Below are positions 1 to 64,000 of a stretch of DNA of 64,000 bases, one piece after another. Origin of the DNA: a virus; IMG/VR virus record IMGVR_UViG_3300045988_182772. One strand, 5' to 3'. A program made the position numbers and the translations under genes. Within the stretch, counting starts at the first letter, position 1. The number at the start of each line of letters is the position of its first letter. The notes below the pieces were generated by a model, which saw only the letters and a program-made list of their open reading frames with translations, searched no databases and had not been told where the DNA came from.

Positions 1-1
1 C

Positions 2-1168
2 CAGGAAGAGGAGGCTCCGGCAGAAGAGAACGGTGAGGAAGAGGAAAGTGGGAAAAGGAGGTGGCTGCGCAGGAAGGCCAAATCCGATGTTGAGGATGAA
101 TCTGAGGACGGTAGGAGCAGGTTGGACGCCTTGAAGGAATCTTTGGAGCAGCCGCTATTTGAGAAAATTCCGCTGACCAGGAAGAAGCTGCTTGTCATCA
201 TCGGCGGGATGATGGTGTTGTTCATCATCGGCTCCATTGCGAGCAGTGTGCTTTTCGGCGGCAATGATACACCGTCCAACCCTACGCCGATTGAAAATCA
301 GGAACCCGTGGATGAACCAGACCCGTCCTTGAACACGATACAGGTCATTCAGGTCAAGCAGGACCTGATTCCGGGAGATGTTATCACGGAAGACGTCATT
401 CAGAGCGCCACCATCAGCGCAGAGAGCTACAATCAAATTACTCTGGGCGGAACGAATATCTACCAGTATAACCGTGCTTCCAGCCTTATCGGCAAGTATG
501 CTACCGCATATATCCCGACCGGCCAGTATCTCGCATACAACAATGTGGCGAGTGCATACACGCCGCCGAAGAATCCGTGGGTGAATGAGCAACAGGGGAA
601 GGTCTATGTGACTGCCCCTCTGGACGATGAAACCGCGACCAGCGTTCTCCTCAATTTTGGCGCGAAAGTTGATATGACGATTAAAAAGGAGACTGTCCGG
701 CAGACGGAAGCCCCGGATGATTCTCCGGACATTCCCGGAATGACGCATCAGACGACCATCTATCAAAGTGTTTCCATTGACACCTACGAAATGCAGAATG
801 TCATTGTGTGCGATATCCTGAACGCGGAGCAGGTCAGTATCTACGACGAATATACCAAGCTGATGGAGATTCCTGCTGGTGAACAGCTCAATTACCTCCG
901 TGCGGCGCTTTTGGAAGATGAAACGCTGGCAGATACCTTGACGCCCGCCTATATTCGTATCAAAATCGGCATCGACCAATCGGACGCAATCGGCGACTTG
1001 TCCGATAAGTCCATTTCCATCAAATATAAGCTCCACGACAATTCCGACATTGACACGACGACCGACGCAAAGCGCGAATACGCAGCGCAGGCAAGGGCGC
1101 TGGCGGAGACGATTCGGGATGCCATCCACGCAAACGCTGAGACGGCTGCGGAAGGAGGCGGTGACTGA
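2..1168 (+). CDS. membrane protein, 5'-partial; the frame is open back to the window edge. Acidic N-terminal region, one TM segment.
   Basis: Frame of ORF 122..1168 has no stop upstream to nt 2. TM segment LLVIIGGMMVLFIIGSIASSVLF. Confidence 0.4.
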   Translation, partial: QEEEAPAEENGEEEESGKRRWLRRKAKSDVEDESEDGRSRLDALKESLEQPLFEKIPLTRKKLLVIIGGMMVLFIIGSIASSVLFGGNDTPSNPTPIENQEPVDEPDPSLNTIQVIQVKQDLIPGDVITEDVIQSATISAESYNQITLGGTNIYQYNRASSLIGKYATAYIPTGQYLAYNNVASAYTPPKNPWVNEQQGKVYVTAPLDDETATSVLLNFGAKVDMTIKKETVRQTEAPDDSPDIPGMTHQTTIYQSVSIDTYEMQNVIVCDILNAEQVSIYDEYTKLMEIPAGEQLNYLRAALLEDETLADTLTPAYIRIKIGIDQSDAIGDLSDKSISIKYKLHDNSDIDTTTDAKREYAAQARALAETIRDAIHANAETAAEGGGD

Positions 1169-2274
1169 TGTTTCGAGGTCTGCGAAGGACAGCGCTGGCA
1201 ATTCTTACTCTGGCGCTGATACTGACTTTTCCCGTTACAGCGTCTGCCACTGACGCCGGCTTTTCCGATGTGCCAGAAACGGCACCGTATCATGATAGCG
1301 TTGTCTATCTCTCAGAACGGCAAATCGTCACAGGGACTGGCGTCGGCCAGTTCTCCCCGGACGCCCCCATTACCGTTCGGCAATGGGCGGTCATGCTCTG
1401 CCGAGCCTATGGTGTCCAAATGAAAGGCAATGGATGGATGGAGCAGAGTCAGAGCGGCGTGGATGCTGCTTACGGCAACGGTTGGCTGAGTGAGACTGCT
1501 GTCGTCTCACCAGAAACACAACTCTGCCGGAGTGCGGTTCTGGAAAGTGCGTTCGATGCCGCACAGATACCGGTCTACGACAATGTACTCTATGGAGGGA
1601 AGGCACTTAGCCGTGAGGAAAATGTCCTGCGTGTTGGACAAGAGCTGGGCTTATGTTCTGCGTCCTCGACCGTAGGTGAAAGAGTAACGAGGGGAGAGGC
1701 GGCTGTCTATCTATATGAGACATTGACACATCAATTTGTGGTCGAAGCGCCTAAATCTCCGGTCGTGTGCGAAAATCGCTCTGACGCGAATCTCAACGAT
1801 TATCTTATGGAACTGCGCTATCTTCCGGATACCGTCCTCAATGCGTTCAATGAGCACGGATGGAAGCTCGTTATCGACCATGCGTATACGGCGAAAATGG
1901 GCAAGCTGTATAATGTGTCCTGCACCGGCGTCACCAGCTATCAGGAGCGAACCATTTATGTTTCGGAAGCGGGGGCAGTCCTGCATGAGTTCGGGCATTT
2001 TATAGCAGGGGAACTGCTCAGCTTTCCTGCCAGAAGTCAGGAACTCTTCAACGCAGAAGCAAAAGATGCACCCTTCCGCAGCTATGCCAAAACAAGCAGC
2101 AACGAATATTTTGCAGATTATTTCGCTTATCTGCTGACACATTCGGATGGCAGCAAGTCCATGCAGCTTCTGAAAAAAAGCACGCCCAAAACATACGAAT
2201 ATTTCCACTCACTCACGATAAACGGTGAACCGCTTTTGGGAGGTAGTCATGCCGAAGAAGTCAAAAATTATTGA
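1168..2274 (+). CDS. secreted zinc metallopeptidase (HExxH) with SLH-like cell-wall-binding repeat
   Basis: Signal peptide MFRGLRRTALAILTLALILTFPVTASA. FSDVPETAPYHDSVVYLSERQIVTG matches an SLH-type repeat. HEFGHF matches the zincin HExxH motif. TGA/ATG overlap with the upstream gene. Confidence 0.5.
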   Translation: MFRGLRRTALAILTLALILTFPVTASATDAGFSDVPETAPYHDSVVYLSERQIVTGTGVGQFSPDAPITVRQWAVMLCRAYGVQMKGNGWMEQSQSGVDAAYGNGWLSETAVVSPETQLCRSAVLESAFDAAQIPVYDNVLYGGKALSREENVLRVGQELGLCSASSTVGERVTRGEAAVYLYETLTHQFVVEAPKSPVVCENRSDANLNDYLMELRYLPDTVLNAFNEHGWKLVIDHAYTAKMGKLYNVSCTGVTSYQERTIYVSEAGAVLHEFGHFIAGELLSFPARSQELFNAEAKDAPFRSYAKTSSNEYFADYFAYLLTHSDGSKSMQLLKKSTPKTYEYFHSLTINGEPLLGGSHAEEVKNY

Positions 2275-2812
2275 ATTCCCGCATCTCCGTGCCCTGCTGG
2301 AGCAGGATGACGCCAATCGGGCCGAAAATGCCGCAGGGAAACAGGCTTCGGACTCGGCACCGGAACCGGAGGGGGAGAAGAAATCTATCTGGCAGGAGCT
2401 GCGGGACATCGAGCTGCCGACCGCCTTGCAGTCCAAGGAAGTCATGCTCTGTACGGTCGCGGTACTGATGACGCTGACAGTCATCGTGTTGTCCATCACG
2501 CTTCTATCCGTGCGGCTGCTCATGTTTCTTCTTTTCCCCGTCTATCTTCTATACTGTGCGGTTTCTCTGCGGTTGGATTTTAAGGACGGCACTATTAGGG
2601 AACTGCCGATGATTTGCTACAGCGTACAGACAAACGCAATTTCCAACGGATTGAAAGGCTCCACGAAAGTGTGTTTCCGGACAGACGATGATGTTCCGTC
2701 TTATTTCACCTTTACACTTCCCCGCAAGGTGACGTTTTATCCGAATTGCCCATATCTCGTCTACATCAACGAAAAAACACCGCATCTGTTATATGCCTAT
2801 TTGCAGATGTGA
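2249..2812 (+). CDS. hypothetical membrane protein
   Basis: RBS ggagg then ATG (MPKKSKII...). Two to three hydrophobic TM segments. Confidence 0.4.
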   Translation: MPKKSKIIEFPHLRALLEQDDANRAENAAGKQASDSAPEPEGEKKSIWQELRDIELPTALQSKEVMLCTVAVLMTLTVIVLSITLLSVRLLMFLLFPVYLLYCAVSLRLDFKDGTIRELPMICYSVQTNAISNGLKGSTKVCFRTDDDVPSYFTFTLPRKVTFYPNCPYLVYINEKTPHLLYAYLQM

Positions 2813-2884
2813 GTACATCTTCCAGCGGCATCTATCCATACCGGATGGGTGCTGCTGTTTTTTTGCCGAAACACTCAGGCACCT

Positions 2885-3030
2885 CGGAACTCAGGAACCT
2901 GTATTCCTGTTTATCGCAATTCTGCAAATGGCAAAAAGGCCGGTATGCTGTGACCATACAAAAGAAGTATCGCAAACATAAAGAAAGTTCAGTCAGCATC
3001 CTTTACGGATACTGGCTTTTTATATATCCC
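2885..3030 (+). repeat. conserved leader element copy 1 (hairpin H1 GGTATG/CATAC; terminator-like hairpin H2 then U-tract), directly before the RBS of 3064
   Basis: ccggtatgctgtgaccatacaaaagaagtatcgcaaacataaagaaagttcagtcagcatcc-tttac-ggatactggctttttatatatc. Shares about 80% identity with five other copies. Confidence 0.6.
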
Positions 3031-3063
3031 AAATCACACAAAACAAAAAGGAGAAATGAAAAA

Positions 3064-3249
3064 ATGTTTACAAACGACTACTTTACGAAAGCAATGGGTT
3101 ATGTCATCGACGGCGAATCCCGTGGCAGCAAGGAAAGTGCAATGAAGTACCTGACGGGTTCCGGTTTCATGGAGAGACAGGAAGCGGAGAGTTATCTCGC
3201 GCATCTGTTTCGCGTGTGGCGGAATCTGTCTGCTGCAAACGCCCGTTAA
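3064..3249 (+). CDS. small hypothetical protein (61 aa)
   Basis: aaaaaggagaaatg RBS. The ORF-track 2746..3249 ORF is trimmed to the ATG after the leader element. Confidence 0.4.
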   Translation: MFTNDYFTKAMGYVIDGESRGSKESAMKYLTGSGFMERQEAESYLAHLFRVWRNLSAANAR

Positions 3250-3271
3250 TGAGTGAAAGGAGAAAGAAACT

Positions 3272-5023
3272 ATGAATCACACTTTGAATACGCCGTCTGC
3301 CAGTTGGTCAGTTGCCAGATTCCCGAAAGAGGTTCAGAACTATGCTCCGACAGTAAAGGAGCCAGCTATGTTCTCGGCACTCCGAAACGGTGGCGGCAAT
3401 GTCGCGTTGAACGCATACGCCGCACAGGCGGTTGTGGCATGGATGAAGGGCGAACACGCTGATATGGCGCTGGTCGATGTCGGCGGCTCTACCTACGCAG
3501 CGGAGCTTCCGCAGGCGGATGGTACGGTCCTGATTGCGACGGTGAACCGTCCGGACCCGAACGGCAAGACGGTCCGCCTTCGTGCGGCCATTGCGAAGCC
3601 GGTTGTGGGAACTGCGGACTATACCTTTACGTCGCTCCCCACGATTGACCGAAGCTGCGAGGTCAACCTCGCACCTATCTATCTGTGCCTGTTGCCTATC
3701 GCCACTTCCATTTGGAACGGTGTTGGTACGGACCTCTACGCTATCACGCAGCAGTATAACGCGGGAACGCCTTTTGACGAGGGCTGTTTCCGCCGCATCT
3801 GCGACACGCTGGTGGTGATGCTGAACAACAACGAGGTCGAGGTCAAGGTTCCCGGTGGGAACATTGATATCCTCACGGGAACCAGCGTCAAAAGCGGTTC
3901 TCTGTCCGGCACGGAGCTGTGCGGCAAGGCGTGTGTCCTGTGCGGCAGTATCCGCGTAACAGCAACAAAGGCGCACACATTCGCAAGCGCAAAGAAGCTG
4001 TTTTCCGCGTTCGCAGCCAGTCACAGCTGGTCAGCGGCGGAGCGGGCGCTCATTCCTCAGTTCCCAGACGATTATCCCGTCGCGCCGGAGGCAATCGACA
4101 TTGCCAAAAAGTTCGTGAATACCAGAAAGGATAAGCGTCCCATGAATAACTTCATGTGGCGCGGCATTACCTCCTATGGTAAGTCCACGGGTGTTGAACT
4201 GATGGCTGGGTTCCTGAATATCCCGCTGCTGCGTATGACGTGCAATTCCACGATGGAGACGCAGAACTTCCTCTCCGATATCATTCCCGATACGGATGGG
4301 GCGCACACAGCGGAACTGCCTGACTTCGCGGAAATCGCGGCGGACCCCGCCAGTGCTTACTTCAAGCTCACCGGCGTGGAGGACGAAGACGCGACCTGCC
4401 AGATGGCCCTTGAGGCGTATGGCAAGGCGGCGGCGAGTAACGGCTCTGTGGCGCGCTACAAGTTCGTTGAGTCGAACTATGTCAAGGCGCTGGAACACGG
4501 CTACATCGTTGAGGTACAGGAGATTTCCCGTATCCGCGACGCTGGCGTGCTCGTCGGTCTGAACGAATACGACCGCGCAGGGGCGATGATTCCGCTGGTT
4601 GATGGGCGCTTCGTGCGCCGTCATCCGGATGCGATGGTTGTTTATACCGATAACGTCGGCTATGCTTCCTGTCGTCCGGTTGACCCGTCTGTAATCCGTC
4701 GCTGTGCTTTCGTCATTGACTCTTATGAGCTGACGAAGGAGACGCTGTTGGCCCGTGTTCGGTATAACACCGGTTTCCCTGACAAGGATTTGCTGGAGAA
4801 GATGTATACGGTCTGGCTGGCAATTTCCAAGCACTGCAAGGAGAATGATATTACGGAAGGCTCTATCTCTGCGACGGAGCTTGAGATGTGGGCACAGTCG
4901 GTACAGGTCGATGGCATGAGTAATGTCCGTGAGAACTGCCGCTGCTGCGTCGTGTCGAAGGCAACTTCTGTCGTAGAGGAGCAAGAGGAGATTATGGGTT
5001 CCGTTGTGGACCTGTATCTCTGA
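3272..5023 (+). CDS. AAA+ ATPase, MoxR/CbbQ-like (AAA_5), with an N-terminal extension of unknown function
   Basis: Walker A-like GITSYGKST. Walker B and sensor region VEVQEISRIRDAG...LVDGRF. Followed by a VWA partner gene. Confidence 0.55.
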   Translation: MNHTLNTPSASWSVARFPKEVQNYAPTVKEPAMFSALRNGGGNVALNAYAAQAVVAWMKGEHADMALVDVGGSTYAAELPQADGTVLIATVNRPDPNGKTVRLRAAIAKPVVGTADYTFTSLPTIDRSCEVNLAPIYLCLLPIATSIWNGVGTDLYAITQQYNAGTPFDEGCFRRICDTLVVMLNNNEVEVKVPGGNIDILTGTSVKSGSLSGTELCGKACVLCGSIRVTATKAHTFASAKKLFSAFAASHSWSAAERALIPQFPDDYPVAPEAIDIAKKFVNTRKDKRPMNNFMWRGITSYGKSTGVELMAGFLNIPLLRMTCNSTMETQNFLSDIIPDTDGAHTAELPDFAEIAADPASAYFKLTGVEDEDATCQMALEAYGKAAASNGSVARYKFVESNYVKALEHGYIVEVQEISRIRDAGVLVGLNEYDRAGAMIPLVDGRFVRRHPDAMVVYTDNVGYASCRPVDPSVIRRCAFVIDSYELTKETLLARVRYNTGFPDKDLLEKMYTVWLAISKHCKENDITEGSISATELEMWAQSVQVDGMSNVRENCRCCVVSKATSVVEEQEEIMGSVVDLYL

Positions 5024-5089
5024 TTTTCCACACAATACGCTGAGAATGGGGGCCGCATGGTCCCCATTCTCTGAAAAAGGAGAAAGAAT

Positions 5090-7231
5090 ATGAAATACGA
5101 ACACCAGCTCAGGAAGCTGAGTTCTGAAGAGCGCAAGAACTTGAGTTCCGAAGAAATCTTCCACTCCGCTGAGTTTTCCAGCTATCTGCAAAAGATGGGG
5201 GAGACGCTGTTGCGGCATTGCGGCATCACTAAGCGACTGTCCCTGACAATTCTGCCGACAGGCATTGCACCAGGCTGGACGGACGGAAAGAAGGAGTATC
5301 TCGTACCTGAAAATACCATCACGGAGGCGTACAATGACATCTATGCCAAGTTTACGGCTCTGCTGGGTATCCATTTCCACGAAATTGCACATATCATTTA
5401 TTGCGATTTTGCAGAGGAGCAGAAGGCCATTGATAAAATCAAGGCCGGAGAGTTCTACGGAGAACTGCCGGTGCCAAAGACTCAGGCAGAGGTTGACGCA
5501 TTGACTGAAATGAAGGATGCGCTTCAGAACAGTGCGTACCGGCCGCTGTTTCAGCAGATTTTCAACGATGTGACCAACACCATTGATGACCCGCACGATG
5601 AAGGCAAAATCATCGACGAGTTTGGCGGCATAGTGGAAAAGGGAATCGCAACATCGCGTGAGGCCCTGTTTCGCAGTTTCGATTATGCGGAAAACATCCT
5701 CGCAAATGATAAGGCAACCAAGCTGCAAAAGCTCTATGCCCTGATGCTTGAGTTTGCCCGATTCGAGGATGTCTTCGCAAGAGACCTTGAACAGTGCGTG
5801 TGTGACAACGACATCATGAAGATGGTCATTGACATGGCAAAGCCCTTGAGTCAGGCCAGATGGACAGATGACGTTGCATATCGTTTTACGCAAATCAACG
5901 CAATCTTTCTTATCATGTGGCCCATCATCAAAGAGGCCCTGGATGAAGCGGAACAGCAACAGAATCAGACGGGAGCGGGAAATCCCCAGAGCAACAGCAA
6001 CGGCGATTCCAGCGATGGGCAGACCGGCTCAAACGGAAATCCTGGAAGCGGGAATCCGAACAGCTCCGGCAACACTCAGTCGATGAATCATTCTGCCGCT
6101 GCTATTCAGGCTGTTGTAAACGGCCTTGTTCAGACCGCATCGAATACCGGTGCGAACGCCGCCCCGCAGAACCAGTCCACGTCCAAAGTTGCTTCCGCAA
6201 ATCACAAGCAGGCCCAAAAGGGTCAGCAGGCGCAAGGCGGACAGAAAACTCCCTCCCAGACGAAGGCTTCGGCGAATACGAATGGGACGGACAAGCAAAT
6301 CAAAGAGGCCTTGGAAGCTATCGCACGGGGCATCAGCGACCAGAAGGCGGAGGAAAAGCTGGAGGCGGACATTACGTCCGACCTGATGGCAGAAATCCCC
6401 CAGTTGGAGCTTGGTCCCACGCATCGAGGCCATATCAGGCCACATCGCATCTTAGGCGTTACAGAGCAGGACAAAAAGCTGTATGAGCGGCAGATGGCTG
6501 ACCTGAAGGGATATTCCCGCAGGCTTCAGAAACTCATTCGGGAAGCTCTGGCTGATATCCAGCAGGGTTCTATCCTTCATCACCGCATCATTGGCAACCG
6601 CCTTGAAATCAAGAATGCCTATCGTCCGGACCAGAAGTTCTATGCCAGCAAGAAGCTGCCACAGGACTATCCGTCTATGGCGGTCAGCGTTCTGGTTGAT
6701 ATGTCCGGCTCCATGCAGGGCGCACGGATGAACTCCGCAATGCGGGCGGCCATGCTGCTCTATGACTTTGCGACGGGACTGGGCATTCCAGTCATGGTTG
6801 CCGGCCACAATACCCAGACAAGGGGATGTGCCGAATACTATGTGTTCTCCCGCTTTGATGCCATCGGGAAGCAGGATGCCTTCCGGCTTGCCAAACTGAG
6901 CACAGGGGGCTGTAACCGTGATGGCGCTGCCATCGCAGCCTCCGTTGGCCTTCTGGCAAAGAGACCGGAGGAGGTCAAGCTGATGTTTGTCATCAGCGAC
7001 GGACAGCCGAATGACGGAAACTATTCCGGCAGTAGTGCCAGAGCAGATATCCAGAATATCGTGAAATCCGCACGACGGAACGGTATCGAGGTTTTTGCGG
7101 CAGCTATTGGCAACGACAAGGAGCACATCCAGGCAATTTACGGTGACGGCTTTCTCGACATCACCGACCTGAGCGAATTTCCGAAGATGCTCACAGGGAT
7201 GGTGAAGAAGAGGATTCTGCGCAATATTTGA
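5090..7231 (+). CDS. von Willebrand factor A (VWA) domain protein with a Q/N/G/S-rich low-complexity linker (CoxE/NorD-like partner of the MoxR ATPase)
   Basis: MIDAS motif VLVDMSGSM. FVISDGQPND. Low-complexity region NQTGAGNPQSNSNGDSSDGQTGSNGNPGSGNPNSSGN. Confidence 0.6.
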   Translation: MKYEHQLRKLSSEERKNLSSEEIFHSAEFSSYLQKMGETLLRHCGITKRLSLTILPTGIAPGWTDGKKEYLVPENTITEAYNDIYAKFTALLGIHFHEIAHIIYCDFAEEQKAIDKIKAGEFYGELPVPKTQAEVDALTEMKDALQNSAYRPLFQQIFNDVTNTIDDPHDEGKIIDEFGGIVEKGIATSREALFRSFDYAENILANDKATKLQKLYALMLEFARFEDVFARDLEQCVCDNDIMKMVIDMAKPLSQARWTDDVAYRFTQINAIFLIMWPIIKEALDEAEQQQNQTGAGNPQSNSNGDSSDGQTGSNGNPGSGNPNSSGNTQSMNHSAAAIQAVVNGLVQTASNTGANAAPQNQSTSKVASANHKQAQKGQQAQGGQKTPSQTKASANTNGTDKQIKEALEAIARGISDQKAEEKLEADITSDLMAEIPQLELGPTHRGHIRPHRILGVTEQDKKLYERQMADLKGYSRRLQKLIREALADIQQGSILHHRIIGNRLEIKNAYRPDQKFYASKKLPQDYPSMAVSVLVDMSGSMQGARMNSAMRAAMLLYDFATGLGIPVMVAGHNTQTRGCAEYYVFSRFDAIGKQDAFRLAKLSTGGCNRDGAAIAASVGLLAKRPEEVKLMFVISDGQPNDGNYSGSSARADIQNIVKSARRNGIEVFAAAIGNDKEHIQAIYGDGFLDITDLSEFPKMLTGMVKKRILRNI

Positions 7232-7237
7232 GATAAT

Positions 7238-7266
7238 CCGGGCCTTCTGGCCCGGATTTCTTTTTG
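7238..7266 (+). terminator. rho-independent terminator
   Basis: ccgggccttctggcccgg followed by a T-run. Confidence 0.6.
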
Positions 7267-7295
7267 CCCTTCTTTAGTTCTTGGGTACTTCTATT

Positions 7296-7432
7296 CCTAA
7301 GAACCTATATTCCTGCACAGCGCAATTCTGTAAGCGAGAAAAAGGTCGGTATGCTGAGACCATACAAAGGAAGTATCACAAACATAATGAAAGTTCAGTC
7401 TGCACCCAACGGGCGCAGGCTTTTATATAAAT
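7296..7432 (+). repeat. conserved leader element copy 2
   Basis: ggtcggtatgctgagaccatacaaaggaagtatcacaaacataatgaaagttcagtctgcaccc-aac-gggcgcaggcttttatataa. Confidence 0.6.
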
Positions 7433-7465
7433 CAAAAAAATAACAAGTAAGGAGAATCAGAAAAA

Positions 7466-8413
7466 ATGGTAACAAATGTGATTACCAAGTGTAACGGCAA
7501 GGATAAAGTCGTTGACTTTCGCGACAAGCTGAGCCGGTCGCTGCCTGACGAGTATGCGATGATGCACCAGTCTGGCGGCAAGAAAAATGGAGGAAAGACC
7601 TTTCCCTCTGTCATCGAAATGGTCATCTGTGATTTCACGAAGGGAACGGGCGATAAAAGTGTCACCTGTTCCGTGAATATTGACCCGACCATGTTCGACG
7701 AATGGCTCACCGTTTGCCGCTGCAATGTCGGTACGATGGCTGTTCCGCTGATTGGACGTGTCGCGAAGGATGCGCAGAAGCCATGGGAGACTGTTTTGGC
7801 CCCCAATGCTGTCAATGGTCTGATGAAGTCGATTCATCGCACTGCCAGCGTTGCGAAGGCTTATGGCAGTCTTCTGAGCAAGAGCGTAAGCATTGTGGCC
7901 AAGGCCGTTAAGGGAGCAGAAAAGAAGGATATCCTCATGGCAGCCGGCACAGTTCTGAAAGAAGCCCGCACTGCTATCGCGGATGCGGACATTGGGACTG
8001 CGCTCAAATTTCCGCACCGAATGGACTACCAGTATGCCATGTCCAAGGTCAATACCTACAAGAAAGGCACGGACGGATTTGCACCGGTGTCTATGCTGAC
8101 AGTCACGCATGACAGCGTTCGTCAGGACGGAGACCTTGCAATGTATCCTTGGGTCCTGAAAATCACCAACGGCGATGCCAAGGTGATTGAGCAGGCGACC
8201 GGGGCCACGACATTCGACGGAAAATCCATGCGAAACAAGGTGGAGGTATTTATCCAGGTTTCTGACCGCGATATGTACCGCATGATGTATCGCGTAACAC
8301 GCTTCATCGAAACGTGGGAGAATGCCATGTGCATCCCCGTCATCATCGAAGGAGAGAACAAAAAGGAGGCCGAACGTCAGGAGTATCTGGCACGGCAGAA
8401 GGAAGGAGTTTAA
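7466..8413 (+). CDS. hypothetical protein (315 aa)
   Basis: aaggagaatcag RBS then ATG. No recognisable motif. Confidence 0.4.
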   Translation: MVTNVITKCNGKDKVVDFRDKLSRSLPDEYAMMHQSGGKKNGGKTFPSVIEMVICDFTKGTGDKSVTCSVNIDPTMFDEWLTVCRCNVGTMAVPLIGRVAKDAQKPWETVLAPNAVNGLMKSIHRTASVAKAYGSLLSKSVSIVAKAVKGAEKKDILMAAGTVLKEARTAIADADIGTALKFPHRMDYQYAMSKVNTYKKGTDGFAPVSMLTVTHDSVRQDGDLAMYPWVLKITNGDAKVIEQATGATTFDGKSMRNKVEVFIQVSDRDMYRMMYRVTRFIETWENAMCIPVIIEGENKKEAERQEYLARQKEGV

Positions 8414-8419
8414 TTGTAT

Positions 8420-9208
8420 ATGAGCAATAAGAATATTTTTCAGCGTGTGGCGGCAATCACCGCAGAACTGGGCGCTATTGCCAAGGACCTGACCGTTGGT
8501 GAGGGGGATAAGGCGTACAGCGCAACCTCCGAGGCTACGATTCTTGCGGCAGTCAAGCCGCTGGAAGAGAAGCACGGCGTCTTTTCTTACGCGGTCAGCC
8601 GCACCCTCGACCAGAAAATCGTCGAGAAGCCGTATATGTGGAACGGTGAGCAGCGTTTGGTCCGCTTGGTTATGGCGACGGTAACTGAGGTCTACCGTTT
8701 CGTCAACGTTGACGAGCCGACAGACTGTCTGGAGACCGTCAGCTTCGGCACGGGTATGGATTCCGGAGATAAGGCTCCCGGTAAAGCTATGACCTACGCC
8801 GATAAGTACGCTTTGATGAAGACGTACAAAATCAGCACCGGCATAGCCAATGACCCGGATTCCATTCCGTCTCCCGATGAAGGCGTTGCTTTCGTGGAGA
8901 CGAATCCCCTGATTCCGTCCTCCAAGAATAACCCCATGATTCCGGCGACCAGTCCGGCAGCCAACATCCCCGTCACCCAGCCCACACAGGCTCCGACAAA
9001 TGCGGCTGCGAATACGCAGATGTCTCTTGACGCGGCGAGACAGGTCGTCGTTCCGTTCGGCAACTACGCCAAGAAGACGCTTGGTGAGCTGATGACGATT
9101 GACCGCAGTCTGGTGGAGTTCTACGCAAGCGACCGCTTCTCCCGCAGGGATACTTACCCGCAGCTGCATGAGGCTGCACAGGTCATTACGCAGAGCAAAG
9201 CCGGTTGA
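8420..9208 (+). CDS. candidate phage-type ssDNA-annealing protein (Erf/Rad52-like)
   Basis: ggaaggag RBS. Central GTGMDSGDKAPGKAMTYADKYALMKTYKISTG resembles the Rad52/Erf signature. This is a memory-based weak call. Confidence 0.3.
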   Translation: MSNKNIFQRVAAITAELGAIAKDLTVGEGDKAYSATSEATILAAVKPLEEKHGVFSYAVSRTLDQKIVEKPYMWNGEQRLVRLVMATVTEVYRFVNVDEPTDCLETVSFGTGMDSGDKAPGKAMTYADKYALMKTYKISTGIANDPDSIPSPDEGVAFVETNPLIPSSKNNPMIPATSPAANIPVTQPTQAPTNAAANTQMSLDAARQVVVPFGNYAKKTLGELMTIDRSLVEFYASDRFSRRDTYPQLHEAAQVITQSKAG

Positions 9209-9278
9209 GCGTATCAAACACACAACGGCGGGGGTTTCTACCCCCGCCGCGCAAAAATGAAGAAAGGAGCCTGCTCGG

Positions 9279-10763
9279 ATGGGCTACGATAAATTCAGCA
9301 TTGACATCCGAGAGGTTGTCAAACTGCTTGGCTTAAAGGTGTCTCCGCAATCGGATTTTAATGGGACGTCTTTCAACGTTCGTTGTCCGTTTTGCAATGA
9401 CACCAAATATCACATGAATATCAATACCGTCAAGAATGCGTATTCGTGTGTGAAGTGCTCCGGAGGTGAGAAGGGGCAAGGAGCGTTGGACCTGTATGCC
9501 CGCGTTGCACATGGCGTTCGCTGTGTCAAGGGACAGAACAGCAGGGAAATGTACCGAAAGCTCTGCGACGACCTGCACATCGAAGCCCCAGTTCGCAGCC
9601 GCGTACAGAAAGCACAACTCCCGGAGGTCGTGGAAATCCACCGCGCCAGCGACGAGGTGGTGGATAAGGCGTATCGGAAGCTCTTGGACATCAAGTTCTT
9701 TCAGCTTTCTGACCTGCACCGTGAGAACTTGCACAGGCGCGGCTTTTCCGATGAAACGATTGAGCGAAACGGGTATCGAAGCATTTCGGCCGATTTTCCG
9801 TGGGTCAACCGTTACCGGAAAGCGAAGGAGCAGTATCAGAAGCTGATTCCGTCTATTCGCAAGGACAATATCCTCAAGCGCCGTACCCCAGAACGGCTTA
9901 TCGCAGGTCTCATTGCGGCCTCCATCCTTGCCAAATGCGGATGCGAGCTGCGAGGCGTACCCGGTTTTTTCCGGATAGACGGCGTGTGGTGCTTCAACCT
10001 TGAACCGGGGATGCTGATTCCAACACGAAATGCGGTAGGTCAAATCGTTGCCCTGCAAGTACGGCGGGATAAACCGTCCGACTGGAACGATTACTGCAAA
10101 CGTACCGGTCAGAACAAGGAGTTTCTTCGGTACATGACCATCTCCGCGAAGGGCCTGCCAGACGGCGTTACCACGGATATCAGTCAGGCGCATTTCCCAC
10201 TTGGGAACGATAGCCTGGATGACCCGGAAACCGCTGTCTGCATTACGGAAGGCCCTCTCAAGGCGGATGCGGCAGTTGAATTAAAGGGCAATCGAAAGAT
10301 GTTTTTCATTGCGCTGCACGGAACGTCCAATACCAAAACCTTGCCAGCAATTTTCGCATGGCTGAAAGGCAAAGGTGTTGAAACGGTATTCAATGTATTT
10401 GACATGGATAAGGTCACAAATGTCAATGTCGCAAAGGCGGGAAAGCGTGTTCGAGCTATCGCCGCAGGATGCGGCATCAAACTCGCAGAGAAATGCTGGG
10501 ATGCGGAATATGCACAACAGAAACTCAGCGAACTGAATGCAATCTGTTGTGAGCATGGCATTTTCGTTCCGACCACCTTCAACGTGTTCACAGACCTTGC
10601 AAATGTTTCTCAGGAGCTTGCAAAGCGAAATATCCGGCACAGCCGCGTCAAGAACGCAGATGGGCTGGAAGAGAAACACTACTGGTCTGATAAGACCAAG
10701 GGAATTGACGACTATCTGTTGTCTATCAGAACCGCCACAGGCGGTGAAGGGGCCTCTGCTTAA
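9279..10763 (+). CDS. DNA primase-like protein (CHC2 zinc finger + TOPRIM)
   Basis: N-terminal RCPFCNDTKYHMNIN...YSCVKCSGGEKGQGALDLY is a CHC2-type Zn finger. TEGPLKADAA is TOPRIM-like. Confidence 0.55.
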   Translation: MGYDKFSIDIREVVKLLGLKVSPQSDFNGTSFNVRCPFCNDTKYHMNINTVKNAYSCVKCSGGEKGQGALDLYARVAHGVRCVKGQNSREMYRKLCDDLHIEAPVRSRVQKAQLPEVVEIHRASDEVVDKAYRKLLDIKFFQLSDLHRENLHRRGFSDETIERNGYRSISADFPWVNRYRKAKEQYQKLIPSIRKDNILKRRTPERLIAGLIAASILAKCGCELRGVPGFFRIDGVWCFNLEPGMLIPTRNAVGQIVALQVRRDKPSDWNDYCKRTGQNKEFLRYMTISAKGLPDGVTTDISQAHFPLGNDSLDDPETAVCITEGPLKADAAVELKGNRKMFFIALHGTSNTKTLPAIFAWLKGKGVETVFNVFDMDKVTNVNVAKAGKRVRAIAAGCGIKLAEKCWDAEYAQQKLSELNAICCEHGIFVPTTFNVFTDLANVSQELAKRNIRHSRVKNADGLEEKHYWSDKTKGIDDYLLSIRTATGGEGASA

Positions 10764-10784
10764 CGCAGAGGCTCTTTTTTTTTG
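10752..10784 (+). terminator. rho-independent terminator
   Basis: gcctctgc-ttaac-gcagaggc followed by 10 T. Confidence 0.65.
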
Positions 10785-10990
10785 CGCTCACGGCCTTCTT
10801 AAAGTGTTGCCCATGTGTGGTATAAGGAGGGGCCTGAATTTTGACTTTTTGAGAAAGGGTGGGAAAGTTAGACTAAGAGGAGCGCCGCGTCAAGCACCTC
10901 TGGCCCGGAGCTGGATTCCCCATGTGGGTGAGGGATTTGACTTTGAGCGAAAAATATTCTGGGCGCGAGACAGGAGCGATTTTTCTATAA

Positions 10991-11400
10991 TGAATAGCAA
11001 TCTCGAACAAATTCAAGAGAGACAGCGCGTCCGCGCCCGCATCGTTTCTTTAGCAACGGTCGTGTGCCTGACGGCTGCTATGTTTACCGTCACCGCTTTT
11101 GCGGCGAATACGGACACCGCGCAGGGCTTCCAGCAAATCACGACGGCCGGTAAGAGTATTCTGAAGGGCCTCTGGGATATGCTGCAAGCGATTACCGCGC
11201 CTCTGGCGCTGGTTGGTATCGGCTTCAATGTCGTCAAGGCTCTGATTGGTACGGAGAAAGGCATGGAGAAGTGCAAGGACAACATCGTTAAGATTCTTTT
11301 TGTTGTCGGTGTTATCTTCCTTGCTCCGCTGTTCGTTACGACCGTTACCAGCGCGATTGGCAATATCGCTGACAACTCCACAAACCAAATCTTTGGCTGA
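10991..11400 (+). CDS. small secreted/membrane T4SS protein, VirB2/pilin-like candidate
   Basis: Signal peptide plus two hydrophobic segments. Size and position directly before the T4SS genes. Start uncertain (no clear SD). Confidence 0.4.
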
Positions 11401-11586
11401 TGGCTCAGGCTTCTGAGCCAGTCATCCATCGCTCTTGTTTTGTGGGTGTCAATATACAGAGAGCTTGTCAGGAGTCCGGCCCACACCGGATTCCGCAAGC
11501 CCTCTTTTGTTTTCTATTTTCGGAAAGGAGGACGGGCAGTTCTTCCGCCGGCTTTGTAGGGCGGGGGTATCCTTGCCCTGTTTTTT

Positions 11587-11997
11587 ATGGATGAACGAAT
11601 TCATAGATTTTTGATTCCCATTTTAGTAGCTCTCTGCATCGTGTCGGTCAGCCTGACGCTTTCTGCGCCTGTGTTTGCGGCAGACCCGTGGTCCCCGGAT
11701 GTAGAGTTTGGTACGAATGTATCCGACTCGTCTATGCGGGAGTATCGGGACCGCATCAGCGCAACCTACAAGTTTATTCTCAGCATGGCAGCCCCATTTG
11801 CACTTGTCACGATTACTGTCGGGGGCCTTATTGCTTTTTTGGGGTCTGAGAAAGATGCGGAAAGGGGCTTCTCCATGATAAAGATGTCCCTGATTGCGCT
11901 CATGGCGTTGTACTTATTGCCGCTGGTCATTTCAGCAGCGTACAACTCGTTGAACGGGGTCAAATGGGACCCCGCACATCCAGATTTTACTTGGTGA
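11587..11997 (+). CDS. small secreted/membrane T4SS protein (second pilin-like candidate)
   Basis: Signal peptide ...LSAPVFAADP, then hydrophobic segments. Confidence 0.4.
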   Translation: MDERIHRFLIPILVALCIVSVSLTLSAPVFAADPWSPDVEFGTNVSDSSMREYRDRISATYKFILSMAAPFALVTITVGGLIAFLGSEKDAERGFSMIKMSLIALMALYLLPLVISAAYNSLNGVKWDPAHPDFTW

Positions 11998-12026
11998 CGG
12001 CAGCGGAAGTGGAGGTGAAATAGCTC

Positions 12027-14672
12027 ATGCTCGAAACTATATTTTCCTGGCTGCTCAGTGCGGTCGGAGAAGGATTGCAGTTGTTTGTCAATTTCTTCTT
12101 CGGCAATGGAAACGATGGGGGTCTCCTGAACTTTACCCTGGGAGACCTTTATCAGAATTTTCCATATTTCGGCACAGCCTATGCAATTCTACAAGCCTGC
12201 GGTCTGGGATTGGTCCTTGCCATTGCGGCTGTCAATTTGTTCAAAGTATTCCTCGGCAGCCTGTCCAAAGCGCAGGATACTCCCACGCAAATCCTTGTTC
12301 GAGCCGCACTCGCCACGGTTCTCATTTATCTCGGCGGCTATCTTCTTTCCGCAGTTGTGGGCATCGCGAAAGTCCCATACGACATCTTTGTTGGGTCTGA
12401 CGCTATCACCCATCATTTTGGCATACCTGACAGCCTCTTAACAGACTTGTCCGTTGCCGTAGGTGTCGGAGCTGCTGGGCTGCTTGTCTCACTCGTTCTA
12501 ATCATTGCGATTGCATGGAACCTTATCAAGCTGTTGCTGGAGTGTGTTGAGCGATACCTGATGGTCGGCGTTCTTGTTTATACATCGCCTCTCATTTACC
12601 CGTTCCTGTCCTCTGCCGCGACGGCTACTGTATTTCAACGATGGGTAGGAATGTTCTGCGGTGAATGCGCCCTGATGTCGCTCTCCGTACTCTTTACCAA
12701 ACTGTCTATTTCCGCACTCAGTTCAACGAGCGGAGGAAACTCCGTTATTGCAAAGCTGATTATGTGCCTGACCATGTGCAAAATCGCACAGCGGGTGGAT
12801 TCCTATATGCAGCAACTCGGCATCGGTGTTCCGACGACCGGAGAAGGCATTCTTGGAAACGCTATGGCAGTCGGCTACGCACTCAAGCACGCATTTGGCG
12901 GTGCAGCTCAGAAGGCATCCAAAGGAGACGCTCTTTCCGGCAACAACAGCACGTTCGGCAATCTCTTTCGTGGGAAGCGAGCGTACAATGACGCATTCGC
13001 TCAGGGGAATAGTCCGGCGGACAGCCGTGCCGCGAGAAAGGCGGCCAGGGATTACGCGAAAACTCCTGCTGGAGACTGGGGCATGAACCAGTTCACCCCC
13101 CGCAATGCAAACGCTGTGGCAACGGCAAAACGCTCTCAGGAAAGTGCCGCCGCATGGCAGGAGAAGGTCCAGCGGCAGAGCGGACCCGTCGGAGAGAACG
13201 GCGGAGGCCGTACAGGTCAACAGGATTTCCAGGACAATGCCAAGAAGATGGGTATGTCTGCACAGCAGTTTGCCCGCATGAATTTGGAGACAAACGGTGC
13301 AGGTTGTGCCTTGATTGGACCCGACGGCGACAACAAAGCCAATTTCGAACTGTCTCCGGAAGCCAAAAATGCTGGCCTGATGACCTCGTTCCCGTTTGGG
13401 GATGACAAGGATGGAATGCTGGTTGGCCCGGACAGCGCTGTGGCCGCGCATATTCAGGATAACTTTGATAAGACCGAATTGACTGATTTTGCTCCGGACA
13501 CGGAGTTCCATGACGTCAATCCCGCCAGCCTATCTCCGGAAAATCTGGAAAATATGAAGGCGCAGCAGGAAGACTCGACCAATGCGTATCAGAGCACGCT
13601 TGCGAATACGCTCGCGCATGGCTCGCCTGTTGTCGCGCAGGAAGTCCTCTTCAACGACAGAAAGAATATTTCTGGCAACGATACGCTTGCGCAGGCAGCA
13701 CTCTCCAATACTTTCGGAGAAAATCTCCGCGTAGGCGACCAGTCCGGCACGGCGGCGGCCAGTCGCCTCAGCAATATCCGTGCAGAGACACAGCCCCTAT
13801 ACACTGATGAAGCAGGGAATCAGTGGGGCGGCGGCCGAGTGGTCAGCGGTCTCTGCGCCGTTCCCGGCAGTTCCGGCCGCACCTATGAGGACGGAACGGA
13901 AGTCCCGAAGTTCAAGCGTCTGGAAATCATGGACGAGACTGCCTATAAGCAGATGTCCTCTATCCAGCAGGCTCAGATGCAGCAGATTCCCTCGAAGAAC
14001 GGGGAGATTTTCTATGCGAGAGCAATGGATGTGGACCAGACTCAGGGCAGCGTCGAAGATTGGTCTCGCGCTGTTCAGGAAGGCGGCGGACTTCAGGATA
14101 TCGAGAACCCCAGATTTGAGCAGGGCAGACCTGTCGCACAGAATATTGCTGCAAGTACGCGGTATGAGCCTCGTACGGACGATTCTCTGCCGAATACCGG
14201 CAGAGGAACAGAAAGTTCCCGTACTCACGAGACTCCTTCCAGCGGCGGAGAGACGCGCACTTATGAGCGTCGTTCCGAAGACGCAGGTGGTGCCGCAGGC
14301 GGTGAGCGTCATACTTACGAGACTCCCTCCGGCGGTGGAGAAGCCCACTCTTACGAACCTTCCGCCAGAGATGCGGGTGCTGCTTCGGGCGGAAGCGGCG
14401 GTGAACCTCGGACGGTCACACAAAACACCATCATCAATCAGCCCCCCAGCTATACGCCTGCACAGCGTATCGAGGTTATCAACGACCAGTCGTCCGGTAC
14501 GCCGGCTTCCGGTACGCCGCAGACACCTTCTTCTCCGGAATCTGCCCCGCGCAGCGAAGGCAGGCAGCGGGATGACGGCTCCCGCAATGGCGGAGGAGGC
14601 CCCAAGCCGGAGGAACAGGGCAAGGGTAAGAAGCCTCCTCGCGTAGGCCCCTTGCGCGATAAGCGAAAGTAA
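12027..14672 (+). CDS. VirB6/TrbL-like polytopic membrane protein with a ~550-aa disordered G/S/T/E-rich tail
   Basis: At least six TM helices in the first 300 aa. The tail carries imperfect tandem repeats (SRTHETPSSGGETRTYERRSEDAGGAAGGERHTYETPSGGGEAHSYEPSARDAGAASGG). Confidence 0.55.
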   Translation: MLETIFSWLLSAVGEGLQLFVNFFFGNGNDGGLLNFTLGDLYQNFPYFGTAYAILQACGLGLVLAIAAVNLFKVFLGSLSKAQDTPTQILVRAALATVLIYLGGYLLSAVVGIAKVPYDIFVGSDAITHHFGIPDSLLTDLSVAVGVGAAGLLVSLVLIIAIAWNLIKLLLECVERYLMVGVLVYTSPLIYPFLSSAATATVFQRWVGMFCGECALMSLSVLFTKLSISALSSTSGGNSVIAKLIMCLTMCKIAQRVDSYMQQLGIGVPTTGEGILGNAMAVGYALKHAFGGAAQKASKGDALSGNNSTFGNLFRGKRAYNDAFAQGNSPADSRAARKAARDYAKTPAGDWGMNQFTPRNANAVATAKRSQESAAAWQEKVQRQSGPVGENGGGRTGQQDFQDNAKKMGMSAQQFARMNLETNGAGCALIGPDGDNKANFELSPEAKNAGLMTSFPFGDDKDGMLVGPDSAVAAHIQDNFDKTELTDFAPDTEFHDVNPASLSPENLENMKAQQEDSTNAYQSTLANTLAHGSPVVAQEVLFNDRKNISGNDTLAQAALSNTFGENLRVGDQSGTAAASRLSNIRAETQPLYTDEAGNQWGGGRVVSGLCAVPGSSGRTYEDGTEVPKFKRLEIMDETAYKQMSSIQQAQMQQIPSKNGEIFYARAMDVDQTQGSVEDWSRAVQEGGGLQDIENPRFEQGRPVAQNIAASTRYEPRTDDSLPNTGRGTESSRTHETPSSGGETRTYERRSEDAGGAAGGERHTYETPSGGGEAHSYEPSARDAGAASGGSGGEPRTVTQNTIINQPPSYTPAQRIEVINDQSSGTPASGTPQTPSSPESAPRSEGRQRDDGSRNGGGGPKPEEQGKGKKPPRVGPLRDKRK

Positions 14673-14772
14673 CACCACAAACCCACCCGCCGTCCAGCAT
14701 TTTCACCGGGCGGCGGGTGGCGGTATAGGACACAATCATGAGGCTCATTACAACACGGAAAGGAGTAATTTT

Positions 14773-16098
14773 ATGGATGACAGAAACGAAAAAGTCTCCG
14801 ATTCCGTAGAACGGGATATACAAGGAGCGGTAAAAATGGGTGCGGATGCCGCGAGAACCGCCAAAACATTAGGTAAAGCCGCTGCACACGCTGCGGCTGG
14901 CGATGTGGCAGGAGCGGCAGCAGAAGTAGTAAAGGACCCGGAAACGCTCAAAAAAATTCTCCTTATCTTGTTGATACCTGTCATATCTTTCGTGCTGATT
15001 ACGACCATGTTCCTGTATGCGTTGCCTATCTCCATTTACGAGGGTGTATCGACTTATTTTGCGGATATCGAAGAGCAGTGGGAATCTGACGTCTACGGCT
15101 CTGACAAAAGCACCTTTGTGGCCGGAGTCGAGGCAACGCTGAAGGCAGGCGTAAGATTGTCTGGAGAAGGGCTGTCCCGTATTGGGGACGCTGTTTCCGG
15201 TTGGTTCCGCAGTATCTGGAATGGCTTACAATCTTGGTTCACAAAAGATGATGCCGTTGACGATGAATCAGACATTCTGACTGAAGATGGATATGAATTG
15301 TACGTCACAATGAACGAAGCAAACGAAAAAACAACTCTTGATGAAAAGGTTTCTGCTGCGCAGAAAAAGCTGGACAAACGGGCCGACCAAATTGAGACGG
15401 CGATACACAATGCAGAGCTAAGCATCAACACAAAGCTCGCTCAGATGTATGCCGGAAGCGGTGTTTGGGACGGGGCAACTGTCTGCGTAGTGAAATCGCC
15501 GACCACCAAGAGCGATGCCATTAAGCTGCTCTCCGCCTACACCGTCATGAAAGCCGGCTCTCTGGATAATCAGAAGTTGTCAGATTTTATGAAATGGCTT
15601 GGCTATTATAAGACCTTTGCTGGAAACGGCGTTTCCTTCAATATTGGAGGCGCAAGCGGTGTCAATGGCTACGCAAAGACGTGGTGCGGCACTTTTATGC
15701 CACAGTATCTGGAAGAACAGATGAAACAGGATATTACGGCAAAAAGCATGGAGCTTGCACAGGCGGGGACTCTGAGCAGCAATGAAAACTATGCAAGGGA
15801 TATTCGTGAGGAATATGAGAACCACATGGCTCCGGCAGCAGACCTGCTGTTTGTTGTAACGTCCCCTGATTTTTCTGACTCTTCCGCCATCAATTTAACA
15901 TCGTATGTTGATGATGACGGTATTACACATTATTCTGCTTATTTTTCAGTATCTATCTCCATACGTTCCATAGACGAATTGGCATCAGATATCATGGGCT
16001 TCTGGAGCGGAGATTTGAGCGGCATTGGAGTGTCGCAGTCGGAAGACGATACTTCTCAGGAACCCGAAGATGAACTTGAAGAAGAACCCGCAGCATAA
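14773..16098 (+). CDS. membrane-anchored T4SS-associated hypothetical protein
   Basis: Single TM segment (ILLILLIPVISFVLITTMFLYALPI). Acidic C-terminus. Sits in the T4SS operon. Confidence 0.4.
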   Translation: MDDRNEKVSDSVERDIQGAVKMGADAARTAKTLGKAAAHAAAGDVAGAAAEVVKDPETLKKILLILLIPVISFVLITTMFLYALPISIYEGVSTYFADIEEQWESDVYGSDKSTFVAGVEATLKAGVRLSGEGLSRIGDAVSGWFRSIWNGLQSWFTKDDAVDDESDILTEDGYELYVTMNEANEKTTLDEKVSAAQKKLDKRADQIETAIHNAELSINTKLAQMYAGSGVWDGATVCVVKSPTTKSDAIKLLSAYTVMKAGSLDNQKLSDFMKWLGYYKTFAGNGVSFNIGGASGVNGYAKTWCGTFMPQYLEEQMKQDITAKSMELAQAGTLSSNENYARDIREEYENHMAPAADLLFVVTSPDFSDSSAINLTSYVDDDGITHYSAYFSVSISIRSIDELASDIMGFWSGDLSGIGVSQSEDDTSQEPEDELEEEPAA

Positions 16099-16119
16099 CG
16101 CGAGGAAAGGAGGCTCTGC

Positions 16120-17445
16120 ATGACTACCCATATCTGGAAAAGGATGCTTTCCTCACTGCTGTGCGGTATTCTCTCGGTATCCTGCATGACAGCTACCGTA
16201 TTTGCCATTGACGGCAAGAGCGTAAGCGGCGCATTTGGTGAGCATTGGGATGAAGTCCAGGAATCGTATGAAACCTCCTTCGGCTGGGACTATAATAAGC
16301 ATCTTATGAAGGACTGGACGGATGACGACACCGGAAACGAATATGAGCGGCAAGCAGGGTATCAGGAAGAGTGGTATCGGAATAACATTCTGACCACAAA
16401 GCAATACCTTGGTGTTTCGACTGGAGAAGGCGGAAATGGCAGCAATATCGTTGAAGTCGCGCTCAGCCAACTCGGCTTGGACGATTCCATTGAAATCCCG
16501 CCGAACTCGAATTTTGTCAAATACAATGACTGGTACTATGGCAGCCACCGTTCCGGACAGTGGTGCGCGGCGTTTGTCTCTTGGTGCGCAAATGAATGTG
16601 ACCTTTTGGAAAATACAATTCCAAAGGATGCCAGTTGCTCAAGTATGTTTAAGAAACTCACGGGAAGATACGGCTACGCATACTATCCCGTTCGAAGCAC
16701 AACACCGTTCGGTGGTTCTTATACACCGGTTCCGGGCGACCTTATGTTTTTTTCAGAGACTGGTAATCTAAGACTGGCTAAGCCTTTTAATCACATCGGC
16801 ATCATTGTTGAGGTGGATGAAACCGGATGGTACACGGTCGAGGGCAACACAACTGGCGGCGGGCAAATCCCAGGCGGCGGTGTTGCAAAAAACCACTATA
16901 CAGCATCGACCACATACAAAGCTGCGAAAAACGGCTATATCGTTCATGTAGAATATCCTGAAACAGCATTTTCGGAAATCCAGGGTGGCACCAACAAGGA
17001 GAAGGTGTTCTCTTTCCTGACAGAGGAGCTTGGCCTGAACAATGCTGCCGCCTGCGGGGTTATGGCAAATGTCCAAAATGAATCTGGTTTTAACCCGGCA
17101 AGACATGAGGATAAAAACGCATACGGAGATGGACTGGGCGAAGGTTATGGTTTATGCCAGTGGTCCTATAGCAGAAAGACAGCACTACTGAGTTTTTTGC
17201 AGGAAAATGGTTTTGCTGAAGACTCTATAGAAGGACAGCTCTGGTTTTTCAAGACCGAAATCGAATCTTCGGAGCGTACAGCGTGGAACGCCATCAAGGA
17301 CCTGCCTAATACATCAGATGGCGCGTATGAGGCCGGACTCCTGTGGTGCCTGAAATTTGAGCGTCCGCGTGATGGCGTCGGAGATTCTGTGGAGCGAGGC
17401 AATCTCGCGCAAAATACATACTGGCCCGCTTACGGCGGACGGTGA
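16120..17445 (+). CDS. bifunctional cell-wall hydrolase of Gram-positive T4SS (CHAP/NlpC-P60 peptidase + lysozyme-like domain), CwlT/TcpG-like
   Basis: Signal peptide. CHAP motifs GQWCAAFVSWCA...HIGIIVEV. C-terminal lysozyme-like NNAAACGVMANVQNESGFNP...GYGLCQW. Confidence 0.75.
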   Translation: MTTHIWKRMLSSLLCGILSVSCMTATVFAIDGKSVSGAFGEHWDEVQESYETSFGWDYNKHLMKDWTDDDTGNEYERQAGYQEEWYRNNILTTKQYLGVSTGEGGNGSNIVEVALSQLGLDDSIEIPPNSNFVKYNDWYYGSHRSGQWCAAFVSWCANECDLLENTIPKDASCSSMFKKLTGRYGYAYYPVRSTTPFGGSYTPVPGDLMFFSETGNLRLAKPFNHIGIIVEVDETGWYTVEGNTTGGGQIPGGGVAKNHYTASTTYKAAKNGYIVHVEYPETAFSEIQGGTNKEKVFSFLTEELGLNNAAACGVMANVQNESGFNPARHEDKNAYGDGLGEGYGLCQWSYSRKTALLSFLQENGFAEDSIEGQLWFFKTEIESSERTAWNAIKDLPNTSDGAYEAGLLWCLKFERPRDGVGDSVERGNLAQNTYWPAYGGR

Positions 17446-17453
17446 GGAGGTAA

Positions 17454-19730
17454 GTGACCATGACTCAACAACAGCAGAATCTGATTCGCAGACTGAAAAT
17501 CGCATTGCTGGTAGTCCTCGTATTGTCCATTTACATGACGGGGATTGTTCTCAGCATTTCCGTAGTGAAGTCCACGCTCAACCCGTTCCGTTTGATTCGC
17601 CTCTTCGGTGAGTACGGCTTTCCGTGGAAGATGTTCCTCGGCTGTTTTCTTTTCATCGGTATTGGCATTTCCATCCTGATGGCATACTCCGCTTCCGAGG
17701 AAGCGGGCGTCGATAAGATGGGTCGCTTGTTTTCCATGGCGATGGGCCGCAAGACATACGGAGAAGCGCACTTTGAGGACCCGAAAGAATACGAGGATGT
17801 CGCCATCATCCAGCATGAGCCGCAGGCAGTTGGCACTATCCTCGGACAGCTGGACGAGACAGGCCGCTACCCCATTGTATTCCGAGAGGATAAAATGAAC
17901 CGTGCGAACCGGCACATCGCCGTCATCGGCGCGTCAGGCTGCGGCAAGACCTATACCTTTACAAAGAACTACGCTTTCCAGGCGGTAAAACGCCGGGAAT
18001 CCCTGATATTCACAGACCCGGACGGCGGCCTTTACGCAGATATGGCAAGGTACTTCATGGACAACGGATATGTCGTGCGACGCTTCGACCTGCACAATAT
18101 CAGCAAGAGCGACGGCTGGAACTGTATGGACTCACTTTTGGCAGACCCGGAACGTATTGGCGAAAATGCAGAGATTTTTGCAAATGTTATTATTTCCAAC
18201 GCCGGAGGGAGTGCTGGCATTTACGAGAGCGGGCCGAAATCTCTTCTGAAGGCGCTCCTTCTGCGCGTTGCGCTTGGACATGACTACCCGCCTGAGAAGA
18301 AAAATATCAACTCTGTCCATCAGATGCTCAAGAACCCAGGGGGAGAGACATATCTGGATATGATGTTTGACCCGGACAGTCTTACGCCGGAGGAACAACC
18401 CTGCGTCGGACCGTACATGACCTTCAAGCAGTCCTCACCGAATCTTCGCGGCAACCTCATTGTGAACCTTGCGGCAGATATCGGGGTTATGGATGACGCA
18501 AAAGTGCGGACGCTGCTCTCCACCCCCTGCATTGATATGTCTCTGCCCGGAAAGCAGCCTTGCGCTTATTTCTGCATTTTCCCTGACAGCCATGACACCT
18601 ACAAATTCATCGTGTCCCTGTTCTTCTCCATGCTGTTCATTACCCTTATCAACGACGCGGATAATAACGGCAAGGACCGTAAGCTCGATGTCCCTGTTGA
18701 TTTCCTGCTGGACGAGTTTCCGTCCATCGGCACGATTCCGGATTTTGACCGAAAAATGGCGACGATTCGAAAGCGTGCCATGAATGTCTGCATGATATTT
18801 CAGGACATCACACAGCTTCAGAACAACTACCAGACAACCTGGGCAACCCTCCTGAGTAACTGCTCGACATTAGTTAGCCTTGGTATCAACGACGAATTTA
18901 CCGCGAAAATGGTGTCCTCTCGTATCGGTGATACGACCGTGAACGTCCGGACCAACCAGCATAAGGCGATGGAAACGCTGCTGAAAAACAACGAGTTCCT
19001 TCACAACTGGTCATCTGGCGAAGGTAAGCGTGCGCTGGTGGGGCTGGATGAAGCATTTAAGATGGGGAAGAACGACAGCATCATTATCTTTCAGGGGCAT
19101 AACCCTATACTTGCGAAAAAATACCCCCACACGCTTCATACAGACGCCAAGAAACTCAGCAATTTTGACTTCCGTGAAATCCCCCCCATCACCGACAAAG
19201 AGGGGCGAGAGCTGTTTTATCAGCGTCAGCAAAATATTCTGGACGCTTTCAATATCACGCATCCGCACATCAACGAGGTAGACCGTTCGTACACGGGGAT
19301 GTGCAACTCGATACCAGTACAAAGCATTTGGGAAGAGAGCAAGGATGCCGTTGTTGCATACGTCAAGGAGATAAATAAGAAAAGCTCCGATGACGATGTG
19401 ATAGAGGTCGAGGACTGCGGTGATGAATACATCGAGGTAGACGAGACAGACGAGGAGCAGGCGGTCGAACCTTCAGCACCACCTGCACAGCAGGAGCCGG
19501 TACTGTCCGTTGACGCAAAGCCGAACGCAGATATCGACTTGGAAAGCGCCGAGGACGAAACAGAACCGCAGCAGGAAGACATAAGCAAACCGAAGGAAGC
19601 CCCCACGCCTGCCGAAGCAAAAGATGTAGCGCAGGGTGGGAAGCGCCCAGCACCGCCGAAGCGCAGCTTCAGTTCTACGCCGACTACAGGGAAACCGAGA
19701 ATGTCGGGGAAGCTGCCGGGGATGCGGTAA
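17454..19730 (+). CDS. type IV coupling protein (VirD4/TraG/TcpA family ATPase)
   Basis: Two N-terminal TM segments. Walker A GASGCGKTY. Walker B VDFLLDEFPSIG. Acidic disordered C-terminus. Confidence 0.8.
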   Translation: MTMTQQQQNLIRRLKIALLVVLVLSIYMTGIVLSISVVKSTLNPFRLIRLFGEYGFPWKMFLGCFLFIGIGISILMAYSASEEAGVDKMGRLFSMAMGRKTYGEAHFEDPKEYEDVAIIQHEPQAVGTILGQLDETGRYPIVFREDKMNRANRHIAVIGASGCGKTYTFTKNYAFQAVKRRESLIFTDPDGGLYADMARYFMDNGYVVRRFDLHNISKSDGWNCMDSLLADPERIGENAEIFANVIISNAGGSAGIYESGPKSLLKALLLRVALGHDYPPEKKNINSVHQMLKNPGGETYLDMMFDPDSLTPEEQPCVGPYMTFKQSSPNLRGNLIVNLAADIGVMDDAKVRTLLSTPCIDMSLPGKQPCAYFCIFPDSHDTYKFIVSLFFSMLFITLINDADNNGKDRKLDVPVDFLLDEFPSIGTIPDFDRKMATIRKRAMNVCMIFQDITQLQNNYQTTWATLLSNCSTLVSLGINDEFTAKMVSSRIGDTTVNVRTNQHKAMETLLKNNEFLHNWSSGEGKRALVGLDEAFKMGKNDSIIIFQGHNPILAKKYPHTLHTDAKKLSNFDFREIPPITDKEGRELFYQRQQNILDAFNITHPHINEVDRSYTGMCNSIPVQSIWEESKDAVVAYVKEINKKSSDDDVIEVEDCGDEYIEVDETDEEQAVEPSAPPAQQEPVLSVDAKPNADIDLESAEDETEPQQEDISKPKEAPTPAEAKDVAQGGKRPAPPKRSFSSTPTTGKPRMSGKLPGMR

Positions 19731-19814
19731 TATCAGCACAGGCCACAGGCACGCCAACATTTCGTTGACGTGCCTTTTTGCTTGCGCCGTTGTATGTAAG
19801 GTCACTTCATTCGA

Positions 19815-19850
19815 TACTTTACAAATAAGATAAAGTGTGGTATAATATAA
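19815..19850 (+). promoter_or_regulatory. promoter cassette P1 (TTTACA-N17-TATAAT with extended -10 TGTGGTATAAT)
   Basis: tttacaaataagataaagtgtggtataatataagcgtaaag. Confidence 0.55.
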
Positions 19851-19872
19851 GCGTAAAGAAGAGGTGATTCCA

Positions 19873-20394
19873 ATGAAAGAACAAAATCTCACCAACCGCA
19901 CTGTATGGAGCCGTGAAGTGCTCAAGGGTTCCCTGGAGGGGCTTATTATCGCTCTTCTTTTGTTCCGAATCCTGTTCAATGTTGTTGTGGTGTCCGGCCC
20001 TTCTATGGTGCCGACGCTTGCGGACAATAGTGTGATTCTGACAAATCACATTAAGCCGAATCTGGAGTTTGAGAGCATTGTTGTTTGCAATTCGAGCGGT
20101 CTGGATGAAAATATCGTTAAGCGCATTATTGGTTGCCCCGGTGATACCATCGACATTGATTTCGAACAGGGGGTGGTCTATCGCAACGGAATCGCGCTGA
20201 GTGAACCGTACACGAATACCCCGACCAACATCGAATATGACGATGGCATATCGTTTCCTCTCACCGTGGAGGAGGACTATTACTTTGTGCTGGGGGATAA
20301 TCGAAACAACAGCCTTGACAGCCGTAGCTCCATTGTCGGATTGATTCCGAGAACGGACATCGAGTCGTCCTATGTACTCACTATCATCGGGTAA
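19873..20394 (+). CDS. signal peptidase I (S26 family)
   Basis: SGPSMVPTL (catalytic Ser box). GDNRNNSLDSRS. RIIGCPGDTI. Confidence 0.8.
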   Translation: MKEQNLTNRTVWSREVLKGSLEGLIIALLLFRILFNVVVVSGPSMVPTLADNSVILTNHIKPNLEFESIVVCNSSGLDENIVKRIIGCPGDTIDIDFEQGVVYRNGIALSEPYTNTPTNIEYDDGISFPLTVEEDYYFVLGDNRNNSLDSRSSIVGLIPRTDIESSYVLTIIG

Positions 20395-20414
20395 TCATTG
20401 AAAAACAAGAAGAA

Positions 20415-20455
20415 GGCCTATGAGCGGGATTCCGTTCATAGGTCTTTTACTTTTG
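20415..20455 (+). terminator. rho-independent terminator
   Basis: cctatga...tcatagg followed by tcttttactttt. Confidence 0.55.
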
Positions 20456-20551
20456 AAAATCCGCAAAAAAATTGACTTTTGAATGAAAGGTTGTAATAAT
20501 AAAAGCGTAGGGCAATAAGATGCCCAAAATAACGCAAAGGAGGCAATAGCA

Positions 20552-21805
20552 ATGGTCAAAAAAGATGGAGCAGCTGCTTCAATCGAGGAAAACGCTGAAG
20601 TGCAGGCTCCCGCTGAGGAACAGAGCAACGTCCAATCCTCCACCGCAGAGAGCGTTGAAACGCAGGCCCCCAATGAGGAGGACGCAGAGATGCAGGCACT
20701 CTTTGAAGGGCTTGATGGAAACGAACCTGAGCAGTCCGGCGCGGAGGAAACCGCTCCCAAAGGGAAGCCTACCCGTGCTGATGTACTGAGGGAGGCAAGA
20801 CGGCGGAGAGCGGAAAGAAGTGAGTCTGTCCGTGCTTATCAGGAGTTTCTTATCGGACTTTCTTCGTTGACGGTCGCAGCCAAAAACCACAGCATCGTAA
20901 ACGGTCTCGTCTCTCATATTGAGCAGCGAAACGATGTGGATTCGGAAGTTCCCTGTGTCATGATTATCGCGCTCGTAGAGGGCCGCTACAAGGTTTCCAT
21001 TCCCTTTGACGAGTTTTATCAGAAGAATCCCATTGATATGGCGACGGTAAATATGGAAACTAAGGCCGGTCGTGAAGAGTACGTCAACCGCTGCGCTACG
21101 ATGGCGGCAAAGTTGTATTCCCTGAATGTGCCGATGGTGATTACGACTATCCAGGTCGATGAAAGCACCGATGCTGAAGCCGGAGTTCCGGCTTATGTCA
21201 TTGTCGCGTCCCGTAAGGCTGCGCTCGACATTATTGAGGAGGCAAATTACGGAGACCGACCTGACGGTGATGGCCCGCGCATTCAGGAAGGCGATTTTGT
21301 TCGTGCTCAGATTACCTCTGTGGCACGCGACAGCATTGCCGTTGTGGTTGGCGGAGTCGATACGCGGGTGTCGCTCCACGCCCTGACTTTCGAGTACCTT
21401 GTTGACGCGAGAACCAAATACAAGGTGGGGCAGGAAATTATGGTTCAGGTAGAACAAATCATCAAAGAGAAAGATGGCCACCACATCGTCGAGGTGAACT
21501 GTAAGCAGCCTGAGTTGGAGCGTGCGAAGCAAATGCGCAGTGCTCTTCCAATCGGCTCCATCGTGTTTGGCATCGTATCTTCCGTGGCTGCGAGTAAGAA
21601 GCAGCCTGGGAATATCAATGTGTTGGCGTATATCAAGATGTACGATTTACCCGTACTCGTGAACAATATGCCTGCGAAATTCCTTGGGAGCGAGCCTCCG
21701 CGTGGTTCGACCGTCCGGCTGAAGGTTCTTAATTATTTGGACAACGGGATGATTCTGTGCCGGTGCATCGGCACCCAAGGCCCCATGAATTTCCCCAACG
21801 CCTGA
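20552..21805 (+). CDS. hypothetical protein with acidic N-terminus (417 aa)
   Basis: Promoter ttgact-N17-tgtaataat upstream. RBS aaggagg. No recognisable motif. Confidence 0.4.
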   Translation: MVKKDGAAASIEENAEVQAPAEEQSNVQSSTAESVETQAPNEEDAEMQALFEGLDGNEPEQSGAEETAPKGKPTRADVLREARRRRAERSESVRAYQEFLIGLSSLTVAAKNHSIVNGLVSHIEQRNDVDSEVPCVMIIALVEGRYKVSIPFDEFYQKNPIDMATVNMETKAGREEYVNRCATMAAKLYSLNVPMVITTIQVDESTDAEAGVPAYVIVASRKAALDIIEEANYGDRPDGDGPRIQEGDFVRAQITSVARDSIAVVVGGVDTRVSLHALTFEYLVDARTKYKVGQEIMVQVEQIIKEKDGHHIVEVNCKQPELERAKQMRSALPIGSIVFGIVSSVAASKKQPGNINVLAYIKMYDLPVLVNNMPAKFLGSEPPRGSTVRLKVLNYLDNGMILCRCIGTQGPMNFPNA

Positions 21806-21816
21806 CGACCGTTTCG

Positions 21817-21860
21817 GTGCGGCTCCCCTCCACTCGGAGTCGGAGCCGCGCTTTTCTTTG
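21817..21860 (+). terminator. rho-independent terminator
   Basis: gcggctcc...ggagccgc followed by cttttcttt. Confidence 0.55.
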
Positions 21861-22000
21861 AAACGGCTTTTTTGAAAGGAGGCTTGCATTCTCGTGAGCG
21901 ATAAGCGTAACGAGGACTTGAAACAGTTCATTATTCCAGAAAATTTTATGGGAGAATCCAGACTATTTCAAGGGCAGTTAAAGACACGCAATGTAGTGGA

Positions 22001-22759
22001 TTGATTTCGGGGGTATTGGCAATTTTCTTTTGGAATGTCATTTCAGTTCCTATCACCACAAAAATATCCCTGGTCATATTCCTTTCCGCACCACTTGGCC
22101 TGCTTGGCTTGTTTGGAGTGAACGGCGACCCGCTGTCCACCTTTATCAAGATTTTCTTTTCATGGCGAAGAAAACGGGGGCTGATGCTGTTCAACAACGA
22201 AGCACGAGCGTTGAAGGAAGCCCCCATTAAGCTCATGATGTCGGAAGATGGCATGGGCGACAAACTCAGGGATTTTCTGGATACCAGAAAGGAAAAGAAG
22301 GCCGCCGAACGGGCGAGTCAGGAGATGGTTGAAGGCAAAACATTCGAGTTTGCACCTGACAGTTCACTTGAGGGCAACTACATTGATGAAGATGACGATG
22401 GCGATGGAACGCCGAGCGGCAGCGCCGGCAATCGCCATAAAACAAAGCACAACCAATCCTTCGTTGAAGTGGAAGTCCTGGAAGAGGATGACGATACCTC
22501 GTTGGAACTGGACGGATTTACGGAGGATATCGACAGCAGCACCGTTGAGGAATCTGGTCTGCCGTTGCCGGATTTGGGCGGGGCCGACGATGTGGAATTG
22601 AGCAACGATGACACTAACGAGATGCCTGACGCCGAGGAATCTGACGATAATCCCCCCGCGTGTGAAACGCAACTGGAGCCTGCGGCAGAGGATAATTCTG
22701 ACGCCGAAGGCGACGCGGATGGGGAAGATGAAGAACTTGACGAGGAGGATTTGTTTTAA
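22001..22759 (+). CDS. VirB3-like small membrane protein with acidic C-terminal tail (precedes VirB4)
   Basis: Two TM segments at the N-terminus. Long D/E-rich tail. Stop overlaps the VirB4 start (TAATG). Confidence 0.4.
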   Translation: MISGVLAIFFWNVISVPITTKISLVIFLSAPLGLLGLFGVNGDPLSTFIKIFFSWRRKRGLMLFNNEARALKEAPIKLMMSEDGMGDKLRDFLDTRKEKKAAERASQEMVEGKTFEFAPDSSLEGNYIDEDDDGDGTPSGSAGNRHKTKHNQSFVEVEVLEEDDDTSLELDGFTEDIDSSTVEESGLPLPDLGGADDVELSNDDTNEMPDAEESDDNPPACETQLEPAAEDNSDAEGDADGEDEELDEEDLF

Positions 22760-25251
22760 TGTCCAGAAAACTGAAGCAAGTAATAAGCTGCCAATCTTTC
22801 TCGCCCATAAGTGATGTCCGTGACGGCATCATCGTCACGAAAGACGGGAAATTTGTGAAGTTGATGGAGTTCTCTCCTATCAACTACGGCTTACGGTCAA
22901 ACGAGGATAAGAACATGATTACGGCACAATATGCGGCCGCAATCCGCTCGTTTCCAAGCGTTGTCCAAATCAAAGTTCTGTCCAATCGCGCAAATGTCGA
23001 ACACTATATTTCCGGCATGGTGGAAAGCGTGCGCCATGAAAAGAATGAAGGAACCCGTGAACTGATGCGGGAGCAAATCGACATGATGTCAGAATTTGGC
23101 GCATCGCAAGGCGTATCCCGTCGCTTCTTTCTCGCATTCCAGTATGAGGAAGAAGAGGGATTCGCACATCGTTCACCATCATGGAATGAAATCAGAAGCA
23201 CCATTACGAGACAGGAGGACGCCATCAGAAGCAACCTTCGGGCCTGCGGCAACATTATGATTTCAAGGCCTCACGATGACGTCTATGTGCTTTCCACGCT
23301 TTACGATATCATGTCCAGAGCACAGAGCGCGAACCACCCGTTTGACGAGAGAATGGCGGATGTTGTTGCCCGATATACGGCGGCAAACATCGACTTCACG
23401 CGAGATAGCGCGGCGCATCTTCCTGTCAATGATGTGCTTGCTCCGTACTGCATTGATACGGAGTCAAGTCCCCGATATATCATCGTGGATGGCATCTACT
23501 ATATGTGCTGCTATCTTCCGAGCAATGCCTATCCTGTGCGCGTTCTTGGCGGCTGGATGCAGCTGCTGGCAGGGCTGGGAGAGGGGATTGATGTGGATGT
23601 TTGGCTTCAGAAGATTTCACCGGAGAAAATTCAAACGGCACTGCATCATGGCCTGCGGTTCAATGCAATGCGCTTCCGCAACACAGAAACCACCAGTAGT
23701 GACTACGATGATGTGAAGGCTGCGGTGGACGCAGGATACTATCTGAAAAGCTCTCTCGCGGCCGGCGACGAATTTGCCTATATGTCTACAATGCTCACTA
23801 TTACAGGCGAAAGCGAGCGAGAAATTGACTACAAATTCAAGGAAATCCGGCGCATTTTCATTGAGAGAGAATTGACTCTCAAGCCTTGTACTTTCCAGCA
23901 AGCAGAAGCGTTTCGCTCCACCATTCCCGTATGTGAGTATGACAAAAACCTATTCCGTAAGAGCCGCAGAAATATTCTGTGTTCTGATTTTGCGTCCACC
24001 TATATGTTCACATCTTCGGAGCTGTGCGATAAGGACGGCGTGATGCTGGGCGTGGATGATGTGTTCAAATCACCGGTTCTGGTCAACTTCTTCGACCGCC
24101 AGCAATACATCAATGCCAACATCAATATTGTCGGCTCCTCTGGCTCCGGTAAGACCTTCACCACGCAGGTTCTGGCTTTGAGAATGCGGGAGAAGGGGGT
24201 TCAAACCTTCATTATCGCGCCGCTGAAAGGCAAGGAGTTCCTGCCGCTTTGTGAGAAGGTCGGGGGCAGTTTCATTGAAATCAAACCTGGCTCCGGACAG
24301 AATATCAATATCATGGAGATACGCAAGAAGGAAGAGGGCAACGTCTACGATGACGATGGTGCGTTGGTCACTTCCGGCTCGATTTTGGCACAGAAAATCC
24401 AGCAGCTTCTCATTTTCTTTAAGCTGATTATCCCGGACATGACGCCAGAAGAGGTGCAGTATGTGGATGACGCGCTGCTGAAAACTTACGGCAATTTCGG
24501 AATTACCCATAAGAACAAGAGCCTGTTGGACCCCAACGACAAGAAGAAATACCGTAAAATGCCTATCCTTTCGGATGTATATTCTGAGCTGGAAAAGATG
24601 GGCGCACCAGCAAATCGTTTGTGCCGTTTGCTGACGCGATACACCACAGGTTCTGCATCTTCGTTCAACGCGCAAACCAATGTGAACCTTAACAACAAGT
24701 TCGTAGTGCTGGATGTTTCCGATGCGCAGAAAGACTTTCTTCCTGTGGCTATGTTCCTTGCATTGGATTATGTTTGGGATAAATGCAAAGAAAATCGGAA
24801 CGTCAACAAGTGTGTTTTCATTGACGAGACTTGGCGCTTGGTCTGCTCCGATGCACCTATCGAAGCCGCCAATTTCGTGGTCGAAATCTTCCGTACTATC
24901 CGAGGCTTCGGTGGAAGCGCCGTCGCTGCCACGCAGAATATCGCAGACTTCTTCTCTGCGGGAATTGGCACCGCCATCATCGGAAACGCCAAAATCAAAA
25001 TGATTTTGCGCAGCGAAAAAGAGGAAGCAAACGCGATTGCGGATGCGATTGGTCTGACCGACGAGGAACTCAAGCGTGTAAAAACCATGGACCGTGGAAC
25101 CTGTCTCCTGACCGCAAATGAGAACCACATTTTCATCAATGTTAAGGCGACGGATACGGAAGAATACCTGATAACGACTGACCCCAAAGCAAGAGCCGCT
25201 GCGAAGCGCCGAATTGAGCAGAAGCGTACTTGCGCTGCCTTCAGGCGCTGA
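22759..25251 (+). CDS. VirB4-family T4SS ATPase (TcpF/CagE/TrbE-like)
   Basis: Walker A GSSGSGKT. Walker B VFIDETWRL. 830 aa. Confidence 0.85.
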   Translation: MSRKLKQVISCQSFSPISDVRDGIIVTKDGKFVKLMEFSPINYGLRSNEDKNMITAQYAAAIRSFPSVVQIKVLSNRANVEHYISGMVESVRHEKNEGTRELMREQIDMMSEFGASQGVSRRFFLAFQYEEEEGFAHRSPSWNEIRSTITRQEDAIRSNLRACGNIMISRPHDDVYVLSTLYDIMSRAQSANHPFDERMADVVARYTAANIDFTRDSAAHLPVNDVLAPYCIDTESSPRYIIVDGIYYMCCYLPSNAYPVRVLGGWMQLLAGLGEGIDVDVWLQKISPEKIQTALHHGLRFNAMRFRNTETTSSDYDDVKAAVDAGYYLKSSLAAGDEFAYMSTMLTITGESEREIDYKFKEIRRIFIERELTLKPCTFQQAEAFRSTIPVCEYDKNLFRKSRRNILCSDFASTYMFTSSELCDKDGVMLGVDDVFKSPVLVNFFDRQQYINANINIVGSSGSGKTFTTQVLALRMREKGVQTFIIAPLKGKEFLPLCEKVGGSFIEIKPGSGQNINIMEIRKKEEGNVYDDDGALVTSGSILAQKIQQLLIFFKLIIPDMTPEEVQYVDDALLKTYGNFGITHKNKSLLDPNDKKKYRKMPILSDVYSELEKMGAPANRLCRLLTRYTTGSASSFNAQTNVNLNNKFVVLDVSDAQKDFLPVAMFLALDYVWDKCKENRNVNKCVFIDETWRLVCSDAPIEAANFVVEIFRTIRGFGGSAVAATQNIADFFSAGIGTAIIGNAKIKMILRSEKEEANAIADAIGLTDEELKRVKTMDRGTCLLTANENHIFINVKATDTEEYLITTDPKARAAAKRRIEQKRTCAAFRR

Positions 25252-25281
25252 TTTCAATGGAAAAAACTATTTACAAGAGAG

Positions 25282-25902
25282 GTGCTGACTATGTTATATG
25301 AAGCTCCTGTTGACAATTTGAAATGTCTCATGAGGTCATGTACTGTGCTGAGTCGAAGCGGGTTGTATCGCTTTTTCTCTTCGCAGCTTACGCAAGCGCA
25401 GGTTGATTTTCTTATCAATGCGCTGGCAAGCCAACGAGTCCTTGACATCGACGAACAGGACTACGAGCTGATTTGGTTTCACCGGATGGGCCTGAAAACA
25501 TCGAGGCTGAGACCTGAATATGTGAAGGCGAAAATCCGTGCGTTTTGGGTGATTGCTCGTGTCGGATGCGACGCTATTCTGGATGTAACCTCGCTGGACC
25601 ATCCGATGCAGTTCTCCTTCATCGCGAACACGTTGGACGAGAACGGTGAGGAGCGGTATATTCCGTATGATATTGCCGTCTGCAACACCGTTGACATCGC
25701 AAAGGCTGTTGTTTACAAGCGAAGCAAATGCGAACGGAGCGCCATTGAGGAGGAAGCTACGCACATCGCACTGGTAAATAATAAGGAAACCGGCGAGGCA
25801 ATTATGAAAGAATGCCTGGACGAAAATAGCCGCCTTTACCGTGGGTTTGACTGTTTCTGTACGCTGGATAATAACAATATTCCGAGGTATGTCTCATGGT
25901 GA
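25282..25902 (+). CDS. hypothetical protein (206 aa)
   Basis: ORF with RBS agaggtg. No motif. Confidence 0.35.
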   Translation: MLTMLYEAPVDNLKCLMRSCTVLSRSGLYRFFSSQLTQAQVDFLINALASQRVLDIDEQDYELIWFHRMGLKTSRLRPEYVKAKIRAFWVIARVGCDAILDVTSLDHPMQFSFIANTLDENGEERYIPYDIAVCNTVDIAKAVVYKRSKCERSAIEEEATHIALVNNKETGEAIMKECLDENSRLYRGFDCFCTLDNNNIPRYVSW

Positions 25903-26714
25903 ATTCAACTTTGCCGGATGAAGAATTCGTGTTGACGCTCATGCAAATCGACGAGGCAAAGTCCGTGGCAGAGGAAGTTGCAGGGGAAGCAAATGCGCTG
26001 AATAACCTTGCAGGAAGTGTGTTGAAGCTGTCTGAAAAAGTGGAGCACGACCACGGCTTTCTTGAACGCGAAGCAAATCAAATCGACGCACAGAAAATTG
26101 TGAAGTCCTTCTACGTTTCAGGACTCGTCCACACACACTCGCTGTATCAAGCAATCATCGCACCGAATACCGCAGGCGGACTTCTTTCGCAAGCAGCTGT
26201 TCAGAGGGAAAACTATCTTGCATTTGGCGCTGAAATCGAGGGAATCCGCACTTTCCTCTCGGAGGGAAAGCTGCTAATAAAGTTGCCGATGTTGCCTGTC
26301 ATTTGGAGCCGAAGTTACGCACTTACACATATCGAAAAGGCCTCTGCTTTGAAGCGGTTCTTCTCCTTTTTTACGCAGTCTTTGCACGAGAGCCTGATGC
26401 TTCTTGACAACGAAATTCCCCCGTTCCCAAGTCAAAGCATCAACTATATTTTTGTGTTTCCTTGCTCGGAAAATATCGTTGTTGACTGCGATAATTTCGA
26501 CACAAAAGCAATCACAGACACCATTTGCCTGCATACTTTTTGCGATGACTCCGCAGAAAAAACCAGCTTTCACATGACGGGTTTTCGCTCCGATGATGTT
26601 CCACGAGGAACCTACATTTGCGTCTGTCCGGACAAATTTTCGTCCGCAAATCCGCACGAAATCATTCAAATTTTCCATCAGAATTTTGCTGATTCACCGG
26701 CAAAAAAAGGCTGA
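25896..26714 (+). CDS. hypothetical protein (272 aa)
   Basis: Overlaps the previous stop (coupled). No motif. Confidence 0.35.
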   Translation: MVNSTLPDEEFVLTLMQIDEAKSVAEEVAGEANALNNLAGSVLKLSEKVEHDHGFLEREANQIDAQKIVKSFYVSGLVHTHSLYQAIIAPNTAGGLLSQAAVQRENYLAFGAEIEGIRTFLSEGKLLIKLPMLPVIWSRSYALTHIEKASALKRFFSFFTQSLHESLMLLDNEIPPFPSQSINYIFVFPCSENIVVDCDNFDTKAITDTICLHTFCDDSAEKTSFHMTGFRSDDVPRGTYICVCPDKFSSANPHEIIQIFHQNFADSPAKKG

Positions 26715-27005
26715 AAAAGCATACAAAAAAATCGACATTCGCAAAAACGGTTTATTTGTATACAAAAAAGCCGCAAAAACCGTGATTTTGCAAAGGCTCC
26801 AAAGCACGGTCAGCGGAATTTTCCGTCATGCTCAGGAGTCAGCGGAGAAAGCAATCATTTTTTGGACTTTTAAGCCATCTGCTGCCATCTTGGTAACTGT
26901 CAGAGAAATCAGGCGCTTATTTCCGCATAGGCAGAGGTCGATAACAGCCGCTGAGCGGCTCGGTAAAAGAGCCTGTAAAAGAATGAAAGAGAGGAGGTCT
27001 CAAAG

Positions 27006-28394
27006 ATGGAGCGATTGACCTGCTATGAAAGCATCCTATACCAACTGCTTGTGTTCAATTATGCGACCAAGAAATCTCTTCTCTTACTCAACTTTTCAAA
27101 AGATGCCATCTATCGTGCTGTTGAACGCGGGTTGGAAGAACGAACCATCAGTGATGGGCGAATGACATACAACATCAAAGGCGTATCTCGCAAACATCAA
27201 CTGACGTATCTCACTATAACACCAATCGGCATTGAATACCTCAAGCAGAAATGCTCACATAAAATCCAATGGCTTTCCAATCTCAGCGTCGAGGAATCCG
27301 AAAGAGTGCAAATCAAAGGCACGCGCTTTTCAACGAATTACGCGGAACGGTTCCTTCGGTCAACAGTGTCAATGCAAATGGCGGTGGAAGCTGGCATCAG
27401 CGGGAAGATGATGTTTATAGTCAGGAGCGAGGCGGAAACGGAGAAGAGCGTTTTAGCCTCCAAACAGAAGATGAACACCGACGAGCAATCCAACCGCTGG
27501 TGGCTCGACGACATTGAGAGCATTCTTGGGGAAGATGGTGCGGACAACGACGAGGACGATTACGAGGAGGAGGAATGCGAAGCCGAGTACGAAGTTGTGA
27601 CCTGCGCAGCAGATGACGGAACGCCATTGATGAAGATGATAATGGAAGCAACTAACGGAAATATAACGATTCGGAACAGAGGGGAAAAGAAAGATGGCCC
27701 CATATTCTATTCGTCCGATGAAGTTAAACGGGTCGAGCTGTCAACGCTGTCCGAGGAGCGGAAGAAGCAGGCAGCACGCGGGCTTATGATGTGCAGGCTC
27801 AGCGGTCTTTTAATCGGCTGTTTTCATAGCTACATTGTCTATCTCGCAAACGCGAACGGCATGGATTGGCACGAGCACATTGTATCCAAGGAAATCACAC
27901 TGAAAAACGGCTTTTCCAGAAACGCGAACAGAGCCGGAACCATCTCTCAGCAAAACAACGGAATACTCATTGTAAAGAACGCAAAAGACCTGGCCGACAT
28001 TTACAGCGATAAGTTGAAAAGGCGAAAGCGGAAAGAGTATCTCGGAAAGGGCTTAGACCACCTTTATGTGCTGACGCTGGATAGAAAGGGCGTTGCACAG
28101 ATGCGGACGCTGGCAGAGACTGACGTCGATGCGGAGGAAATGGACATTATAGAGGCGGCGGTCGAGAGCGGCATCTATACGAAGAACACCGATGTGAGTG
28201 CGAAGCTATTTCCGCTCAAGACCAAAGACGGCTTGTTGATATCCGTGGGAACCATTATGGATATCCGGCGAGTCGATACATTGAAAGCAGTCTCGGAAAA
28301 GACGCAGGTAGAGTATGGAATTCTGTGCGAAGAATGGCAGATACCGTACTATGAAGCAATGGAGCAGGATGTCAAATACATGACAGTCTCTTAA
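27006..28394 (+). CDS. hypothetical protein (462 aa) with a central acidic stretch
   Basis: RBS gaggagg. Preceded by a ~290-nt A-rich non-coding region. Confidence 0.4.
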   Translation: MERLTCYESILYQLLVFNYATKKSLLLLNFSKDAIYRAVERGLEERTISDGRMTYNIKGVSRKHQLTYLTITPIGIEYLKQKCSHKIQWLSNLSVEESERVQIKGTRFSTNYAERFLRSTVSMQMAVEAGISGKMMFIVRSEAETEKSVLASKQKMNTDEQSNRWWLDDIESILGEDGADNDEDDYEEEECEAEYEVVTCAADDGTPLMKMIMEATNGNITIRNRGEKKDGPIFYSSDEVKRVELSTLSEERKKQAARGLMMCRLSGLLIGCFHSYIVYLANANGMDWHEHIVSKEITLKNGFSRNANRAGTISQQNNGILIVKNAKDLADIYSDKLKRRKRKEYLGKGLDHLYVLTLDRKGVAQMRTLAETDVDAEEMDIIEAAVESGIYTKNTDVSAKLFPLKTKDGLLISVGTIMDIRRVDTLKAVSEKTQVEYGILCEEWQIPYYEAMEQDVKYMTVS

Positions 28395-28414
28395 CTGCAT
28401 GAGGAGGATACAGC

Positions 28415-28900
28415 ATGGAACAGAAATATTTAGTACGAATCAAAAGCGATGTCAGGGAAGCCGAGTTCGATGTGACCGGCGAGAACGGAGTGTGTACGAG
28501 CGTAAGACTGAAATCACTCCGCTACCTGAAGGCAAACCCGAATAGTGGACATGGGGAAGTAATGGATGCACACATCTATGAGAACGATGACAGCCCTATG
28601 AACTCCAATATGCTCTATAAGTGGATTGTTCTGTGGGGTAGTATCCCGGAGGTCATCAAAGAAGTCGAAACGAACCTGCCCGTTGTTATGCTGGAAACGA
28701 ATGTGGTGTGGGATGGTTTTGAGGAAGACGAAGGAAAATCGGAAATCTGCTATACCTATCCGTTCTCCCACGCATGGGGTGGCAAATACGCAAAGTACGC
28801 AATTTCCAAGGTACTGTTCAGCGGCCAAGGTGAAATGGTCGCAAAAATGTTCAATAAAAATCTGGAAGATGTCCGTGTCCTCGTTCCCGAATTCTGCTGA
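28415..28900 (+). CDS. hypothetical protein (161 aa)
   Basis: RBS gaggagg. Confidence 0.4.
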   Translation: MEQKYLVRIKSDVREAEFDVTGENGVCTSVRLKSLRYLKANPNSGHGEVMDAHIYENDDSPMNSNMLYKWIVLWGSIPEVIKEVETNLPVVMLETNVVWDGFEEDEGKSEICYTYPFSHAWGGKYAKYAISKVLFSGQGEMVAKMFNKNLEDVRVLVPEFC

Positions 28901-28991
28901 GCGAATGCGAAGCTGCGAAGCCAAAAAGTCAGCTTGTCAGAAACCGAGATATACGGTAGAATGAAGACATAGCTTTTGGGGGTGATTGCTT

Positions 28992-30725
28992 ATGTTGGAT
29001 TCCATCAAAGATTGGTTTGTTGACCGGCTTCATAAGTACATGGATGCCGCACGGGAAATTGTGGAGAACGACGAGGGGATAAGGTCTGCGGAAACATACT
29101 ACAGTACAGTCAAGGCAACACTGAAAAAGGAAGCCGCACTGCTCACTAAGACCTTCTGCATCGGCATGGGCGGAATTCTGGCGACCCTGCTGTGCGGATG
29201 GCTCGCCGAACTGCTCGGTCACGGTATCCTCAAGGTGATTAGCGCTGTGCTCGCACTCCTTTGTGTCTGCATTGTGGCCTTCATTTTGCTGGCGGTTATC
29301 GGTTTGTTGTTAATGCTCCGAACCTTCTTCTTTGCAAACCGCAGCATGGCGGACGAGTGGCAGAAAGTCGTATCGGATGAACAGTATGCGGATTATGTGG
29401 AGCAGAGCAAATTCTTGACCATGACTCGCGACAAAAATCAGAGGACAAAATGCCTTATCTATCTGGCCGCCTACGTTGCGGCCTTCGTCCTGGTCGTCTC
29501 GTTGTGGAAGGCTCTCGGCGTCGTATCCTATGTGTTCTGCTACCTTGGCATTGTCCTGCTGATTCCGTACAGCGCCTATTATGTCTCCGTCCTGCTGAAA
29601 GCCCTGTTTGCGACCGGCAAGATGTACGAGTTCAAACCTGGCGTAAGCGGGAAGACCGCGCAGCATATCCGTGAGGAGCGGCAACGCAGGCAGGAAGAGG
29701 CCAGATGCCGGGAAGCGGAGGCGAAGCAGGCCGAGGAAGCAGCGATTGCTGCGGAGCGAAGCGGCATCATCGCCCATGCGCGACAGTACATCGACACGTT
29801 GGAGCGGACGCATCCGGAGTATTGCTGTGTCAGAGCACAGAAGAGAGCGGAAGTAAAAAGCTGGATAATGGAGAAGTGCAGGCTCAATATCCCAGATGCC
29901 TTCTGCGACGCTTACTCCGACCTTACGCTCGGTGAGTGTGTGCTTCTCGAAAAATCGAAAAACATCTTGCACTTGCGCAGCGAAATAGGGGCCACACATT
30001 TTCAACTCAATAGTCAGCTTAATCTGATACTGGAAAGCGTGACTGGTCTCGCGGAAAGCGTGTGCTCGAACTACCGCAATCAAATCGCCAGCGCGGCGGC
30101 GGAAGCCGCTCGTGTGGAGCAGGAGCAGGAGGAGAGGGAGCGCAAAGCACGAGAACTGGGCGAAGCCGGTGAGAAGGAAGTGAATTACAAACTCAAGTGG
30201 TGGCTTGCAGAGCACAGCGCATACCGCAGCATCGCGGCAGACTGCGTGAGCAAGTACAGCGGAGGATGTATCCGTATTGCCGCGTGGGACTATATGAAAG
30301 AGCCGCAGGAAATCGACCACCTTCTCGTAGGACCAGCCGGCGTCATTCATATTGAGACCAAAAACTACGTTGGAACCATCCGCGTCGATGACACGAACTA
30401 TTGGGACCGGGATATGCGAAATGCAGGGCATTTCACCACAACGGAAAGCCCAGCTTTCCAAGTTAAGCGTCACGCTGCCTTACTGTCGAAAATTGTTGGT
30501 GAGGATGTTCCGGTATGCGGCATCATCTGCCTTGCCAACCCAAATGTAAAATTGCAGGATGCGGACAACAGCGAAATCCCGGTCGTAAAACTCGGCGAGC
30601 TGCCGGAACTGCTGGACGCACTGGATAAATCCACCGCCAGCCCTCTGACTGCACAGAAGGTAACAGAAGTGATTGGAAAAATCGAAAAGGCCAAAGTGAG
30701 AGGGGTCACACAGAATGACAAATAA
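28992..30725 (+). CDS. NERD-domain protein with N-terminal TM region and coiled coil
   Basis: Four TM helices. Lys/Glu-rich coiled coil. C-terminal LVGPAGVIHIETKNYVGTIRVDD...FQVKRHAALL resembles a NERD nuclease-related domain. Confidence 0.5.
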   Translation: MLDSIKDWFVDRLHKYMDAAREIVENDEGIRSAETYYSTVKATLKKEAALLTKTFCIGMGGILATLLCGWLAELLGHGILKVISAVLALLCVCIVAFILLAVIGLLLMLRTFFFANRSMADEWQKVVSDEQYADYVEQSKFLTMTRDKNQRTKCLIYLAAYVAAFVLVVSLWKALGVVSYVFCYLGIVLLIPYSAYYVSVLLKALFATGKMYEFKPGVSGKTAQHIREERQRRQEEARCREAEAKQAEEAAIAAERSGIIAHARQYIDTLERTHPEYCCVRAQKRAEVKSWIMEKCRLNIPDAFCDAYSDLTLGECVLLEKSKNILHLRSEIGATHFQLNSQLNLILESVTGLAESVCSNYRNQIASAAAEAARVEQEQEERERKARELGEAGEKEVNYKLKWWLAEHSAYRSIAADCVSKYSGGCIRIAAWDYMKEPQEIDHLLVGPAGVIHIETKNYVGTIRVDDTNYWDRDMRNAGHFTTTESPAFQVKRHAALLSKIVGEDVPVCGIICLANPNVKLQDADNSEIPVVKLGELPELLDALDKSTASPLTAQKVTEVIGKIEKAKVRGVTQNDK

Positions 30726-31119
30726 ATTCCCTGAGCCAACCTGTACCAAACGGGCATTCATTCACCAAGGTATGCCAGTAGATATCGTACTCAAAGCAGA
30801 CCAGCCGACAGGTAAACTCACACGCGGCGTCGTGAAGCGGATTCTCACCAACAGTCCAACACATCCACGCGGTATTAAGGTCATGCTGGAGGATGGGCAA
30901 GTCGGACGGGTCCAGCGCTTTGCCGGTCCGCAGGAATGCCGCAAGTGTAAAAACCGCATCGTTCTCCACGCTTTCTCAGACGGCTTTTGTCAGGTCTGCG
31001 GCAGACATATCACCTGCGCTGATACTCCGGCTGATGTCCTCTGTGGATACTGCGCTACCATGTCGAACCGTTGTGTGCATTGCGGAGCAGCCTTAGAGCC
31101 GGAAGACTCTATTGAGTGA
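30715..31119 (+). CDS. YwbE/DUF2196-like domain fused to a C-terminal Cys-rich zinc ribbon
   Basis: IVLKADQPTGKLTRGVVKRILTNSPTHPRGIKVMLEDGQVGRVQ matches the YwbE family. Then CRKCKN...CQVCG...CGYC...CVHCG. Confidence 0.5.
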   Translation: MTNKFPEPTCTKRAFIHQGMPVDIVLKADQPTGKLTRGVVKRILTNSPTHPRGIKVMLEDGQVGRVQRFAGPQECRKCKNRIVLHAFSDGFCQVCGRHITCADTPADVLCGYCATMSNRCVHCGAALEPEDSIE

Positions 31120-31161
31120 GACGTGCAAAGGCCGCACATGATTGAAGTTATATGGTTTGGG

Positions 31162-31205
31162 CAGACAGGTGGGACGTGTTCAGCGCCTCACCTGTCTTCT
31201 TCTAC
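31162..31205 (+). terminator. rho-independent terminator
   Basis: agacaggtg...cacctgtct followed by tcttct. Confidence 0.5.
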
Positions 31206-31211
31206 GCTAAA

Positions 31212-31240
31212 TTGACTTGTGAGATTTAAGTGGTATAATA
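31212..31240 (+). promoter_or_regulatory. promoter cassette P2 (TTGACT-N16-GTGGTATAAT)
   Basis: ttgacttgtgagatttaagtggtataat. Confidence 0.55.
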
Positions 31241-31271
31241 TATTTATAAAACAAAACTGGAGGTATGCTTA

Positions 31272-32765
31272 ATGGAAAATCTCGTGAAGCTGCTGCCTGT
31301 AATTGCAGTAGTGGCCCTTGTGGTGATTATCTTTCTTCTTGGCTATGTAAAGGCTCCGCCCGATGTGGCCTACATCATTTCCGGTATACGAAAAAGGCCC
31401 CGCGTTCTGATTGGGCGAGCGGGTATCCGAATTCCGTTTCTGGAGCGTGTAGATAAGCTCATTGTCCGGCAAATCTCCATCGACATCAAGTCGGAAGGCT
31501 ATATCCCGACCAACGACTTCATCGGCGTCGATGTGGACGCGGTTGCCAAGGTCAGAGTCAAGACGGACCCGGAAGGCATCCAACTCGCCATGAAGAACTT
31601 TCTGAATATGCGAGAAGCGGATTTCAGCTGCGCCATCGCGGATTCTCTCCAGGGCAATATGCGCGAAATCATCGGCACCATCTCTCTCAAGGAAATCTGC
31701 AATGACCGAAAGAAATTCGGTGACGAGGTACAGTCAAAAGCACAGACAGATATGAGTGCGCTCGGCATCGAAATCATCTCCTGCAATATCCAGCGTGTCA
31801 CGGACGAAAACAGCTTAATCAACTCCCTCGGTCAGGACAATATGAGCAAAATCCAGAAGGATGCTGCCATCGCCAAAGCTGAGGCGGAGCGTGACGTGGC
31901 TATCGCTCAGGCGCAGGCGGCCAAGGCGTCTAACGATGCCAAAGTCGAGTCCGAAATGCAAATCGCTCAGAAGCTGAATGACCTCTCCATCCGCAAAGCT
32001 GAACTCAAGGTTCAGGAGGATACGAAGAAGGCCGAGGCCGATGCCGCGTATACCATCCAGCAGCAGGAACAGCAGCGCTCCATTGAGACGGCTACCGTCA
32101 ATGCGCAAATCGCCAAGGCGGAACGCGAAGCGGAGCTGAAAAACAAAGAGGTCGAAGTTAAGAAGCAGTCTCTGGATGCGGAGGTCCGCGCACAGGCGGA
32201 TGCCGACCTCTACCGACGTCAGAAGGACGCGGAGGCGCAGCTTTTCGAGCGCCAACGTGAGGCGGATGCAAAGAGAGCGGAAGCCGACGCCGTAAAGTAC
32301 GCCCGCGAGCAGGAAGCTGCTGGTATTGCCGCCGTCGGTGAGGCGGAAGCCAATGTCATTCGTGCCAAGGCCGTTGCTGAAGCAGAAGGTATCGACAAGA
32401 AGGCAGAAGCTATGAAGAAATACGGCGACGCGGCCATCGTTGAGATGATTATGAACGCTTTGCCGGAAATCGCCAAGAATGTCGCTGAACCTCTCAGCAA
32501 GGTGGATAAAATCACGATGTACGGCGAAGGCAACAGCGCGAAGCTGCTGGGTGACATCATCAACGGCACCACACAGGTCACAGAGGGCCTTTCTTCCGGA
32601 ATGGGGTTGGATATTAAGTCTCTTATTGCCGGAGCCATCGGCGGCAAGCTCACGGCCCAGCAGACCTCTCCTGTCATCGTCATGGACAAGCCGGACAATA
32701 CGGCAGCTCCCACACAGCCGCAGGAACCGCCTGCCAAGAATGACGTGGACGGCAAGGCTGAATAA
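31272..32765 (+). CDS. floT: flotillin (SPFH/band-7 family, FloT/YuaG-like)
   Basis: N-terminal TM. SPFH domain. Long A/E/K/Q-rich coiled coil. 497 aa. Confidence 0.75.
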   Translation: MENLVKLLPVIAVVALVVIIFLLGYVKAPPDVAYIISGIRKRPRVLIGRAGIRIPFLERVDKLIVRQISIDIKSEGYIPTNDFIGVDVDAVAKVRVKTDPEGIQLAMKNFLNMREADFSCAIADSLQGNMREIIGTISLKEICNDRKKFGDEVQSKAQTDMSALGIEIISCNIQRVTDENSLINSLGQDNMSKIQKDAAIAKAEAERDVAIAQAQAAKASNDAKVESEMQIAQKLNDLSIRKAELKVQEDTKKAEADAAYTIQQQEQQRSIETATVNAQIAKAEREAELKNKEVEVKKQSLDAEVRAQADADLYRRQKDAEAQLFERQREADAKRAEADAVKYAREQEAAGIAAVGEAEANVIRAKAVAEAEGIDKKAEAMKKYGDAAIVEMIMNALPEIAKNVAEPLSKVDKITMYGEGNSAKLLGDIINGTTQVTEGLSSGMGLDIKSLIAGAIGGKLTAQQTSPVIVMDKPDNTAAPTQPQEPPAKNDVDGKAE

Positions 32766-32806
32766 TACATAGCTGACTGCGGCAGACCCTTCCAAACAGA
32801 AGACAT

Positions 32807-32838
32807 CACTCCCTCGACAACGGGGGAGTGATTTTTTA
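32807..32838 (+). terminator. rho-independent terminator
   Basis: cactccctcg-acaa-cgggggagtg followed by atttttt. Confidence 0.6.
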
Positions 32839-32905
32839 CCGAATGGCGGCGTATAGCCCCTGGATTTATCCATGGGGATATAAGCCGCCCGTCCTCCTTT
32901 TTTCG

Positions 32906-32935
32906 TTGATTATTTCTTGGATTTGTGGTATAATT
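32906..32935 (+). promoter_or_regulatory. promoter cassette P3 (TTGATT-N17-TGTGGTATAAT)
   Basis: ttgattatttcttggatttgtggtataat. Confidence 0.5.
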
Positions 32936-32957
32936 TTGCTGGAAACGAGGTGAGAAA

Positions 32958-34070
32958 ATGGAATATTCGTACAAATTCAGAATTTATCCGAACACTGAGC
33001 AGCAAACGCTCATCCAAAAAACTTTCGGCTGCTCTCGGTTCGTCTACAACCATTTTCTCGCCCAGCGAATTGCGGAGTACAATGCCACGGGCAAAGCCCC
33101 CACACGGTTCCAGCAGGACAAAATGCTAACCTCGTTAAAGAAAGAACTGTTGTGGCTCAAAGAAGTGGACTCCACTGCCTTGCAATCTTCTCTACAAACG
33201 CTTGATTCTGCGTATCAGAACTTCTTCCGGCGGGTAAAGAACGGTGAGAAACCTGGCTATCCCAAGTTTAAGAGCAAGAAGAACCATCGGAAGTCCTACA
33301 AAAGCAAGTGTGTCGGGACGAACATCAAAGTAGTTGGGAAGTGTGTCCAACTCCCGAAACTCGGCCTTGTGAAGTGCCGTGTTTCAAAAGAAGTCAGGGG
33401 CCGTATCTTGTCCGCCACCATCAGTCAGAACCCGTCCGGCAAATACTTTGCGGCCCTGTGCTGTGCCGATGTGGACATTGAACCTCTGCCCTCTACCGGG
33501 GCGGTGGTCGGCCTCGACATGGGCTTGAAGTCATTCGCAATCACCTCCGATGGGGTTGAGTACAAGAACCACCGCTACCTCCGCAAGAGCCAGAAGAAAC
33601 TTGCCCGTCTCCAGCGGCAGCTCTCCCGAAAATCAAAGGGGAGCAATCGCAGAGAGAAAGCACGGGTCAAAGTAGCGAGGCTCCACGAGAAGGTAACGAA
33701 CCAGCGGAACGATACCCTGCACAAGCTGTCCACCTCGCTTGTTCGGGACTATGACCTGATCTCCGTGGAGGACTTAGCATCCAAGAACATGGTGCGAAAC
33801 CACAAGTTGGCCCGGTCAATCTCGGACGCTTCCTGGGGCGAGTTCCGGCGGCAGTTGGAATACAAGGCGGCGTGGTACGGCAAGCGGGTGGTCACAGTTG
33901 ACCGCTTCTATCCTTCCAGCCAGCTATGCTCCTGCTGCGGCGCACAGTGGCCCGGCACAAAGGATTTGGACGTCCGGGAGTGGACTTGCCCGGTATGCGG
34001 CACGGTGCATGACCGTGACCACAACGCCGCTGTAAACATTCTTAACGAAGGTCTACGTCTCTTGGCGTGA
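32958..34070 (+). CDS. tnpB: TnpB (IS605 OrfB family RNA-guided endonuclease)
   Basis: RuvC-like motifs. C-terminal zinc finger [10 protein letters not shown]...[18 protein letters not shown]. 370 aa. Confidence 0.85.
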
Positions 34071-34190
34071 CCGATACATGGTAGGGCGGGACACGCCCGA
34101 ACCCATACGCTCAGGGAGACTATGTAAGACCTCGCAGGTGCAGGCAGCAGTCGCTGAACTGAGAATCCCCTGCCTTTAGGCATGGGGAGT
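34071..34190 (+). ncRNA. candidate TnpB right-end guide RNA (reRNA/omegaRNA) region
   Basis: GC-rich structured sequence directly 3' of tnpB (ggtagggcgggacacgcccgaaccc...). Confidence 0.35.
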
Positions 34191-34569
34191 GTCAATGAGG
34201 AGGAACTCTATGTTGAATGTAAAAACGCTGAAGGTCGTAGCTTTGCTTAACGAACTTGCGGAGAAGGAAAAGAACGGTATTAGGGAATTCAAAAACGCCG
34301 ACGAAGACAACAGAGAGACTTTCCTTTTCTACGATGCCGCGTGCTGTACGCGGCGGAAGGATGGAGCGTTGCTCTACAAGGTGCCGCGCGATATGTGCAT
34401 CATCGACGAGAAAGCGAATAAGCATCACGATATCATCTCCTACTATGGAGACGACGACTACGATGTGGTGGTCGTAGATAATGGCGAAGGAGAGCTTTTT
34501 TTGGAGGTGCATTTCGCCGCCGAGGAAGAGTTCGTTGAATTCAGCAATGGGGAGTGGTACTTCGCGTGA
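34189..34569 (+). CDS. small acidic hypothetical protein
   Basis: ORF. Start may be at the internal Met (34210). Confidence 0.3.
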   Translation: MSMRRNSMLNVKTLKVVALLNELAEKEKNGIREFKNADEDNRETFLFYDAACCTRRKDGALLYKVPRDMCIIDEKANKHHDIISYYGDDDYDVVVVDNGEGELFLEVHFAAEEEFVEFSNGEWYFA

Positions 34570-34601
34570 ATCACGCGAAGGCCGTTTCCATACGCATTAA
34601 A

Positions 34602-34632
34602 TTGACTTTTAAGCTAATGTGTGGTATAATAT
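34602..34632 (+). promoter_or_regulatory. promoter cassette P4
   Basis: ttgacttttaagctaatgtgtggtataatataagcataaag. Confidence 0.55.
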
Positions 34633-34665
34633 AAGCATAAAGTAAACGGAGGATGTGATTTTCCA

Positions 34666-35346
34666 GTGATGTGGAGCGATGTAATCCCACAGGATGTACA
34701 GGCGCTTGGAGCTGAGCTTGCCAAGCGGGCTGCCAGTGAGCGCGAAGCGGGTCGCACAATATACCCGCCGCAGGAGCAGATATTCCGTGCGTTGGAGCTT
34801 ACCACGCCGGAGAAGGTGAAGGTATGCCTTGTCGGGCAAGACCCATATCACGAGGCGGGGCAGGCGAACGGGCTGTGCTTTTCAGTAAACCGTGGTGTGC
34901 TTTTTCCACCGTCGCTCAAAAACGTCTTCAAGGAACTGGTCAGTGACATTGGTTGTCCGTATCCGAAAAGTGGAGACCTGACTCACTGGGCGGAACAAGG
35001 CGTACTCATGCTCAATACCGTACTTACAGTACAGGATGGGACCGCAAACAGCCATAGAAACTGGGGGTGGCAGAATTTCACGCAGGCGGTATTCGCGGCG
35101 TGTGCGAAGCTGCCGCAGCCGATTGTGTTCATCACATGGGGCGGACAGGCAAGAGCCTTTCTTGCCGGAATTCCAATTTCACAACTGCCTGATAAGGGTG
35201 TGGTATTTTCAAGTCATCCAAGTCCCCTTGGGGCGCGAAAAGGAAACGATGTAGTAAAAGCATTCATCGGCAGCAGACCTTTTTCTCAAACTAACAGATT
35301 GTTGGAACAGATGGGAAGCACACCAATTCACTGGGAACTTCCATAG
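34666..35346 (+). CDS. ung: uracil-DNA glycosylase (family 1 UNG)
   Basis: GQDPYH motif. ...HPSPLGARKG. 226 aa. Confidence 0.85.
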   Translation: MMWSDVIPQDVQALGAELAKRAASEREAGRTIYPPQEQIFRALELTTPEKVKVCLVGQDPYHEAGQANGLCFSVNRGVLFPPSLKNVFKELVSDIGCPYPKSGDLTHWAEQGVLMLNTVLTVQDGTANSHRNWGWQNFTQAVFAACAKLPQPIVFITWGGQARAFLAGIPISQLPDKGVVFSSHPSPLGARKGNDVVKAFIGSRPFSQTNRLLEQMGSTPIHWELP

Positions 35347-35366
35347 CCGGACAGGAGGATATCATT

Positions 35367-35897
35367 TTGAACTTTCCGATTATCATGTCCCTTTGGCTTA
35401 TGCGGCAGGGGTTTGATGACGATACAGATACGGACATGACAAACGCCAGCGCACTCGAATCAGCTGCATTTGCGCTTTGCTGTATTGTCGCGGCCGCGAT
35501 TTTGTGCGTTGTATCGGCCTTCGCGTGGGATTTACTTTCAGACTTTCACTTTTTTCTGAATGATTCTATGGCACTTCTTGCGGCGTATATTATCTTTCTC
35601 TTTGTTTCCGTTATTGGAAGCATTGGCTTCGGCGTTTGCGCGGTTTGTGAACTCGTGCATCTCTACCGAGTGCAAACCCCTGAGAGGAAGGTAATTGTGC
35701 AGAGGGTTTTATTTCTGCTTGCGGCTGTGGCTGCACTCATTTGCATTACAGTTTGTGGCAGCAAAGAATCAAATAAAACGGAACCAGACACTCTCACGTT
35801 TCAGGCAGGAGCGCCAATTATTATTTCGAGTGAGGGAGCCTATTCCGTCATTGAGTGCTCAGACGGAGAAATCATCATAAGAAAAGTGGCTGATTAA
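35367..35897 (+). CDS. hypothetical membrane protein
   Basis: Four hydrophobic helices. Confidence 0.4.
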   Translation: MNFPIIMSLWLMRQGFDDDTDTDMTNASALESAAFALCCIVAAAILCVVSAFAWDLLSDFHFFLNDSMALLAAYIIFLFVSVIGSIGFGVCAVCELVHLYRVQTPERKVIVQRVLFLLAAVAALICITVCGSKESNKTEPDTLTFQAGAPIIISSEGAYSVIECSDGEIIIRKVAD

Positions 35898-35923
35898 CTT
35901 TCCACGAAGAGGAGAACGATACT

Positions 35924-36367
35924 ATGCAGGACAAACTCTGGCTCTCTACCATTAGTGTCGGGCGCGAACTCGTGCTCATACCGTATGGCAATTTTGCAAG
36001 GACCGCTGGCGTCAGAACGCCCATCACAAGAGCTGTCACCAAGGTCGGCAAGAAGTATTTCTACATCGGCAACGACGCCTTCAGCCGCAAGACTGGTGAA
36101 TACATCGACCGGAATGAATGCAATGGCGGCTATGTGCTCTATCCGGATATGGCAGCCTATGAGGAAGCGGTTCGCACCGCAGACGAGCGCTCTGCCATCA
36201 AGAAAATCGTTGATGCTGATTTTTACGGATACGACCCATTCAGTTGCTGGCGAACATACACTGTCTCGGATGCGGCTGTCCATGAGATATACCGCATTCT
36301 GGTTGAGTGCGGTGCTATCAAAACCAGTACGGAGGAGGGAAAGCCTGATGGCAAAAGCGCAGAATAG
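35924..36367 (+). CDS. hypothetical protein (147 aa)
   Basis: RBS gaggag. Confidence 0.4.
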   Translation: MQDKLWLSTISVGRELVLIPYGNFARTAGVRTPITRAVTKVGKKYFYIGNDAFSRKTGEYIDRNECNGGYVLYPDMAAYEEAVRTADERSAIKKIVDADFYGYDPFSCWRTYTVSDAAVHEIYRILVECGAIKTSTEEGKPDGKSAE

Positions 36368-36560
36368 TCTTCCTCCGGAGGAGACACGATACCCTGGTGT
36401 GTCCATCACCGCACGGGACGGAGCACACTATGCCATCACACAGAGGCGTGACAATGGCCATACACCAACCTTCACGCTCTGGAGCGTTAGCGAGGACGGC
36501 GGCTACGCCAAACTCAAAAGCAGCACAGACTACGACGCCTTGGGTAGTCTGATTTTCTGA
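36348..36560 (+). CDS. small hypothetical protein
   Basis: In-frame ATG within track ORF 35955..36560, after a gaggaggga RBS. Confidence 0.3.
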   Translation: MAKAQNSLPPEETRYPGVSITARDGAHYAITQRRDNGHTPTFTLWSVSEDGGYAKLKSSTDYDALGSLIF

Positions 36561-36580
36561 AGCACAGGGAGGGACCGACC

Positions 36581-38800
36581 ATGCAGGAACCTATTTACAA
36601 CAACGGCACCGTAAAGGTGGCGAAGGAGGGCGTGAGCGCCTATTTGGCGTGGTATCGCACTCTCTCCATGGCTGACGCAAAAGAGATTTCCGACGTCTGT
36701 TCAAGACTAACGAAAGAGGCGGCAAAGAACGCGGGCGTTGACCTCTACGATATTGGCCGCAACACCTTCAGCTTTTTCGGCCATCAGACGGAAGAAAATT
36801 GGGAAAAGCAGAGAGCATCGGTTTCCGAAAAGATGCTTCAGTTCTTCCACTTCGCGGAGGAGTTTGAACAGCCTATCCGCGCAGCTCTCTGGTCGAAGGA
36901 AGCAGCGTTTTTATACATCGGCAATCCGCAGAAGGGCATCATTGTCATGGAGCCTGAGAAGTACATGACCTATACGCCGGACAGAGACTACTCCGACCTG
37001 ACGCCTGCACAGGCGATGGCGGAGCTTGGCTCGGCGGCCGTCTGCGATATGAGCATCATTCCGGTGGGTGCGGGAACCGCGCTGTCTCAGAAAACGGTCA
37101 AGGAACAGCTTAGCACTCACCAGGCCGAAATTGAGAAGCTGAAAAGTGAGATGAAGGATGTCGAAGGCGCAAAGACCGGCGAACTTGCAGAACTGACAGC
37201 GCAAATTGAGGCCCTCAAGCAGGAGCTTTGGCAGAAGAAAGATAAGCTCATGGCGGAACTGAATCGCAAAATGGAGGAGATGGAAGAGAAAAAGGAACAG
37301 CTGGAGGGACAAATCTACCTGCTGGACTCCCAAATCTATGCCATCCGCTGTTATGCCGGAGAAGTCGTCAATTTCACCCGCATCCGCTCCGGCAAGAACG
37401 CGCCGGACACGGAGCCTATCGTCGTGCATCAGAAACTTCGCTTCCTCGACGAGGATTTAGGGAGGCTCGCGTCCCTGTATGAAATTCAGTGGAATGAGCT
37501 GGATATGTTTGAGAGCTTCCTCAAGCACTCTCCATACGCGCTGGACACCTTCGCACCGAACGAACGCTGCATCATGCTCGTGCGCCTCAGCCGCACCGGA
37601 AAATCCATCGGACGCGCAATGGACAATGAGGGCAGACCGTACCACAATATGCTCGACCGCTACGACTACTACCACGGCAAGACCGTTGGCATTATCATCC
37701 GAAACGGTGAAAATCTCTACCTTGGCTGGACGGATGAAAACCGCGTCCATATCAGTGACGACCTGATTCTCACCAGAGCGCAGGTCGTTACAGAGACTGT
37801 GCCGGAGGAACCGAAGAAATTCGTCTTTGAGTCAGAGCGTAGACAGTATGTGAAAGAGCAGAGAGAACAGCGCAAGCGAATTCTGGACGGCCTTGTATCC
37901 CGCACCTTCGTCTACAACATCCTGCAAGGCGTCGTGGACCACTCCGCACTGCTCCCGCTGCCGAAGGGCGTTACGCTTGCCAAACAGTCGGAGTATGTCA
38001 TCTTCTCCGTTGCGGATAAGTGGATTTCAGACAATAAGTACGGCTCCTTTACGGATATCATCGCTCGATGCAATCAGAAAGTCCAACAGGGAGATATGCT
38101 GCTTACGACACAGCATCTTGTTCCTGAAACGGACAGCCCCACTATCTATCCGCGAGCATGGGAGAATGTGCGTGGACGCGGCGAGCGTAATCGCACACAT
38201 GACTGTGCTGTGGATGATTGTGCGCTATATAAAGCGAATCTGGTCGAATATGACCCGCCGATTGAGATGGTGGAATTTGAACGCCCAAATGCGATGTTCA
38301 AAGGTACGGCAAAAGCGAAATACTTCGAGCCGCAAGAGGGCGAAATCATTCTCCGGCACTATCAGACAGAGCCGGAGCGCCATGTGTTCGTGTCTGCTGA
38401 AAAGAGCGGCAACTGGAATTGGAACCGTACAAGCGCCGCAAAGGCCCGTGCGAACTTCGAGCTATACGATGGCGAGTATATCAACCTGACTTACCTCAAT
38501 TCGGTCTGGCTGGAATATGTGGTCACAAACAAGTCTCTCGGTGACTGGCGCATCGGCGGCATTGCCGTGGACTATGCCTACGCCATCCGCTACCTCAAGA
38601 CGGCTCTTGACCATATCCGTAAGAGGGAAGAGGGGGAGAAAGCCCTTCTGGATGCTATCGACCCAAGCATCTGTCAGGATGCGGAATGGCCGGTGAAGCT
38701 GTCTGAGTGGAAGCTGCGCGCCGGTGTCCGAACCATTACGAAATACCAGGCCAAACGCTTCGCGGCGGCGCTTGGAAAGGAGGCGCAGACGCATGGTTAA
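36581..38800 (+). CDS. large hypothetical protein with a coiled-coil segment (739 aa)
   Basis: EIEKLKSEMKDVEGAKTGELAELTAQIEALKQELWQKKDKLMAELNRKMEEMEEKKEQLE. No NTPase motif. Confidence 0.45.
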   Translation: MQEPIYNNGTVKVAKEGVSAYLAWYRTLSMADAKEISDVCSRLTKEAAKNAGVDLYDIGRNTFSFFGHQTEENWEKQRASVSEKMLQFFHFAEEFEQPIRAALWSKEAAFLYIGNPQKGIIVMEPEKYMTYTPDRDYSDLTPAQAMAELGSAAVCDMSIIPVGAGTALSQKTVKEQLSTHQAEIEKLKSEMKDVEGAKTGELAELTAQIEALKQELWQKKDKLMAELNRKMEEMEEKKEQLEGQIYLLDSQIYAIRCYAGEVVNFTRIRSGKNAPDTEPIVVHQKLRFLDEDLGRLASLYEIQWNELDMFESFLKHSPYALDTFAPNERCIMLVRLSRTGKSIGRAMDNEGRPYHNMLDRYDYYHGKTVGIIIRNGENLYLGWTDENRVHISDDLILTRAQVVTETVPEEPKKFVFESERRQYVKEQREQRKRILDGLVSRTFVYNILQGVVDHSALLPLPKGVTLAKQSEYVIFSVADKWISDNKYGSFTDIIARCNQKVQQGDMLLTTQHLVPETDSPTIYPRAWENVRGRGERNRTHDCAVDDCALYKANLVEYDPPIEMVEFERPNAMFKGTAKAKYFEPQEGEIILRHYQTEPERHVFVSAEKSGNWNWNRTSAAKARANFELYDGEYINLTYLNSVWLEYVVTNKSLGDWRIGGIAVDYAYAIRYLKTALDHIRKREEGEKALLDAIDPSICQDAEWPVKLSEWKLRAGVRTITKYQAKRFAAALGKEAQTHG

Positions 38801-38990
38801 TTCTCCTTGTCTCGACTGTCCTGACCGCGCTCCCGGCTGCCATAACCCGGATATATGCTCTGCGTGGGCGGAGTTTCAGACGGCGCTGGCTGCCGATAAG
38901 AAGCTGATGGAAGACGACAGGAAAATCCGAAACACACTCGACGTCTATAAAGTCGCCGTACTAAAACGTCAAAAGCGGGCTATGCGTTGA
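38793..38990 (+). CDS. small Cys-rich protein
   Basis: ATGGTTAA start/stop overlap with the upstream gene. CLDCPDRAPGCHNPDIC. Confidence 0.3.
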   Translation: MVNSPCLDCPDRAPGCHNPDICSAWAEFQTALAADKKLMEDDRKIRNTLDVYKVAVLKRQKRAMR

Positions 38991-39057
38991 CGCAATGCGC
39001 GGCGTTAATGCCGAGTGCTCCCGTTGCTGGAGCGCTTAGACTATATATATCTACTTT

Positions 39058-39090
39058 ATTGACAAGTAAGGTTAAGTGTGGTATAATAAA
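39058..39090 (+). promoter_or_regulatory. promoter cassette P5
   Basis: ttgacaagtaaggttaagtgtggtataataaagcataaac. Confidence 0.55.
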
Positions 39091-39116
39091 GCATAAACTT
39101 AGAGGGGGTCGCGAAA

Positions 39117-40985
39117 TTGGATTACCACGCTTTTTGTCAAAAATTCAATATTCGCGGCCTCAACGAACAGCAGGAAGCCGCTGTCCGGCGGGTAAATGGA
39201 GCAACGCTGCTCCTTGCTGTGCCGGGAAGCGGAAAAACGACTGTCATCGTAGCGAGGACTGGCTATCTCATGTATGTCGCAGGCGTACAGCCGGAGAATA
39301 TCCTGACCATCACATACACCCGTGCGGCGGCGAAGGAGATGAAAGAGCGCTTCGCAAAGAAGTTTGCGCCGGAACGGATGCCGGCATTCTCCACCATCAA
39401 CAGCTTCTGCCTGTCCGTCATCAATACCTGCGTGAAAGAAAAGTATATCCATGTGCCAAAGCTGGTGCCGAACAATGAGAGCATCATCCGCGCCATCGCA
39501 GCGAAGATGCTCCCGGAGTACCCCAGCGACTCGCAGGTACGGTCACTGGCGCAGAAGGTGTGCAAAGTAAAGAACAAGCTCATGACCTTGCAGGAAATCG
39601 AGGCCATTGAGGAAAACAGCCTTGAGTTCCCCGTGTTTTATCAGGCGTACAAGCTGTATATGAGCGAACACGACCTGATGGATTTTGATGACCAACTGCT
39701 CATGGCTAATGATTTGCTGGATGAATACCCGGACATCTTACAGCGGGCGCATGAGAAGTTCCGCTATGTGAGCGTGGACGAGGCGCAGGACACCTCGTAT
39801 GTCCAGCACCTTATTGTCCGGAAGCTGGTTGGCCGGAACGGCAATATCTTCATGGTCGGAGACGAAGACCAGAGCATCTACGGCTTCCGGGGCGCGTATC
39901 CTGCTGCATTGCTGGACTTCCAGAGCAACTATAACGAACCCTGTATCCTGCGTATGGAGACCAATTACCGCAGCGACAGGAACATCGTCTTAGCGGCCAA
40001 TCAGTTCATTAAACGGAATACGAGGCGACTCGACAAGAATATGCGTGCCCAGTCTCAAAAGGACGGAGCCATCGTCGTGACCTGCATCGACCGCATGGAA
40101 CAGCAGGCAGAGCTTCTGCTGGAGCGCATCCGGAATCAGAAGCCGGATGAATCTCTGGCAATTCTGTATCGGAATAACGACTCTGCTATCCCACTTATCA
40201 ATCTGCTCCAGATGAACGGCATTCAGGTTCAAACCAGAGATGCGACGAAGACCTTCATGACAAACTACGTCATTCGGGACCTGCTCGACTTTATGCTCCT
40301 GGCCCTGAACCCTGCTGACACCACCGCTTTTGGGCATCTGTACTACAAAATGGGACTTTACATGAAGGGTGTCACCGCCAAGCGCATTATCGAGGCGGTT
40401 GAAGAAGGGGAGTGCCGGAACGTATTCAGCGCCGCGATGAAATTCGCGGGCGGCAAGGGAGACACATGGAAAATAGGATGCCTGCCGAGGGACTTTTCAG
40501 ACATTGCGAAGAAGAAGCCCGTCGAGGCTATCGACTACATTCTGTTCGTGCTCGACTATTGGAACAACTGGCTGACGAAGAAAATTGACGCCGGTGCTTC
40601 CGAGCAGTTTATCCGCCTGCGTATCAGCATTTTGAAGATGGTAGCGGAGAAGTATTCGACCATTCCGGACTTTCTTGCCGCACTCAAAAACATCACGGAA
40701 TATAAGGGCTGCGAGGATTCCAATGTGACCGTTACCACCATCCATTCCAGTAAAGGTCTGGAGTTCGATAAGGTCATCTTAATCGACATGGTATCTGGCA
40801 TCATTCCCGGTGACAGCGACGACCGCGACGCGGAGGATGACGAAGAGGATGCACGAGCATTCTACGTCGGAGCGACGCGGGCGCGGCACGAACTGGAAAT
40901 CATCACCTGCCGAAAGATGTACGAAGAAAAACTGGAAGTATCTGAATTTGTGCCGCGCCTGCTGGCGGCGGGGAAAGGAGACTGA
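39117..40985 (+). CDS. UvrD/PcrA/Rep-family SF1 DNA helicase
   Basis: Walker A AVPGSGKTTV. DEAQD box (VDEAQDTS). Motif III GDEDQSIYGFRGA. Motif VI VGATRARHEL. Confidence 0.85.
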   Translation: MDYHAFCQKFNIRGLNEQQEAAVRRVNGATLLLAVPGSGKTTVIVARTGYLMYVAGVQPENILTITYTRAAAKEMKERFAKKFAPERMPAFSTINSFCLSVINTCVKEKYIHVPKLVPNNESIIRAIAAKMLPEYPSDSQVRSLAQKVCKVKNKLMTLQEIEAIEENSLEFPVFYQAYKLYMSEHDLMDFDDQLLMANDLLDEYPDILQRAHEKFRYVSVDEAQDTSYVQHLIVRKLVGRNGNIFMVGDEDQSIYGFRGAYPAALLDFQSNYNEPCILRMETNYRSDRNIVLAANQFIKRNTRRLDKNMRAQSQKDGAIVVTCIDRMEQQAELLLERIRNQKPDESLAILYRNNDSAIPLINLLQMNGIQVQTRDATKTFMTNYVIRDLLDFMLLALNPADTTAFGHLYYKMGLYMKGVTAKRIIEAVEEGECRNVFSAAMKFAGGKGDTWKIGCLPRDFSDIAKKKPVEAIDYILFVLDYWNNWLTKKIDAGASEQFIRLRISILKMVAEKYSTIPDFLAALKNITEYKGCEDSNVTVTTIHSSKGLEFDKVILIDMVSGIIPGDSDDRDAEDDEEDARAFYVGATRARHELEIITCRKMYEEKLEVSEFVPRLLAAGKGD

Positions 40986-40987
40986 AA

Positions 40988-41359
40988 ATGCCGGATGCAA
41001 AGAGCAGCACGGTCGTAGTGCAGCGCGGCGTCTACACGTTGGCCAGAAAAACTGTGGACGCGGAGGGCAACACCATCCGGGAAACACCGCCGCAATGGCA
41101 AGAAGACATCGCCGGCGGCTCTATCATCACCTGTCCCATAGACCCGGAAACGGACGAGCCGCTGTGCGACGCAGAGCTGGTGTCTGCCATGTCACAGGAC
41201 GTGCTTCTCGACAATCTCGGAAAGGCGCTGGGCTTCCACTGGCCGAACTTCGCCGCCATCTTTGAGAAGATGCGGGAAAGCGAGGTGGATTTCTGCCAGT
41301 TCTGCGGCGAGGACCTGAAAAAGTGTATGCTTTGCCCCTTCAATTCCTACAACAATTAG
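40988..41359 (+). CDS. hypothetical protein with Cys-rich C-terminus
   Basis: CQFCGEDLKKCMLCPFNS. Translationally coupled to the helicase gene. Confidence 0.4.
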   Translation: MPDAKSSTVVVQRGVYTLARKTVDAEGNTIRETPPQWQEDIAGGSIITCPIDPETDEPLCDAELVSAMSQDVLLDNLGKALGFHWPNFAAIFEKMRESEVDFCQFCGEDLKKCMLCPFNSYNN

Positions 41360-41384
41360 TCGGCATTTTCAGGAGGAATGAACA

Positions 41385-41987
41385 ATGACTTTTGTTAGTT
41401 TTGCTCTGGAATTAGGGCGGCTCATGATGCCGCAGCTTGCGGTACTCATTGTGCTATGGGTGTTGTGCGATTTCGCCGTGGGCAAGCTCAATGCGCCGAG
41501 ACCGCTGGTGCTTGCGGTTCTGTGGCTATTCCTACTCATTGAAACACTGAACGTCGGCAGCCGCGTGACGCTGTTCTTCCAGAGCCGGGAGTTCCAGATT
41601 CCCAAAGTCTCTCTTGGTATCCAGCTTGTGCTGCTGGCAGTCCTGGTGGGCTTGCCGGCTGCGAAGTATTTCGTGGAGAAGAAGTTCGCCAACTGCGGTG
41701 CTGTGAGTAAGGCGCTCGCTTTATTCTTCCATACCGTTCTTTCCCTCACAGCGGCGATTGTACTGCTGGCAAGCCTGTATTCTGTAGTTATGGCACGGGC
41801 GGATTTCCCTGCGGGTACTGCTGATGCCGTCTGCTTTGTTGTGGCGGTATTGGCGCTGTATCAGCCATTACTTGTGTACTTTGGCGGAAACAGGCTGGAC
41901 GATATCCTGTCGCTCATTCGGCAGGCCAATCGCAACGCGGTGTCTGTCCATCAGAATGATACGAACCATGTCAGCGCAGGTAAGTAA
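41385..41987 (+). CDS. hypothetical membrane protein (200 aa)
   Basis: Five to six TM helices. RBS aggagg. Confidence 0.4.
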   Translation: MTFVSFALELGRLMMPQLAVLIVLWVLCDFAVGKLNAPRPLVLAVLWLFLLIETLNVGSRVTLFFQSREFQIPKVSLGIQLVLLAVLVGLPAAKYFVEKKFANCGAVSKALALFFHTVLSLTAAIVLLASLYSVVMARADFPAGTADAVCFVVAVLALYQPLLVYFGGNRLDDILSLIRQANRNAVSVHQNDTNHVSAGK

Positions 41988-42329
41988 ACACGCGAGGAAG
42001 CGTACAAAACAGCGTGCTGGTCTCGGCAAAAGAGCAGCCGTGCGCAATGCACAGAAAGCCTTTGACTTTGGCGTGAAGCACTCGGAGACCAGAGGCCACC
42101 TGAATGGATACCTTACATCCATCCGCTTCAAAAACAAAACCATCAACAATATTCGAGTATATCACCGGCACGTCTATCTGTTTGCCGGGGATGTCCTCGT
42201 AACGGTGCTCAATCTGCCAAACAGCTTGTGGTCGCAGGCAGAGTCCTGTGAGAAGAGAAAAAACATGAGTCTCGAATGTCCTGTCAATCAGGACGCTGCT
42301 CTTTAGCTTTACCCCGCCGAATGGCGGGC

Positions 42330-42640
42330 GGGTGCGCCGGAAACTCCGGCTCAGCCTCCTGTCATTTGGTGTGGCTTATGACCCGCAAGGGTAGTAAGCC
42401 TCGTCAATAAGCCTCAGCCGCAAGGCTACGATATGCCGGAATACATAGGCACCGGCGGATACTCCACAAGTCCGCCGCTCTGCGGGTGCGTATTAAACAT
42501 CTCTGAGGGGAAGGAGAAGTGTGCGTACCATCAAACCCAGTGTATCTTTGGCGATGTGGACCACAGTAACGCCGTGCAAGCGGTAAGTGCTGATTTACCA
42601 AATTTTTGGTTTTTCTTGAAGCCTGTATCGAAGACTACCA
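42330..42640 (+). ncRNA. candidate tracrRNA-like / omegaRNA-scaffold transcript containing an anti-repeat to the downstream array. Boundaries approximate.
   Basis: cctgtcatttggtg at ~42358-42371 is the exact reverse complement of the repeat core caccaaatgacagg. GC-rich structured region. Weak terminator-like hairpin plus tttttggttttt near 42600-42640. Confidence 0.3.
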
Positions 42641-42651
42641 ACCTACATTGA

Positions 42652-42880
42652 GTTGATACCCCCGCCAAGTAGCTATACCCTATGGCGAATACAGCAATCA
42701 ACTCTCGATTGTTGACGTACCCCACCAAATGACAGGCAGCTATACCAATTTTACCGTCTTATTTCCTTGTCGAATAGTTGACGTACCCCACCGAATGACA
42801 GGCAGCTATACCGCAGCCCCCCCGCAAACGGAGCATCACGCACAGTTGACGTCCCCCACCGAATGACAGGAAACTGCACC
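42652..42880 (+). CRISPR. CRISPR-like mini-array: degenerate repeat (42652-42679), 36-nt repeats at 42711-42746, 42777-42812, 42845-42880, with unique spacers of 31, 30 and 32 nt
   Basis: Repeat 1 GTTGACGTACCCCACCAAATGACAGGCAGCTATACC. Repeat 2 identical except A17G. Repeat 3 GTTGACGTCCCCCACCGAATGACAGGAAACTGCACC. Upstream copy GTTGATACCCCCGCCAAG--TAGCTATACC. Spacers aattttaccgtcttatttccttgtcgaata and gcagcccccccgcaaacggagcatcacgcaca. Confidence 0.5.
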
Positions 42881-42904
42881 CGCAGCGTGAAAGGAAAAAA
42901 TAAG

Positions 42905-44299
42905 ATGCCAGTATGTGTTTTAAGTGCAAACGGTGAACGGCTGATGCCAACCGAAAATTACGGCAAAGTGCGCCATCTGCTGAAGGAGGGCCGCGCTGTG
43001 ATTGCAAAGCGAAACCCGTTCACCATCCAGCTGACCTACGAGACCAGTACCTATACTCAGTCCATCGAAATGTGCGTCGGCACCGGATATGAGCATATCG
43101 GCGTCAGCATTAAGACAAAGGCAAAAGAGGTCGTATCGCAGCAATATGATTTGCTCACGAACGAGCGCTCCCGCCATGACGACTGCCGAGTGCACCGCCG
43201 GACGCGCAGAAACCACCTGCGGTATCGGGCTGCACGGTTCAATAACCGTGTATCCATCAGAAAGCCCGGTTGGATTGCTCCGTCCCTGGATAATAAGGTG
43301 GAGCGGCACCTGGATATTATCTCCCGCTATCTGTCTGTCATGCCTGTCACGGATGTCTTTATCAAGGCCGCAACATACGATACACAGCTCCTTGCGGCGC
43401 TGGAGGCAGGGGAGCCTGTCCCGCAGGGCAAGGACTATCAGCATGGGCCGCAGTACGGCCACGATACGCTGCGGGAAGCGGTCTTTGAACGAGACCACTA
43501 TACCTGTGTGTATTGCAAGAGAGGCCTGAAAGACGGCGCTATCCTTCATGTCCATCATGCCTACTACTGGAAGGGTCTGCATGGGAACAGCATGAGGGAG
43601 CTTGCGACCTGCTGCGAGAAGTGCAACACACCTGCCAATCACAAGGAGGGCGGGAAGCTGTGGGGCTTCGATAAGCCTCTGCGGAAATATACCGGCGAAG
43701 CGTTTATGAATAGCGTGCGCTGGATTCTCTATCAGCGTGCGATGGCCCGCTTCCAGGGTGTTGCGGAAGTACACATGACCTATGGCGTCATCTCCAAGCG
43801 CGTCCGCACCAACCTCGGCCTCCCGTATTCCTGCGCTACGGATGCCTACTGCATGGGCGAGCTGCGTCCGGAAGCCAGATGCGAAACAGAGGTCTTCCAG
43901 AAATACAGGCGAAACAACAGAGTCCTATCCAAATTCTATGACGCCAAATATTACGACACACGGGAAAAGGGAGTTATCCGTTCTGGCAACGAGCTGTCCT
44001 CCGGCAGGACGAACCGCAATCATAACCTTGACGGCGAAAATCTGCGCCGGTTCCGTGGCTGTAAGAAGTCAAAGGGCCGAACCTCGACCAGAAAGCAGAG
44101 ATATGCCATGCAGCCGGGAGATATCGTGGTCTACGGCAATCGCAAATACGTTTCCAAGGGCTGCTCCAGCTATGGCAGGGCATTAAGCCTACTCACGGAT
44201 GGAAAGCCGCTTATGGTCAGCATGAAGAAAATCCAGCTTGTTCGTCATAAGGGCGGCTGGGTGCGGCTTCCCCATGCAGCAGCCGAGGCAAAAAAATAA
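42905..44299 (+). CDS. iscB: IscB-like RNA-guided nuclease candidate (PLMP-like N-terminus, RRxRR arginine-rich bridge helix, HNH), 465 aa. The RuvC-I catalytic Asp is not evident.
   Basis: MPVCVLSANGERLMPTENYGKVRHLLKEGRAVIAKRNPFTIQL (PLMP-like). HRRTRRNHLRYRAARF (RRxRR). HNH CVYCKR...HVHHAYYW...CCEKCNTPANH. RBS aaaggaaaaaataag then ATG. Track ORF 42863 trimmed because the upstream codons lie inside repeat 3. Confidence 0.6.
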   Translation: MPVCVLSANGERLMPTENYGKVRHLLKEGRAVIAKRNPFTIQLTYETSTYTQSIEMCVGTGYEHIGVSIKTKAKEVVSQQYDLLTNERSRHDDCRVHRRTRRNHLRYRAARFNNRVSIRKPGWIAPSLDNKVERHLDIISRYLSVMPVTDVFIKAATYDTQLLAALEAGEPVPQGKDYQHGPQYGHDTLREAVFERDHYTCVYCKRGLKDGAILHVHHAYYWKGLHGNSMRELATCCEKCNTPANHKEGGKLWGFDKPLRKYTGEAFMNSVRWILYQRAMARFQGVAEVHMTYGVISKRVRTNLGLPYSCATDAYCMGELRPEARCETEVFQKYRRNNRVLSKFYDAKYYDTREKGVIRSGNELSSGRTNRNHNLDGENLRRFRGCKKSKGRTSTRKQRYAMQPGDIVVYGNRKYVSKGCSSYGRALSLLTDGKPLMVSMKKIQLVRHKGGWVRLPHAAAEAKK

Positions 44300-44346
44300 C
44301 CACCTGCGGATAAACCGTGGGCGGTGGAAATTGACAAAGCGGGGCC

Positions 44347-44385
44347 TTTTTGGTAAGATAACAATGCTCCAAAAGGAGCCAGAAA
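44347..44385 (+). promoter_or_regulatory. sigmaA-type promoter (TTGACA-N17-TAAGAT) for the small peptide gene
   Basis: ttgacaaagcggggcctttttggtaagataac. Confidence 0.4.
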
Positions 44386-44441
44386 GGCGTTACCATATAC
44401 GGTAGGCGGTCGGCACTTCCCTGTGGAGGGAGGTGATGCCA

Positions 44442-44528
44442 ATGGTTACTTACGAATCGCTTTTTGCGTATTCTCTTGTTATCATCGGCCTTGTGGGTCT
44501 GATAGTTCAGATTTGCAAACGAAAATGA
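44442..44528 (+). CDS. 28-aa hydrophobic peptide with Lys/Arg C-terminus (type I toxin-like)
   Basis: MVTYESLFAYSLVIIGLVGLIVQICKRK. RBS ggagggaggtg 7 nt upstream. Followed by a hairpin atgaccg...cggtcat. Confidence 0.3.
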   Translation: MVTYESLFAYSLVIIGLVGLIVQICKRK

Positions 44529-44682
44529 CCGCCCCTCGCCAAAGGAAGACGGTCATTTCGTTTGACTCTATTCTCTTAGGCTGACCGCTTATCGGTATCG
44601 CCTTTCTGCTTTTATTATACACCAGCAAGCCGCTTTGTCAAGCAAGACAAGGCGGCTTTTGCCGTCGGAAAGGAGTTTTCCT

Positions 44683-45180
44683 ATGAAAAACATCATGCTC
44701 AGCATCCGACCTGAGTGGCTCCAGAAAATCCTGTCGGGCCAGAAGACCGTGGAGCTGCGCCTGTCCAGACCGAACCTTACGCCGCCCTTCATGGTATTTC
44801 TCTACTGCTCCTGCAAGGGTACAAAGAAGCCCGGTGAAATTCTTGAAATCCATAGCGGCGGCAAAATCTACAAGGCAAACGGTCTTGTGGTAGGGGAGTT
44901 TACCTGTACCGAAATTGACCGTGTGGTGCGCGTGGGCTATATGGGCAGCAACGCGCCGCTTCAATACTGTGTCAACGCACAACCTGGAAACTACACCCCA
45001 GCGGGGAAACTGTATGAGGACGCCTGCCTCACCGTGAAGCAAGCAGAGGACTACCTCTGTGGCCGCGTGGGATACGGATGGCACATCTCTGATGTGCAGA
45101 CCTATGACCGGCCCAAGAGCCTCGACTGCTTCGCACTTGCGAGAGCACCGCAGAGTTGGCAGTACGTCCACGATTTTTAA
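44683..45180 (+). CDS. ASCH-domain protein
   Basis: MKNIMLSIRPEWLQKILSGQKTVELR matches the ASCH N-terminal signature. RBS aaaggag. Confidence 0.5.
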   Translation: MKNIMLSIRPEWLQKILSGQKTVELRLSRPNLTPPFMVFLYCSCKGTKKPGEILEIHSGGKIYKANGLVVGEFTCTEIDRVVRVGYMGSNAPLQYCVNAQPGNYTPAGKLYEDACLTVKQAEDYLCGRVGYGWHISDVQTYDRPKSLDCFALARAPQSWQYVHDF

Positions 45181-45195
45181 GGAGGGATTCAAAAA

Positions 45196-45411
45196 ATGGC
45201 AAATTACAGAGTTTGTTTTCGGCTGCCCACATTTGTGGTACAGCTGAGCTTTGAGGCGGCAGAGAGGGATATCTCATACGAGGAAATTGCTGCATCCATC
45301 AACAAAGAGAAGGTCGCGGAACTTCTGTGTCTTGACGCACTGGGCTACAGTGCGGAAGACATAGAAATCATCACCCCGGAAGAGTATGACGAGGAGGTTG
45401 GAGCGGAATGA
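45196..45411 (+). CDS. small acidic hypothetical protein (71 aa)
   Basis: RBS aaggaggg. Confidence 0.35.
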   Translation: MANYRVCFRLPTFVVQLSFEAAERDISYEEIAASINKEKVAELLCLDALGYSAEDIEIITPEEYDEEVGAE

Positions 45412-46670
45412 ACACTGAGGAGCGTTTCCTGCTTCGCTCGTCAGTAGAATGGCGAAAGAATTTGATGCAGGATTGCTTGTGTATGCCGTGTGCTGAGTTC
45501 TCTGACTCTTTCGACGCAGCTGTAGACGCTGCCATCGCCACATTCCCTGAGTTGGAGCGGGAAGCTATCTTAAAACGCTACCGCGACGGTCTTACACCAA
45601 CACAATGCGCAAACGCACTGAAAATTGACATCGGCAAGTTCTACTCTTGCTTCGACCTCGCCATAAGGAGGCTGCGTCACCCCAAATATGCGGGGGGTAT
45701 CCTGAAAGAAATGCGCCGGTTTGCAGGCAGCCCTCTCGCCTCTGCTTTGAAGGAGGCCATTGAGAATGGCAACTGGAAAAAAATCGAGGAGTTGTGCGAT
45801 TCTGTTCCGTTTCAGTGCCTCAATTTCTCGACTCGCACCAAGAACTGCCTTATGTTCAGTGGTGCCCAAAGTATCGGCGATGTTGTTCGACTGATAGAGA
45901 GCGGCAAACTGAAGAATCTGCGCCAATGCGGGCAGGGGACCCTTCAGAATATTATCGACGTACTGGAAAAGGCTCTGCCGTTCCATTTCATCCTTGGAAA
46001 GCCAGCTCAATTCTGTCCGGAAACGAGTGATGCCTTCACCCGGAAGGAACACACTCGCCAGCTCTCTGCCATGCTGGAGCGATACATCGACCCGCGCAAC
46101 GACCCACGCATCTACTGGGCGAGAGAGGTCACATTCGACTACTCTACGAACCACAAAATCCGCGTGGACTATATGCGCTTTCAGCCGCTCAACAATTCGA
46201 CCTCCGGCATTGAGAAGGGGGACTTCTACGCCTACGAGGTCAAGTCCTCTGTGGAGGATTTCAAATCTCCTAACGGGCACAACTTCATCGCGGACTACAA
46301 CTACTACGTTATGCCCGCAGACGTCTTCGAAGCGGTGAAGGATACTGTGCCATACGGCGTCGGTGTGCTTTGCCCGGACGGCGGGCATCTGCGATGCGTG
46401 AGGAAAGCCGTGAGGAAGGACCGAACCAGACCGGTCAGCGAGATGCTGCTCATGCTGTGGCGCAGCTCACGAAGAGATTTTCCCGCCACTGACGTGGCCC
46501 CGGTAATGCACACCCGCTGGGCGCATCTTGGCGGGGACGAGTGGTGTTGCCCTGCGTGCGGCTTTGTCATTACCACTGAGGGCAGTTGGGACAAGCCTAC
46601 CAAAAAATACTGCGAGGATTGCGGGGCCAAGATGGACGGAGGTGCTGACCATGAAGACAGACAAGATTAA
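45408..46670 (+). CDS. regulatory protein with sigma-70 region-4-type HTH at the N-terminus and a C-terminal zinc ribbon
   Basis: ELEREAILKRYRDGLTPTQCANALKIDIGKFYSCFDLAIRRLRH (region 4-like). C-terminal CCPACG...CEDCG. Confidence 0.4.
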   Translation: MNTEERFLLRSSVEWRKNLMQDCLCMPCAEFSDSFDAAVDAAIATFPELEREAILKRYRDGLTPTQCANALKIDIGKFYSCFDLAIRRLRHPKYAGGILKEMRRFAGSPLASALKEAIENGNWKKIEELCDSVPFQCLNFSTRTKNCLMFSGAQSIGDVVRLIESGKLKNLRQCGQGTLQNIIDVLEKALPFHFILGKPAQFCPETSDAFTRKEHTRQLSAMLERYIDPRNDPRIYWAREVTFDYSTNHKIRVDYMRFQPLNNSTSGIEKGDFYAYEVKSSVEDFKSPNGHNFIADYNYYVMPADVFEAVKDTVPYGVGVLCPDGGHLRCVRKAVRKDRTRPVSEMLLMLWRSSRRDFPATDVAPVMHTRWAHLGGDEWCCPACGFVITTEGSWDKPTKKYCEDCGAKMDGGADHEDRQD

Positions 46671-47037
46671 CCAGCCTGAGTTCGCCCCGGAGGAGTGGCG
46701 GAAGGCGGCCATTATGTACGATACATCCTTTGCCTGGTGTAAAAATCAAATTTCAGCCTGGGGTAAGAATCAAATTTCATTTACACCGGGCTTTAACGAG
46801 ATGTTCGATGAAGCGCTGGACACACTTCCTGAGCGAAACCGCGATATCGTCCAAAAGTATTTTCGTGACAGAATGACGTTTTCGCAAATCGCCGACCTGC
46901 ACGGCACCAGCAGAAGCATAGTTCGCCATCTGTGTATCTGGACGGTATGGAGGGTCATGAATTTGATTCTGCTGCGAGAAGGAAGCAACCAAAATGCCGC
47001 GCCACAAACAGGCGGAGGAACTGAAGGTGGGTATTGA
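46651..47037 (+). CDS. small sigma-70 region-4-like HTH protein
   Basis: LPERNRDIVQKYFRDRMTFSQIADLHGTSRSIVRHL. In-frame ATG with RBS overlapping the upstream gene end. Confidence 0.4.
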   Translation: MKTDKINQPEFAPEEWRKAAIMYDTSFAWCKNQISAWGKNQISFTPGFNEMFDEALDTLPERNRDIVQKYFRDRMTFSQIADLHGTSRSIVRHLCIWTVWRVMNLILLREGSNQNAAPQTGGGTEGGY

Positions 47038-47521
47038 CATCAATAGCCTGCCGCTTTCCGCACAGATTCAGGTGCGTGCAAAGCTCGACGAGCAGAAGCG
47101 CGAACAGAACCAGCAGCGAACAAAAAAACAGTCGGAAGCACAGAAAAGGCAAAAACAGCCGAAAGAAGCGGACTCTGCTGAGCCATCCAAATATCGCAAT
47201 GTAAAGGTTTTCCGCGTGGTGGATGGAGAAACCGTGAAATTCCCCAGCAAGCGGGAGGCACGCCGCTTCGATGAACTGTATTTGCAGTACAAGGGCGGTG
47301 CAATCCAGGACCTGCGGCTCCAGCAGGACTTCACGCTGGTCGAGGGCTATACACGGCCAAATGGCAAGCGGGTTCGCCCAATGGTCTATAAGGCAGATTT
47401 CGTATACCTTCGCAACGGTAAACGCATCGTGGAAGACGCGAAGGGAAAACGAACCGAAAAGTATCTCATGAAACGCAAACTCATGTTGGAAAAGTACGGA
47501 ATCGAAATTTCGGAGGTGTAA
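46994..47521 (+). CDS. DUF1064-family protein (phage-type; basic N-terminus)
   Basis: SKREARRFDELYLQYKGGAIQDLRLQQDFTLVEGYTRPNGKRVRPMVYKADFVYL...VEDAKG fits the DUF1064 pattern. Confidence 0.45.
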   Translation: MPRHKQAEELKVGIDINSLPLSAQIQVRAKLDEQKREQNQQRTKKQSEAQKRQKQPKEADSAEPSKYRNVKVFRVVDGETVKFPSKREARRFDELYLQYKGGAIQDLRLQQDFTLVEGYTRPNGKRVRPMVYKADFVYLRNGKRIVEDAKGKRTEKYLMKRKLMLEKYGIEISEV

Positions 47522-47526
47522 TATCA

Positions 47527-48030
47527 ATGTTTGAAAACGGTAAGTTCCCAACGATTGAAGAGCTTTTGGAACGGGGAGAACACCTCATTCAGAAGGCAGT
47601 TGACGGAAAAAGATTAAGCGGCGAGGAAACGCATTTTCTCAAATTGCAAAATATATGGCTTGCGCAAAGGAGGGATGAACAGGAAAAAAACTGCGCGCGT
47701 CCTCTTGTGGAGCAGCTCAAGAAAACAACCCCCTTTGTGCAGGATGTATTCCGCAGCACCGAATATTCCGAGTTCGCCCTCTGGTGCATTGAGATTCTCA
47801 CTACCGCCAGCCGGCACAACGATGACGGCTCAAACGACATCTGCGGTTGTTGGATTACGGCAGACAACAGCACGACCTACGAGGAGATGTGTCGCCGTCT
47901 GGAAGGAGTGAAGACGAAAGCCGATATTCTGGCTCTCTCCACCACGCCAAGTACCGTTGAGGCAATCAGTACGGCCACACCGCGCTGGAGGGCGGAGGTG
48001 GAGCAACTCCGCGCACAACAGCAAAAATAG
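47527..48030 (+). CDS. hypothetical protein (167 aa)
   Basis: ORF with terminator at 48046-48076. Confidence 0.4.
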   Translation: MFENGKFPTIEELLERGEHLIQKAVDGKRLSGEETHFLKLQNIWLAQRRDEQEKNCARPLVEQLKKTTPFVQDVFRSTEYSEFALWCIEILTTASRHNDDGSNDICGCWITADNSTTYEEMCRRLEGVKTKADILALSTTPSTVEAISTATPRWRAEVEQLRAQQQK

Positions 48031-48045
48031 TCTCTCCCATCCTGA

Positions 48046-48076
48046 AAGGCCGTCAGCACATCGCTGGCGGCCTTTT
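48046..48076 (+). terminator. rho-independent terminator
   Basis: ggccgtcagcacatcgctggcggcc followed by ttttg. Confidence 0.55.
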
Positions 48077-48077
48077 G

Positions 48078-48110
48078 ATTGACAAGTAAGCTATTGTGTG
48101 GTATAATTGC
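48078..48110 (+). promoter_or_regulatory. promoter cassette P6
   Basis: ttgacaagtaagctattgtgtggtataattgc. Confidence 0.55.
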
Positions 48111-48129
48111 TTCATTCAGTGAAGGGGGG

Positions 48130-49251
48130 GTGGTTGACATCACGAATACCAGTAATTTAGCCGCTGACCGTGCGCTTGCCTATGAAGCCATTGAAAGGCA
48201 GCCTGAAACAGAAGAAATCGCAGCTTCGAATGAACAGGAGACCGAAGCGAAGCAGCCGGGAAATATCGGCGACCATGTGGCGATGTATCTCAGCCAAATT
48301 GGCAGCATCCCCATTATGCCGCAGGTGGAAGCGAATCGCTGCATTGAAAAAGTGCAGAAGGGGAATGCCGCTGCCGAACAGCTCGAAACGCTGCGGGTGA
48401 TTGCCGAGGAGAGCGGGTATGCAGTTGACCCCGAAATCAAGAAAGACCTGATGAAGGCCATAGAAGCAGGAAGACGGGCGAAAGATAAGGTTGTTGAGGG
48501 CAATCTTCGGCTTGTTGTGTCCATCGCAAAGAAATATATAAACTCAGCCGATTCTATGGTGTTCATGGACCTCATCCAGGAGGGCAACATTGGCCTCATG
48601 CGTTCCATCGACTCTTTTGACATTTCGAGGAATGTGAAGTTTTCCACCTACGCAACCTTCTGGATAAGGCAAAACATCACAAGAGCGCTTGCCACGACGG
48701 ACCCAGCCATTCGCAAGCCCATCTATGTTGCGGAGGGCAGGCGGAGCGTCAATAATGCAAAAGAACAAATGCAACAAAAAGGCTTACCTTGTGATGACCC
48801 TTTAGAAATCGCAAAATACATGGAGGGGGATGCGTGGGATTCCCTTTCAAAAAGGGAGCAGCAGAAAAAACTGCGCATCATCCAACACTCGCTCCAGTAC
48901 CGGAAGCCGGACTCGTTGGATGCGCCCGTCAATTCGGACGCCGCAAGCGATTCCAACACACCGCTTTCGGAATTCATCCCAAGCCATAACGAGTGGGATA
49001 ACCCGGAAATTTCAACGTCAGGGAAGGCACTATGGGAAACGATGGACAAAATCCTGCACGATATGCCCGCACGAGACGCCTGTGTGCTTCGCTTACGATT
49101 CGGATTGGAGGATGGTTGTGCTTATACCCTCAAAGAAATCGGGGACGAAATGGACTTAACGCGAGAGCGTGTCCGTCAGGTTACAGATAAAACACTCGAT
49201 AAGCTACGCAACGGAAAGGCAGGGAAGATGCTTCAGGACTTTCTTGAATAA
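48130..49251 (+). CDS. sigma-70-family RNA polymerase sigma factor (regions 1.2, 2, 3, 4). Start uncertain: GTG 48130, GTG 48277 or ATG 48283.
   Basis: MYLSQIGSIPIM (region 1.2). LRLVVSIAKKY...FSTYATFWIRQNITRAL (region 2). AYTLKEIGDEMDLTRERVRQV (region 4). The track start 48079 would include the promoter, so it was trimmed. Confidence 0.7.
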   Translation: MVDITNTSNLAADRALAYEAIERQPETEEIAASNEQETEAKQPGNIGDHVAMYLSQIGSIPIMPQVEANRCIEKVQKGNAAAEQLETLRVIAEESGYAVDPEIKKDLMKAIEAGRRAKDKVVEGNLRLVVSIAKKYINSADSMVFMDLIQEGNIGLMRSIDSFDISRNVKFSTYATFWIRQNITRALATTDPAIRKPIYVAEGRRSVNNAKEQMQQKGLPCDDPLEIAKYMEGDAWDSLSKREQQKKLRIIQHSLQYRKPDSLDAPVNSDAASDSNTPLSEFIPSHNEWDNPEISTSGKALWETMDKILHDMPARDACVLRLRFGLEDGCAYTLKEIGDEMDLTRERVRQVTDKTLDKLRNGKAGKMLQDFLE

Positions 49252-49252
49252 G

Positions 49253-49282
49253 AAACGCCGCCCAGATGGGCGGCGTTTTTTT
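49253..49282 (+). terminator. rho-independent terminator
   Basis: aaacgccgcccagatgggcggcg followed by ttttttt. Confidence 0.7.
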
Positions 49283-49359
49283 GCTATTCTCCGTTTCTTA
49301 AATCCAATCGAGCAGTTCCGCCAGCGTGAAGCGGACATTGCGCGTGACGATATGTATTC

Positions 49360-49500
49360 TTCGGTTCTCAGGTTCCCAACATTAAAATAGGCGTGTTTCC
49401 ATATTTGCCGGTATGCTCAGAGCATACAAAGGAAGTATCTCAAACACAAAGAAAGTTCAGTCAGCGGTTTTATCATGCCGCTGGCTTTTTATATATCAAA
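49360..49500 (+). repeat. conserved leader element copy 3
   Basis: ggttctcaggttcc...ccggtatgctcagagcatacaaaggaagtatctcaaacacaaagaaagttcagtcagcgg-ttttatcatg-ccgctggctttttatatatc. Confidence 0.6.
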
Positions 49501-49519
49501 AAAACACGAAAAAGGAGAA

Positions 49520-49891
49520 ATGAACATGAAAGCAATGATGTTTAAGAGGGGTTTCGGTGACGAAACAAAGTGGAAAGAGGTCTGCGCGGAGCTTGGGCTG
49601 CCGGAAGATACGGAGCAGGTTGAGTTGTCCGTATCCGCAACAAAGGTCCGTACCAGCCAAAACCGCAGTTGGGAAGCGACCGACGAGGAGATGTCCCGAA
49701 TTTGGGAACGCCTCGGCTCGTATTTCTTGCGCTGCGAGAGCATCTCCAGAACGAACATTCGCGTTTTCTGTGGCGGCGGAGATTCCTTTTCCGTTGTTCG
49801 CGGCACAACGCAGCCTGGATTCGTCGAGGTGGATGGACGGCTGATGGACTATGAAGACTTTGAAGCATGGCTGTACCAGATGGCAGCTTGA
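49520..49891 (+). CDS. hypothetical protein (123 aa)
   Basis: aaaaaggagaaatg directly after leader copy 3. Confidence 0.4.
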   Translation: MNMKAMMFKRGFGDETKWKEVCAELGLPEDTEQVELSVSATKVRTSQNRSWEATDEEMSRIWERLGSYFLRCESISRTNIRVFCGGGDSFSVVRGTTQPGFVEVDGRLMDYEDFEAWLYQMAA

Positions 49892-49904
49892 GAAAGGAGA
49901 AAAC

Positions 49905-50318
49905 ATGAACGCACAGGAAAAAATCGACCAGCTTATGCAAGCCGAGATGGAGCATATCCGTTCCGTCGGCGGCATTTTGAATCTGCCGGAGGCCGACAGT
50001 GTTCTGAACGACCTGAACCGAGAAAAGCTGAAGGCTCTGAAGGAACTGCACGGACATCTCTACCTCGGACGCATCAACATCCACGATACAGCCAAGCGGA
50101 TTCGTATTGTGGAAGGAACCGAAGATGTGTACGAGGAAATGCTGGACCAGCCCCTATACAACTTCTGCTGTGATTTTGCCGTGCCCGTCAAGGATAAAAC
50201 CTTGTCGGATTTGATTCGTGCTTGGAACGCAAGATTCGCGATTCCCGGTATGAAGGACGCGCAGAAAATCACAGAGCGTGTGGAGCAGGTTGGCGGCATA
50301 AATTTGATGTGGACTTAA
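49905..50318 (+). CDS. hypothetical protein (137 aa)
   Basis: RBS gaaaggagaaaac then ATG. Confidence 0.4.
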   Translation: MNAQEKIDQLMQAEMEHIRSVGGILNLPEADSVLNDLNREKLKALKELHGHLYLGRINIHDTAKRIRIVEGTEDVYEEMLDQPLYNFCCDFAVPVKDKTLSDLIRAWNARFAIPGMKDAQKITERVEQVGGINLMWT

Positions 50319-50335
50319 AAAAGGAGAAATGAAAC

Positions 50336-51331
50336 ATGAATAATAGAATCATGCCGAAGTGGAGCGAAGTAAAGGATGTCAATGGCATCAACCTTCACCT
50401 GTTCGACGCCGTACAGGTCATCACCTCCGGCAACAAGCGCAATAACCAGACGGGCAGAATCATTGCCCTTCTGAAGACCAAGCCTTACCTCCAGATGGTA
50501 GAGGTGCTGTTTAAGGACGGGAAGCGTTCAAATTTCCTCACGTCATCTCTTCGTCTCGTTGAAAGCTCAGAGGACGAGAAGGGAAAGGCACTGGCAAAAA
50601 TCGACTCCCTGAAGCTCATGGGAGCAGAAATCACCGACTCCGATTTCTGCGTTGACCGTTATAATAACGATGCTTTCCTATTTGACGATGAAACGCAGAC
50701 GTGGAACGTCATGCTGGAAGGCATTTCCGATGTGGACCGACTATTCGGAACCTTTTTTGAAACGGAGCAGAACGATTCCTACTGTAACATCTATGCGGAT
50801 GTAGACGAATACTGCACCAAGCTCGCAAAGCCATACCTCACGGTATCTCTGTGGCTCGGTGATGTCTGTGTAGAGGCAGTGCGCCCCTTATCAAAGGACG
50901 AGCAGGAAGCAGTGCTTCGCATCATCCGTCCTACCTACGAGAAGATGGACTACAAGAAGCTCCTGAAGGAGTGGGATGCGGAAGAGCAGAAATATGTGAA
51001 CAGCATCATGCTGGAAGACGGCGATGGCTGCTACGGGTACAAATTCGCTGCCGATACCATTGAGGCCGCTAAGGCTGGCTTCCATGAGGTCATCTGGATG
51101 GCGATTGAGCTGAAGCAGTACCGTTCCGGTCAGGATTTCAGCGTCAACTCCTTTATCGAGGACGGTAACGGCAAGTATGTCGAGTCCGACAGGGAAGGCC
51201 ACATCGTCATCAATCGCGTCGTCACAACGCAGGAACCCAGCAAGTATATCAACTGGGAGATGGCTGGCACGCTGCCATTCATCTATACGGTGGACCGCGA
51301 GAAGAGCGAGTGGAAGCTCCACGCGACTTAA
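50336..51331 (+). CDS. hypothetical protein (331 aa)
   Basis: RBS aaaaggagaaatg. Confidence 0.4.
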   Translation: MNNRIMPKWSEVKDVNGINLHLFDAVQVITSGNKRNNQTGRIIALLKTKPYLQMVEVLFKDGKRSNFLTSSLRLVESSEDEKGKALAKIDSLKLMGAEITDSDFCVDRYNNDAFLFDDETQTWNVMLEGISDVDRLFGTFFETEQNDSYCNIYADVDEYCTKLAKPYLTVSLWLGDVCVEAVRPLSKDEQEAVLRIIRPTYEKMDYKKLLKEWDAEEQKYVNSIMLEDGDGCYGYKFAADTIEAAKAGFHEVIWMAIELKQYRSGQDFSVNSFIEDGNGKYVESDREGHIVINRVVTTQEPSKYINWEMAGTLPFIYTVDREKSEWKLHAT

Positions 51332-51340
51332 CAACTGAAG

Positions 51341-51375
51341 CGCCGGTGGATGAAAATATCCGCCGGCGCTTTTTC
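51341..51375 (+). terminator. rho-independent terminator
   Basis: gcgccggtgg...ccgccggcgc followed by ttttt. Confidence 0.65.
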
Positions 51376-51399
51376 CATGTTTTGCCACAATCGAGTTCT

Positions 51400-51535
51400 C
51401 ATATTCTTGGGTTCTCCATCAGGAAATAGGTGATTTTTTCTCTTCTGCCGGTATGCTGAAATCATACAAAAGAAGTATCTCAAACACAAAGAAAATTCAG
51501 TCAGCGTCCGTTGCGGATGCTGGCTTTTATATATA
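51400..51535 (+). repeat. conserved leader element copy 4
   Basis: ccggtatgctgaaatcatacaaaagaagtatctcaaacacaaagaaaattcagtcagcgtcc-gttgc-ggatgctggcttttatatat. Confidence 0.6.
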
Positions 51536-51569
51536 AAAATTTCATAAACAAAAAGGAGAAACGAAAAAA

Positions 51570-52268
51570 ATGAAGAACAAGGCATATCTCTTACCAGCGT
51601 GCAAGACTGCTGACGGCGTTCCCATCGGCATTGGCTCCGAGGTGTACGCAATCACCTTTAAGCAGAAAGTCAACAAATACGGTCGGCTGTATCGTCCGTC
51701 CACGAGAGAGTTGGCGGTCGTAAAAGTAACGGTGTCTACTGTGACCTTCTCCGAATTTGTGGAACCCGGTTGGTTTGGCTGGACGGGCGTTGCCTATTCG
51801 GGAATGACCGAAGTCGAATGCTCTGATGGTAAAACGAAGACGTTTTCCTACTTGCCCGGTATCGAGGTCAGCCAGTACACCATCTTCGCATCCGAGGACG
51901 CCGCAAAGGCCGCCTTGGAGAAGGCGGAGGCGGGCGGCGGTCTCTATACGAGAGCCGGATTCCCGTTGATGCCTTCTTGGCAGATTGGCGAGGTACGGGC
52001 AGCTCTGGAGAAAGCTGAGCAGAGCACTGAGGAAGAGCCTTCCATCGTTCGCAACATCCCTTATGTCTCCGTTTGGGACGGCGGAAATTGCATTGCGGCG
52101 ACAAAGGCAGACGTCTGTCTGGACACAAAGCAGGTATTCAACATTCAGACCATTGACGTTGGAGATTCTGTCAATGTTCTGAACCATGAGTACATCGTGC
52201 TGCACGGAACAGAGTATACCGTTTTCCCGAAGGGCGAAGCGAAAGACGGCGCATACTGGCGTGACTGA
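51570..52268 (+). CDS. hypothetical protein (232 aa)
   Basis: aaaaaggagaaacg...atg after leader copy 4. Confidence 0.4.
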   Translation: MKNKAYLLPACKTADGVPIGIGSEVYAITFKQKVNKYGRLYRPSTRELAVVKVTVSTVTFSEFVEPGWFGWTGVAYSGMTEVECSDGKTKTFSYLPGIEVSQYTIFASEDAAKAALEKAEAGGGLYTRAGFPLMPSWQIGEVRAALEKAEQSTEEEPSIVRNIPYVSVWDGGNCIAATKADVCLDTKQVFNIQTIDVGDSVNVLNHEYIVLHGTEYTVFPKGEAKDGAYWRD

Positions 52269-52283
52269 CAAAAAAGAAGGAGA

Positions 52284-52958
52284 ATGAGAATTATGACTAA
52301 TATTAGTGAGAAAACCACCGGTTCCTGCAAAGACCGCGAGTATATCGTGACAGAGGTCTGCCCGCATTGCGAAGCAGAGGTCGAGATGCGCTGGAATGTG
52401 GCCGCAGACGGCTACAAGGCGTTCTGCCCTCATTGCGGCAATCGGCTGATGCTCTGCGACGCCTGCCAGCATCCGGAGGGCAAGTGCGTGGAGAACTGCG
52501 ATTACAACTCCGAGACCGATACCTGCCGTCATAATCAGCCTGCACAGGAGCTGAAGGTCGGCGATGTTTGTGCCTATGGCTTTGGGACGGAGAACGCTTC
52601 CCGTGCCACGGTCAAAATCGTCAAAATGCTTCCGGATTCCAACGGTGCCGCTGTGATGTTCTTGAGCGTTGAGAAGGACGATACCGGAAACGGTATGTTC
52701 AACTACCTGCTCAAAACCGGAAATACCATGAACGCCAGCTTGAAATACCTGACGAAGATTGAGTGCAGTTCCGACCAGGAACGGGATAACTACGCCGAAC
52801 TGGAGAAGCTGTGTACGGAATGCGACGCGGAGTTCTGCGTCTTCAATCCGCATGGCATCTGCAAGCTGCCCTTCGTCACCGGAAAGGCTCCGAGACTGGG
52901 CGATGACGGCTGCCAGGACTACGCTATGAAGGATTTCATGATGAAGGAGGATTGCTGA
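52284..52958 (+). CDS. Cys-rich hypothetical protein (multiple CxxC pairs)
   Basis: CPHCEAE...CPHCGN...CDACQH...CTECDAEFC. Confidence 0.4.
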   Translation: MRIMTNISEKTTGSCKDREYIVTEVCPHCEAEVEMRWNVAADGYKAFCPHCGNRLMLCDACQHPEGKCVENCDYNSETDTCRHNQPAQELKVGDVCAYGFGTENASRATVKIVKMLPDSNGAAVMFLSVEKDDTGNGMFNYLLKTGNTMNASLKYLTKIECSSDQERDNYAELEKLCTECDAEFCVFNPHGICKLPFVTGKAPRLGDDGCQDYAMKDFMMKEDC

Positions 52959-52959
52959 T

Positions 52960-53364
52960 ATGCAGAAGACTTGTCTCAACTGCACTCATGTGGGCGTGTG
53001 CTCCAAGCGGATGCAGTTCATCGTGAACAACTATCTCGTCAAAAGACACTACGACGAGATTGAGAATGTCAGCAAAACGCTCGATATCTCCGTGAACTGC
53101 GACAGCTATGCAGAAAAGGATTTCTTTTCGTTCATCTGTGCGCGGGTTCGCGACTATTCCGATGGCGAAGTCTGGAGCGATGGGGACCAGATTCTGTGCA
53201 AGACAGAATCTGCCGCGAACGCGCTGTGCGACCTCCTGTGGCAGCTTTACAACGAACGGGGGGAGGCCTTCGACCTCCACACCGGCTACTACGACCCCAA
53301 GGAGGACGAAAGAAATCACGAAGAAGACAGATACACCGGCTGGTGGTATGTGTCTGCCGACTGA
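52960..53364 (+). CDS. hypothetical protein (134 aa)
   Basis: Coupled start (TGATATG). Confidence 0.4.
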   Translation: MQKTCLNCTHVGVCSKRMQFIVNNYLVKRHYDEIENVSKTLDISVNCDSYAEKDFFSFICARVRDYSDGEVWSDGDQILCKTESAANALCDLLWQLYNERGEAFDLHTGYYDPKEDERNHEEDRYTGWWYVSAD

Positions 53365-53375
53365 AAGGAGAAATA

Positions 53376-53579
53376 ATGAAAATCCGCAATATCCTTTGGG
53401 ATACCGATGGCGGCAGGGAGGCTCTTGCCTCCCTGCCGAAGGAAGTCGAGCTGCCGAGTAGATTCGACCAGTCCCATTTTGCAAGTAGGGAAGAATGGCT
53501 CGACACGATTTCCAACTGGCTGTCCGACGAGTTTGGATTCTGTCATTTGGGGTTCGATGTCGGTGATGACGACATCTGA
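53376..53579 (+). CDS. small acidic hypothetical protein (67 aa)
   Basis: RBS aaaggagaaataatg. Confidence 0.3.
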   Translation: MKIRNILWDTDGGREALASLPKEVELPSRFDQSHFASREEWLDTISNWLSDEFGFCHLGFDVGDDDI

Positions 53580-53617
53580 GAATCTACGATTTTTTAACAA
53601 TAAGGAGAAATGAAAAA

Positions 53618-54535
53618 ATGGGAAAAGGTAATGTTTGTGTGAGCGGTCCGTATGAGGGCCTGTTCTATATCGACAACGACTATACCACAGTGCTTCGCCG
53701 CGAGGATGACTGTGAGGATACCATCCTCCAGAAAGACCTCAGCGCCAAGGATTTGTCCGGCAGCGACTGGTTCTTCGATGACGAAGGCAGTGCGAACGAG
53801 CTGGAGGATGTGCTGGAGTGCTTTGTGGAGAACTTCACGCACAGGTATCCCAGCTTTGCGCGTGTCAAGCAGGACAAGTGGCTTGGCCGTAATGTGCGCG
53901 TCATCCTCGAAAGCAGCCTGTTTTACATCGGCATTGAGGACAGCGACTGGGCCTATGCCGTGGAACTGCTTCAGAAGGATAACCCCTGTTCGGAGGGTTT
54001 CCAGAGGAAGCACTACAAGGCGTACCTTGACGGCATGAAAGCAGCCCTGCTGGAGCGCCTGCCAAGCATCGGCACCTACACGGGGCCGTGGACGCATGGC
54101 ACCATCCGCAGGGAGCCTGTCAAGGACAACGACCTCCTCGCCGAGGCCGGCGACCGCATCGACAACGCAGTGTTCGACTTCATCTGCGCGGTTGTCACAG
54201 GCCACAGCGTAAACGGGGAAGCGCCGAAAGAGGCTCTTCTCGCAGCTGTGAATGAGCTTTCCGTGGAACACGTCAACGCGCTTCCGGAGGGCCTCCTGTC
54301 TGACGCTACGGACGAGGCGAAGGAAGCCGCCGGCGAACACTCCTTACAGGAGGATGCCGACGACGGGCTTCCGCTTCGCTGGGATATGGCCGCCATTGGT
54401 CCTGTGGCCGACTATCTGGAAACCGCGCTTTCCGCACGGTTCCGCATCAATACCTGCCACCCCTGGCAGGATGATACCGAGTGCATCTGCTACGCGACAG
54501 ACGAGCGCTGCCCGTACTGCACCCACAAAATTTGA
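53618..54535 (+). CDS. hypothetical acidic protein (305 aa)
   Basis: RBS ataaggagaaatg. Confidence 0.4.
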   Translation: MGKGNVCVSGPYEGLFYIDNDYTTVLRREDDCEDTILQKDLSAKDLSGSDWFFDDEGSANELEDVLECFVENFTHRYPSFARVKQDKWLGRNVRVILESSLFYIGIEDSDWAYAVELLQKDNPCSEGFQRKHYKAYLDGMKAALLERLPSIGTYTGPWTHGTIRREPVKDNDLLAEAGDRIDNAVFDFICAVVTGHSVNGEAPKEALLAAVNELSVEHVNALPEGLLSDATDEAKEAAGEHSLQEDADDGLPLRWDMAAIGPVADYLETALSARFRINTCHPWQDDTECICYATDERCPYCTHKI

Positions 54536-54538
54536 TAA

Positions 54539-54570
54539 AAAAGCGCCGCCCGTAATGGACGGCGCTTTTT
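54539..54570 (+). terminator. rho-independent terminator
   Basis: agcgccgcccgtaatggacggcgct followed by ttttc. Confidence 0.7.
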
Positions 54571-54579
54571 CTTTGCAGT

Positions 54580-54725
54580 TCTCCGGTTCTTCAGTTCTCA
54601 GGTTCCTGGAAGGTGAATGCGGCAATTTCCACTTCCGCCGGTATGCTGAGACCATACCAAAGAAGTATCACAAACAAAAAAGAAAGTTCAGTCAGCGCCC
54701 GCGTGGGTGCTGGCTTTTATATATC
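54580..54725 (+). repeat. conserved leader element copy 5
   Basis: ccggttcttcagttctcaggttcc...ccggtatgctgagaccataccaaagaagtatcacaaacaaaaaagaaagttcagtcagcgccc-gcgt-gggtgctggcttttatatatc. Confidence 0.6.
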
Positions 54726-54750
54726 ACATAACCATCACAAAAAAGGAGAA

Positions 54751-55503
54751 ATGAAAATGGAGATTTATGTAAATTACCTCGCCATTGAGGTCACTCGTCG
54801 CTGCAACATGAAATGCAACCACTGCCTGCGCGGAGATGCGCAAAATCTTGACATCTCAACCGCAGTTCTGTCGGGCATCGCTAAGCATATCCACCCTGCT
54901 TCCGTCATTTTCACGGGCGGCGAGCCGTCTTTGAATGTTCCGGCCATCAAGCGGTACTTTGAGCTTGCGGAGCGTTATGACACGATGCCGGCTGCTTTCT
55001 ATGTCGCCACCAACGGAGCGACGTCGAAGGAGCAGATGCGCGACCTCGCGCTGACGCTGCTGGAGGCATATTCTAAGATGGAAGAGCCAGATATGTGCGA
55101 GGTCGATGTCTCTGTGGATATGTTCCACGAGGCGTTCCGCGACAACGACAACGCGAAAATTCTGAGAGGCTTGTCCTTCCTCGGCCGGGGTAAAAAGCAT
55201 TCGGTCGAGGATGACGATTTGAGTTGGCTGCTCAATACCGGCCGTGCCAACAAGAACGGCATCGGCGTAAGAGCACCGGAGGTGCTCAGGACCGACATGG
55301 ACGAGCTGGTAACGGATTACTCCACAGAGTACAACAGCATTGCCTTCGATACGCTCTACATTGCCGCAAACGGTAATGTGGTAGACGGCTGTGACAGCAG
55401 TTACGAGGATATCGACGACGAGGAGAACGTGATTTGCAAGGTCAACCAGCTTCAGAAGAAAGTGAAAGACTATGTGAAGAACGCCGATTCTCAAATCTCA
55501 TAA
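54751..55503 (+). CDS. radical SAM domain protein (250 aa)
   Basis: CNMKCNHC (Cx3Cx2C) at residues ~17-24. Gly-rich SAM motif FTGGEPSL. Confidence 0.6.
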   Translation: MKMEIYVNYLAIEVTRRCNMKCNHCLRGDAQNLDISTAVLSGIAKHIHPASVIFTGGEPSLNVPAIKRYFELAERYDTMPAAFYVATNGATSKEQMRDLALTLLEAYSKMEEPDMCEVDVSVDMFHEAFRDNDNAKILRGLSFLGRGKKHSVEDDDLSWLLNTGRANKNGIGVRAPEVLRTDMDELVTDYSTEYNSIAFDTLYIAANGNVVDGCDSSYEDIDDEENVICKVNQLQKKVKDYVKNADSQIS

Positions 55504-55515
55504 GGAGGGCTGAAG

Positions 55516-56946
55516 ATGTTTGGTTTAGACAATCTGTTTGCTCAGACATCCGCACAGAAATTCTACATTAGCAGAGACCGAATCGCGGAAATCCTGCGTG
55601 TCAGTCCTGATGCACTGGACGCCTTCGAGAAGGCTTATTCCAAAGCTGCGTTGCAGACTGAGCCAGAAAGCATTTTCGAGGTTAATTCCAGGCAGGCAGC
55701 GGCGAAAAACGAGCGGCTCGGCGACGACAGCCCGGAAGAGCTGAAAGCTCTTACGGAACGCATCGTGAAGGAGCTTATCTGGCAGACGCTGACCTACACT
55801 TATGATGGGCAAACAGGCAAAATTGAAAAATCGCTTTCCAACGCACCGGAGAAAAATGCTCCTGTCACCAATCAGGACCTGCTGCGAATTCCCGCTTCGC
55901 TGCGACCGCAGCTGAGTGGGGAACTGATGAAGCGAGACCTTGACATCACCGCCTCAGCTGTGTTCCTGTTCTACTACGACAAGATGCAGAACGGGAAGAC
56001 GCCGAAGGACCGTCGGGATGCGTATAACCGCTTTCGGCAGGGACTGGACATCCTTGACCTTGATGCGCTGGCCTACCGCATCATCGGGCAGAATCGCAAC
56101 TCCATCGGACATTGGTTCCCGGAGCTTGTGCGCGCCTACCGGGATTCTGGATTCTTCCGGATTCCGGCAACGACGATAGCCAAGGTTCCCCTGACGCTCT
56201 TACAGCTGACTCGTCTGGACTATCACAGCCTAACGCCTTCGACCATCCAAATCGTCGATAACTGGGCGCACGCTGTATTTCGCCTGAATGACGAGCGGGA
56301 TTACTTCGTGAAAACCGGCACCTATTCATCGAAGTTCGACTTCCGGAATTGCCTGGTACACGGAGAAAAAGAGGTTCGAGAGCTTGGCGAGTATTTGCTC
56401 TACATCCACCATCAGGCGTTACAGATGGCCGGTCCCCTTAGCTTTCCCTGCATTTATGGGGTCTCAACGACAAATGAGTGGGTCGTGCGGGAATTCATTC
56501 CAGATAAAGAGGGAAATCCCTGTATCTATCATGGTTTGCCGCTTCATACGGAATATCGCGTATTTGTTGACTGTGACAGCGATGCTGTCATCGGTGTCTC
56601 TCCCTATTGGGAGCCGAAGACTATGCTCAATCGCTTTGGTTCATGCTCGGACGCAAACAGTCCGCATCAGATGCACGATTATGTGATTTTCAAAAGTCAC
56701 GAAGCGACCTTGATGCGGCGCTACCATGAGAATGTCGATTCCGTGGTGGAACACATTCGGGAATTTCTGCCGGCGCTTGACCTGCAAGGCCAGTGGAGCA
56801 TCGACGTGATGCAGAATGGTGACGATTTCTGGATTATCGACATGGCTGTGGCGGAAAATTCAGCGTTCTATGATTGCGTGCCGGAGAGCCTCCGCAGGCC
56901 ATCTGCTGAAAACTGGATACCCGATATTCTGAAGCCCAACAACTGA
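55516..56946 (+). CDS. hypothetical protein with ATP-grasp-like C-terminal region
   Basis: ...PLHTEYRVFVDCDSDAVIGVSPYW resembles the ATP-grasp EYRVFV strand. Weak call. Confidence 0.35.
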   Translation: MFGLDNLFAQTSAQKFYISRDRIAEILRVSPDALDAFEKAYSKAALQTEPESIFEVNSRQAAAKNERLGDDSPEELKALTERIVKELIWQTLTYTYDGQTGKIEKSLSNAPEKNAPVTNQDLLRIPASLRPQLSGELMKRDLDITASAVFLFYYDKMQNGKTPKDRRDAYNRFRQGLDILDLDALAYRIIGQNRNSIGHWFPELVRAYRDSGFFRIPATTIAKVPLTLLQLTRLDYHSLTPSTIQIVDNWAHAVFRLNDERDYFVKTGTYSSKFDFRNCLVHGEKEVRELGEYLLYIHHQALQMAGPLSFPCIYGVSTTNEWVVREFIPDKEGNPCIYHGLPLHTEYRVFVDCDSDAVIGVSPYWEPKTMLNRFGSCSDANSPHQMHDYVIFKSHEATLMRRYHENVDSVVEHIREFLPALDLQGQWSIDVMQNGDDFWIIDMAVAENSAFYDCVPESLRRPSAENWIPDILKPNN

Positions 56947-56974
56947 TTTTCTTGACTCGAAAGGAGACAGAAGC

Positions 56975-57520
56975 ATGAAATTGCTGAAAGACTACGAATC
57001 CTCCTCTCTCACCCTTAAACGGGTTCGGGAGGTCATCGACAGGGCACTGGACGAGCTGGAGTATGACTCCAGGTTCGACGTCAATGTGGCTGCCGAGAAC
57101 GCCTATTATTACTTGGCACACACCGCCTGTTGGGACGAGGACTTGGCCGCATTCCAGGCCCAGCTGGACAACGGCTGCGGTCCTGACGACGGTGCCGGGG
57201 CGCTGACCGCTTATGAGCGCGTCGAAATCCTGGCCGCACAGGTCGAACGACTCCTGAACGACAAGGAGACCTATGCGTACAGCAAGACCATCGACGAAGA
57301 TGCCCTGCTGGACATTGTTGCCAAGACCCATCCAAGGCTGCTGGCTAAGCGGCCAGCCGATATGTCCGTTGAGGATTTCAAACACCTCTGGACTATGGTA
57401 GTTTCTGCCTACATCGTGGGCGGACGCGACTATGCCGAGGACGAGTTCATCAACTATACGGATGCCGTCGGCGCGACGCCAGAGGCCGTCGCTGCGGTTA
57501 TCCGGGCGGGCAATGAATAA
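56975..57520 (+). CDS. acidic hypothetical protein (181 aa)
   Basis: Net strongly negative. RBS aaaggagacagaagcatg. Confidence 0.4.
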   Translation: MKLLKDYESSSLTLKRVREVIDRALDELEYDSRFDVNVAAENAYYYLAHTACWDEDLAAFQAQLDNGCGPDDGAGALTAYERVEILAAQVERLLNDKETYAYSKTIDEDALLDIVAKTHPRLLAKRPADMSVEDFKHLWTMVVSAYIVGGRDYAEDEFINYTDAVGATPEAVAAVIRAGNE

Positions 57521-57549
57521 GAAAAATACGGAAAAAGGAGAAATGAAAA

Positions 57550-58311
57550 ATGATTAAAAGTTTGAACAAAGCATATCAGACCGATTCCATGTATTACTGG
57601 TGTAACGCCGAGGGCGAGGTAAACTATCCCGGTTCTGGGTTTTCGACAGGTGACTCTGAGCGGCTTCCCGCTGCGGTGAAGGAACTGTACGAACACTATC
57701 AGCTCAGCACCGGCTACGACGCAAATCTCTATACGGTCACTTACAGCGGCGAGGATGGGATGCTCCTCACGACGATGTTCAACAGTAACTGGATGGATGT
57801 CCCTGCTGTCAAGGACGCCAAACAGAAGGCGAGGAAAGCGCTCCGCAGCATTGCAACGGAACTGACCAGGCAGTGCAAGCCGTGGGGGACCGTTCTGTTC
57901 GGCGAGGATACCGACCCGGAGGGTGACGAAATTGCCCTGTTTGTCCCTGCGGAGGAGTGTGCGAGTCACTTTGAGGAAGCGGTAAAGCTCTTCGATGCCA
58001 GCGCCTTCTTTGAGCGAGTCAGGGACAAGGTTGCGGAATGCCGCTATCTTGTGTTCCTGAATAGCTCGTATGTGCGCGACGCGCAGGGCTACTTCCCCCA
58101 GCAGCTGTCCGAGGATGCTGACCCGATGGATGAATCTCAGGAGGGCAACTGGGCGGACTGCGGTGGTCCCATGCTCGTCATGGACGTATACGCAGTCTCC
58201 AAGGCCGAGGTCGCCCAGAAGATTGCCGAGGCATATCCCAATGTGGATATGGCAGTCTTCAAGATTCTCCGCTGCGACGGGGAAATGACAGAGGTGACGG
58301 CCCTTGTATAA
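57550..58311 (+). CDS. hypothetical protein (253 aa)
   Basis: RBS aaaaggagaaatgaaaaatg. Confidence 0.4.
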   Translation: MIKSLNKAYQTDSMYYWCNAEGEVNYPGSGFSTGDSERLPAAVKELYEHYQLSTGYDANLYTVTYSGEDGMLLTTMFNSNWMDVPAVKDAKQKARKALRSIATELTRQCKPWGTVLFGEDTDPEGDEIALFVPAEECASHFEEAVKLFDASAFFERVRDKVAECRYLVFLNSSYVRDAQGYFPQQLSEDADPMDESQEGNWADCGGPMLVMDVYAVSKAEVAQKIAEAYPNVDMAVFKILRCDGEMTEVTALV

Positions 58312-58516
58312 AATCAAGAACCTGACGTCTCTGCTGCATACCGTGGAAGCCGGCAGATACGGCAGCCTACCCGTCTATACACTGCACGGGGAGAAGGTCT
58401 GGAACAGAATCGGCGACCGCGTGGAACTGCACCTTGGCAACGGAAATAATGTTCTCTGCTCTGAGAAGGTGTTCCGGAAGGTCGAACCCTTTCTGGAGGC
58501 CATTCCCAAGTCTTAA
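58304..58516 (+). CDS. small hypothetical protein (70 aa)
   Basis: Overlaps the upstream stop. Confidence 0.3.
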   Translation: MYKIKNLTSLLHTVEAGRYGSLPVYTLHGEKVWNRIGDRVELHLGNGNNVLCSEKVFRKVEPFLEAIPKS

Positions 58517-58520
58517 ACCT

Positions 58521-58553
58521 GAGCGCCGCCCCTTTGTGGGCGGCGCTTTTTCT
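58521..58553 (+). terminator. rho-independent terminator
   Basis: gagcgccgcccctttgtgggcggcgct followed by ttttc. Confidence 0.7.
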
Positions 58554-58574
58554 TTTTGTCTTTTCACACTCCAG

Positions 58575-58720
58575 ATTTGAGGTTCCTCGGTTCTTAGGTT
58601 CCAATTTGCAAAATGCGGAGTTTTCCGTGCCTGCCGGTATGCTGAGACCATACAAAAGAAGTATCACAAACACAAAGAAAATTCAGTCAGCGTCCATACG
58701 GATGCTGGCTTTTATATATC
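58575..58720 (+). repeat. conserved leader element copy 6
   Basis: gaggttcctcggttcttaggttcc...ccggtatgctgagaccatacaaaagaagtatcacaaacacaaagaaaattcagtcagcgtcc-atac-ggatgctggcttttatatatc. Confidence 0.6.
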
Positions 58721-58750
58721 AAAAAAATTTCAAAAAAGGAGAATTAAAAA

Positions 58751-59296
58751 ATGGAAAAAATGATTCAAATTGCAGAAAGCTACGGATGGGCAGTCGATAT
58801 GGACAGCGATAGCATCGAATTTAACCAGTGCAGTCCGGCGGGGGAAGATTTCTCCTTCACGGTTCTGACGAAAGACGCATCTGACGCCGAGAGTCTTGCA
58901 GCCGAAGTCCGTTCTTACGCGGACAGCTTCGATACCGAGGAACACGTCAAGATGTTGGTCGATGCGCAGGGCAGCGTGAGTGGTGTGCCAGACATCAAGA
59001 CGTTGGTGGAAGACGCTGACGCCATCCAAGAGATGCTCAACGACCTTGCTGACGCTCTTGAAAATGGCGACGCCAACACAGATGACGAGGAGACTGAAGC
59101 CTGCGGCCTCGAAGGCACTTACGAGTGGCTTCTGAACAACTTCGACATCGACGGCACGGCGGGTCGCATTATCCACAATGTTTTGGAGTATGCCGACCGC
59201 ATGACTGGCGACGAGCAGTATGAGTTCTTGACGGAGATGCTGGATGGAACGATTGGTCTGTCTGACCGCGAAATCAGGAATCTCTGCTGGAACTGA
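58751..59296 (+). CDS. very acidic hypothetical protein (181 aa; DNA-mimic-like composition)
   Basis: High D/E content throughout (DADAIQEMLNDLADALENGDANTDDEETEA...). Confidence 0.4.
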   Translation: MEKMIQIAESYGWAVDMDSDSIEFNQCSPAGEDFSFTVLTKDASDAESLAAEVRSYADSFDTEEHVKMLVDAQGSVSGVPDIKTLVEDADAIQEMLNDLADALENGDANTDDEETEACGLEGTYEWLLNNFDIDGTAGRIIHNVLEYADRMTGDEQYEFLTEMLDGTIGLSDREIRNLCWN

Positions 59297-59311
59297 GTGG
59301 GGGATAACCCT

Positions 59312-59542
59312 ATGAAGAAACTGACTGTTTTCGACTTTTGCAGCCAAATCGGTGCCGCCAGCGATGAAATCCCTGTCGTAGTTCGCGTCGGCTTGCAGGA
59401 GATTGGGCATTTTCGCAGCCTATACCAGATTCCGGCAGTCGCTATGCCGGGTATCCTGGAAGCAAAAGTGACATTCGTGACTGTCAAATGTACGCAAATT
59501 ATCATCCAAGTGAAGACGAAGGATTACAACACAACCATTTGA
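59312..59542 (+). CDS. small hypothetical protein (76 aa)
   Basis: In-frame ATG inside track ORF 59297..59542. Confidence 0.3.
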   Translation: MKKLTVFDFCSQIGAASDEIPVVVRVGLQEIGHFRSLYQIPAVAMPGILEAKVTFVTVKCTQIIIQVKTKDYNTTI

Positions 59543-59564
59543 AAACCGAAAGGAGAAGATTTCT

Positions 59565-59756
59565 ATGTTTTATGTTTTGGATTTCCATTCTCACCGGTTC
59601 ACTACCTGTGAGACCGTAGAGGAAGTGAACGAGAAGCTCAAGCAGCTTCAGGATTCCGGTGTTGCCGAGGACGAAATCTCCGTCATCAATCGACTGGTCG
59701 ATGACTGTGAAATGAGTATCAACGCTTACCGGGATTTTGCACGCAGCTACTGCTGA
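59565..59756 (+). CDS. small hypothetical protein (63 aa)
   Basis: RBS aaaggagaagatttctatg. Confidence 0.3.
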   Translation: MFYVLDFHSHRFTTCETVEEVNEKLKQLQDSGVAEDEISVINRLVDDCEMSINAYRDFARSYC

Positions 59757-59778
59757 ACGCGGAAAGGAGAAGTAAAAA

Positions 59779-60693
59779 ATGAATCAGGAAATGGTAAAAG
59801 CTGAAAAGCGATTCGCAAACCACAAGGCACGCCTCGACATTCTGGACGAAAACGTGCGCGTTCTGAACTGGAGACAGCCAGGGACGCAGGCGTACGCGAT
59901 TCGTGCGGTGATGGACGGCTATCATGTGTATATCACCGGAGACCTTGGCTCTGCGGTCATTTGCCTGACGGAGACTGCCACTTTGAAGGCTCTTTCCGGC
60001 TACTGGAAGAAACCCGGCTATTTCATGGAGAAGTTTGTCTGCACAACGGACGACTACTTCTTTGATTACGAAACGGCCAAGGGTGAGCTTCGTGAGCGCA
60101 AGACCATGTTGCTGGAAGAGTATAGGGACAATCATCCCGATATGCTCGCAAACGGAGAAACAGAGTATCAGGACGACCTCGACGAGAGAGAAACGGACCT
60201 GCTGGGCAGCTTCAACTCTGAGAAGGGCTTCGTGGCAAATCCCGTTGCCTTCTCCGCATGGCTGGAGATGGACGAGGACGGCGTGGAGACCGTCCCGTAT
60301 ATGGGACGAACCATCGCACACCGCATTTGGCTGTGGCTGGCCGCGTTCAAGATGGCCTATGAGGCGCTTCAAGACACCTCCACCGAGCGTTACACGCAGG
60401 AGTACCTGGACGCCATTGAGCGGAATACTCCACCCCGCAACGGCGCACCCATCGGCCGAGACTCCTTCGAGTGGGCCGGATGCGCAGAAGAGTTGAGTGT
60501 CTGCAACGTAGCACATCTGCTGGCTGCCGCCAAGCGGACGCCGGGATATTTTCAGGTTCGTTCCGCGCTCTGCGGTATGCCTGTCATCAGAGAACGTTAT
60601 GCGGACACAATGGCACTGCTCAACAAGGTAAAGGGTACAGACGCCTACGATATCCTTGCCCAGCTGATGCAGCAGGCGGAAAGGGAGGCGTAA
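59779..60693 (+). CDS. hypothetical protein (304 aa)
   Basis: RBS gaaaggagaagtaaaaaatg. Confidence 0.4.
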   Translation: MNQEMVKAEKRFANHKARLDILDENVRVLNWRQPGTQAYAIRAVMDGYHVYITGDLGSAVICLTETATLKALSGYWKKPGYFMEKFVCTTDDYFFDYETAKGELRERKTMLLEEYRDNHPDMLANGETEYQDDLDERETDLLGSFNSEKGFVANPVAFSAWLEMDEDGVETVPYMGRTIAHRIWLWLAAFKMAYEALQDTSTERYTQEYLDAIERNTPPRNGAPIGRDSFEWAGCAEELSVCNVAHLLAAAKRTPGYFQVRSALCGMPVIRERYADTMALLNKVKGTDAYDILAQLMQQAEREA

Positions 60694-60694
60694 A

Positions 60695-61477
60695 ATGAGC
60701 ATGACAATCTTCGATGCGTGGCACATCGGAAAGCCGCAGAGTATCTACGACCTCACGATTATGGCGCGTTGCGTACAGGGTATTCAGGAAGAAACACGAG
60801 CGGCGGATATCGCCGAAGATGTAGTTTCTTCTGCCTTGCTGCCGTGGCTCAGAAGCGCTCTTGAGTTCTTCGGAGATGACGCGGCGGATGAATTTGCCAT
60901 TCTCGTCGGCGGCGCGGTCTACCCCGTCTTACTGCGGAATTCGTGGCGAGCCACATGGTTATTCCCGTCTGAGGAGCGCAAAGGCTTGGAGGAGTTCCTG
61001 ACCAAACATCTGGAAGGGAACGATGTCCCCAATCGTAAAGAAAGCATGGAAAATTTGCAGGCTGTCTGCGAGGCGGTCTACGAATTCTCCGCGCAGTCCA
61101 ATCCGAGCCTCTGCTTCCTGAGCGATTCTGCCGGGAAAGACGTCTATGTAAGGGGTTTTGGCTTAACAAAAAAAGCCACCCAGTACCTTGATTCGCTCTA
61201 TGAGCGTTTCGAGTATACGAACGCCTGCGAAATGGACGAACGCGATTTCCCCGCGTTGAAGAAGCAGCTCGCCGCGTCTTCGGATAAGGCGGCGCTGCTC
61301 AGCAAGGCACAGGAGGAACGCGGTGCGCTCTGGGATGACGCTCTGAATGGCTGTACGCGGTTCAAGGATGCTGCCCTTACTTTCGACCTGGATGACACGG
61401 GAAATAAAGCAAAAAAGGTCGCGGAGCTTCGCAAGGCAGCCAAAATCATTTTTGAAGAAGGTAAAGGAGAAAAATGA
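60695..61477 (+). CDS. hypothetical protein (260 aa)
   Basis: Coupled (TAAAATG). Confidence 0.4.
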   Translation: MSMTIFDAWHIGKPQSIYDLTIMARCVQGIQEETRAADIAEDVVSSALLPWLRSALEFFGDDAADEFAILVGGAVYPVLLRNSWRATWLFPSEERKGLEEFLTKHLEGNDVPNRKESMENLQAVCEAVYEFSAQSNPSLCFLSDSAGKDVYVRGFGLTKKATQYLDSLYERFEYTNACEMDERDFPALKKQLAASSDKAALLSKAQEERGALWDDALNGCTRFKDAALTFDLDDTGNKAKKVAELRKAAKIIFEEGKGEK

Positions 61478-61890
61478 CAATGAGAACACTGGTGCGTTTT
61501 GAGTATGACATTGAGAATGTGAAGCTGTTCGATATCGTGGATGGCGGCGCTGTGCATGGTGCGTTCAATGGCAACCTAACCATTTACTTCGACATGAGCG
61601 AGGATGGGAAGCTGCTGGATGAATCCAAGCAGGCGCTCCGTCTGGAGGCACGGCGCATCTGCCGTGCGCTCAAGAACCGGGGGATGAATGCTACCGTGTC
61701 CATCCTGAACGCCGATACGAAGGCCGTATATGGCCGCGTGTTTGCGGAGCACCCTGAAATCTTCACGCTTCTCCTGTGGAACCACGGGAGAGGGAATGAC
61801 CTGTCGAAGGAACAGCACGCGCTTACGCCGTCCGGCGTATACAAGGCGCTGGAGCGTATCCTCACGGACATTCGTTCCAACGCGGCGTGA
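61474..61890 (+). CDS. hypothetical protein (138 aa)
   Basis: ATGA overlap with the upstream stop. Confidence 0.4.
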   Translation: MTMRTLVRFEYDIENVKLFDIVDGGAVHGAFNGNLTIYFDMSEDGKLLDESKQALRLEARRICRALKNRGMNATVSILNADTKAVYGRVFAEHPEIFTLLLWNHGRGNDLSKEQHALTPSGVYKALERILTDIRSNAA

Positions 61891-61906
61891 GAGGGGAGGC
61901 GGAGAC

Positions 61907-62452
61907 ATGGGATGCTTTTCCTGGCTTTTTGCCGATACTGACAACACACAGAACCTGCGTACTGACCGGGCAGGCTATATTGCCTGCCCGGACGGGACCT
62001 TTATCCACGAGCCATGCTATGAAGGCTACGGCGAGTTCAACGGGCAGGATGTGTACGAACTGGTCGTTCGGTGGAACCGCGCATTCATCGCGGAGAATCC
62101 GGACTTCCTGCTTCCGCATATCCACCGCTTCTACAACGGGAGCGTAAAGCAGTACCGTCTGAAGGATTTCAGATGGTATCCGGTCATTGCAGACCTGTCC
62201 ATCCCGTTTGAGCAGCTGCGTGACGCGCTCGACAAGCATCTGAGGGAACCCGTCAGCTTATACCGGCCCTATAGTGCCGAGCTTCGCGGCATCGGCATCG
62301 ACATTGCCTGCTACAACGAGGACAACGCAGCTCTTCCGTATCCCATCAAGATTACCCGGAAGATGCGGGGCGTCCACTATGAAGACCTTCCAGCAAGCAA
62401 AAATGACCCGGAACAGGGAGCGGGAATCTACCATGCCGTGAGATGGCAATAA
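61907..62452 (+). CDS. hypothetical protein (181 aa)
   Basis: RBS gaggggaggcggagacatg. Confidence 0.4.
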   Translation: MGCFSWLFADTDNTQNLRTDRAGYIACPDGTFIHEPCYEGYGEFNGQDVYELVVRWNRAFIAENPDFLLPHIHRFYNGSVKQYRLKDFRWYPVIADLSIPFEQLRDALDKHLREPVSLYRPYSAELRGIGIDIACYNEDNAALPYPIKITRKMRGVHYEDLPASKNDPEQGAGIYHAVRWQ

Positions 62453-62527
62453 TTTTATCGGAAAGGAGAATGCCGTTTCTCCCCCACGCGCCGAAAGGCG
62501 TGGGGGGAGGAGCGGCCAATATTTTTT

Positions 62528-64000
62528 ATGAACGTGAAAAGAAAATTTACCGCATTTGCTGCGGCTTTTTTGCTGCTGCTTTTCGCGACGCCAAGCTCCG
62601 CAGCATTAGAATTTGAGACCGATACGGAGGTGCGAGACGCAACGTATAACACTGAGCCGACTCAGAGTCTTGAAGCCGGCGTGCCGGACGGTATCCCGGA
62701 AGAAATGCTTGAGACAGAAGGTGAGACCACACGGGCGCAGTTCCTGACCATGCTGGTGAACCTCGCAAACCCGGAGCTTGATACGGTTCAGAGCACATCG
62801 TTCCCCGATGTTCCGGAGAACGCATACTACGCGCTTCAGGTGAGCTGGGCAAAGGCAAACGGAATCATAAATGGCACGGCGGCCGGCGTACTGGAGCCGG
62901 ACACACCGCTGACACGGAATGAGGCCGCTGTGATGGCTGCCCGTCTGGCGAAGGCGATGGGCTGTGACGCCGCTCCGCTTTCATCCCGCACGCTGCTTGC
63001 GTGCGCTGACGCCGCGCAGGTCCCGCTTTACGCGAGAAGAGCTGTGAAATGGTGCATGGAGAACGGCATCCTGACCGCTTCAGAAAAAGGATTCGAGCCG
63101 AAAGGCACGATGAATCATAAAGAAGCTGTCGATATGATTCTCGCACTCGGCTGCTGGCTCCAGAATAACGGACCTGTTGTCCGGACAATCCCGGCGTCAG
63201 CCGTGGTGCAGGCCACAGAACAGCACGCAGCGTTGCAAAACAGAATCAATGCGATTGCAAAAAAGTACGGTGCGGTCGGTCTGTCGATTGCGTACATTAA
63301 GGACGGCCATGTATCAGATACCTTTGCGTATGGAGAGGCGGTTCGCGGAGTATCAGCCATGACAGCAGATACGAAAGTTCGGGCTGCGTCCATCTCAAAA
63401 GTGCTTGTTGGTATGGCAGCGAGCCTTTCCGCAGAAGAAGGAACGATGACTCTCGATACAGAGCTGGACACCTACCTCGGTTTTCCCATCCACAAAGCAC
63501 AGGAAGGAGACCACATTACAGTCCGTTCCGTTCTCACACATACATCTTCTCTCAGGGCACCGGAGGATGTATCAAGAAGCTATGAGGGGATGAAGACGCG
63601 ACTCATGTCTTCGTCTGCGACACGCGAGGTCTGTTCCGGCAACTTGGAAAACTGGCTGTATAACAACTACGCCTTCTCTGCACTGGGGCTTGCGGTCGAG
63701 CGAGCAAACAGCTGCACGATGGACGAGCTGCTTGGACATTACCTCTACCGTCCACTGTCCATCGACGCGGCATTCCGAACAGGGAGTGTATCCGATACGA
63801 AAAAACTGGCGGTGCTCTACCGTGCCGATGGCAGCACGGGCCTGTCCTACCAGGAAATGCTCAAGGCTATTGATGACGAACTGCCCGGTACGGACGGCAG
63901 TGGATTCGCAGGCGGACTCACCATCAGTGCCTACGACCTTGGAAAAATTGTGGCGTTGCTTGCCGGTGATGGCAAATACGAGGGCGCACAGTACCTTTCT
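62528..64000 (+). CDS. SLH-domain exported serine hydrolase (beta-lactamase/PBP fold), 3'-partial
   Basis: Signal peptide. SLH repeats (FPDVPENAYYALQVSWAKANGIINGTAAGV...). SISK (SxxK) active-site motif. Runs off the window end. Confidence 0.55.
   Translation, partial: MNVKRKFTAFAAAFLLLLFATPSSAALEFETDTEVRDATYNTEPTQSLEAGVPDGIPEEMLETEGETTRAQFLTMLVNLANPELDTVQSTSFPDVPENAYYALQVSWAKANGIINGTAAGVLEPDTPLTRNEAAVMAARLAKAMGCDAAPLSSRTLLACADAAQVPLYARRAVKWCMENGILTASEKGFEPKGTMNHKEAVDMILALGCWLQNNGPVVRTIPASAVVQATEQHAALQNRINAIAKKYGAVGLSIAYIKDGHVSDTFAYGEAVRGVSAMTADTKVRAASISKVLVGMAASLSAEEGTMTLDTELDTYLGFPIHKAQEGDHITVRSVLTHTSSLRAPEDVSRSYEGMKTRLMSSSATREVCSGNLENWLYNNYAFSALGLAVERANSCTMDELLGHYLYRPLSIDAAFRTGSVSDTKKLAVLYRADGSTGLSYQEMLKAIDDELPGTDGSGFAGGLTISAYDLGKIVALLAGDGKYEGAQYLS

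Follow-up and report, generated by a model that had tools for sequence, protein, structure and literature searches.

In global plasmid regulons, such as those of KorA/KorB of RK2 and of the omega protein of pSM19035, one regulator acts through sites at many promoters, and omega binds arrays of short contiguous heptad repeats in direct or inverted orientation. A related arrangement is the EGeRS establishment regulon of the plasmids pLS20 and p576. EGeRS2 of p576 carries dual repeats, 2 bp apart and upstream of the −35 element, which are bound by a repressor (PMC8708921). In pLS20, EGeRS1 lies immediately before the ribosome binding site (RBS) and stops read-through there (PMC8708921). At the RNA level, the antiterminator RNAs conAn2 (pLS20) and canT (Tn916), and the zipper-type attenuator cATT, have been described (PMC8191782, PMC11658703, PMC13401043). 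In addition, F-like plasmids express leading-region genes from single-stranded DNA (ssDNA) promoters (PMC11541004; PMC8708921).

Gut Clostridia carry an abundance of large conjugative elements, which have hardly been studied, and this includes the timing of their establishment and anti-defence genes. Here, we describe a conjugative element from human-gut Oscillospiraceae in which a dozen or more operons each begin with a common control cassette of ~190 bases, in which repeats predicted to bind a protein precede a weakened promoter and a short leader RNA with a terminator-like hairpin at its end. Because these operons have the cassette in common, they could probably be switched as a group. The EGeRS regulon of pLS20/p576 is the closest published analogue, and the likeness would extend the idea of an establishment regulon, so far shown for Bacillus pLS20-family plasmids only, to a distant group. 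The leader terminator would be an addition not described for the pLS20-family regulon.

RESULTS

Copies of the cassette within and beyond the window

The stretch of DNA analyzed (hereafter, the window) covers 64 kb of a ~150 kb element. The original prediction placed six copies of a conserved leader element here, and all six were found where they had been predicted, on the + strand. Their parts, and other features referred to below, are as follows:

2886..3066, + strand: copy 1, whole cassette
2886-2891 (GGAACT) and 2894-2899 (GGAACC), + strand: copy 1, inverted boxes
2903-2908 (ATTCCT), + strand: copy 1, third box
2918-2920, + strand: copy 1, AAT, followed by the −35 position (TCTGCA, 2921-2926)
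2944-2949, + strand: copy 1, −10 TATGCT; predicted start ~A2956
2960-2971, + strand: copy 1, leader motif AAAAGAAGTATC
2991-3017, + strand: copy 1, hairpin H2; U-tract plus ATATAT 3017-3027
3048-3053, + strand: copy 1, Shine-Dalgarno (SD); ATG 3064
7277..7468, + strand: copy 2; five phased boxes 7277-7314, one inverted (AGAACC, 7300-7305)
7350-7355, + strand: copy 2, −10 TATGCT; predicted start ~7362
7397-7421, + strand: copy 2, H2 with an A.C mismatch; SD 7449-7454; ATG 7466
49356..49528, + strand: copy 3, immediately after the sigma gene, whose terminator lies at 49256-49282; boxes 49356-49376; −10 TATGCT 49412-49417; predicted start ~49424; H2 49459-49486; ATG 49526
51394..51572, + strand: copy 4; boxes 51394-51415; −10 TATGCT 51452-51457; predicted start ~51464; H2 51499-51525; ATG 51570
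54577..54759, + strand: copy 5; four boxes 54577-54606; −10 TATGCT 54642-54647; predicted start ~54654; H2 54690-54715; ATG 54757 (radical SAM gene)
58581..58753, + strand: copy 6; three boxes 58581-58602; −10 TATGCT 58638-58643; predicted start ~58650; H2 58685-58710; ATG 58751
35924-36367: gene for a ProQ_C-like protein
45408-46670, + strand: gene for a 420-aa protein with sigma-region-4-like and alpha-CTD-like stretches; candidate box-binding/transcription factor
46651-47037, + strand: gene for a 128-aa protein, ECF-type sigma region 4; candidate box-binding/transcription factor
48079-48107, + strand: consensus promoter of the sigma gene, TTGACA-17-TGnTATAAT, a perfect match to consensus
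48130-49251, + strand: RpoD-like sigma factor gene; context and candidate trans factor, outside the copies

The cassette core, GGTATGC-N6-CATAC-N-AARGAAGTATC, occurs six times in the window against none expected in shuffled sequences, and a covariance model run on the window with filters off retrieved exactly these six copies at 106–124 bits, the next match scoring 18 bits. The motif in hairpin H1 stands with its spacing corrected, GTATG-N7-CATAC being GGTATGC-N6-CATAC. As had been claimed, the gene preceding each copy closes with a strong terminator (−23 to −31 kcal/mol), and the copy itself ends 7–10 nt before an ATG that lies behind AAGGAG.

Homologues exist beyond the window, where a pattern that fixed GTATNCT and GAAGTATC, and hence biased the sequences retrieved, gave 147 matches (89 distinct), all from human-gut contigs. 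Large contigs carry 11–13 co-oriented copies each, and elements of ~150–160 kb bearing type IV secretion system (T4SS) genes carry 12–13. Two natural variants lack H2 and retain the 5′ half and the RBS. The Rfam comparison that had been suggested gave no family match for the cassette at or near the gathering score (Rfam 15), and a permissive scan gave weak matches alone, which fell on the upstream terminators. The only Rfam 15 match in the window was to HEARO, at a location other than the copies.

A box array upstream of a probable promoter without a −35 hexamer

The 5′ part of the cassette holds two to five GGTTCY boxes with an 8-bp period, at approximately −48 to −69 and in either orientation. 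Paired boxes were observed seven times in the window, compared with 1.1 expected, and always within copies. Copies 1 and 2 stand apart from copies 3–6 in their 5′ third, and some of their boxes are inverted. Boxes in either orientation fit a site on double-stranded DNA, and the array is predicted to be bound by an element-encoded regulator. The two candidate box-binding proteins listed above suggest which protein this may be. By Pfam/NCBIfam, no RHH domain was recognized among the window ORFs scanned; the scan covered ORFs other than several short ones of ~64–90 aa (e.g., 11400-11594, 36348-36560, 38793-38990, and 58304-58516), and small ORFs are difficult to assign to a family.

No full sigma-A promoter was found on scanning the cassette, the best mean score being 2.7 bits versus 18.6 bits for the canonical promoters of the element. 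TATGCT is its top-scoring −10-like hexamer, and a −35 hexamer is absent. TATGCT is also the 5′ arm of H1, and in an ungapped alignment with relatives it falls on the −10 box of their canonical sigma-A promoters. By this homology the arm is a −10 box and lies upstream of the predicted start site. The H1 fold is weak (−2.8 kcal/mol) and has no double changes, and an RNA hairpin at H1 was not supported. Judging from its sequence, the cassette is a sigma-A-type promoter whose −35 box was lost, with transcription predicted to start ~7 nt 3′ of TATGCT, although such a promoter could be weak rather than activated. Because the 5′ half and the RBS persist in the variants lacking H2, the promoter is not the TATATAT that follows H2.

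The suggestion that the copies form a promoter module for the element's own sigma factor was right in kind as regards the promoter, but a specific dependence on that factor was not supported: the protein is RpoD-like, and with its canonical −35/−10 contact residues retained there is no reason to link it to the copies in particular.

The relatives in question are distant, the protein of the neighboring gene being 37–47% identical, and were compared at syntenic operon starts. These read TTGACx-17-TAnAAT, exactly 10 nt, AAA(A/C)GAAGTAT, a hairpin, TTTTTTATATAT, and the SD. The AAAGAAGTAT leader, the hairpin, TTTTATATAT, and the RBS are common to the cassette and the relatives, and the relatives have a canonical sigma-A promoter, with the features of a strong promoter, at the site homologous to the cassette promoter. 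Set side by side, relatives and cassette would document the change from a canonical promoter to one that depends on a factor, with the leader retained, and offer a natural experiment of use for studying how promoters are rewired in mobile elements.

H2 is a selected hairpin of the sense-strand RNA

The compensatory changes in H2 listed by the original prediction were correct and hold in the 89 distinct homologues, with double changes at 7 of the 11 pairs. Across the alignment, 96–97% of H2 cells pair, compared with 28–45% when the partners are slid. The alignment has 126 G.U cells and 24 A.C cells in H2, and this excess of G.U indicates that H2 forms in the sense-strand RNA. The original view of H2 as a selected RNA structure was supported.

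The strand on which H2 pairs bears on the proposal of activity on the transferred single strand, in which the copies would be Frpo-type ssDNA promoters or signals for complementary-strand priming. The genes behind the copies do resemble leading-region genes, and hairpins are present. However, every one of the 126 G.U cells would turn into an A.C mismatch if the template strand folded, the hairpins are only 5–11 bp with no −35/−10 inside any stem, the −10 corresponds by homology to the −10 of ordinary duplex promoters carried by the relatives, and boxes in either orientation are as expected for duplex DNA. We consider activity on ssDNA extremely improbable, and the copies do not match an Frpo-type promoter, in which a long hairpin of the transferred template strand reconstitutes the −35/−10 in its stem.

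The H2 stem is 8–11 bp, with energies of −7 to −17 kcal/mol. It is preceded by an A-tract and followed by a U-tract, the standard arrangement of an intrinsic terminator; at least five of the eight nucleotides 3′ of the stem are U in 80 of 89 copies, with UUUU(U)AUAU there, and a simple terminator scan flags H2 as terminator-like. It looks like an intrinsic terminator, and we would expect termination here to be relieved by some factor. As had been proposed, the genes behind the copies see two terminators in tandem, that of the preceding gene and then the terminator-like H2.

A different role for H2 would leave the promoter assignment intact. The hairpin might serve the stability, processing, or translation of the 5′-UTR, for example by stalling 5′ exonucleases or by marking an RNase cut in the AU-rich tract that would leave a short A-rich leader before the SD. 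H2 is indeed less stable than the operon-end terminators (the H2 stems of copies 1 and 2 are mismatched, at −7 and −9 kcal/mol), its distance from the SD is constant, and the UAUAUAU after the U-tract, which a plain terminator does not need, is kept even in the distant relatives. Nor did we find an antiterminator fold: RNAalifold predicted H1 and H2 alone, a candidate helix between the 5′ leader and the U-tract had no covariation and was no better than shuffles, and pairing of the H1 loop with the H2 5′ arm, compared by eye across copies, had no covariation. Nevertheless, we regard such a role as unlikely, given the standard terminator layout, the ~38 nt between the predicted 5′ end and H2, which is too distant for a 5′-terminal stabilizer, and the variants lacking H2, in which the hairpin is dispensable for expression.

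Genes and operons behind the cassettes

The genes 3′ of the cassettes include those for ERF, a primase-like protein, VWA, radical SAM, an orphan C5 methylase, and DpnD/PcfM, and most are of unknown function. They look like establishment/leading-region genes, a label drawn from a few annotated genes among many unknowns; ERF, the primase-like protein, the orphan C5 methylase, and DpnD/PcfM fit an establishment/anti-defence role. The T4SS and housekeeping-type genes have nine canonical TTGACA-17-TGTGGTATAAT promoters instead, and the cassette is absent from the T4SS operons. Operons headed by the cassette have no other promoter. Each closes with a strong terminator, after which the next cassette begins.

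This layout speaks to two further readings of the leader. In the first, a dozen loci produce the terminated leader of ~70 nt for its own sake, as a small RNA in multiple copies. Its conserved single-stranded A/C-rich tract would act in trans on RNAs of the host or the element, or titrate an RNA-binding protein, with read-through into the operon secondary. The unstructured tract of 30–40 nt is more conserved than the promoter, and terminator hairpins of this kind are bound by ProQ/FinO proteins, with a ProQ_C-like protein encoded in the window. We give this reading very little credence, in that the spacing from each copy to an RBS is fixed, as it is to an operon with no other promoter, the variants lacking H2 retain the 5′ half and the gene, and a search of the window for a complementary target found none.

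In the second, the copies are targets or carriers of processive antitermination, either as a conAn2/canT-like RNA or as a nut/ops-like loading site, and enable RNA polymerase to pass H2 as well as terminators further on. A conserved motif (+4 to +20) does follow directly on the promoter and precedes a terminator, in the relatives also, and a −10-like TATnnn at approximately +13 to +18 would be placed for sigma-dependent Q-type pauses. However, conAn2 and canT are single-copy RNAs of 280–450 nt that form several stem-loops and open the conjugation operon, next to conAn1, whereas the transcribed part here is ~70–110 nt, has one supported helix, and occurs in 12–13 copies. The absence of the cassette from T4SS operons and the strong terminator still found at every operon end also argue against such a role, as do the searches for factors, in which no NusG paralogue was found among the window ORFs scanned and no Q or ConAn1-like gene was recognized in the window. 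We hold processive antitermination to be distinctly improbable, and the conAn-type explanation first offered for the copies was not supported.

DISCUSSION

Our preferred reading, to which we assign a probability of roughly 0.6, is that the copies are portable two-layer transcription-control cassettes of a ~150 kb T4SS-bearing mobile element, in keeping with the cis-regulatory role originally proposed for the unit. The DNA layer would be the sigma-A-type promoter with its −10 TATGCT and lost −35, governed by an element regulator that binds the boxes, either as an activator substituting for the missing −35 or as a repressor, as in p576. In the RNA layer, transcription would start ~7 nt after TATGCT, and the leader would open with the conserved AAAAGAAGUAUCAC... 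tract and run into H2, the terminator-like hairpin ending the ~70-nt leader. H2 followed by UUUUAUAUAU would be a leaky or conditional intrinsic terminator ~25 nt 5′ of the SD. With such cassettes before them, the 12–13 operons would form one regulon, which transcription from upstream would not reach and which would have two gates, one at initiation and the other at the terminator in the leader.

A bolder reading, which we consider rather unlikely, is that the leader (AAAAGAAGUAU... from +4) and its terminator are the target of an undescribed antitermination or attenuation factor, such that the dozen operons share a two-key switch: a box-binding regulator replacing the lost −35, and control of read-through in the leader. 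If so, the factor would be encoded by widespread ~150 kb conjugative elements of gut Clostridia, and the cassette would represent a new class of regulatory RNA/DNA motif absent from Rfam. As the cassette marks a whole regulon by sequence, co-controlled operons can be listed in any metagenome, and the DNA boxes, −10 box, leader motif, and hairpin supply targets for mutation.

Comparison with known systems

EGeRS2 of p576 (pLS20 family clade II) resembles the cassette in being a conserved sequence of a Gram-positive conjugative element that stands before several operons, ends at the RBS, and contains the operon promoter. It likewise has short direct repeats with 2 bp between them, 5′ of the −35 position (TTATCCCnnTTATCCC in p576, GGTTCYnnGGTTCY here), and variable operons of mostly unknown establishment-type genes, the T4SS genes being controlled separately. 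The repeats differ in sequence, and here are hexamers with an 8-bp period that also occur inverted and leave 12 nt between themselves and the −35 position, whereas those of p576 abut the −35. The p576 promoters are strong sigma-A promoters, unlike the cassette promoter with its missing −35, and the cassette has a terminator-like hairpin in its leader. An RHH repressor is encoded behind one p576 cassette, while none was found among the window ORFs scanned. There are 12–13 copies here and four in p576, and the host belongs to the Oscillospiraceae rather than Bacillus.

EGeRS1 (pLS20, PMC8708921) is similar in its repetition before five establishment operons, immediately 5′ of the RBS, in having no recognizable constitutive sigma-A promoter, and in its 3′ part, which blocks upstream read-through in an orientation-specific manner (PMC8708921). 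It is, however, 420–750 bp, GC-rich, rich in inverted repeats, and without sequence similarity to the cassette, which is ~190 bp with one supported hairpin and a recognizable −10.

Among RNA-based systems, conAn2, canT, and cATT also belong to Gram-positive conjugative elements and act in cis, as leader RNAs, on the problem of intrinsic terminators. They are single-copy, 280–456 nt, have multiple stems, and head the conjugation operon, whereas the cassette is short, multicopy, absent from T4SS operons, and has no supported alternative extended-stem fold. Lambdoid late control (PR′, short leader, tR′, and Q) and the N/nut system share with it a promoter followed by a nearby intrinsic terminator, the production of a short RNA alone unless a factor modifies the polymerase, and a conserved element in the initially transcribed region. 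There is one such site per phage compared with a dozen here, no Q/N homologue was found in the window, and the function of the cassette is putative. Finally, the cassette differs from the sites of KorA/KorB and omega in the sequence and period of its repeats, and adds to the plan of a global plasmid regulon a terminator in the leader.

A family of repeated cassettes

The window carries six copies of a ~190-bp cassette on the + strand (copies 1–6, from 2886, 7277, 49356, 51394, 54577 and 58581 onward). The original prediction of six copies stands, as the alignment, a core pattern (six occurrences in the window versus none expected) and a covariance model all agree on their number and placement. 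With its filters off, the model returned exactly six matches in the window, at 106–124 bits, and the next match scored 18 bits. Every copy is preceded by the strong terminator of the preceding gene and ends with AAGGAG and an ATG. In the alignment, all six copies share a 3′ part of ~110 nt that runs from CCGGTATGC as far as the RBS, whereas the 5′ part exists in two flavours, one in copies 1 and 2 and the other in copies 3–6.

The cassette also has homologues elsewhere. Scans of metagenomes and viral contigs yielded >140 further copies, which all come from human-gut samples and of which 89 are distinct; the gathering pattern fixed GTATNCT and GAAGTATC, and the set is biased accordingly. Contigs of ~150–160 kb contain 12–13 copies, all on the gene strand. 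Rfam has no family for the cassette at either gathering or permissive thresholds, and searches of phage and plasmid collections with megablast and blastn gave no match. The cassette family is real, widespread and previously undescribed. One metagenomic cassette (L011:631-) is a mosaic, in which the 5′ half of copy 2 is joined to the H2 hairpin, spacer, 3′ half and gene of copy 4. Mosaic copies of this kind show recombination between cassettes, which implies homologous events that delete or reshuffle operons, and because of this the cassettes may also shuffle operons.

The presumptive hairpin H1 overlaps a probable promoter element

Among 32 representatives, RNAalifold predicts only two helices, H1 (GGTATGC-N6-CATAC) and H2, both of which had been taken for RNA hairpins. 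We reject H1 as such: the changes in it are all one-sided, many copies have its innermost pair broken, it folds at a weak −2.8 kcal/mol in four of the six copies, and it overlaps a homologous −10 element.

The −10 element came from relatives found via homologues of the first gene downstream of copy 2 (37–47% identity), which are syntenic for VWA, the copy 2 gene homologue, ERF, primase-like, pilin, CHAP and coupling protein genes. After a terminator, their operons start with a canonical TTGAC(A/T/G)-17-TA(T/A/C)AAT promoter, exactly 10 nt and AAA(A/C)GAAGTAT..., followed by a variable stretch, a hairpin, TTTTTTATATAT, an A-rich tract and the SD. The window copies align with these relatives gap-free from AAAAT through the −10, so that TATAAT falls on the cassette TATGCT (the 5′ arm of "H1") and TTGACG on a hexamer 17 nt upstream that is not conserved among cassettes (GCGGAG, AGGCGT, TCTGCA and others); a conserved AAT lies immediately upstream of this −35 position. 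Relatives and cassettes alike have 10 nt between the −10 and AAAAGAAGTAT. TATGCT is the top-scoring −10-like hexamer, and retains T−12, A−11 and T−7. Since the alignment places the −10 of the relatives on TATGCT, we conclude that the cassette contains a putative sigma-A-type promoter that has lost its −35. Transcription would start ~7 nt past TATGCT, at the A of CATAC, and "H1" would therefore lie outside the RNA. Its invariant dyad could be a DNA operator spanning −11 to +8.

Other promoter assignments were rejected. TATATAT after H2 has no conserved −35 and lacks T at −7, and cassettes without H2 retain their gene. The hexamer ending in the conserved AAT is not conserved at position 2, and AAT falls upstream of the −35. 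Geometries for sigma-H, sigma-D, sigma-B, sigma-E/K/F/G and ECF factors, compared by eye with the consensus sequences, have spacings that misfit most copies; GGAAC-N16-CGC is found in copies 1 and 2 only. We also looked for a single-subunit RNA polymerase, of YonO type or otherwise, as a possible reader of a long conserved promoter; no DxDGD-type motif was present, and an 881-aa ORF had no PDB match.

A further dyad, GAAAT-N7-ATTTC, overlaps the vacant −35 position ~24–40 nt upstream of TATGCT (e.g., 58609–58627). It is present in copies 3–6 and most metagenomic copies and absent from copies 1 and 2, and could be a second operator or mere A/T-tract complementarity.

Two classes of control region

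The window has a second class of control region, comprising nine Firmicute promoters close to the consensus (TTGACA-17-TGTGGTATAAT), each followed by a short leader:

~10810, 19830, 20480, 28950, 31230, 32930, 39060, 44330 and 48079: canonical promoters

The best mean sigma-A score at any cassette position is 2.7 bits, compared to 18.6 bits for these promoters. They precede type IV secretion system (T4SS) and housekeeping-type genes, TnpB, UvrD, a transcription-factor operon and the gene for the element's RpoD-like sigma factor, whose own promoter matches 12/12 consensus positions. Genes headed by cassettes encode VWA, ERF, primase-like, radical SAM, orphan C5 cytosine methylase and DpnD/PcfM-like proteins and many small unknowns, and none belongs to the T4SS. 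This content appears to resemble that of establishment or leading regions.

The original prediction had also entertained a promoter module specific to the element sigma factor. That proposal did not fare well: the contact residues of this factor are canonical (FSTYATFWIRQNITR; TRERVRQ) except for W433F, it probably reads ordinary promoters for that reason, and nothing links it specifically to the cassettes. The broader proposal of a cis-regulatory unit is borne out, and we assign a probability of roughly 0.8 to the unit being a promoter/operator followed by a transcribed leader.

H2 is a selected, terminator-like RNA structure

H2 fared as predicted. It has two-sided changes in 7 of its 11 pairs, and 96–97% of cells are paired, as opposed to 28–45% when the partners are slid by 1–3 columns. 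No shuffle reached its covariation score, either with 32 sequences or with the 89 distinct homologues, so that support extends well beyond the six copies. There are 126 G·U cells versus 24 A·C cells, and H2 has therefore been selected on the sense strand, that is, as RNA. This strand bias, together with a −10 homologous to that of ordinary duplex promoters, disfavors the earlier suggestion of a promoter active on single-stranded DNA.

The hairpin is flanked by an A-rich stretch before it and UUUU(U)AUAUAU after it; 80 of the 89 copies have at least five U among the 8 nt past the stem. Its energy (−7 to −17 kcal/mol) is weaker than that of the operon-end terminators (−23 to −31 kcal/mol). Judging from its covariation, strand bias, flanks and energies, H2 is a genuine structure with the anatomy of a moderate intrinsic terminator.

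Two independent natural variants lack H2 and the U-tract, yet keep the boxes, −10, leader motif and RBS. One is the lineage of L004:4529–4623 (also on contigs L119, L124, L076, L091 and L023). The other, L079:838–957, differs from L032 by a clean deletion between CAT repeats. Because they retain the 5′ half and the RBS, these variants show that H2 is dispensable. We consider the chances about even that H2 acts as a terminator damping or gating expression; the differences in H2 stability from operon to operon (−7 to −16 kcal/mol), with some lacking it altogether, would fit a tuning of expression levels.

The leader and its possible partners

Distant relatives share the conserved leader tract from +4 onward, and this conservation suggests that the tract has a sequence-specific partner. 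A new antitermination factor acting on the leader is conceivable on these grounds, although we regard it as unlikely. We found no covariation for a long-range helix that would join the 5′ leader to the U-tract/AUAU, nor, by eye in a subset of copies, for pairing of the H1 loop with the 5′ arm of H2. A zipper attenuator was rejected, as the extended alternative stem is unsupported. When the window was searched for an antisense RNA that might pair with the leader in trans, only the six copies themselves were returned.

Two proteins encoded in the window are possible RNA-binding partners of the leader or terminator: a ProQ C-terminal-like protein (35924–36367) and a 417-aa S1-domain protein (20552–21805), whose gene stands alone behind a consensus promoter of its own.

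Upstream boxes and candidate binding proteins

Each cassette has 2–5 GGTTCY hexamers with an 8-bp period, at approximately −48 to −69 from the inferred start, and box pairs in the window are confined to the copies. Some boxes of copies 1 and 2 have the opposite orientation (GGAACC). The boxes would be sites for a protein that binds duplex DNA, since inversion is tolerated, which would not be the case for an RNA-binding or sigma-type reading. In the relative L294, 8-bp-phased boxes likewise lie upstream of a canonical promoter. Leader-less box arrays were absent from related contigs; those in viral contigs were chance matches in unrelated contigs only. One of them, L250 (IMGVR_UViG_3300037067_021319, ~5950–6120), has three tandem GGTTCTGA facing five tandem CTCAGAACC across an AT-rich spacer, a large inverted array with the cassette-type 8-bp unit.

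Two candidate box binders are encoded just upstream of copies 3–6:

45408–46670, +: 420-aa protein with sigma-region-4-like and alpha-CTD-like stretches
46651–47037, +: 128-aa protein, essentially an ECF-type sigma region 4

Region 4 of ECF sigma factors typically recognizes GGAAC, and one strand of the boxes has this sequence as its core, a match that is no more than a lead. They lie in a transcription-related cluster (44683–49251) that encodes ASCH-like, 420-aa, 128-aa and DUF1064/resolvase-like proteins and the RpoD-like sigma.

Genomic setting of the element

Every gene of the window lies on the + strand. The genes include a type IV secretion set (TrbC/VirB2-like pilin, CHAP/lysozyme protein, coupling protein and VirB4-like ATPase), as well as ERF, a primase-like protein, UvrD, UDG, SPFH, TnpB, IscB and the RpoD-like sigma factor. 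We saw no capsid genes in the window; IMG/VR files the element as viral (e.g., IMGVR_UViG_3300029584_000162, 136 kb, and 3300045988_179059, 94 kb) despite its full T4SS. At 97–99% identity, the window matches a portion of a 570 kb contig from Oscillospiraceae bacterium CM18GR_63, on which the copies span at least 144 kb (JAWQDX010000001.1, 232–376 kb). Since it sits inside a 570 kb contig in a GTDB genome, the element has probably integrated, unless the contig is itself a replicon of very large size. Its IscB and TnpB features are:

42403–42566: HEARO (OMEGA) RNA, at the Rfam gathering score (87 bits), ~300 nt upstream of the IscB-like ORF
42863–44299: RRXRR/IscB-like ORF, forming with the HEARO RNA an IscB unit inside a conjugative element
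32958–34070: TnpB (OrfB_IS605/Cas12f-like TNB), with its own consensus promoter TTGTGGTATAAT near 32930

The structured, G+C-rich tail of the TnpB gene (~34070–34200) is probably a guide RNA, and the same gene, tail included, occurs in the distant relative L294 (2311–3800).

Comparison with known systems

The original prediction had likened the cassette to conAn-type systems. That likeness falters on the antiterminator RNAs conAn2 and canT, which, unlike the cassette, are single-copy, 280–450 nt long, contain several stems and stand at the head of a conjugation operon. Among published systems, the closest is the establishment regulon found on pLS20-family plasmids (PMC8708921), with its establishment-gene regulatory sequences, EGeRS1 and EGeRS2. 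Plasmid p576 has four EGeRS2. Each contains a strong promoter and, immediately upstream of its −35, two heptamers separated by 2 bp; these heptamers are bound by an RHH repressor, leading to transient expression in recipients (PMC8708921). By analogy, p576 would favor a repressor at the cassette boxes, whereas the missing −35 favors an activator; nothing recognizable as a repressor was found among the small ORFs. The five EGeRS1 of pLS20, which lie immediately upstream of RBSs, have no constitutive sigma-A promoter, and their block to read-through depends on orientation (PMC8708921). The cassette differs from both in sequence, size, box period and orientation, in its missing −35 and in its single covarying, terminator-like leader hairpin, but unites the themes of EGeRS1 and EGeRS2 in one unit.

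What the first reader, a model, noticed from the sequence alone, without database searches (positions are those of the whole stretch)
19815..48110. Six near-identical strong promoter cassettes (TTGACA-N16/17-TGTGGTATAAT), sharing sequence even beyond the -10
The cassettes lie at about 19815, 31212, 32906, 34602, 39058 and 48078, in front of sipW-like signal peptidase, flotillin, tnpB, ung, the UvrD-like helicase and the sigma factor. Conservation extends into the spacer (AAGTAAGNTTAAGTGTGG) and the +1 region (ATATAAGCRTAAAG). That suggests a portable promoter module that has been copied in front of separately acquired cargo genes. Alternatively it is a shared operator or 5' leader for a common regulator. 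P5 and P6 are almost identical over about 35 nt.
Basis: seen in the sequence. Interest (0 to 1): 0.5.

Follow-up and report, generated by a model that had tools for sequence, protein, structure and literature searches.

The report
Promoter family of a gut conjugative element
The six boxes are real, strong housekeeping-type promoters that start separate, terminator-insulated operons of a conjugative element common in human-gut Oscillospiraceae; they share a short element-specific spacer motif, but they are not a mobile promoter cassette, so the finding is mostly ordinary.

Summary
All six sites exist at the stated coordinates. GTGGTATAAT is invariant and TGTGGTATAAT is exact in five. A -35-like hexamer lies 17 nt upstream (16 in P2), but only two of the six read TTGACA.

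Each site follows a terminator-like hairpin and lies 22-35 nt before a start codon. They are sigmaA-type promoters with the Gram-positive TRTG extended -10.

The window is a conjugative element: T4SS coupling protein, VirB4-like ATPase, pilin, and its own SigA-like sigma factor. It occurs at about 98-99% identity in hundreds of human-gut contigs and in an Oscillospiraceae isolate.

The similarity goes beyond the generic consensus, but not in the way described. Related contigs add more promoters of this type, giving 12 distinct loci. These are enriched for T-27 A A G (C) T-22 in the spacer. AAG occurs in 7/12 against 2/141 generic promoters (p = 8e-8).

The '+1' similarity is confined to P1, P4 and P5 and drifts among near-identical relatives.

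P3 is the TnpB insertion sequence's own promoter. The others have no repeat ends. They drive backbone genes such as parA, RNase H and sigma. P6 is absent from the one distant relative found.

Verdict: a new member of a known kind. The spacer motif is the only open point.

The parts
19818..19846 (+). P1: TTTACA-N17-TATAAT with TGTGG extension; spacer AATAAGATAAAG. Drives the S26 signal peptidase gene (ATG 19873).
20472..20500 (+). Drives the S1-domain gene at 20552.
   Evidence: (PWM score 14.2 against <=5.9 in shuffles)
31212..31239 (+). P2: TTGACT-N16-TATAAT with AGTGG; spacer TGTGAGATTTA. Drives the flotillin/Band_7 gene at 31272. A second allele in relatives has a 17-nt spacer and TGCGGTATAAT.
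32906..32934 (+). P3: TTGATT-N17-TATAAT with TGTGG. This is the internal promoter of the TnpB insertion sequence and has no family spacer motif.
32840..34195 (+). TnpB insertion sequence (approximate ends): left-end hairpin, P3, tnpB at 32958-34070, then the right end.
   Evidence: The relative L006 is colinear up to 32839 and again from 34196, and carries a 70%-identical IS elsewhere.
34602..34630 (+). P4: TTGACT-N17-TATAAT with TGTGG; spacer TTTAAGCTAATG. Drives the UDG operon (34666 onwards).
39059..39087 (+). P5: TTGACA-N17-TATAAT with TGTGG; spacer AGTAAGGTTAAG. Drives the UvrD-like helicase operon (39117 onwards). Relatives carry a second allele with spacer ATCAAGCTAATG.
48079..48107 (+). 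P6: TTGACA-N17-TATAAT with TGTGG; spacer AGTAAGCTATTG. Drives the SigA-like sigma gene.
48130..49251 (+). Element-encoded SigA/RpoD-like sigma factor (regions 1.2 to 4.2, no region 1.1). The start codon is uncertain: gene callers on relatives give 373-392 aa.
10816..10826 (+). P0: doubtful relative (TGTGGTATAAG, poor -35). Lies after a strong terminator and before the VirB2/TrbC-like pilin ORF and the T4SS operon.
19748..19779 (+). Terminator-like hairpin plus T run directly upstream of P1.
20415..20454 (+). Terminator-like hairpin plus T run after the signal peptidase gene and upstream of P1b. It makes P1 a one-gene unit.
31163..31203 (+). Terminator-like hairpin with a T-rich tail upstream of P2.
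32805..32837 (+). Terminator (12-bp stem plus TTTTT) after the flotillin gene, just before the IS left end.
34560..34580 (+). GC-rich hairpin upstream of P4 (weak T run).
39013..39036 (+). GC-rich hairpin upstream of P5 (no T run).
48045..48076 (+). Terminator-like hairpin plus TTTT directly upstream of P6.

Best explanation
The six boxes are functional sigmaA (sigma-70)-type promoters of the Gram-positive class with a TRTG 'minus-16' extended -10. They are the start signals of separate transcription units in a large conjugative element of human-gut Oscillospiraceae.

Each unit has the same layout: an upstream terminator-like hairpin, a near-consensus promoter, a very short 5' UTR holding only the ribosome-binding site, then the gene or genes. 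Because -35, TG and -10 are all close to consensus, host sigmaA RNA polymerase should start transcription without an activator. The element's own SigA-like sigma keeps the DNA-contacting motifs, so it should do the same. This gives strong, host-independent expression of backbone functions: signal peptidase, flotillin, UDG operon, UvrD operon and sigma in the window, and parA and RNase H elsewhere in the element.

Five of the six (all but P3) belong to a family of at least 12 distinct promoters in this element. The family also shares a position-specific spacer motif, T-27 A-26 A-25 G-24 (C) T-22, plus G-18. The motif is kept while neighbouring spacer bases vary. I therefore read it as a shared functional constraint, meaning an element-encoded factor or a special RNA polymerase contact, possibly on top of common descent.

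P3 is a different thing: it is the TnpB insertion sequence's own promoter.

Shown: the sequences, their statistics, their positions relative to hairpins and genes, and their variation among relatives. Inferred: that they fire, which polymerase uses them, and what reads the spacer motif.
For: - Sites and excess over chance.
- They are the top-ranked promoter-like sites in 40 kb.
- A GC-rich hairpin precedes every site, with a T run in P1, P1b, P2, P3 and P6. The -10 lies 22-35 nt from the start codon.
- Conjugative-element context (T4SS-DNA_transf, TraG P-loop/AAA_10, pilin, CHAP/lysozyme).
- A ~98%-identical copy on a 570-kb contig of Oscillospiraceae bacterium CM18GR_63, and hundreds of gut contigs.
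- Core elements are kept across alleles while flanks change (P2 alleles A/B, P5 alleles A/B, P6 variants).
- More promoters of the same type lie elsewhere in the element, driving parA, RNase H and others.
- Spacer motif statistics: A-26 10/12, A-25 11/12, G-24 9/12, T-22 9/12 against 0.17-0.30 in 141 generic promoters. AAG is 7/12 against 2/141, Fisher p = 8e-8.
- AAG is 0/13 in other extended -10 promoters from 110 kb of Clostridia/Oscillospiraceae DNA.
- The sigma's best matches are primary SigA/RpoD. The motifs FWIRQNITRA (region 2.4), IRKPIYVAE (region 3.0) and TRERVRQ (region 4.2) align to the sigmaA motifs that, from my own knowledge of sigma-70 structure, contact the -10, the TG and the -35.
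Against: - No transcription start or expression data exist, so function rests on sequence alone.
- P4 and P5 hairpins lack a clear T run, so insulation may be incomplete.
- The generic control set comes from phage contigs of mixed hosts, and the host-type control is small (13 sites). A host-wide preference for AAG at -26..-24 is not fully excluded. Two orthologous Oscillospiraceae tRNA promoters, found by a pattern that required TAAG, carry TTGACAAATAAG.
- The 12 family members were collected with a pattern that required GGTATAAT and a -35-like box. Weaker promoters of the element are therefore not sampled.
- Common descent without constraint could still explain part of the motif.
Confidence: 0.75

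Rival explanations
1. Shared operator. The spacer motif TAAG(C)T at -27..-22 is the binding site of an element-encoded regulator. Candidates are the small sigma-region-4-only protein at 46528-47037 or an unrecognised repressor. The regulator would sit between -35 and -10 and shut off the whole promoter family together. This is the 'strong promoters, tight shared repression' logic described for plasmid R388.
For: - The motif enrichment is position-specific while adjacent spacer bases vary.
- The motif is kept in both divergent P5 alleles and in P6 variants.
- TAAG-N1-2-TAAAG occurs three times in the window, all in P1 and P4, against 0.8 expected.
- R388 uses strong promoters tightly repressed by plasmid repressors (PMC3937220).
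- The sigma-r4 protein is retained in all close relatives.
Against: - The motif is only about 6 bp, asymmetric, and shows no consistent dyad or fixed-spacing direct repeat.
- No classical repressor was found in the window by Pfam.
- The N-terminal HTH and alpha-CTD-like part of the 45408-46670 protein is deleted in most relatives that keep the promoters.
- 5 of the 12 family members lack AAG.
Confidence: 0.25
2. Private promoters of the element's own sigma. The SigA-like sigma (48130-49251) prefers promoters carrying the spacer motif. P6 would then give positive autoregulation and the family would be a self-contained transcription programme.
For: - A sigma with all promoter-contact motifs is encoded in the element and is itself driven by a family member.
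- It is a distinct lineage, with only one sister cluster at 49% identity and about 40% identity to housekeeping sigmas.
- The spacer motif is element-specific.
Against: - The promoters are canonical sigmaA consensus, so host sigmaA should read them.
- No known sigma-70 region reads bases at -27..-22 (own knowledge).
- In the only distant relative found (L170), the sigma gene has no such promoter, and no TGnTATAAT-type site occurs in 9.8 kb. What travels with the sigma there is the other cassette class.
Confidence: 0.15
3. Portable promoter module. A ~40-nt promoter unit has been copied in front of separately acquired cargo genes, in the manner of phage morons.
For: - P1, P1b, P2 and P6 head one-gene units bounded by hairpins on both sides, which is moron-like.
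- P3 really is mobile, as part of a TnpB IS. A 70%-identical IS with its own TGTGGTATAAT promoter sits 8 nt after the -10 of P2 in a relative.
- The 20 nt AAGCTAATGTGTGGTATAAT are identical in P5 allele B and in P4.
- P6 is absent in the distant relative.
Against: - There is no similarity upstream of -35 beyond what unrelated promoters show.
- There are no inverted or direct terminal repeats.
- The genes behind the promoters are present in every close relative examined. The only gene-content differences seen near the six promoters are IS insertions (TnpB, IscB), plus one internal deletion in the 45.4-46.7 kb regulator region.
- The family also drives parA and RNase H, which are backbone functions.
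- The family-specific cassette occurs in no other IMG/VR contig.
- Conservation is position-specific rather than a decaying block.
Confidence: 0.1
4. Nothing beyond the generic consensus: six good sigmaA promoters that look alike only because all are near the optimum.
For: - GTGTGGTATAAT with a TTGACW -35 is common in unrelated Clostridia and Saccharibacteria genomes and in phage contigs.
- G at -13 is already the commonest base (38%) in generic promoters.
- The '+1' motif after GTGGTATAAT is found in at least 100 unrelated metagenome loci.
Against: - TAAG at spacer positions 3-6 is 0/142 in generic promoters.
- AAG is 2/141 in generic promoters and 0/13 in host-type DNA, against 7/12 in the element.
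Confidence: 0.05

Closest known systems
Gram-positive sigmaA promoters with the -16 'TRTGn' extended -10 motif (Voskuil and Chambliss, as cited in PMC6570832)
   Same: TTGACA-like -35, 17-nt spacer, T-17 R-16 T-15 G-14 n TATAAT. Five of the six sites match exactly, and P2 has RTG.
   Different: The family adds an element-specific T-27AAG(C)T-22 spacer motif and an invariant G at -13. Neither is part of the described consensus.
Promoter families of phages and other mobile elements (T4/T5/SPO1 early promoters, from my own knowledge; seen directly here in IMG/VR contigs L122, L069 and L090)
   Same: Several copies per genome of a near-consensus TTGACA-N12-TGTGGTATAAT promoter. Each genome has its own extra conserved positions in the spacer or +1 region.
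   Different: The element here is conjugative, with no phage structural genes detected. The extra conserved block lies at -27..-22.
Backbone regulons of conjugative plasmids: strong promoters with shared operators (R388, PMC3937220; IncP KorA/KorB, own knowledge)
   Same: Many strong promoters heading backbone operons of a transfer-proficient element. A short shared sequence overlaps the promoter.
   Different: No cognate repressor has been identified and no dyad or iteron architecture is seen at these promoters. Whether they are repressed is unknown.
Phage morons: independent transcription units with their own promoter and terminator (PMC3594210)
   Same: P1, P1b, P2 and P6 head single genes bracketed by a promoter and a terminator-like hairpin.
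   Different: Presence or absence does not vary among the close relatives sampled. Several units are multi-gene operons or backbone genes.
IS200/IS605-family TnpB insertion sequences with an internal tnpB promoter
   Same: P3 lies between the left-end hairpin and tnpB. A 70%-identical IS in a relative carries TTGAAA-N12-TGTGGTATAAT at the same place.
   Different: This applies to P3 only. P3 lacks the family spacer motif.

Membership tests
sigmaA/sigma-70 promoter with TRTG extended -10 | -35 hexamer with at least 4/6 matches to TTGACA, 16-18 nt before the -10 | tested here: met
   TTTACA, TTGACT, TTGATT, TTGACT, TTGACA, TTGACA. Spacer is 17 nt, or 16 in P2.
sigmaA/sigma-70 promoter with TRTG extended -10 | -10 hexamer TATAAT preceded by TRTGn | tested here: met
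   TGTGG-TATAAT in five sites and AGTGG-TATAAT in P2.
sigmaA/sigma-70 promoter with TRTG extended -10 | Intergenic position, correct strand, short distance to an SD and start codon | tested here: met
   22-35 nt from the end of the -10 to the start codon. All sites are intergenic on the coding strand, after a hairpin.
sigmaA/sigma-70 promoter with TRTG extended -10 | Transcription start 6-8 nt downstream of the -10 | not testable with these tools
   No RNA data are available.
Mobile promoter-bearing repeat (MITE- or IS-type) | Defined repeat ends (inverted repeats or target duplication), with similarity extending across a unit larger than the promoter | tested here: not met
   Upstream flanks are no more alike than in unrelated promoters and the alignment shows unique flanks. 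The exception is P3, which lies inside a TnpB IS.
Mobile promoter-bearing repeat (MITE- or IS-type) | Copies present in unrelated genomic contexts or other elements | tested here: not met
   The family-specific pattern has only 2 IMG/VR hits, both on this element. Among the genome-contig hits, only the same element matches the window.
Phage-type moron / independently acquired cassette | Own promoter and own terminator flanking the gene | tested here: met
   P1, P1b, P2 and P6 units. P4 and P5 head longer operons.
Phage-type moron / independently acquired cassette | Patchy presence among otherwise colinear relatives | tested here: not met
   All units are present in the close relatives examined. 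The only insertions or deletions seen near them are IS elements.
Operator-sharing plasmid regulon (R388/IncP type) | The same short sequence overlaps many promoters of the element | tested here: met
   AAG at -26..-24 in 7/12 against 2/141.
Operator-sharing plasmid regulon (R388/IncP type) | Operator with dyad or repeat architecture and an identified cognate DNA-binding protein | tested here: inconclusive
   No consistent dyad was found. TAAG-N-TAAAG is duplicated only in P1 and P4. No repressor was identified by Pfam.
Alternative-sigma promoter class | -35/-10 consensus different from the housekeeping one | tested here: not met
   The consensus is canonical TTGACA/TGnTATAAT. The element's sigma keeps the housekeeping DNA-contact motifs.

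The most novel reading that the evidence does not exclude
The spacer motif T-27AAG(C)T-22 would be a true fourth promoter element read by an element-encoded protein, either the SigA paralog or the sigma-region-4-only protein. That would give this very abundant gut conjugative element a private promoter class that is switched on or off together. The second cassette class (GGTTCY octads, TATGCT/TATACT, leader with a terminator-like hairpin) would add a two-tier, self-contained transcription programme.
Probability: 0.2. Interest if true: 0.65.

Novelty: new member of a known kind. Interest (0 to 1): 0.3.

Why it matters
On its own this is routine promoter annotation: strong consensus promoters on a mobile element.

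It is useful in three ways:
- It gives a ready set of strong, probably host-independent promoters for Oscillospiraceae, where genetic tools are scarce.
- It maps the transcription units of an element present at ~99% identity in hundreds of human-gut assemblies.
- It isolates one concrete, testable oddity. A 6-bp spacer motif is shared by most promoters of the element and is not seen in generic promoters. It might mark co-regulation by an element-encoded factor.

Tried and rejected
- Megablast of 17-41 kb against PLSDB plasmids and INPHARED phages found no match.
- The strict pattern TTGACA-N15-18-TGTGGTATAAT gave 0 hits, because the gap was counted to TGTGG rather than to TATAAT.
- The sigma homology search was saturated by 99%-identical copies and reached no distant relatives. 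The representative search gave one sister cluster, P0122 at 49%.
- P0122 is absent from IMG/VR. It was recovered through the search for homologous proteins and the look-up of encoding contigs, but only on contigs of 9.8 kb or less. That contig corresponds to window 44.6-54.5 kb, so of the six only P6 could be compared.
- The '+1' motif scan of metagenomes returned mostly unrelated loci, so it says nothing about portability.
- The search for a common dyad or operator found only short A/T-rich inverted 5-7-mers (CTTTA...TAAAG) at variable spacing. I rejected these as a rigid operator.
- Conditional on the 29-nt pattern, the remaining free spacer positions of P1, P4, P5 and P6 are not significantly more alike than in generic promoters (p about 0.1). 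Downstream is marginal (p about 0.03) and upstream shows nothing.
- Rfam gave nothing relevant to either cassette class.
- A literature search for the 11-mer and for the element gave nothing relevant.
- PHROGs gave no phage structural hits, so the IMG/VR 'viral' label is not supported by gene content.

Full report
**Observation.** TGTGGTATAAT is exact at 19836, 32924, 34620, 39077 and 48097, and AGTGGTATAAT lies at 31229, all on the + strand. With one mismatch allowed there are 8 hits against 0.36 expected. TATAAT occurs 13 times in the window, and the only six copies preceded by TGG (TGGTATAAT) are these six. The -35 hexamers are TTTACA, TTGACT, TTGATT, TTGACT, TTGACA and TTGACA. The spacer is 17 nt, or 16 nt in P2. 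The consensus scan puts them at the top of its lists for 19-58.5 kb. The genes behind them are an S26 signal peptidase, a Band_7/flotillin protein, TnpB, a UDG-family protein, a UvrD-like helicase and a sigma-70 family protein. 'TTGACA' and 'near-identical' are overstated. P5 and P6 agree at 25 of 29 positions between -35 and -10 and not downstream.

**Context.** All genes in the window run on the + strand. The window encodes a T4SS coupling protein (17454-19730), a VirB4/TraG-type ATPase (22759-25251), pilin-like proteins, a CHAP/lysozyme hydrolase, ERF, a primase-like protein, and no recognisable phage structural genes. It has no close match among deposited plasmids or phages. A ~98%-identical copy lies on a 570-kb contig of Oscillospiraceae bacterium CM18GR_63. 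The sigma protein occurs at 99% identity on hundreds of human-gut contigs, some 370-450 kb long, and on IMG/VR contigs up to 136 kb. This is a widespread conjugative element of gut Oscillospiraceae. The 370-570 kb contigs suggest it is integrated in at least some genomes.

**Anatomy.**
- Every site is preceded by a stable GC-rich hairpin. A T run follows it in P1, P1b, P2, P3 and P6. It is weak or absent in P4 and P5.
- The -10 ends 22-35 nt before the start codon.
- With a start about 7 nt after the -10, the 5' UTR would be about 15-28 nt. That is room for a Shine-Dalgarno sequence and little else.
- P1, P1b, P2 and P6 head single genes bracketed by hairpins. P4 and P5 head operons.
- A position-weight scan adds one weaker member, P1b at 20472 (TTGACT-N17-AATAAT with TG), before the S1-domain gene.
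- TGTGGTATAAG at 10816 is a doubtful relative before the pilin/T4SS operon.

**Is the similarity more than consensus?** I used 142 unique TTGACA-N12-TGTGGTATAAT sites from unrelated IMG/VR contigs as a control.

| Feature | Generic control | Window |
|---|---|---|
| TAAG at spacer positions 3-6 | 0/142 | 4/6 |
| AAG at spacer positions 4-6 | 2/142 | 4/6 |
| AAGCR within 2 nt after the -10 | 1/142 | P1, P4, P5, plus P1b and the minus-strand promoter at 44641 |
| G at -13 | 38% | 6/6 |

The same control shows that phage contigs often carry 3-5 copies of exactly this promoter type, each with its own extra conserved positions. L122, for example, has five copies of TTGACAAAT...TGTGGTATAATATATACAGA. 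A promoter family on a mobile element is therefore a known kind of thing.

**The family is larger than six.** A scan with a different conserved cassette of this element (see below) brought in other parts of the element from IMG/VR. They hold further promoters of the same type:
- in front of a ParA-type ATPase (TTGACAATCAAGCTGTTGTGTGGTATAAT);
- in front of RNase H;
- in front of a 491-aa protein (TTGACTTTTRAGTTAATGTGTGGTATAAT, nearly the P4 sequence);
- in front of several small proteins;
- in front of a 454-aa protein whose middle and C-terminal part aligns to the first ~1.2 kb of the window.

The enrichments over 12 distinct non-IS loci, compared with the generic set, are:

| Position | Family | Generic frequency |
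|---|---|---|
| A-26 | 10/12 | 0.28 |
| A-25 | 11/12 | 0.30 |
| G-24 | 9/12 | 0.17 |
| T-22 | 9/12 | 0.20 |
| G-18 | 8/12 | 0.26 |

AAG at -26..-24 is 7/12 against 2/141 (Fisher p = 8e-8). No downstream position is clearly enriched. Thirteen other extended -10 promoters in 110 kb of Clostridia/Oscillospiraceae DNA have no AAG there. The extra conservation is thus a spacer motif, T-27AAG(C)T-22, and not a '+1' or leader block.

**Variation among relatives.**
- P2 has two alleles. Both keep TTGACT, GTGAG and GGTATAAT but differ at several other positions and in spacer length.
- P5 has two alleles with unrelated upstream sequence and a diverged UTR. Both keep TTGACA, AAG, T-22 and GTGTGGTATAAT.
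- P6 varies only at spacer position 2 and downstream.
- The '+1' block is not held. P5 reads AAAACATAAAC in most relatives. P1 reads ATAGACGTAGAG in CM18GR_63, which is three changes in 12 nt against about 2% divergence overall.
- A metagenome scan for GTGGTATAAT-N0-2-AAGCRTAAA found at least 100 unrelated loci, so that block alone is not diagnostic.

**Portability.**
- P3 is the TnpB insertion sequence's own promoter. The IS spans about 32840-34195.
- In CM18GR_63 a 70%-identical IS, also carrying TTGAAA-N12-TGTGGTATAAT before tnpB, sits 8 nt after the -10 of P2, and the 5' part of the flotillin gene is missing.
- For the other promoters nothing marks a mobile unit. Upstream flanks are unrelated.
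- The family-specific pattern has no hits in IMG/VR outside this element.
- Gene content behind the promoters is constant in close relatives, apart from IS insertions.
- The divergent P5 module in some relatives runs from about 37.7 kb to 41365, so its left edge is not at the promoter.
- In the one distant relative recovered (L170, 9.8 kb, proteins 48-80% identical, colinear with 44.6-54.5 kb), the sigma gene has no such promoter and the contig has no TGnTATAAT-type site. P6 is therefore lineage-specific.

**The sigma.** The protein at 48130-49251 matches primary SigA/RpoD best, at about 40% identity. It has regions 1.2 to 4.2. Its FWIRQNITRA (2.4), IRKPIYVAE (3.0) and TRERVRQ (4.2) motifs align to the sigmaA motifs. 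From my own knowledge of sigma-70 structure, those motifs contact the -10, the TG and the -35. The protein has a single sister cluster at 49% identity. It should read TTGACA/TGnTATAAT, so it may use these promoters, including its own. Nothing shows that it does.

**Mechanism.** The best reading is that these are activator-independent, near-consensus sigmaA promoters that start terminator-insulated units of backbone genes. That gives strong expression in any suitable host. The spacer motif is position-specific, which argues for a shared constraint rather than plain descent. What imposes the constraint is unknown. It could be an element-encoded repressor or activator, the sigma paralog, or a host polymerase preference that my controls missed. 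I found no dyad or fixed repeat. TAAG-N1-2-TAAAG is duplicated on both sides of the -10 only in P1 and P4.

**Comparison with what is known.**
- The core matches the Gram-positive TRTG extended -10 class (PMC6570832).
- The multi-copy family resembles phage early-promoter families (own knowledge).
- It also resembles plasmid backbone regulons built from strong promoters under shared repressors (R388, PMC3937220).
- The one-gene units resemble morons (PMC3594210) but do not vary in presence.

**Verdict.** This is a new member of a known kind. The only open point is the spacer motif. Interest is 0.3.

Noticed in passing
window 2925-3045, 7331-7450, 49398-49520, 51438-51555, 54628-54750, 58628-58745; also L170 4455-4562, 6235-6354, 9110-9233: A second and much more elaborate repeated intergenic cassette, with six copies in the window. 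Its core is about 95 nt: GCCGGTATGCTGAGACCATACAAAAGAAGTATC..AAAGAAARTTCAGTCAGCG-loop-CGCTGGCTTTTATATAT, followed by an SD and a start codon. It holds a -10-like TATGCT (TATACT in the distant relative) and a terminator-like hairpin whose stem changes by compensatory substitutions. It heads the units at 0-10.7 kb and 49.3-64 kb. It is conserved in the 48-80%-identity relative that lacks the TGTGGTATAAT promoters, and it has no Rfam match. Related UViGs carry nine or more copies per contig.
   Followed up: partly
window about 7265-7300, 49345-49375, 51395-51425, 54560-54605, 58575-58600; L415 and L386 next to the parA promoter: Octad direct repeats GGTTCYNN (for example GGTTCTTCGGTTCTCAGGTTCC) lie a fixed 35-36 nt upstream of the TATGCT/TATACT of the second cassette class. 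In inverted orientation they lie immediately upstream of the parA promoter and of the promoter opposite to it. They look like binding sites for a global regulator or a centromere-like protein.
   Followed up: partly
window 42403-42566 (HEARO RNA) and 42863-44299 (RRXRR/IscB-like ORF); element about 42355-44255: An IscB-type element with its HEARO/omega RNA (Rfam RF02033, 87 bits). It is absent from many ~98% relatives, which join 42354 directly to about 44216. Other relatives carry IscB copies at 41365/41366 and just downstream of the sigma gene.
   Followed up: partly
L006 (Oscillospiraceae bacterium CM18GR_63), equivalent to window 31247-32452: In this relative a TnpB IS is inserted right after ...TATAATATATTTAT, 8 nt past the -10 of P2, and the first ~1.2 kb of the flotillin gene is missing. 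Several metagenome contigs also end about 830 nt into the flotillin gene or right at P2, which suggests recurrent IS activity here.
   Followed up: partly
window 44331-44359 (+), 44423-44584 (+), 44614-44641 (-): A 30-residue hydrophobic peptide (MPMVTYESLFAYSLVIIGLVGLIVQICKRK) gives a weak Hol_Tox match (E = 0.006, below threshold); the listed ORF 44423-44584 is longer than this peptide, so its exact coordinates were not settled. It lies downstream of TTGACA-N17-TAAGAT and faces a perfect convergent TTGACA-N16-TATAAT on the minus strand. This is the layout of a type I toxin-antitoxin pair.
   Followed up: partly
window 45396-46656: The 420-aa protein has a sigma-r4-like HTH, an RNA polymerase alpha-CTD-like domain and a nuclease-like C-terminus. 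It is polymorphic: most relatives lack 45397-46040 and encode a 170-aa version. The small sigma-region-4-only protein downstream is always kept.
   Followed up: partly
L001, L010, L013-L015, L017, L020, L023, L025 (Saccharibacteria genomes): Nine of the 31 genome hits to the TAAG-containing promoter pattern are from Candidatus Saccharibacteria. Most read TTGACTTTTAAG...GTGTGGTATAAT. This suggests a recurrent promoter type in that phylum, unrelated to this element.
   Followed up: no
window 48130-49251: The element's sigma is a near-orphan lineage of primary-type sigma factors. Among 1.84 billion representatives it has one sister cluster at 49% identity, and everything else is about 40%.
   Followed up: partly

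Follow-up and report, generated by a model that had tools for sequence, protein, structure and literature searches.

A CRISPR array and a tracrRNA-like omegaRNA beside a RuvC-inactivated IscB gene: a likely minimal CRISPR system on a conjugative element

Introduction

Only a few CRISPR-associated IscBs are known so far and have already been described (Altae-Tran et al. 2021, as related in PMC11610941, PMC12660989 and PMC10910872). In these systems, DelIscB among them (Altae-Tran et al. 2021; PMC12660989), an IscB-sized effector without a REC lobe is combined with an omegaRNA-type scaffold and a CRISPR array, a repeat:anti-repeat duplex replaces the guide-adaptor hairpin and no adaptation module adjoins, and the same holds for the locus reported here, which lies in a 64,000-nucleotide stretch of DNA (the window) from an IMG/VR virus record. 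The DelIscB array is upstream of the anti-repeat in one ncRNA with a cis duplex, and the protein is a double-strand nuclease (PMC12660989), whereas here the array lies between tracr and iscB and RuvC is inactivated. The present locus further differs from DelIscB in having an anti-repeat predicted to be bipartite round a retained hairpin, with a putative competing cis pseudo-repeat, and in being of a separate lineage, its closest relatives (50-58% identity) being array-less canonical IscBs.

Canonical OgeuIscB with its HEARO RNA (RF02033) shares with the locus the PLMP, bridge helix, HNH and TID of the protein and the core, pseudoknot and terminal hairpins of the omegaRNA. However, the canonical system uses a single RNA with a 5' guide and a complete guide-adaptor hairpin, as opposed to the absence here of both a cis guide and the P1 5' strand, the insertion of an array between omegaRNA and start codon and the loss of RuvC residues. 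Type II Cas9, especially II-C and II-D (Cas9d), resembles the locus in the logic of a crRNA plus a tracrRNA with a 5' anti-repeat, in HNH placed within RuvC and in 36-nt repeats, roughly 30-nt spacers, a polarised array and a degenerate terminal repeat. Cas9 nevertheless has a REC lobe and at least about 700 aa, in contrast with 464 aa and no REC lobe here, and the present locus, at which no cas1, cas2, csn2 or cas4 was found, has a dead RuvC site and uses a HEARO omegaRNA scaffold.

The system "Cas12 + IscB + HTH" (Altae-Tran et al. 2023, PMC10910872) also contains a CRISPR-linked IscB that is RuvC-inactivated and apparently HNH-active, and this IscB was proposed to be a nickase (PMC10910872). 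That system, from environmental organisms, includes an inactivated Cas12 that binds crRNAs and an HTH protein (PMC10910872), whereas no Cas12 is adjacent here and the array matches IscB's own omegaRNA. Type IV, V-M and Tn7-CAST systems, which have no nuclease or adaptation module and belong to unrelated effector families, are likewise borne by plasmids or ICEs, impaired in interference and equipped with short arrays; they rely on adaptation in trans and serve in conflicts between mobile elements, and the likeness would be functional only. TldR and dCas12f-sigma regulators use a conserved guide that matches a promoter of host or element, in contrast with the spacers here, which are variable and matched neither the window nor any fetched locus. 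The locus is thus one of the known, rare CRISPR-associated IscBs, with features that are new among them, and we think it likely that it constitutes a minimal CRISPR system, built on an IscB (OMEGA) effector and lacking an adaptation module.

Results

The original prediction, a CRISPR-like array with an anti-repeat in front of an IscB gene, is supported as largely right. Between 42312 and 44299 on the + strand the order is omegaRNA, CRISPR array and the gene for a 464-aa IscB, with the following features (basis in brackets).

42312-42615, +, tracrRNA-like omegaRNA, whole conserved module (block common to iscB-adjacent and orphan copies; HEARO; fold z)
42312-42328, +, cis pseudo-repeat CCCCGCCGAATGGCGGG (MFE of tracr alone, comparison with canonical omegaRNAs, cofold of the full 5' region)
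42353-42374, +, anti-repeat long arm AGCCTCCTGTCATTTGGTGTGG (inverted repeats, cofold MFE, seven aligned copies)
42375-42398, +, guide-adaptor hairpin b CTTATGACCCGCAAGGGTAGTAAG (HEARO alignment, cofold, alignment with canonical omegaRNAs)
42402-42408, +, anti-repeat short arm CGTCAAT, 3' strand of stem P1 (HEARO alignment, cofold, compensatory changes)
42403-42566, +, omegaRNA core with nexus, central stem and pseudoknot (Rfam HEARO RF02033)
42567-42615, +, terminal hairpins, ending in ACCAAATTTTTGGT and TTTTC (sequence, MFE, conservation in aligned copies)
42616-42651, +, leader between tracr and array (differs in sequence between locus types in the alignment)
42652-42679, +, repeat 0, a damaged copy with an 8-nt internal deletion (sequence)
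42680-42710, +, spacer 0, 31 nt (in no array but the window's)
42711-42746, +, repeat 1, GTTGACGTACCCCACCAAATGACAGGCAGCTATACC (repeat detection, array comparison)
42747-42776, +, spacer 1, 30 nt (in no array but the window's)
42777-42812, +, repeat 2 (repeat detection, array comparison)
42813-42844, +, spacer 2, 32 nt, beginning GCAGCCCCCCCGCAAACGG (commonest family, 15 of 29 arrays)
42845-42880, +, repeat 3, terminal, degenerate at its 3' end (repeat detection, array comparison)
42905-44299, +, iscB, 464 aa, with PLMP, RuvC, bridge helix, HNH and TAM-interacting domain

The same arrangement was seen again in about 30 independent contigs, and chance is therefore untenable as its explanation. 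In agreement with the original description, 36-nt direct repeats are present at distances of 66 and 68 nt, together with one damaged further copy, the unique spacers (put at 30-32 nt) measure 31, 30 and 32 nt and 24 nt separate the end of the array from the iscB ATG at 42905. Repeat detection returned 39-nt families, the repeat unit itself being 36 nt. A promoter scan of 41900-43000 gave no sigma-70 consensus site for tracr or array.

The upstream stretch, which had been likened to a tracrRNA anti-repeat or omegaRNA scaffold, matched Rfam HEARO RF02033 at 87 bits (gathering score 83, E = 2.4e-17), and the structured region folded with z = -4.0 on the + strand compared with z = -0.8 on the - strand. 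The weak terminator-like hairpin thought to close this stretch was recognised as an AU-rich hairpin followed by a T-run at about 42597-42615. Hairpin b has been carried over from canonical omegaRNAs, whereas the module lacks a guide of its own and, in its first stem, the 5' strand. In the HEARO alignment, the cis P1 5' strand is missing from iscB-adjacent and orphan modules alike but present in canonical relatives. The HEARO match ends 339 nt before the iscB ATG, as opposed to 50-77 nt between omegaRNA end and ATG in relatives. An orphan copy of the module adjoins an unrelated gene, and in some relatives an additional orphan copy of the tracr is present. Two other candidates, a weak Rfam match to a fluoride riboswitch (E = 0.75) and a second anti-repeat copy at 26295 (13 of 14 positions), were judged to be chance.

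As first noted, the 14-nt core of the anti-repeat, CCTGTCATTTGGTG at 42358-42371, matches the repeat core exactly in reverse complement, and complementarity reaches 22 nt at 86%. In the cofold that had been suggested as a check on this duplex, the MFE structure was bipartite, with repeat nt 1-7 (GTTGACG) predicted to pair with CGUCAAU and repeat nt 10-31 with the anti-repeat. The ddG of the repeat:tracr cofold was about -23 kcal/mol, compared with -3.3 +/- 2.3 for shuffled repeats, and inclusion of the cis competitor left -14 to -17 kcal/mol. This competitor, the pseudo-repeat, differs from the repeat core by four A->G changes and corresponds to what was once the 5' strand of hairpin a; in the modelled folds its G.U pairs can mask the anti-repeat, or it can fold on itself, and it could keep the anti-repeat closed.

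According to the HEARO alignment, the anti-repeat and CGTCAAT together form the 3' half of a guide-adaptor hairpin that has no 5' half in cis, and we infer from the folding models that this half may be supplied in trans by each repeat. With the repeat supplying the guide-adaptor 5' strands, the spacer would be placed exactly at the omegaRNA guide position, and the order tracr, array, iscB would require pairing that is either in trans or long-range. The repeat can be aligned to canonical omegaRNA scaffolds at their 5' end, and compensatory changes between repeat and tracr were noted at three of the six P1 pairs (canonical GTCAAT:ATTGAC). Such evidence was taken from canonical relatives in place of covariation within the clade, which is impossible because the clade is uniform (96-100% identity). 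Tracr and repeats are essentially invariant within it, the long arm is unchanged in all seven aligned copies and the anti-repeat, whose conservation across homologues had been proposed as a test, is invariant in the copies aligned.

Homologous loci were also compared for the possibility that the repeats are part of a fixed sequence. Among 29 near-identical loci (96-100% protein identity) from human-gut metagenomes and one Oscillospiraceae genome, repeats were conserved and spacers variable, with 1-10 repeats per array and about 21 spacer families in the 29 arrays, and flanking DNA was about 98% identical among loci that differed in spacers. The outcomes of both proposed tests, on fixed repeats and on anti-repeat conservation, thus speak for the original prediction. 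Spacer length was exactly 30 nt for 17 of 27 distinct spacers. Shared spacers were iscB-proximal and kept their order (46 ordered pairs, none in conflict), the rare ones were tracr-proximal and the terminal repeat was degenerate. One repeat position, facing a U of the anti-repeat, is variable between A and G, a variation that would fit RNA wobble pairing. Some arrays contained collapsed "spacers" of 9-13 nt, and in some the first repeat was unlike the second, which is not what simple duplication at the leader end predicts; in many short contigs the contig end falls inside the array. The two oldest spacers have in common CCGCAAACG and GNRA-type hairpins and may stem from the ancestral 5' UTR and not from acquisition of DNA. 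In IMG/VR the repeat was found with this element only.

Part of this evidence could also be read as self-targeting autoregulation, with the anti-repeat as a fixed omegaRNA guide, the repeats as operators (protospacer plus TAM) and the RuvC-dead IscB as a repressor of its own gene, in the manner of nuclease-dead TldR-type repressors. The anti-repeat does lie 5' of the scaffold core, the repeats are directly ahead of the iscB start, a conserved GTTGACGT adjoining the complementary core is readable as a TAM complement and exapted nuclease-dead TnpB and Cas12f regulators provide a precedent (PMC10705468, PMC13472631). However, the HEARO alignments put the anti-repeat at the 3' strand of hairpin a and not at the guide position, and the P1 5' strand, obligatory after a guide, is absent in cis. 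GTTGACG complements the unpaired scaffold CGUCAAU, which RNA pairing explains and a TAM does not; on these grounds the idea of the anti-repeat as guide with the repeats as self-targets was rejected. Moreover, A or G opposite U is what RNA wobble pairing would allow, operators need neither uniform, rapidly replaced 30-nt intervals nor a copy number of 1 to 10, and the orphan module stands ahead of an unrelated gene. Autoregulation would on this analysis be very unlikely.

The surroundings agree with the suggestion that the locus is cargo of a conjugative element, since the window encodes a T4SS coupling protein, a VirB4-like ATPase and a pilin-like protein, together with a CHAP-lysozyme. A UvrD-type helicase is encoded at 39117-40985, and sigma-70 r4, RpoA-CTD-like and sigma-70 r2+r4 proteins at 45408-49251 in the orientation of iscB. 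As anticipated for a system without cas1 and cas2, no Cas1, Cas2 or Cas4 was matched by Pfam or PADLOC among about 60 scanned ORFs of the window, the + strand ORFs of 250 aa or more all included. The scanned ORFs adjoining iscB showed no Y1 transposase domain such as would mark an IS200/IS605 transposon, and no Cas12 or TnpB domain was present among its neighbours, the TnpB at 32958-34070 being 9 kb upstream and not adjacent. The proposed comparison of spacers with phage and plasmid databases gave no informative match: 22 spacers matched nothing in PLSDB plasmids and, in INPHARED GenBank phages, gave one 27-nt archaeal-virus match of E = 1, i.e., chance. Neither the window nor the fetched loci gave a BLAST target for 28 spacers, and seven 20-mer scans of IMG/VR matched the arrays themselves only.

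Sequence profiles (NCBIfam guided_IscB 7e-70, Pfam RRXRR 1.7e-39), PDB sequence matches to IscB (about 1e-28 to 1e-30) and fold (Foldseek to 8csz, 3.5e-24) all agreed with the IscB-like architecture that had been predicted, although the gene encodes 464 and not 465 aa. IscBs were the best structural matches in Foldseek, Cas9d and Cas9 being much weaker. With reference to the catalytic residues of OgeuIscB (D61, E193, H340, D343 and H247; PMC9640706), three of the RuvC tetrad are replaced (D61 by G59, E193 by K154 and H340 by C310) while D343 is kept as D313. The replacements D->G, E->K and H->C are fixed in 14/14 unique clade genes, as opposed to retention of D, E and H in 18/18 aligned distant homologues (49-58% identity). 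In HNH, H218 aligns with H247 of OgeuIscB, and neither H217, H218, N245 and H246 nor the Cys pairs vary; the family H241 position is N here. These RuvC losses had been overlooked in the original prediction. The term "type II-like nuclease" does not suit the protein, which is not a full nuclease (G59, K154, C310); with RuvC inactivated, the protein is better called an HNH-only nickase or binder, which it probably is, HNH activity being predicted.

Among the 14 unique genes dN/dS was 0.16, with no amino-acid change across 55 HNH codons; judged from these sequences, iscB as a whole is under purifying selection and HNH under constraint. In public data the cluster of this protein comprises about 2,100 sequences, and some copies (L002, L018 and L019, the last with coverage of about 0.9) carry frameshifts or truncations. 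Repeats are absent from the four closest homologues with intact RuvC that were examined (50-57% identity), in which an ordinary omegaRNA ends 50-77 nt ahead of the ATG. Relative to such array-less homologues, array and RuvC loss would represent a derived state.

The losses also raise the question of a decaying relic, i.e., an immobilised, inactive IscB element in which the omegaRNA 5' end has been tandemly duplicated into a recombination-prone repeat region without guide function. Missing catalytic residues, searches that found neither adaptation genes nor spacer targets, the frameshifted or truncated copies and the collapsed spacers, indicative of deletion activity, speak for decay. Against it are the dN/dS value with an invariant HNH region, the invariant tracr, the size of the protein cluster and the very low coverage of the L019 contig among the frameshifted copies; furthermore, duplication and drift cannot yield unrelated spacers of uniform length beside flanks about 98% identical. 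We give the relic even less credence than autoregulation.

A phage Cas9 that is RuvC-inactive, HNH-active and accompanied by a tracrRNA has been proposed to sequester crRNAs (PMC10910872), and by this precedent the disabled effector and tracr might act as anti-CRISPR mimics that sequester crRNAs of a host system with the same repeats. A mobile element without detected adaptation genes, and the extra orphan tracr copy of some relatives, would suit such a role. The element nevertheless has matching arrays of its own that are turning over, the repeat in IMG/VR is confined to it and no RuvC-active close homologue was found, the next relatives being at most 58% identical and array-less, which makes mimicry less credible again. 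Least probable of the readings considered is control of transcription, in which the RuvC-dead IscB would recruit or block RNA polymerase together with the downstream sigma-factor-like genes, as their position and orientation and the dCas12f-sigmaE precedent (PMC13472631) might suggest, since spacers differ from one near-identical element to the next and have no match within the element, although a regulator should keep its guides fixed, HNH catalytic residues are conserved and the sigma genes are element backbone, linked to IscB in no independent lineage.

Discussion

In the minimal CRISPR system that we favour, the RNA design of which is deduced from sequence and folding, the ancestral omegaRNA would have been split within the guide-adaptor hairpin. 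Its 3' part would remain upstream as a tracrRNA-like scaffold with anti-repeat, hairpin b, CGUCAAU and the nexus and pseudoknot core, while its 5' part (guide, P1 5' strand and hairpin-a 5' strand) would have become the "spacer + repeat" units repeated between scaffold and iscB. A crRNA would then consist of a repeat preceded by the 3' portion of a 30-nt spacer, presumably processed by RNase III and trimming, and its bipartite duplex with tracr would rebuild the guide-adaptor structure with the spacer at the guide position. Free CGUCAAU probably serves as a toehold from which the repeat would oust the weaker, G.U-containing cis pseudo-repeat.

The resulting RNP is expected to bind TAM-flanked DNA that matches the spacer and then to nick the target strand or merely block it; with three of four RuvC residues lost, it would be incapable of double-strand breaks. 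Carriage on a conjugative element and array turnover between strains suggest that its likely role is interference against competing mobile elements or phages. New spacers would presumably be installed by a Cas1-Cas2 integrase from a source in trans.

A more far-reaching joint reading, which we hold to be rather unlikely as a whole, adds a recent, Cas9-independent birth of CRISPR and tracrRNA from an omegaRNA to a competitor displaced by toehold, an HNH-only nickase, attack by UvrD and spacer gain that is borrowed or Cas1-free. If this were true, the repeat would still be recognisable as the 5' half of a guide-adaptor hairpin from an omegaRNA, and the old cis strand would persist as a G.U-weakened competitor that crRNAs displace via the toehold. 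HNH nicks may then be entry points for the UvrD-type helicase in a nick-and-unwind attack on rival plasmids, and spacers would be gained by a borrowed host type II integrase or a Cas1-independent mechanism.

The locus bears on how the dual crRNA:tracrRNA guide and array of type II systems originated from the single omegaRNA of IscB transposons, and it looks like a snapshot of RNAs of the CRISPR-Cas9 type arising from transposon RNAs. As a natural intermediate it combines a recognisable HEARO scaffold and a repeat alignable to the omegaRNA 5' end with an array that is dynamic in human-gut populations and nearest relatives that are ordinary array-less IscBs, and each step is therefore testable by part-swapping. 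A natural RNA-guided IscB with predicted HNH-only activity and multiple programmable guides is relevant to the design of compact nickases and base editors. The locus would also add a class 2 example to the interference-attenuated CRISPR systems that are carried on plasmids and ICEs without adaptation genes of their own.

Repeats, anti-repeat and reading frame

The repeats, degenerate fourth copy, anti-repeat and open reading frame listed in the original prediction were all present in the sequence, with a tracrRNA-like omegaRNA (tracr) followed by the array and iscB:

42312-42615 (+), tracr
42312-42328, cis pseudo-repeat CCCCGCCGAAUGGCGGG (= CCCCGCCGAATGGCGGG), the repeat core altered from A to G at four positions
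42353-42374, anti-repeat, long arm
42402-42408, anti-repeat, short arm (CGUCAAU)
42652-42679, fourth repeat copy, upstream of the other three, with 8 internal bases deleted
42711-42746, 42777-42812 and 42845-42880, three direct repeats of 36 nt
42905-44299 (+), iscB

Spacing of the direct repeats was 66 and 68 nt, their similarity reached 39 nt with 3' context included, and a gap of 24 nt separated the last from the start codon (ATG, 42905) of a 464-aa reading frame. The 14-mer CCTGTCATTTGGTG (42358-42371) was the exact reverse complement of the repeat core, and complementarity of the anti-repeat to the repeat extended up to 22 nt at 86%. A 13/14 copy of the anti-repeat (CCTGTCATTTGGAG, 26295-26308, +) was also noted within ORF 25896-26714; about 0.02 such matches were expected by chance, the flanks were unrelated and the match is probably a coincidence.

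Identity and active sites of the IscB protein

The expectation of an IscB-like protein, as opposed to a plain HNH endonuclease, was upheld by profile, PDB-sequence and structural matches. The reading frame matched NCBIfam 'RNA-guided endonuclease IscB' at 7e-70 and Pfam RRXRR at 1.7e-39, and sequence matches to solved IscB structures had E values of about 1e-28 to 1e-30. In a structural search with an AlphaFold model of the window protein (mean pLDDT 67), IscB-omegaRNA complexes ranked best (8csz, E = 3.5e-24; 7xht, 9e-20), followed by IsrB and Cas9d, with ordinary Cas9s far weaker. Since all three kinds of match point to IscB, the protein was assigned to IscB.

Catalytic residues were read from an alignment with 19 homologues and from pairwise alignment to OgeuIscB-type chains. 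In OgeuIscB, the canonical reference, these residues are D61, E193, H340 and D343 of RuvC and H247 of HNH (PMC9640706). The first three RuvC positions of the window protein were G59, K154 and C310, with only D313 kept, and D, E and H were kept in 18 more distant homologues of the alignment (49-58% identity). The HNH side was invariant at H217, H218 (= OgeuIscB H247), N245, H246 and the cysteine pairs, and its single difference, H241N, was also present in a RuvC-intact homologue (P0048). The G/K/C/D and H/H/N/H pattern was found in all 14 distinct genes from fetched loci of the clade, i.e., the window IscB and its near-identical copies. Pairwise dN/dS among these genes was 0.16 and their 55 HNH codons contained no amino-acid-changing polymorphism, which argues that iscB is maintained by selection. 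Judged by these residues, clade IscB is predicted to be RuvC-dead, an inactivation missed in the original prediction, and its HNH site looks functional.

A protein search placed the clade at 93-100% identity, in clusters with approximately 2,100 sequences as members; its next relatives, across a gap, reached no more than 58%. Four of these relatives were inspected (L025 at 50% identity and L036-L038 at 56-57%). In each, RuvC was intact, the HEARO RNA (Rfam RF02033) ended 50-77 nt before the start codon and repeats were absent. Because the inspected relatives were intact and array-less, insertion of the array, loss of the cis guide/P1 strand (P1 being the first omegaRNA stem) and inactivation of RuvC are regarded as innovations of one lineage.

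Proposed division of the omegaRNA

The tracr contained a match to HEARO, the Rfam family for the IscB omegaRNA, at 42403-42566 (+), with a score of 87 bits compared to a gathering score of 83. Relative to shuffled sequences, the fold of 42308-42618 had z = -4.0 on the + strand as opposed to z = -0.8 on the - strand. In the scaffolds of L025 and L036-L038, the canonical order after the guide was P1 5' strand (GUCAAUAA), hairpin a, hairpin b, P1 3' strand (GAUUGAC) and AGCC pseudoknot strand. In OgeuIscB, this stretch forms the 'guide adaptor hairpin', which corresponds to the repeat:anti-repeat duplex of Cas9 (PMC9640706). Comparison of HEARO alignments indicated that the P1 5' strand was missing from the tracr of the window clade, that the P1 3' strand was CGUCAAU (42402-42408), that hairpin b was kept (42375-42398) and that the anti-repeat (42353-42374) stood in place of the 3' strand of hairpin a.

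The missing omegaRNA strands would be supplied exactly by the CRISPR repeat, which has the form GUUGACG-UC-CCCCACCAAAUGACAGGUAGCU and is alignable to the 5' end of canonical scaffolds. In the predicted pairing, its nucleotides 1-7 complement CGUCAAU and nucleotides 10-31 the anti-repeat; compared with the canonical P1 (GUCAAU:AUUGAC), three of six pairs were changed on both sides with pairing preserved. This bipartite duplex was the RNAcofold minimum-energy structure for each of the three window repeats, with a ddG of approximately -23 kcal/mol as opposed to -3.3 +/- 2.3 for 300 shuffled repeats (best shuffle -10.7), and the predicted pairing therefore places the end of the spacer exactly at the omegaRNA guide end. 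The system thus reads as an omegaRNA cut within the loop of hairpin a to give a putative crRNA and tracrRNA.

The pseudo-repeat at 42312-42328 corresponds to the original 5' strand of hairpin a (compare CCCCGCCUAAAU of L038). Each of its four A-to-G changes still pairs with the anti-repeat as G.U, and the strand is also self-complementary. When the tracr was folded alone, the pseudo-repeat closed onto the anti-repeat; with a repeat added, the trans duplex was preferred by 14-17 kcal/mol and the freed strand folded on itself. The pseudo-repeat may compete for the anti-repeat or chaperone it; as a cis competitor it would be displaced by crRNA beginning at the free CGUCAAU.

Array variation among related loci

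The loci fetched were one genome (Oscillospiraceae bacterium CM18GR_63, JAWQDX01), 21 contigs from human-gut metagenomes with IscB 96-100% identical, contigs obtained by exact-protein look-up and seven IMG/VR contigs. The repeat was conserved over 29 iscB-adjacent arrays of 1 to 10 repeats each. Spacers fell into about 21 families, and 17 of 27 distinct spacers were exactly 30 nt long (range 26-33), with the caveats that the first repeat differed from the second at several positions in some arrays and that a few 'spacers' had collapsed to 9-13 nt. The alternative that the repeats are a fixed sequence was not borne out, as variable spacers lay between conserved repeats in homologous loci and flanks were approximately 98-100% identical between loci with wholly different spacers. 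Shared spacers always followed one another in the same sequence, without conflict in any of 46 ordered pairs; those widely shared adjoined iscB, beside the degenerate terminal repeat, and the tracr-proximal end held spacers seen once or twice. To judge from these comparisons, the pattern is what a CRISPR array leaves in a population when it evolves by polarised gain and internal deletion.

Many short metagenome contigs (L002, L012, L014, L019, L022, L044 and L045) began 200-290 nt upstream of the iscB start, inside the array, which suggests that assemblies break there from spacer differences among co-existing strains. Two spacers, GCAGCCCCCCCGCAAACGG... and GTCAAGCGCCGCAAACGC... (window 42813-42844; contig L001, 2845-2940), were the oldest and had the widest distribution. 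Both contain CCGCAAACG and can form GNRA-type hairpins resembling the terminal hairpin of canonical omegaRNAs; these two may be leftovers of an ancestral 5' UTR as opposed to acquired DNA. No spacer targets were found in the window and fetched loci, phages, PLSDB plasmids or IMG/VR, an absence that is unsurprising for elements of gut Clostridia.

Many related elements carried a second tracr copy with its own short array of 2-4 repeats before an unrelated gene. This orphan module, represented in L001 (1039-1420) by a HEARO match at 1039-1258 (93.7 bits) ahead of its repeats, lay approximately 1.36 kb upstream, between genes for 123-aa and 200-aa proteins. It was also present in L003, L004, L005, L006, L009, L010, L011, L013, L023, L035, L039 and L043; in L009, two 30-nt spacers were in the orphan module and one repeat was beside iscB. 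The module was absent from the window, in which the intergenic gap at the corresponding site (41360-41384) was 25 nt.

Element context

Genes considered in the context of iscB were as follows, together with ERF and UDG, also encoded in the window:

10537-11400, TrbC-like pilin
16120-17445, CHAP-lysozyme
17454-19730, T4SS coupling protein
22759-25251, VirB4-like ATPase
32958-34070 (+), TnpB of 370 aa with HTH_OrfB_IS605, OrfB_IS605 and Cas12f1-like TNB domains, 9 kb upstream of iscB
39117-40985 (+), UvrD/REP-family helicase, three genes upstream of tracr
44683-45180 (+), 165-aa protein immediately after iscB
45408-49251 (+), transcription-factor-like cluster directly downstream of iscB

The coupling protein, VirB4-like ATPase and pilin bear out the proposed conjugative element. 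IMG/VR lists this element among viruses (L034, L035 and L039-L043, UViGs of 8-136 kb), a label that may reflect misclassification or a phage-plasmid-like hybrid. No Cas1, Cas2 or Cas4 domains were found in the window ORFs scanned, including every + strand ORF of at least 250 aa, and PADLOC models gave no cas match among iscB neighbours. The 165-aa protein matched the PADLOC candidate defence component PDC-M11B (1.2e-11) and had no match in a Pfam search. The downstream cluster, which encodes a 420-aa RpoA-CTD-like protein, a 128-aa sigma-70 region 4 protein, a DUF1064 protein and a 390-aa sigma-70 r2+r4 protein, is reminiscent of dCas12f-sigma systems but may have no link to iscB beyond its position. 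A fluoride-riboswitch match at 45355-45438 (-) scored 15.8 bits, below the gathering score of 34 (E = 0.75), and was judged to be chance. In relatives, the UvrD/REP-family helicase lay one gene before the orphan module. The loading of such helicases at nicks is suggestive beside a putative nickase, but the gene may just be part of the backbone for conjugation or replication.

Discussion

Sequence comparison established an IscB with a predicted dead RuvC and conserved HNH, an omegaRNA lacking its guide and P1 strand, repeats that can replace these through base pairing and turnover of the array. Transcription of tracr and array would run along the + strand, perhaps yielding a single precursor by read-through of the weak terminator near 42597-42615, and repeat:anti-repeat duplexes would undergo processing. 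The resulting RNP would recognise DNA that is flanked by a TAM and matches the spacer portion next to the repeat, and the target strand would be nicked by HNH or the site merely blocked by the complex. The element might deploy such a system against rival plasmids, ICEs or phages, with spacers installed by an integrase supplied in trans; more speculatively, the nearby UvrD-type helicase could enter at a nick. With 36-nt repeats and 30-nt spacers, the array has type II geometry.

According to the summary in PMC11610941, CRISPR-associated IscBs were already reported by Altae-Tran et al. 2021. One of them, DelIscB, has been engineered; it makes double-strand cuts and has its array ahead of the anti-repeat within one ncRNA (PMC12660989), whereas in the window system the tracr precedes the array and would act in trans, and RuvC is predicted dead. 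A RuvC-inactive IscB with an apparently active HNH is likewise part of the 'Cas12+IscB+HTH' system (Altae-Tran et al. 2023), but its crRNAs belong to an inactivated Cas12 and its loci are from environmental organisms (PMC10910872). A literature search returned no earlier description of the window's combination of features. What appears new is the joint occurrence of a trans tracr before the array, a bipartite anti-repeat with cis competitor, loss of RuvC, dynamic arrays carried by a conjugative element widespread in the human gut, and duplication of the tracr-array module as an orphan. The system is of high interest because it offers both an intermediate, traceable in sequence, between an omegaRNA and paired crRNA and tracrRNA, and a natural HNH-only IscB with multiple guides.
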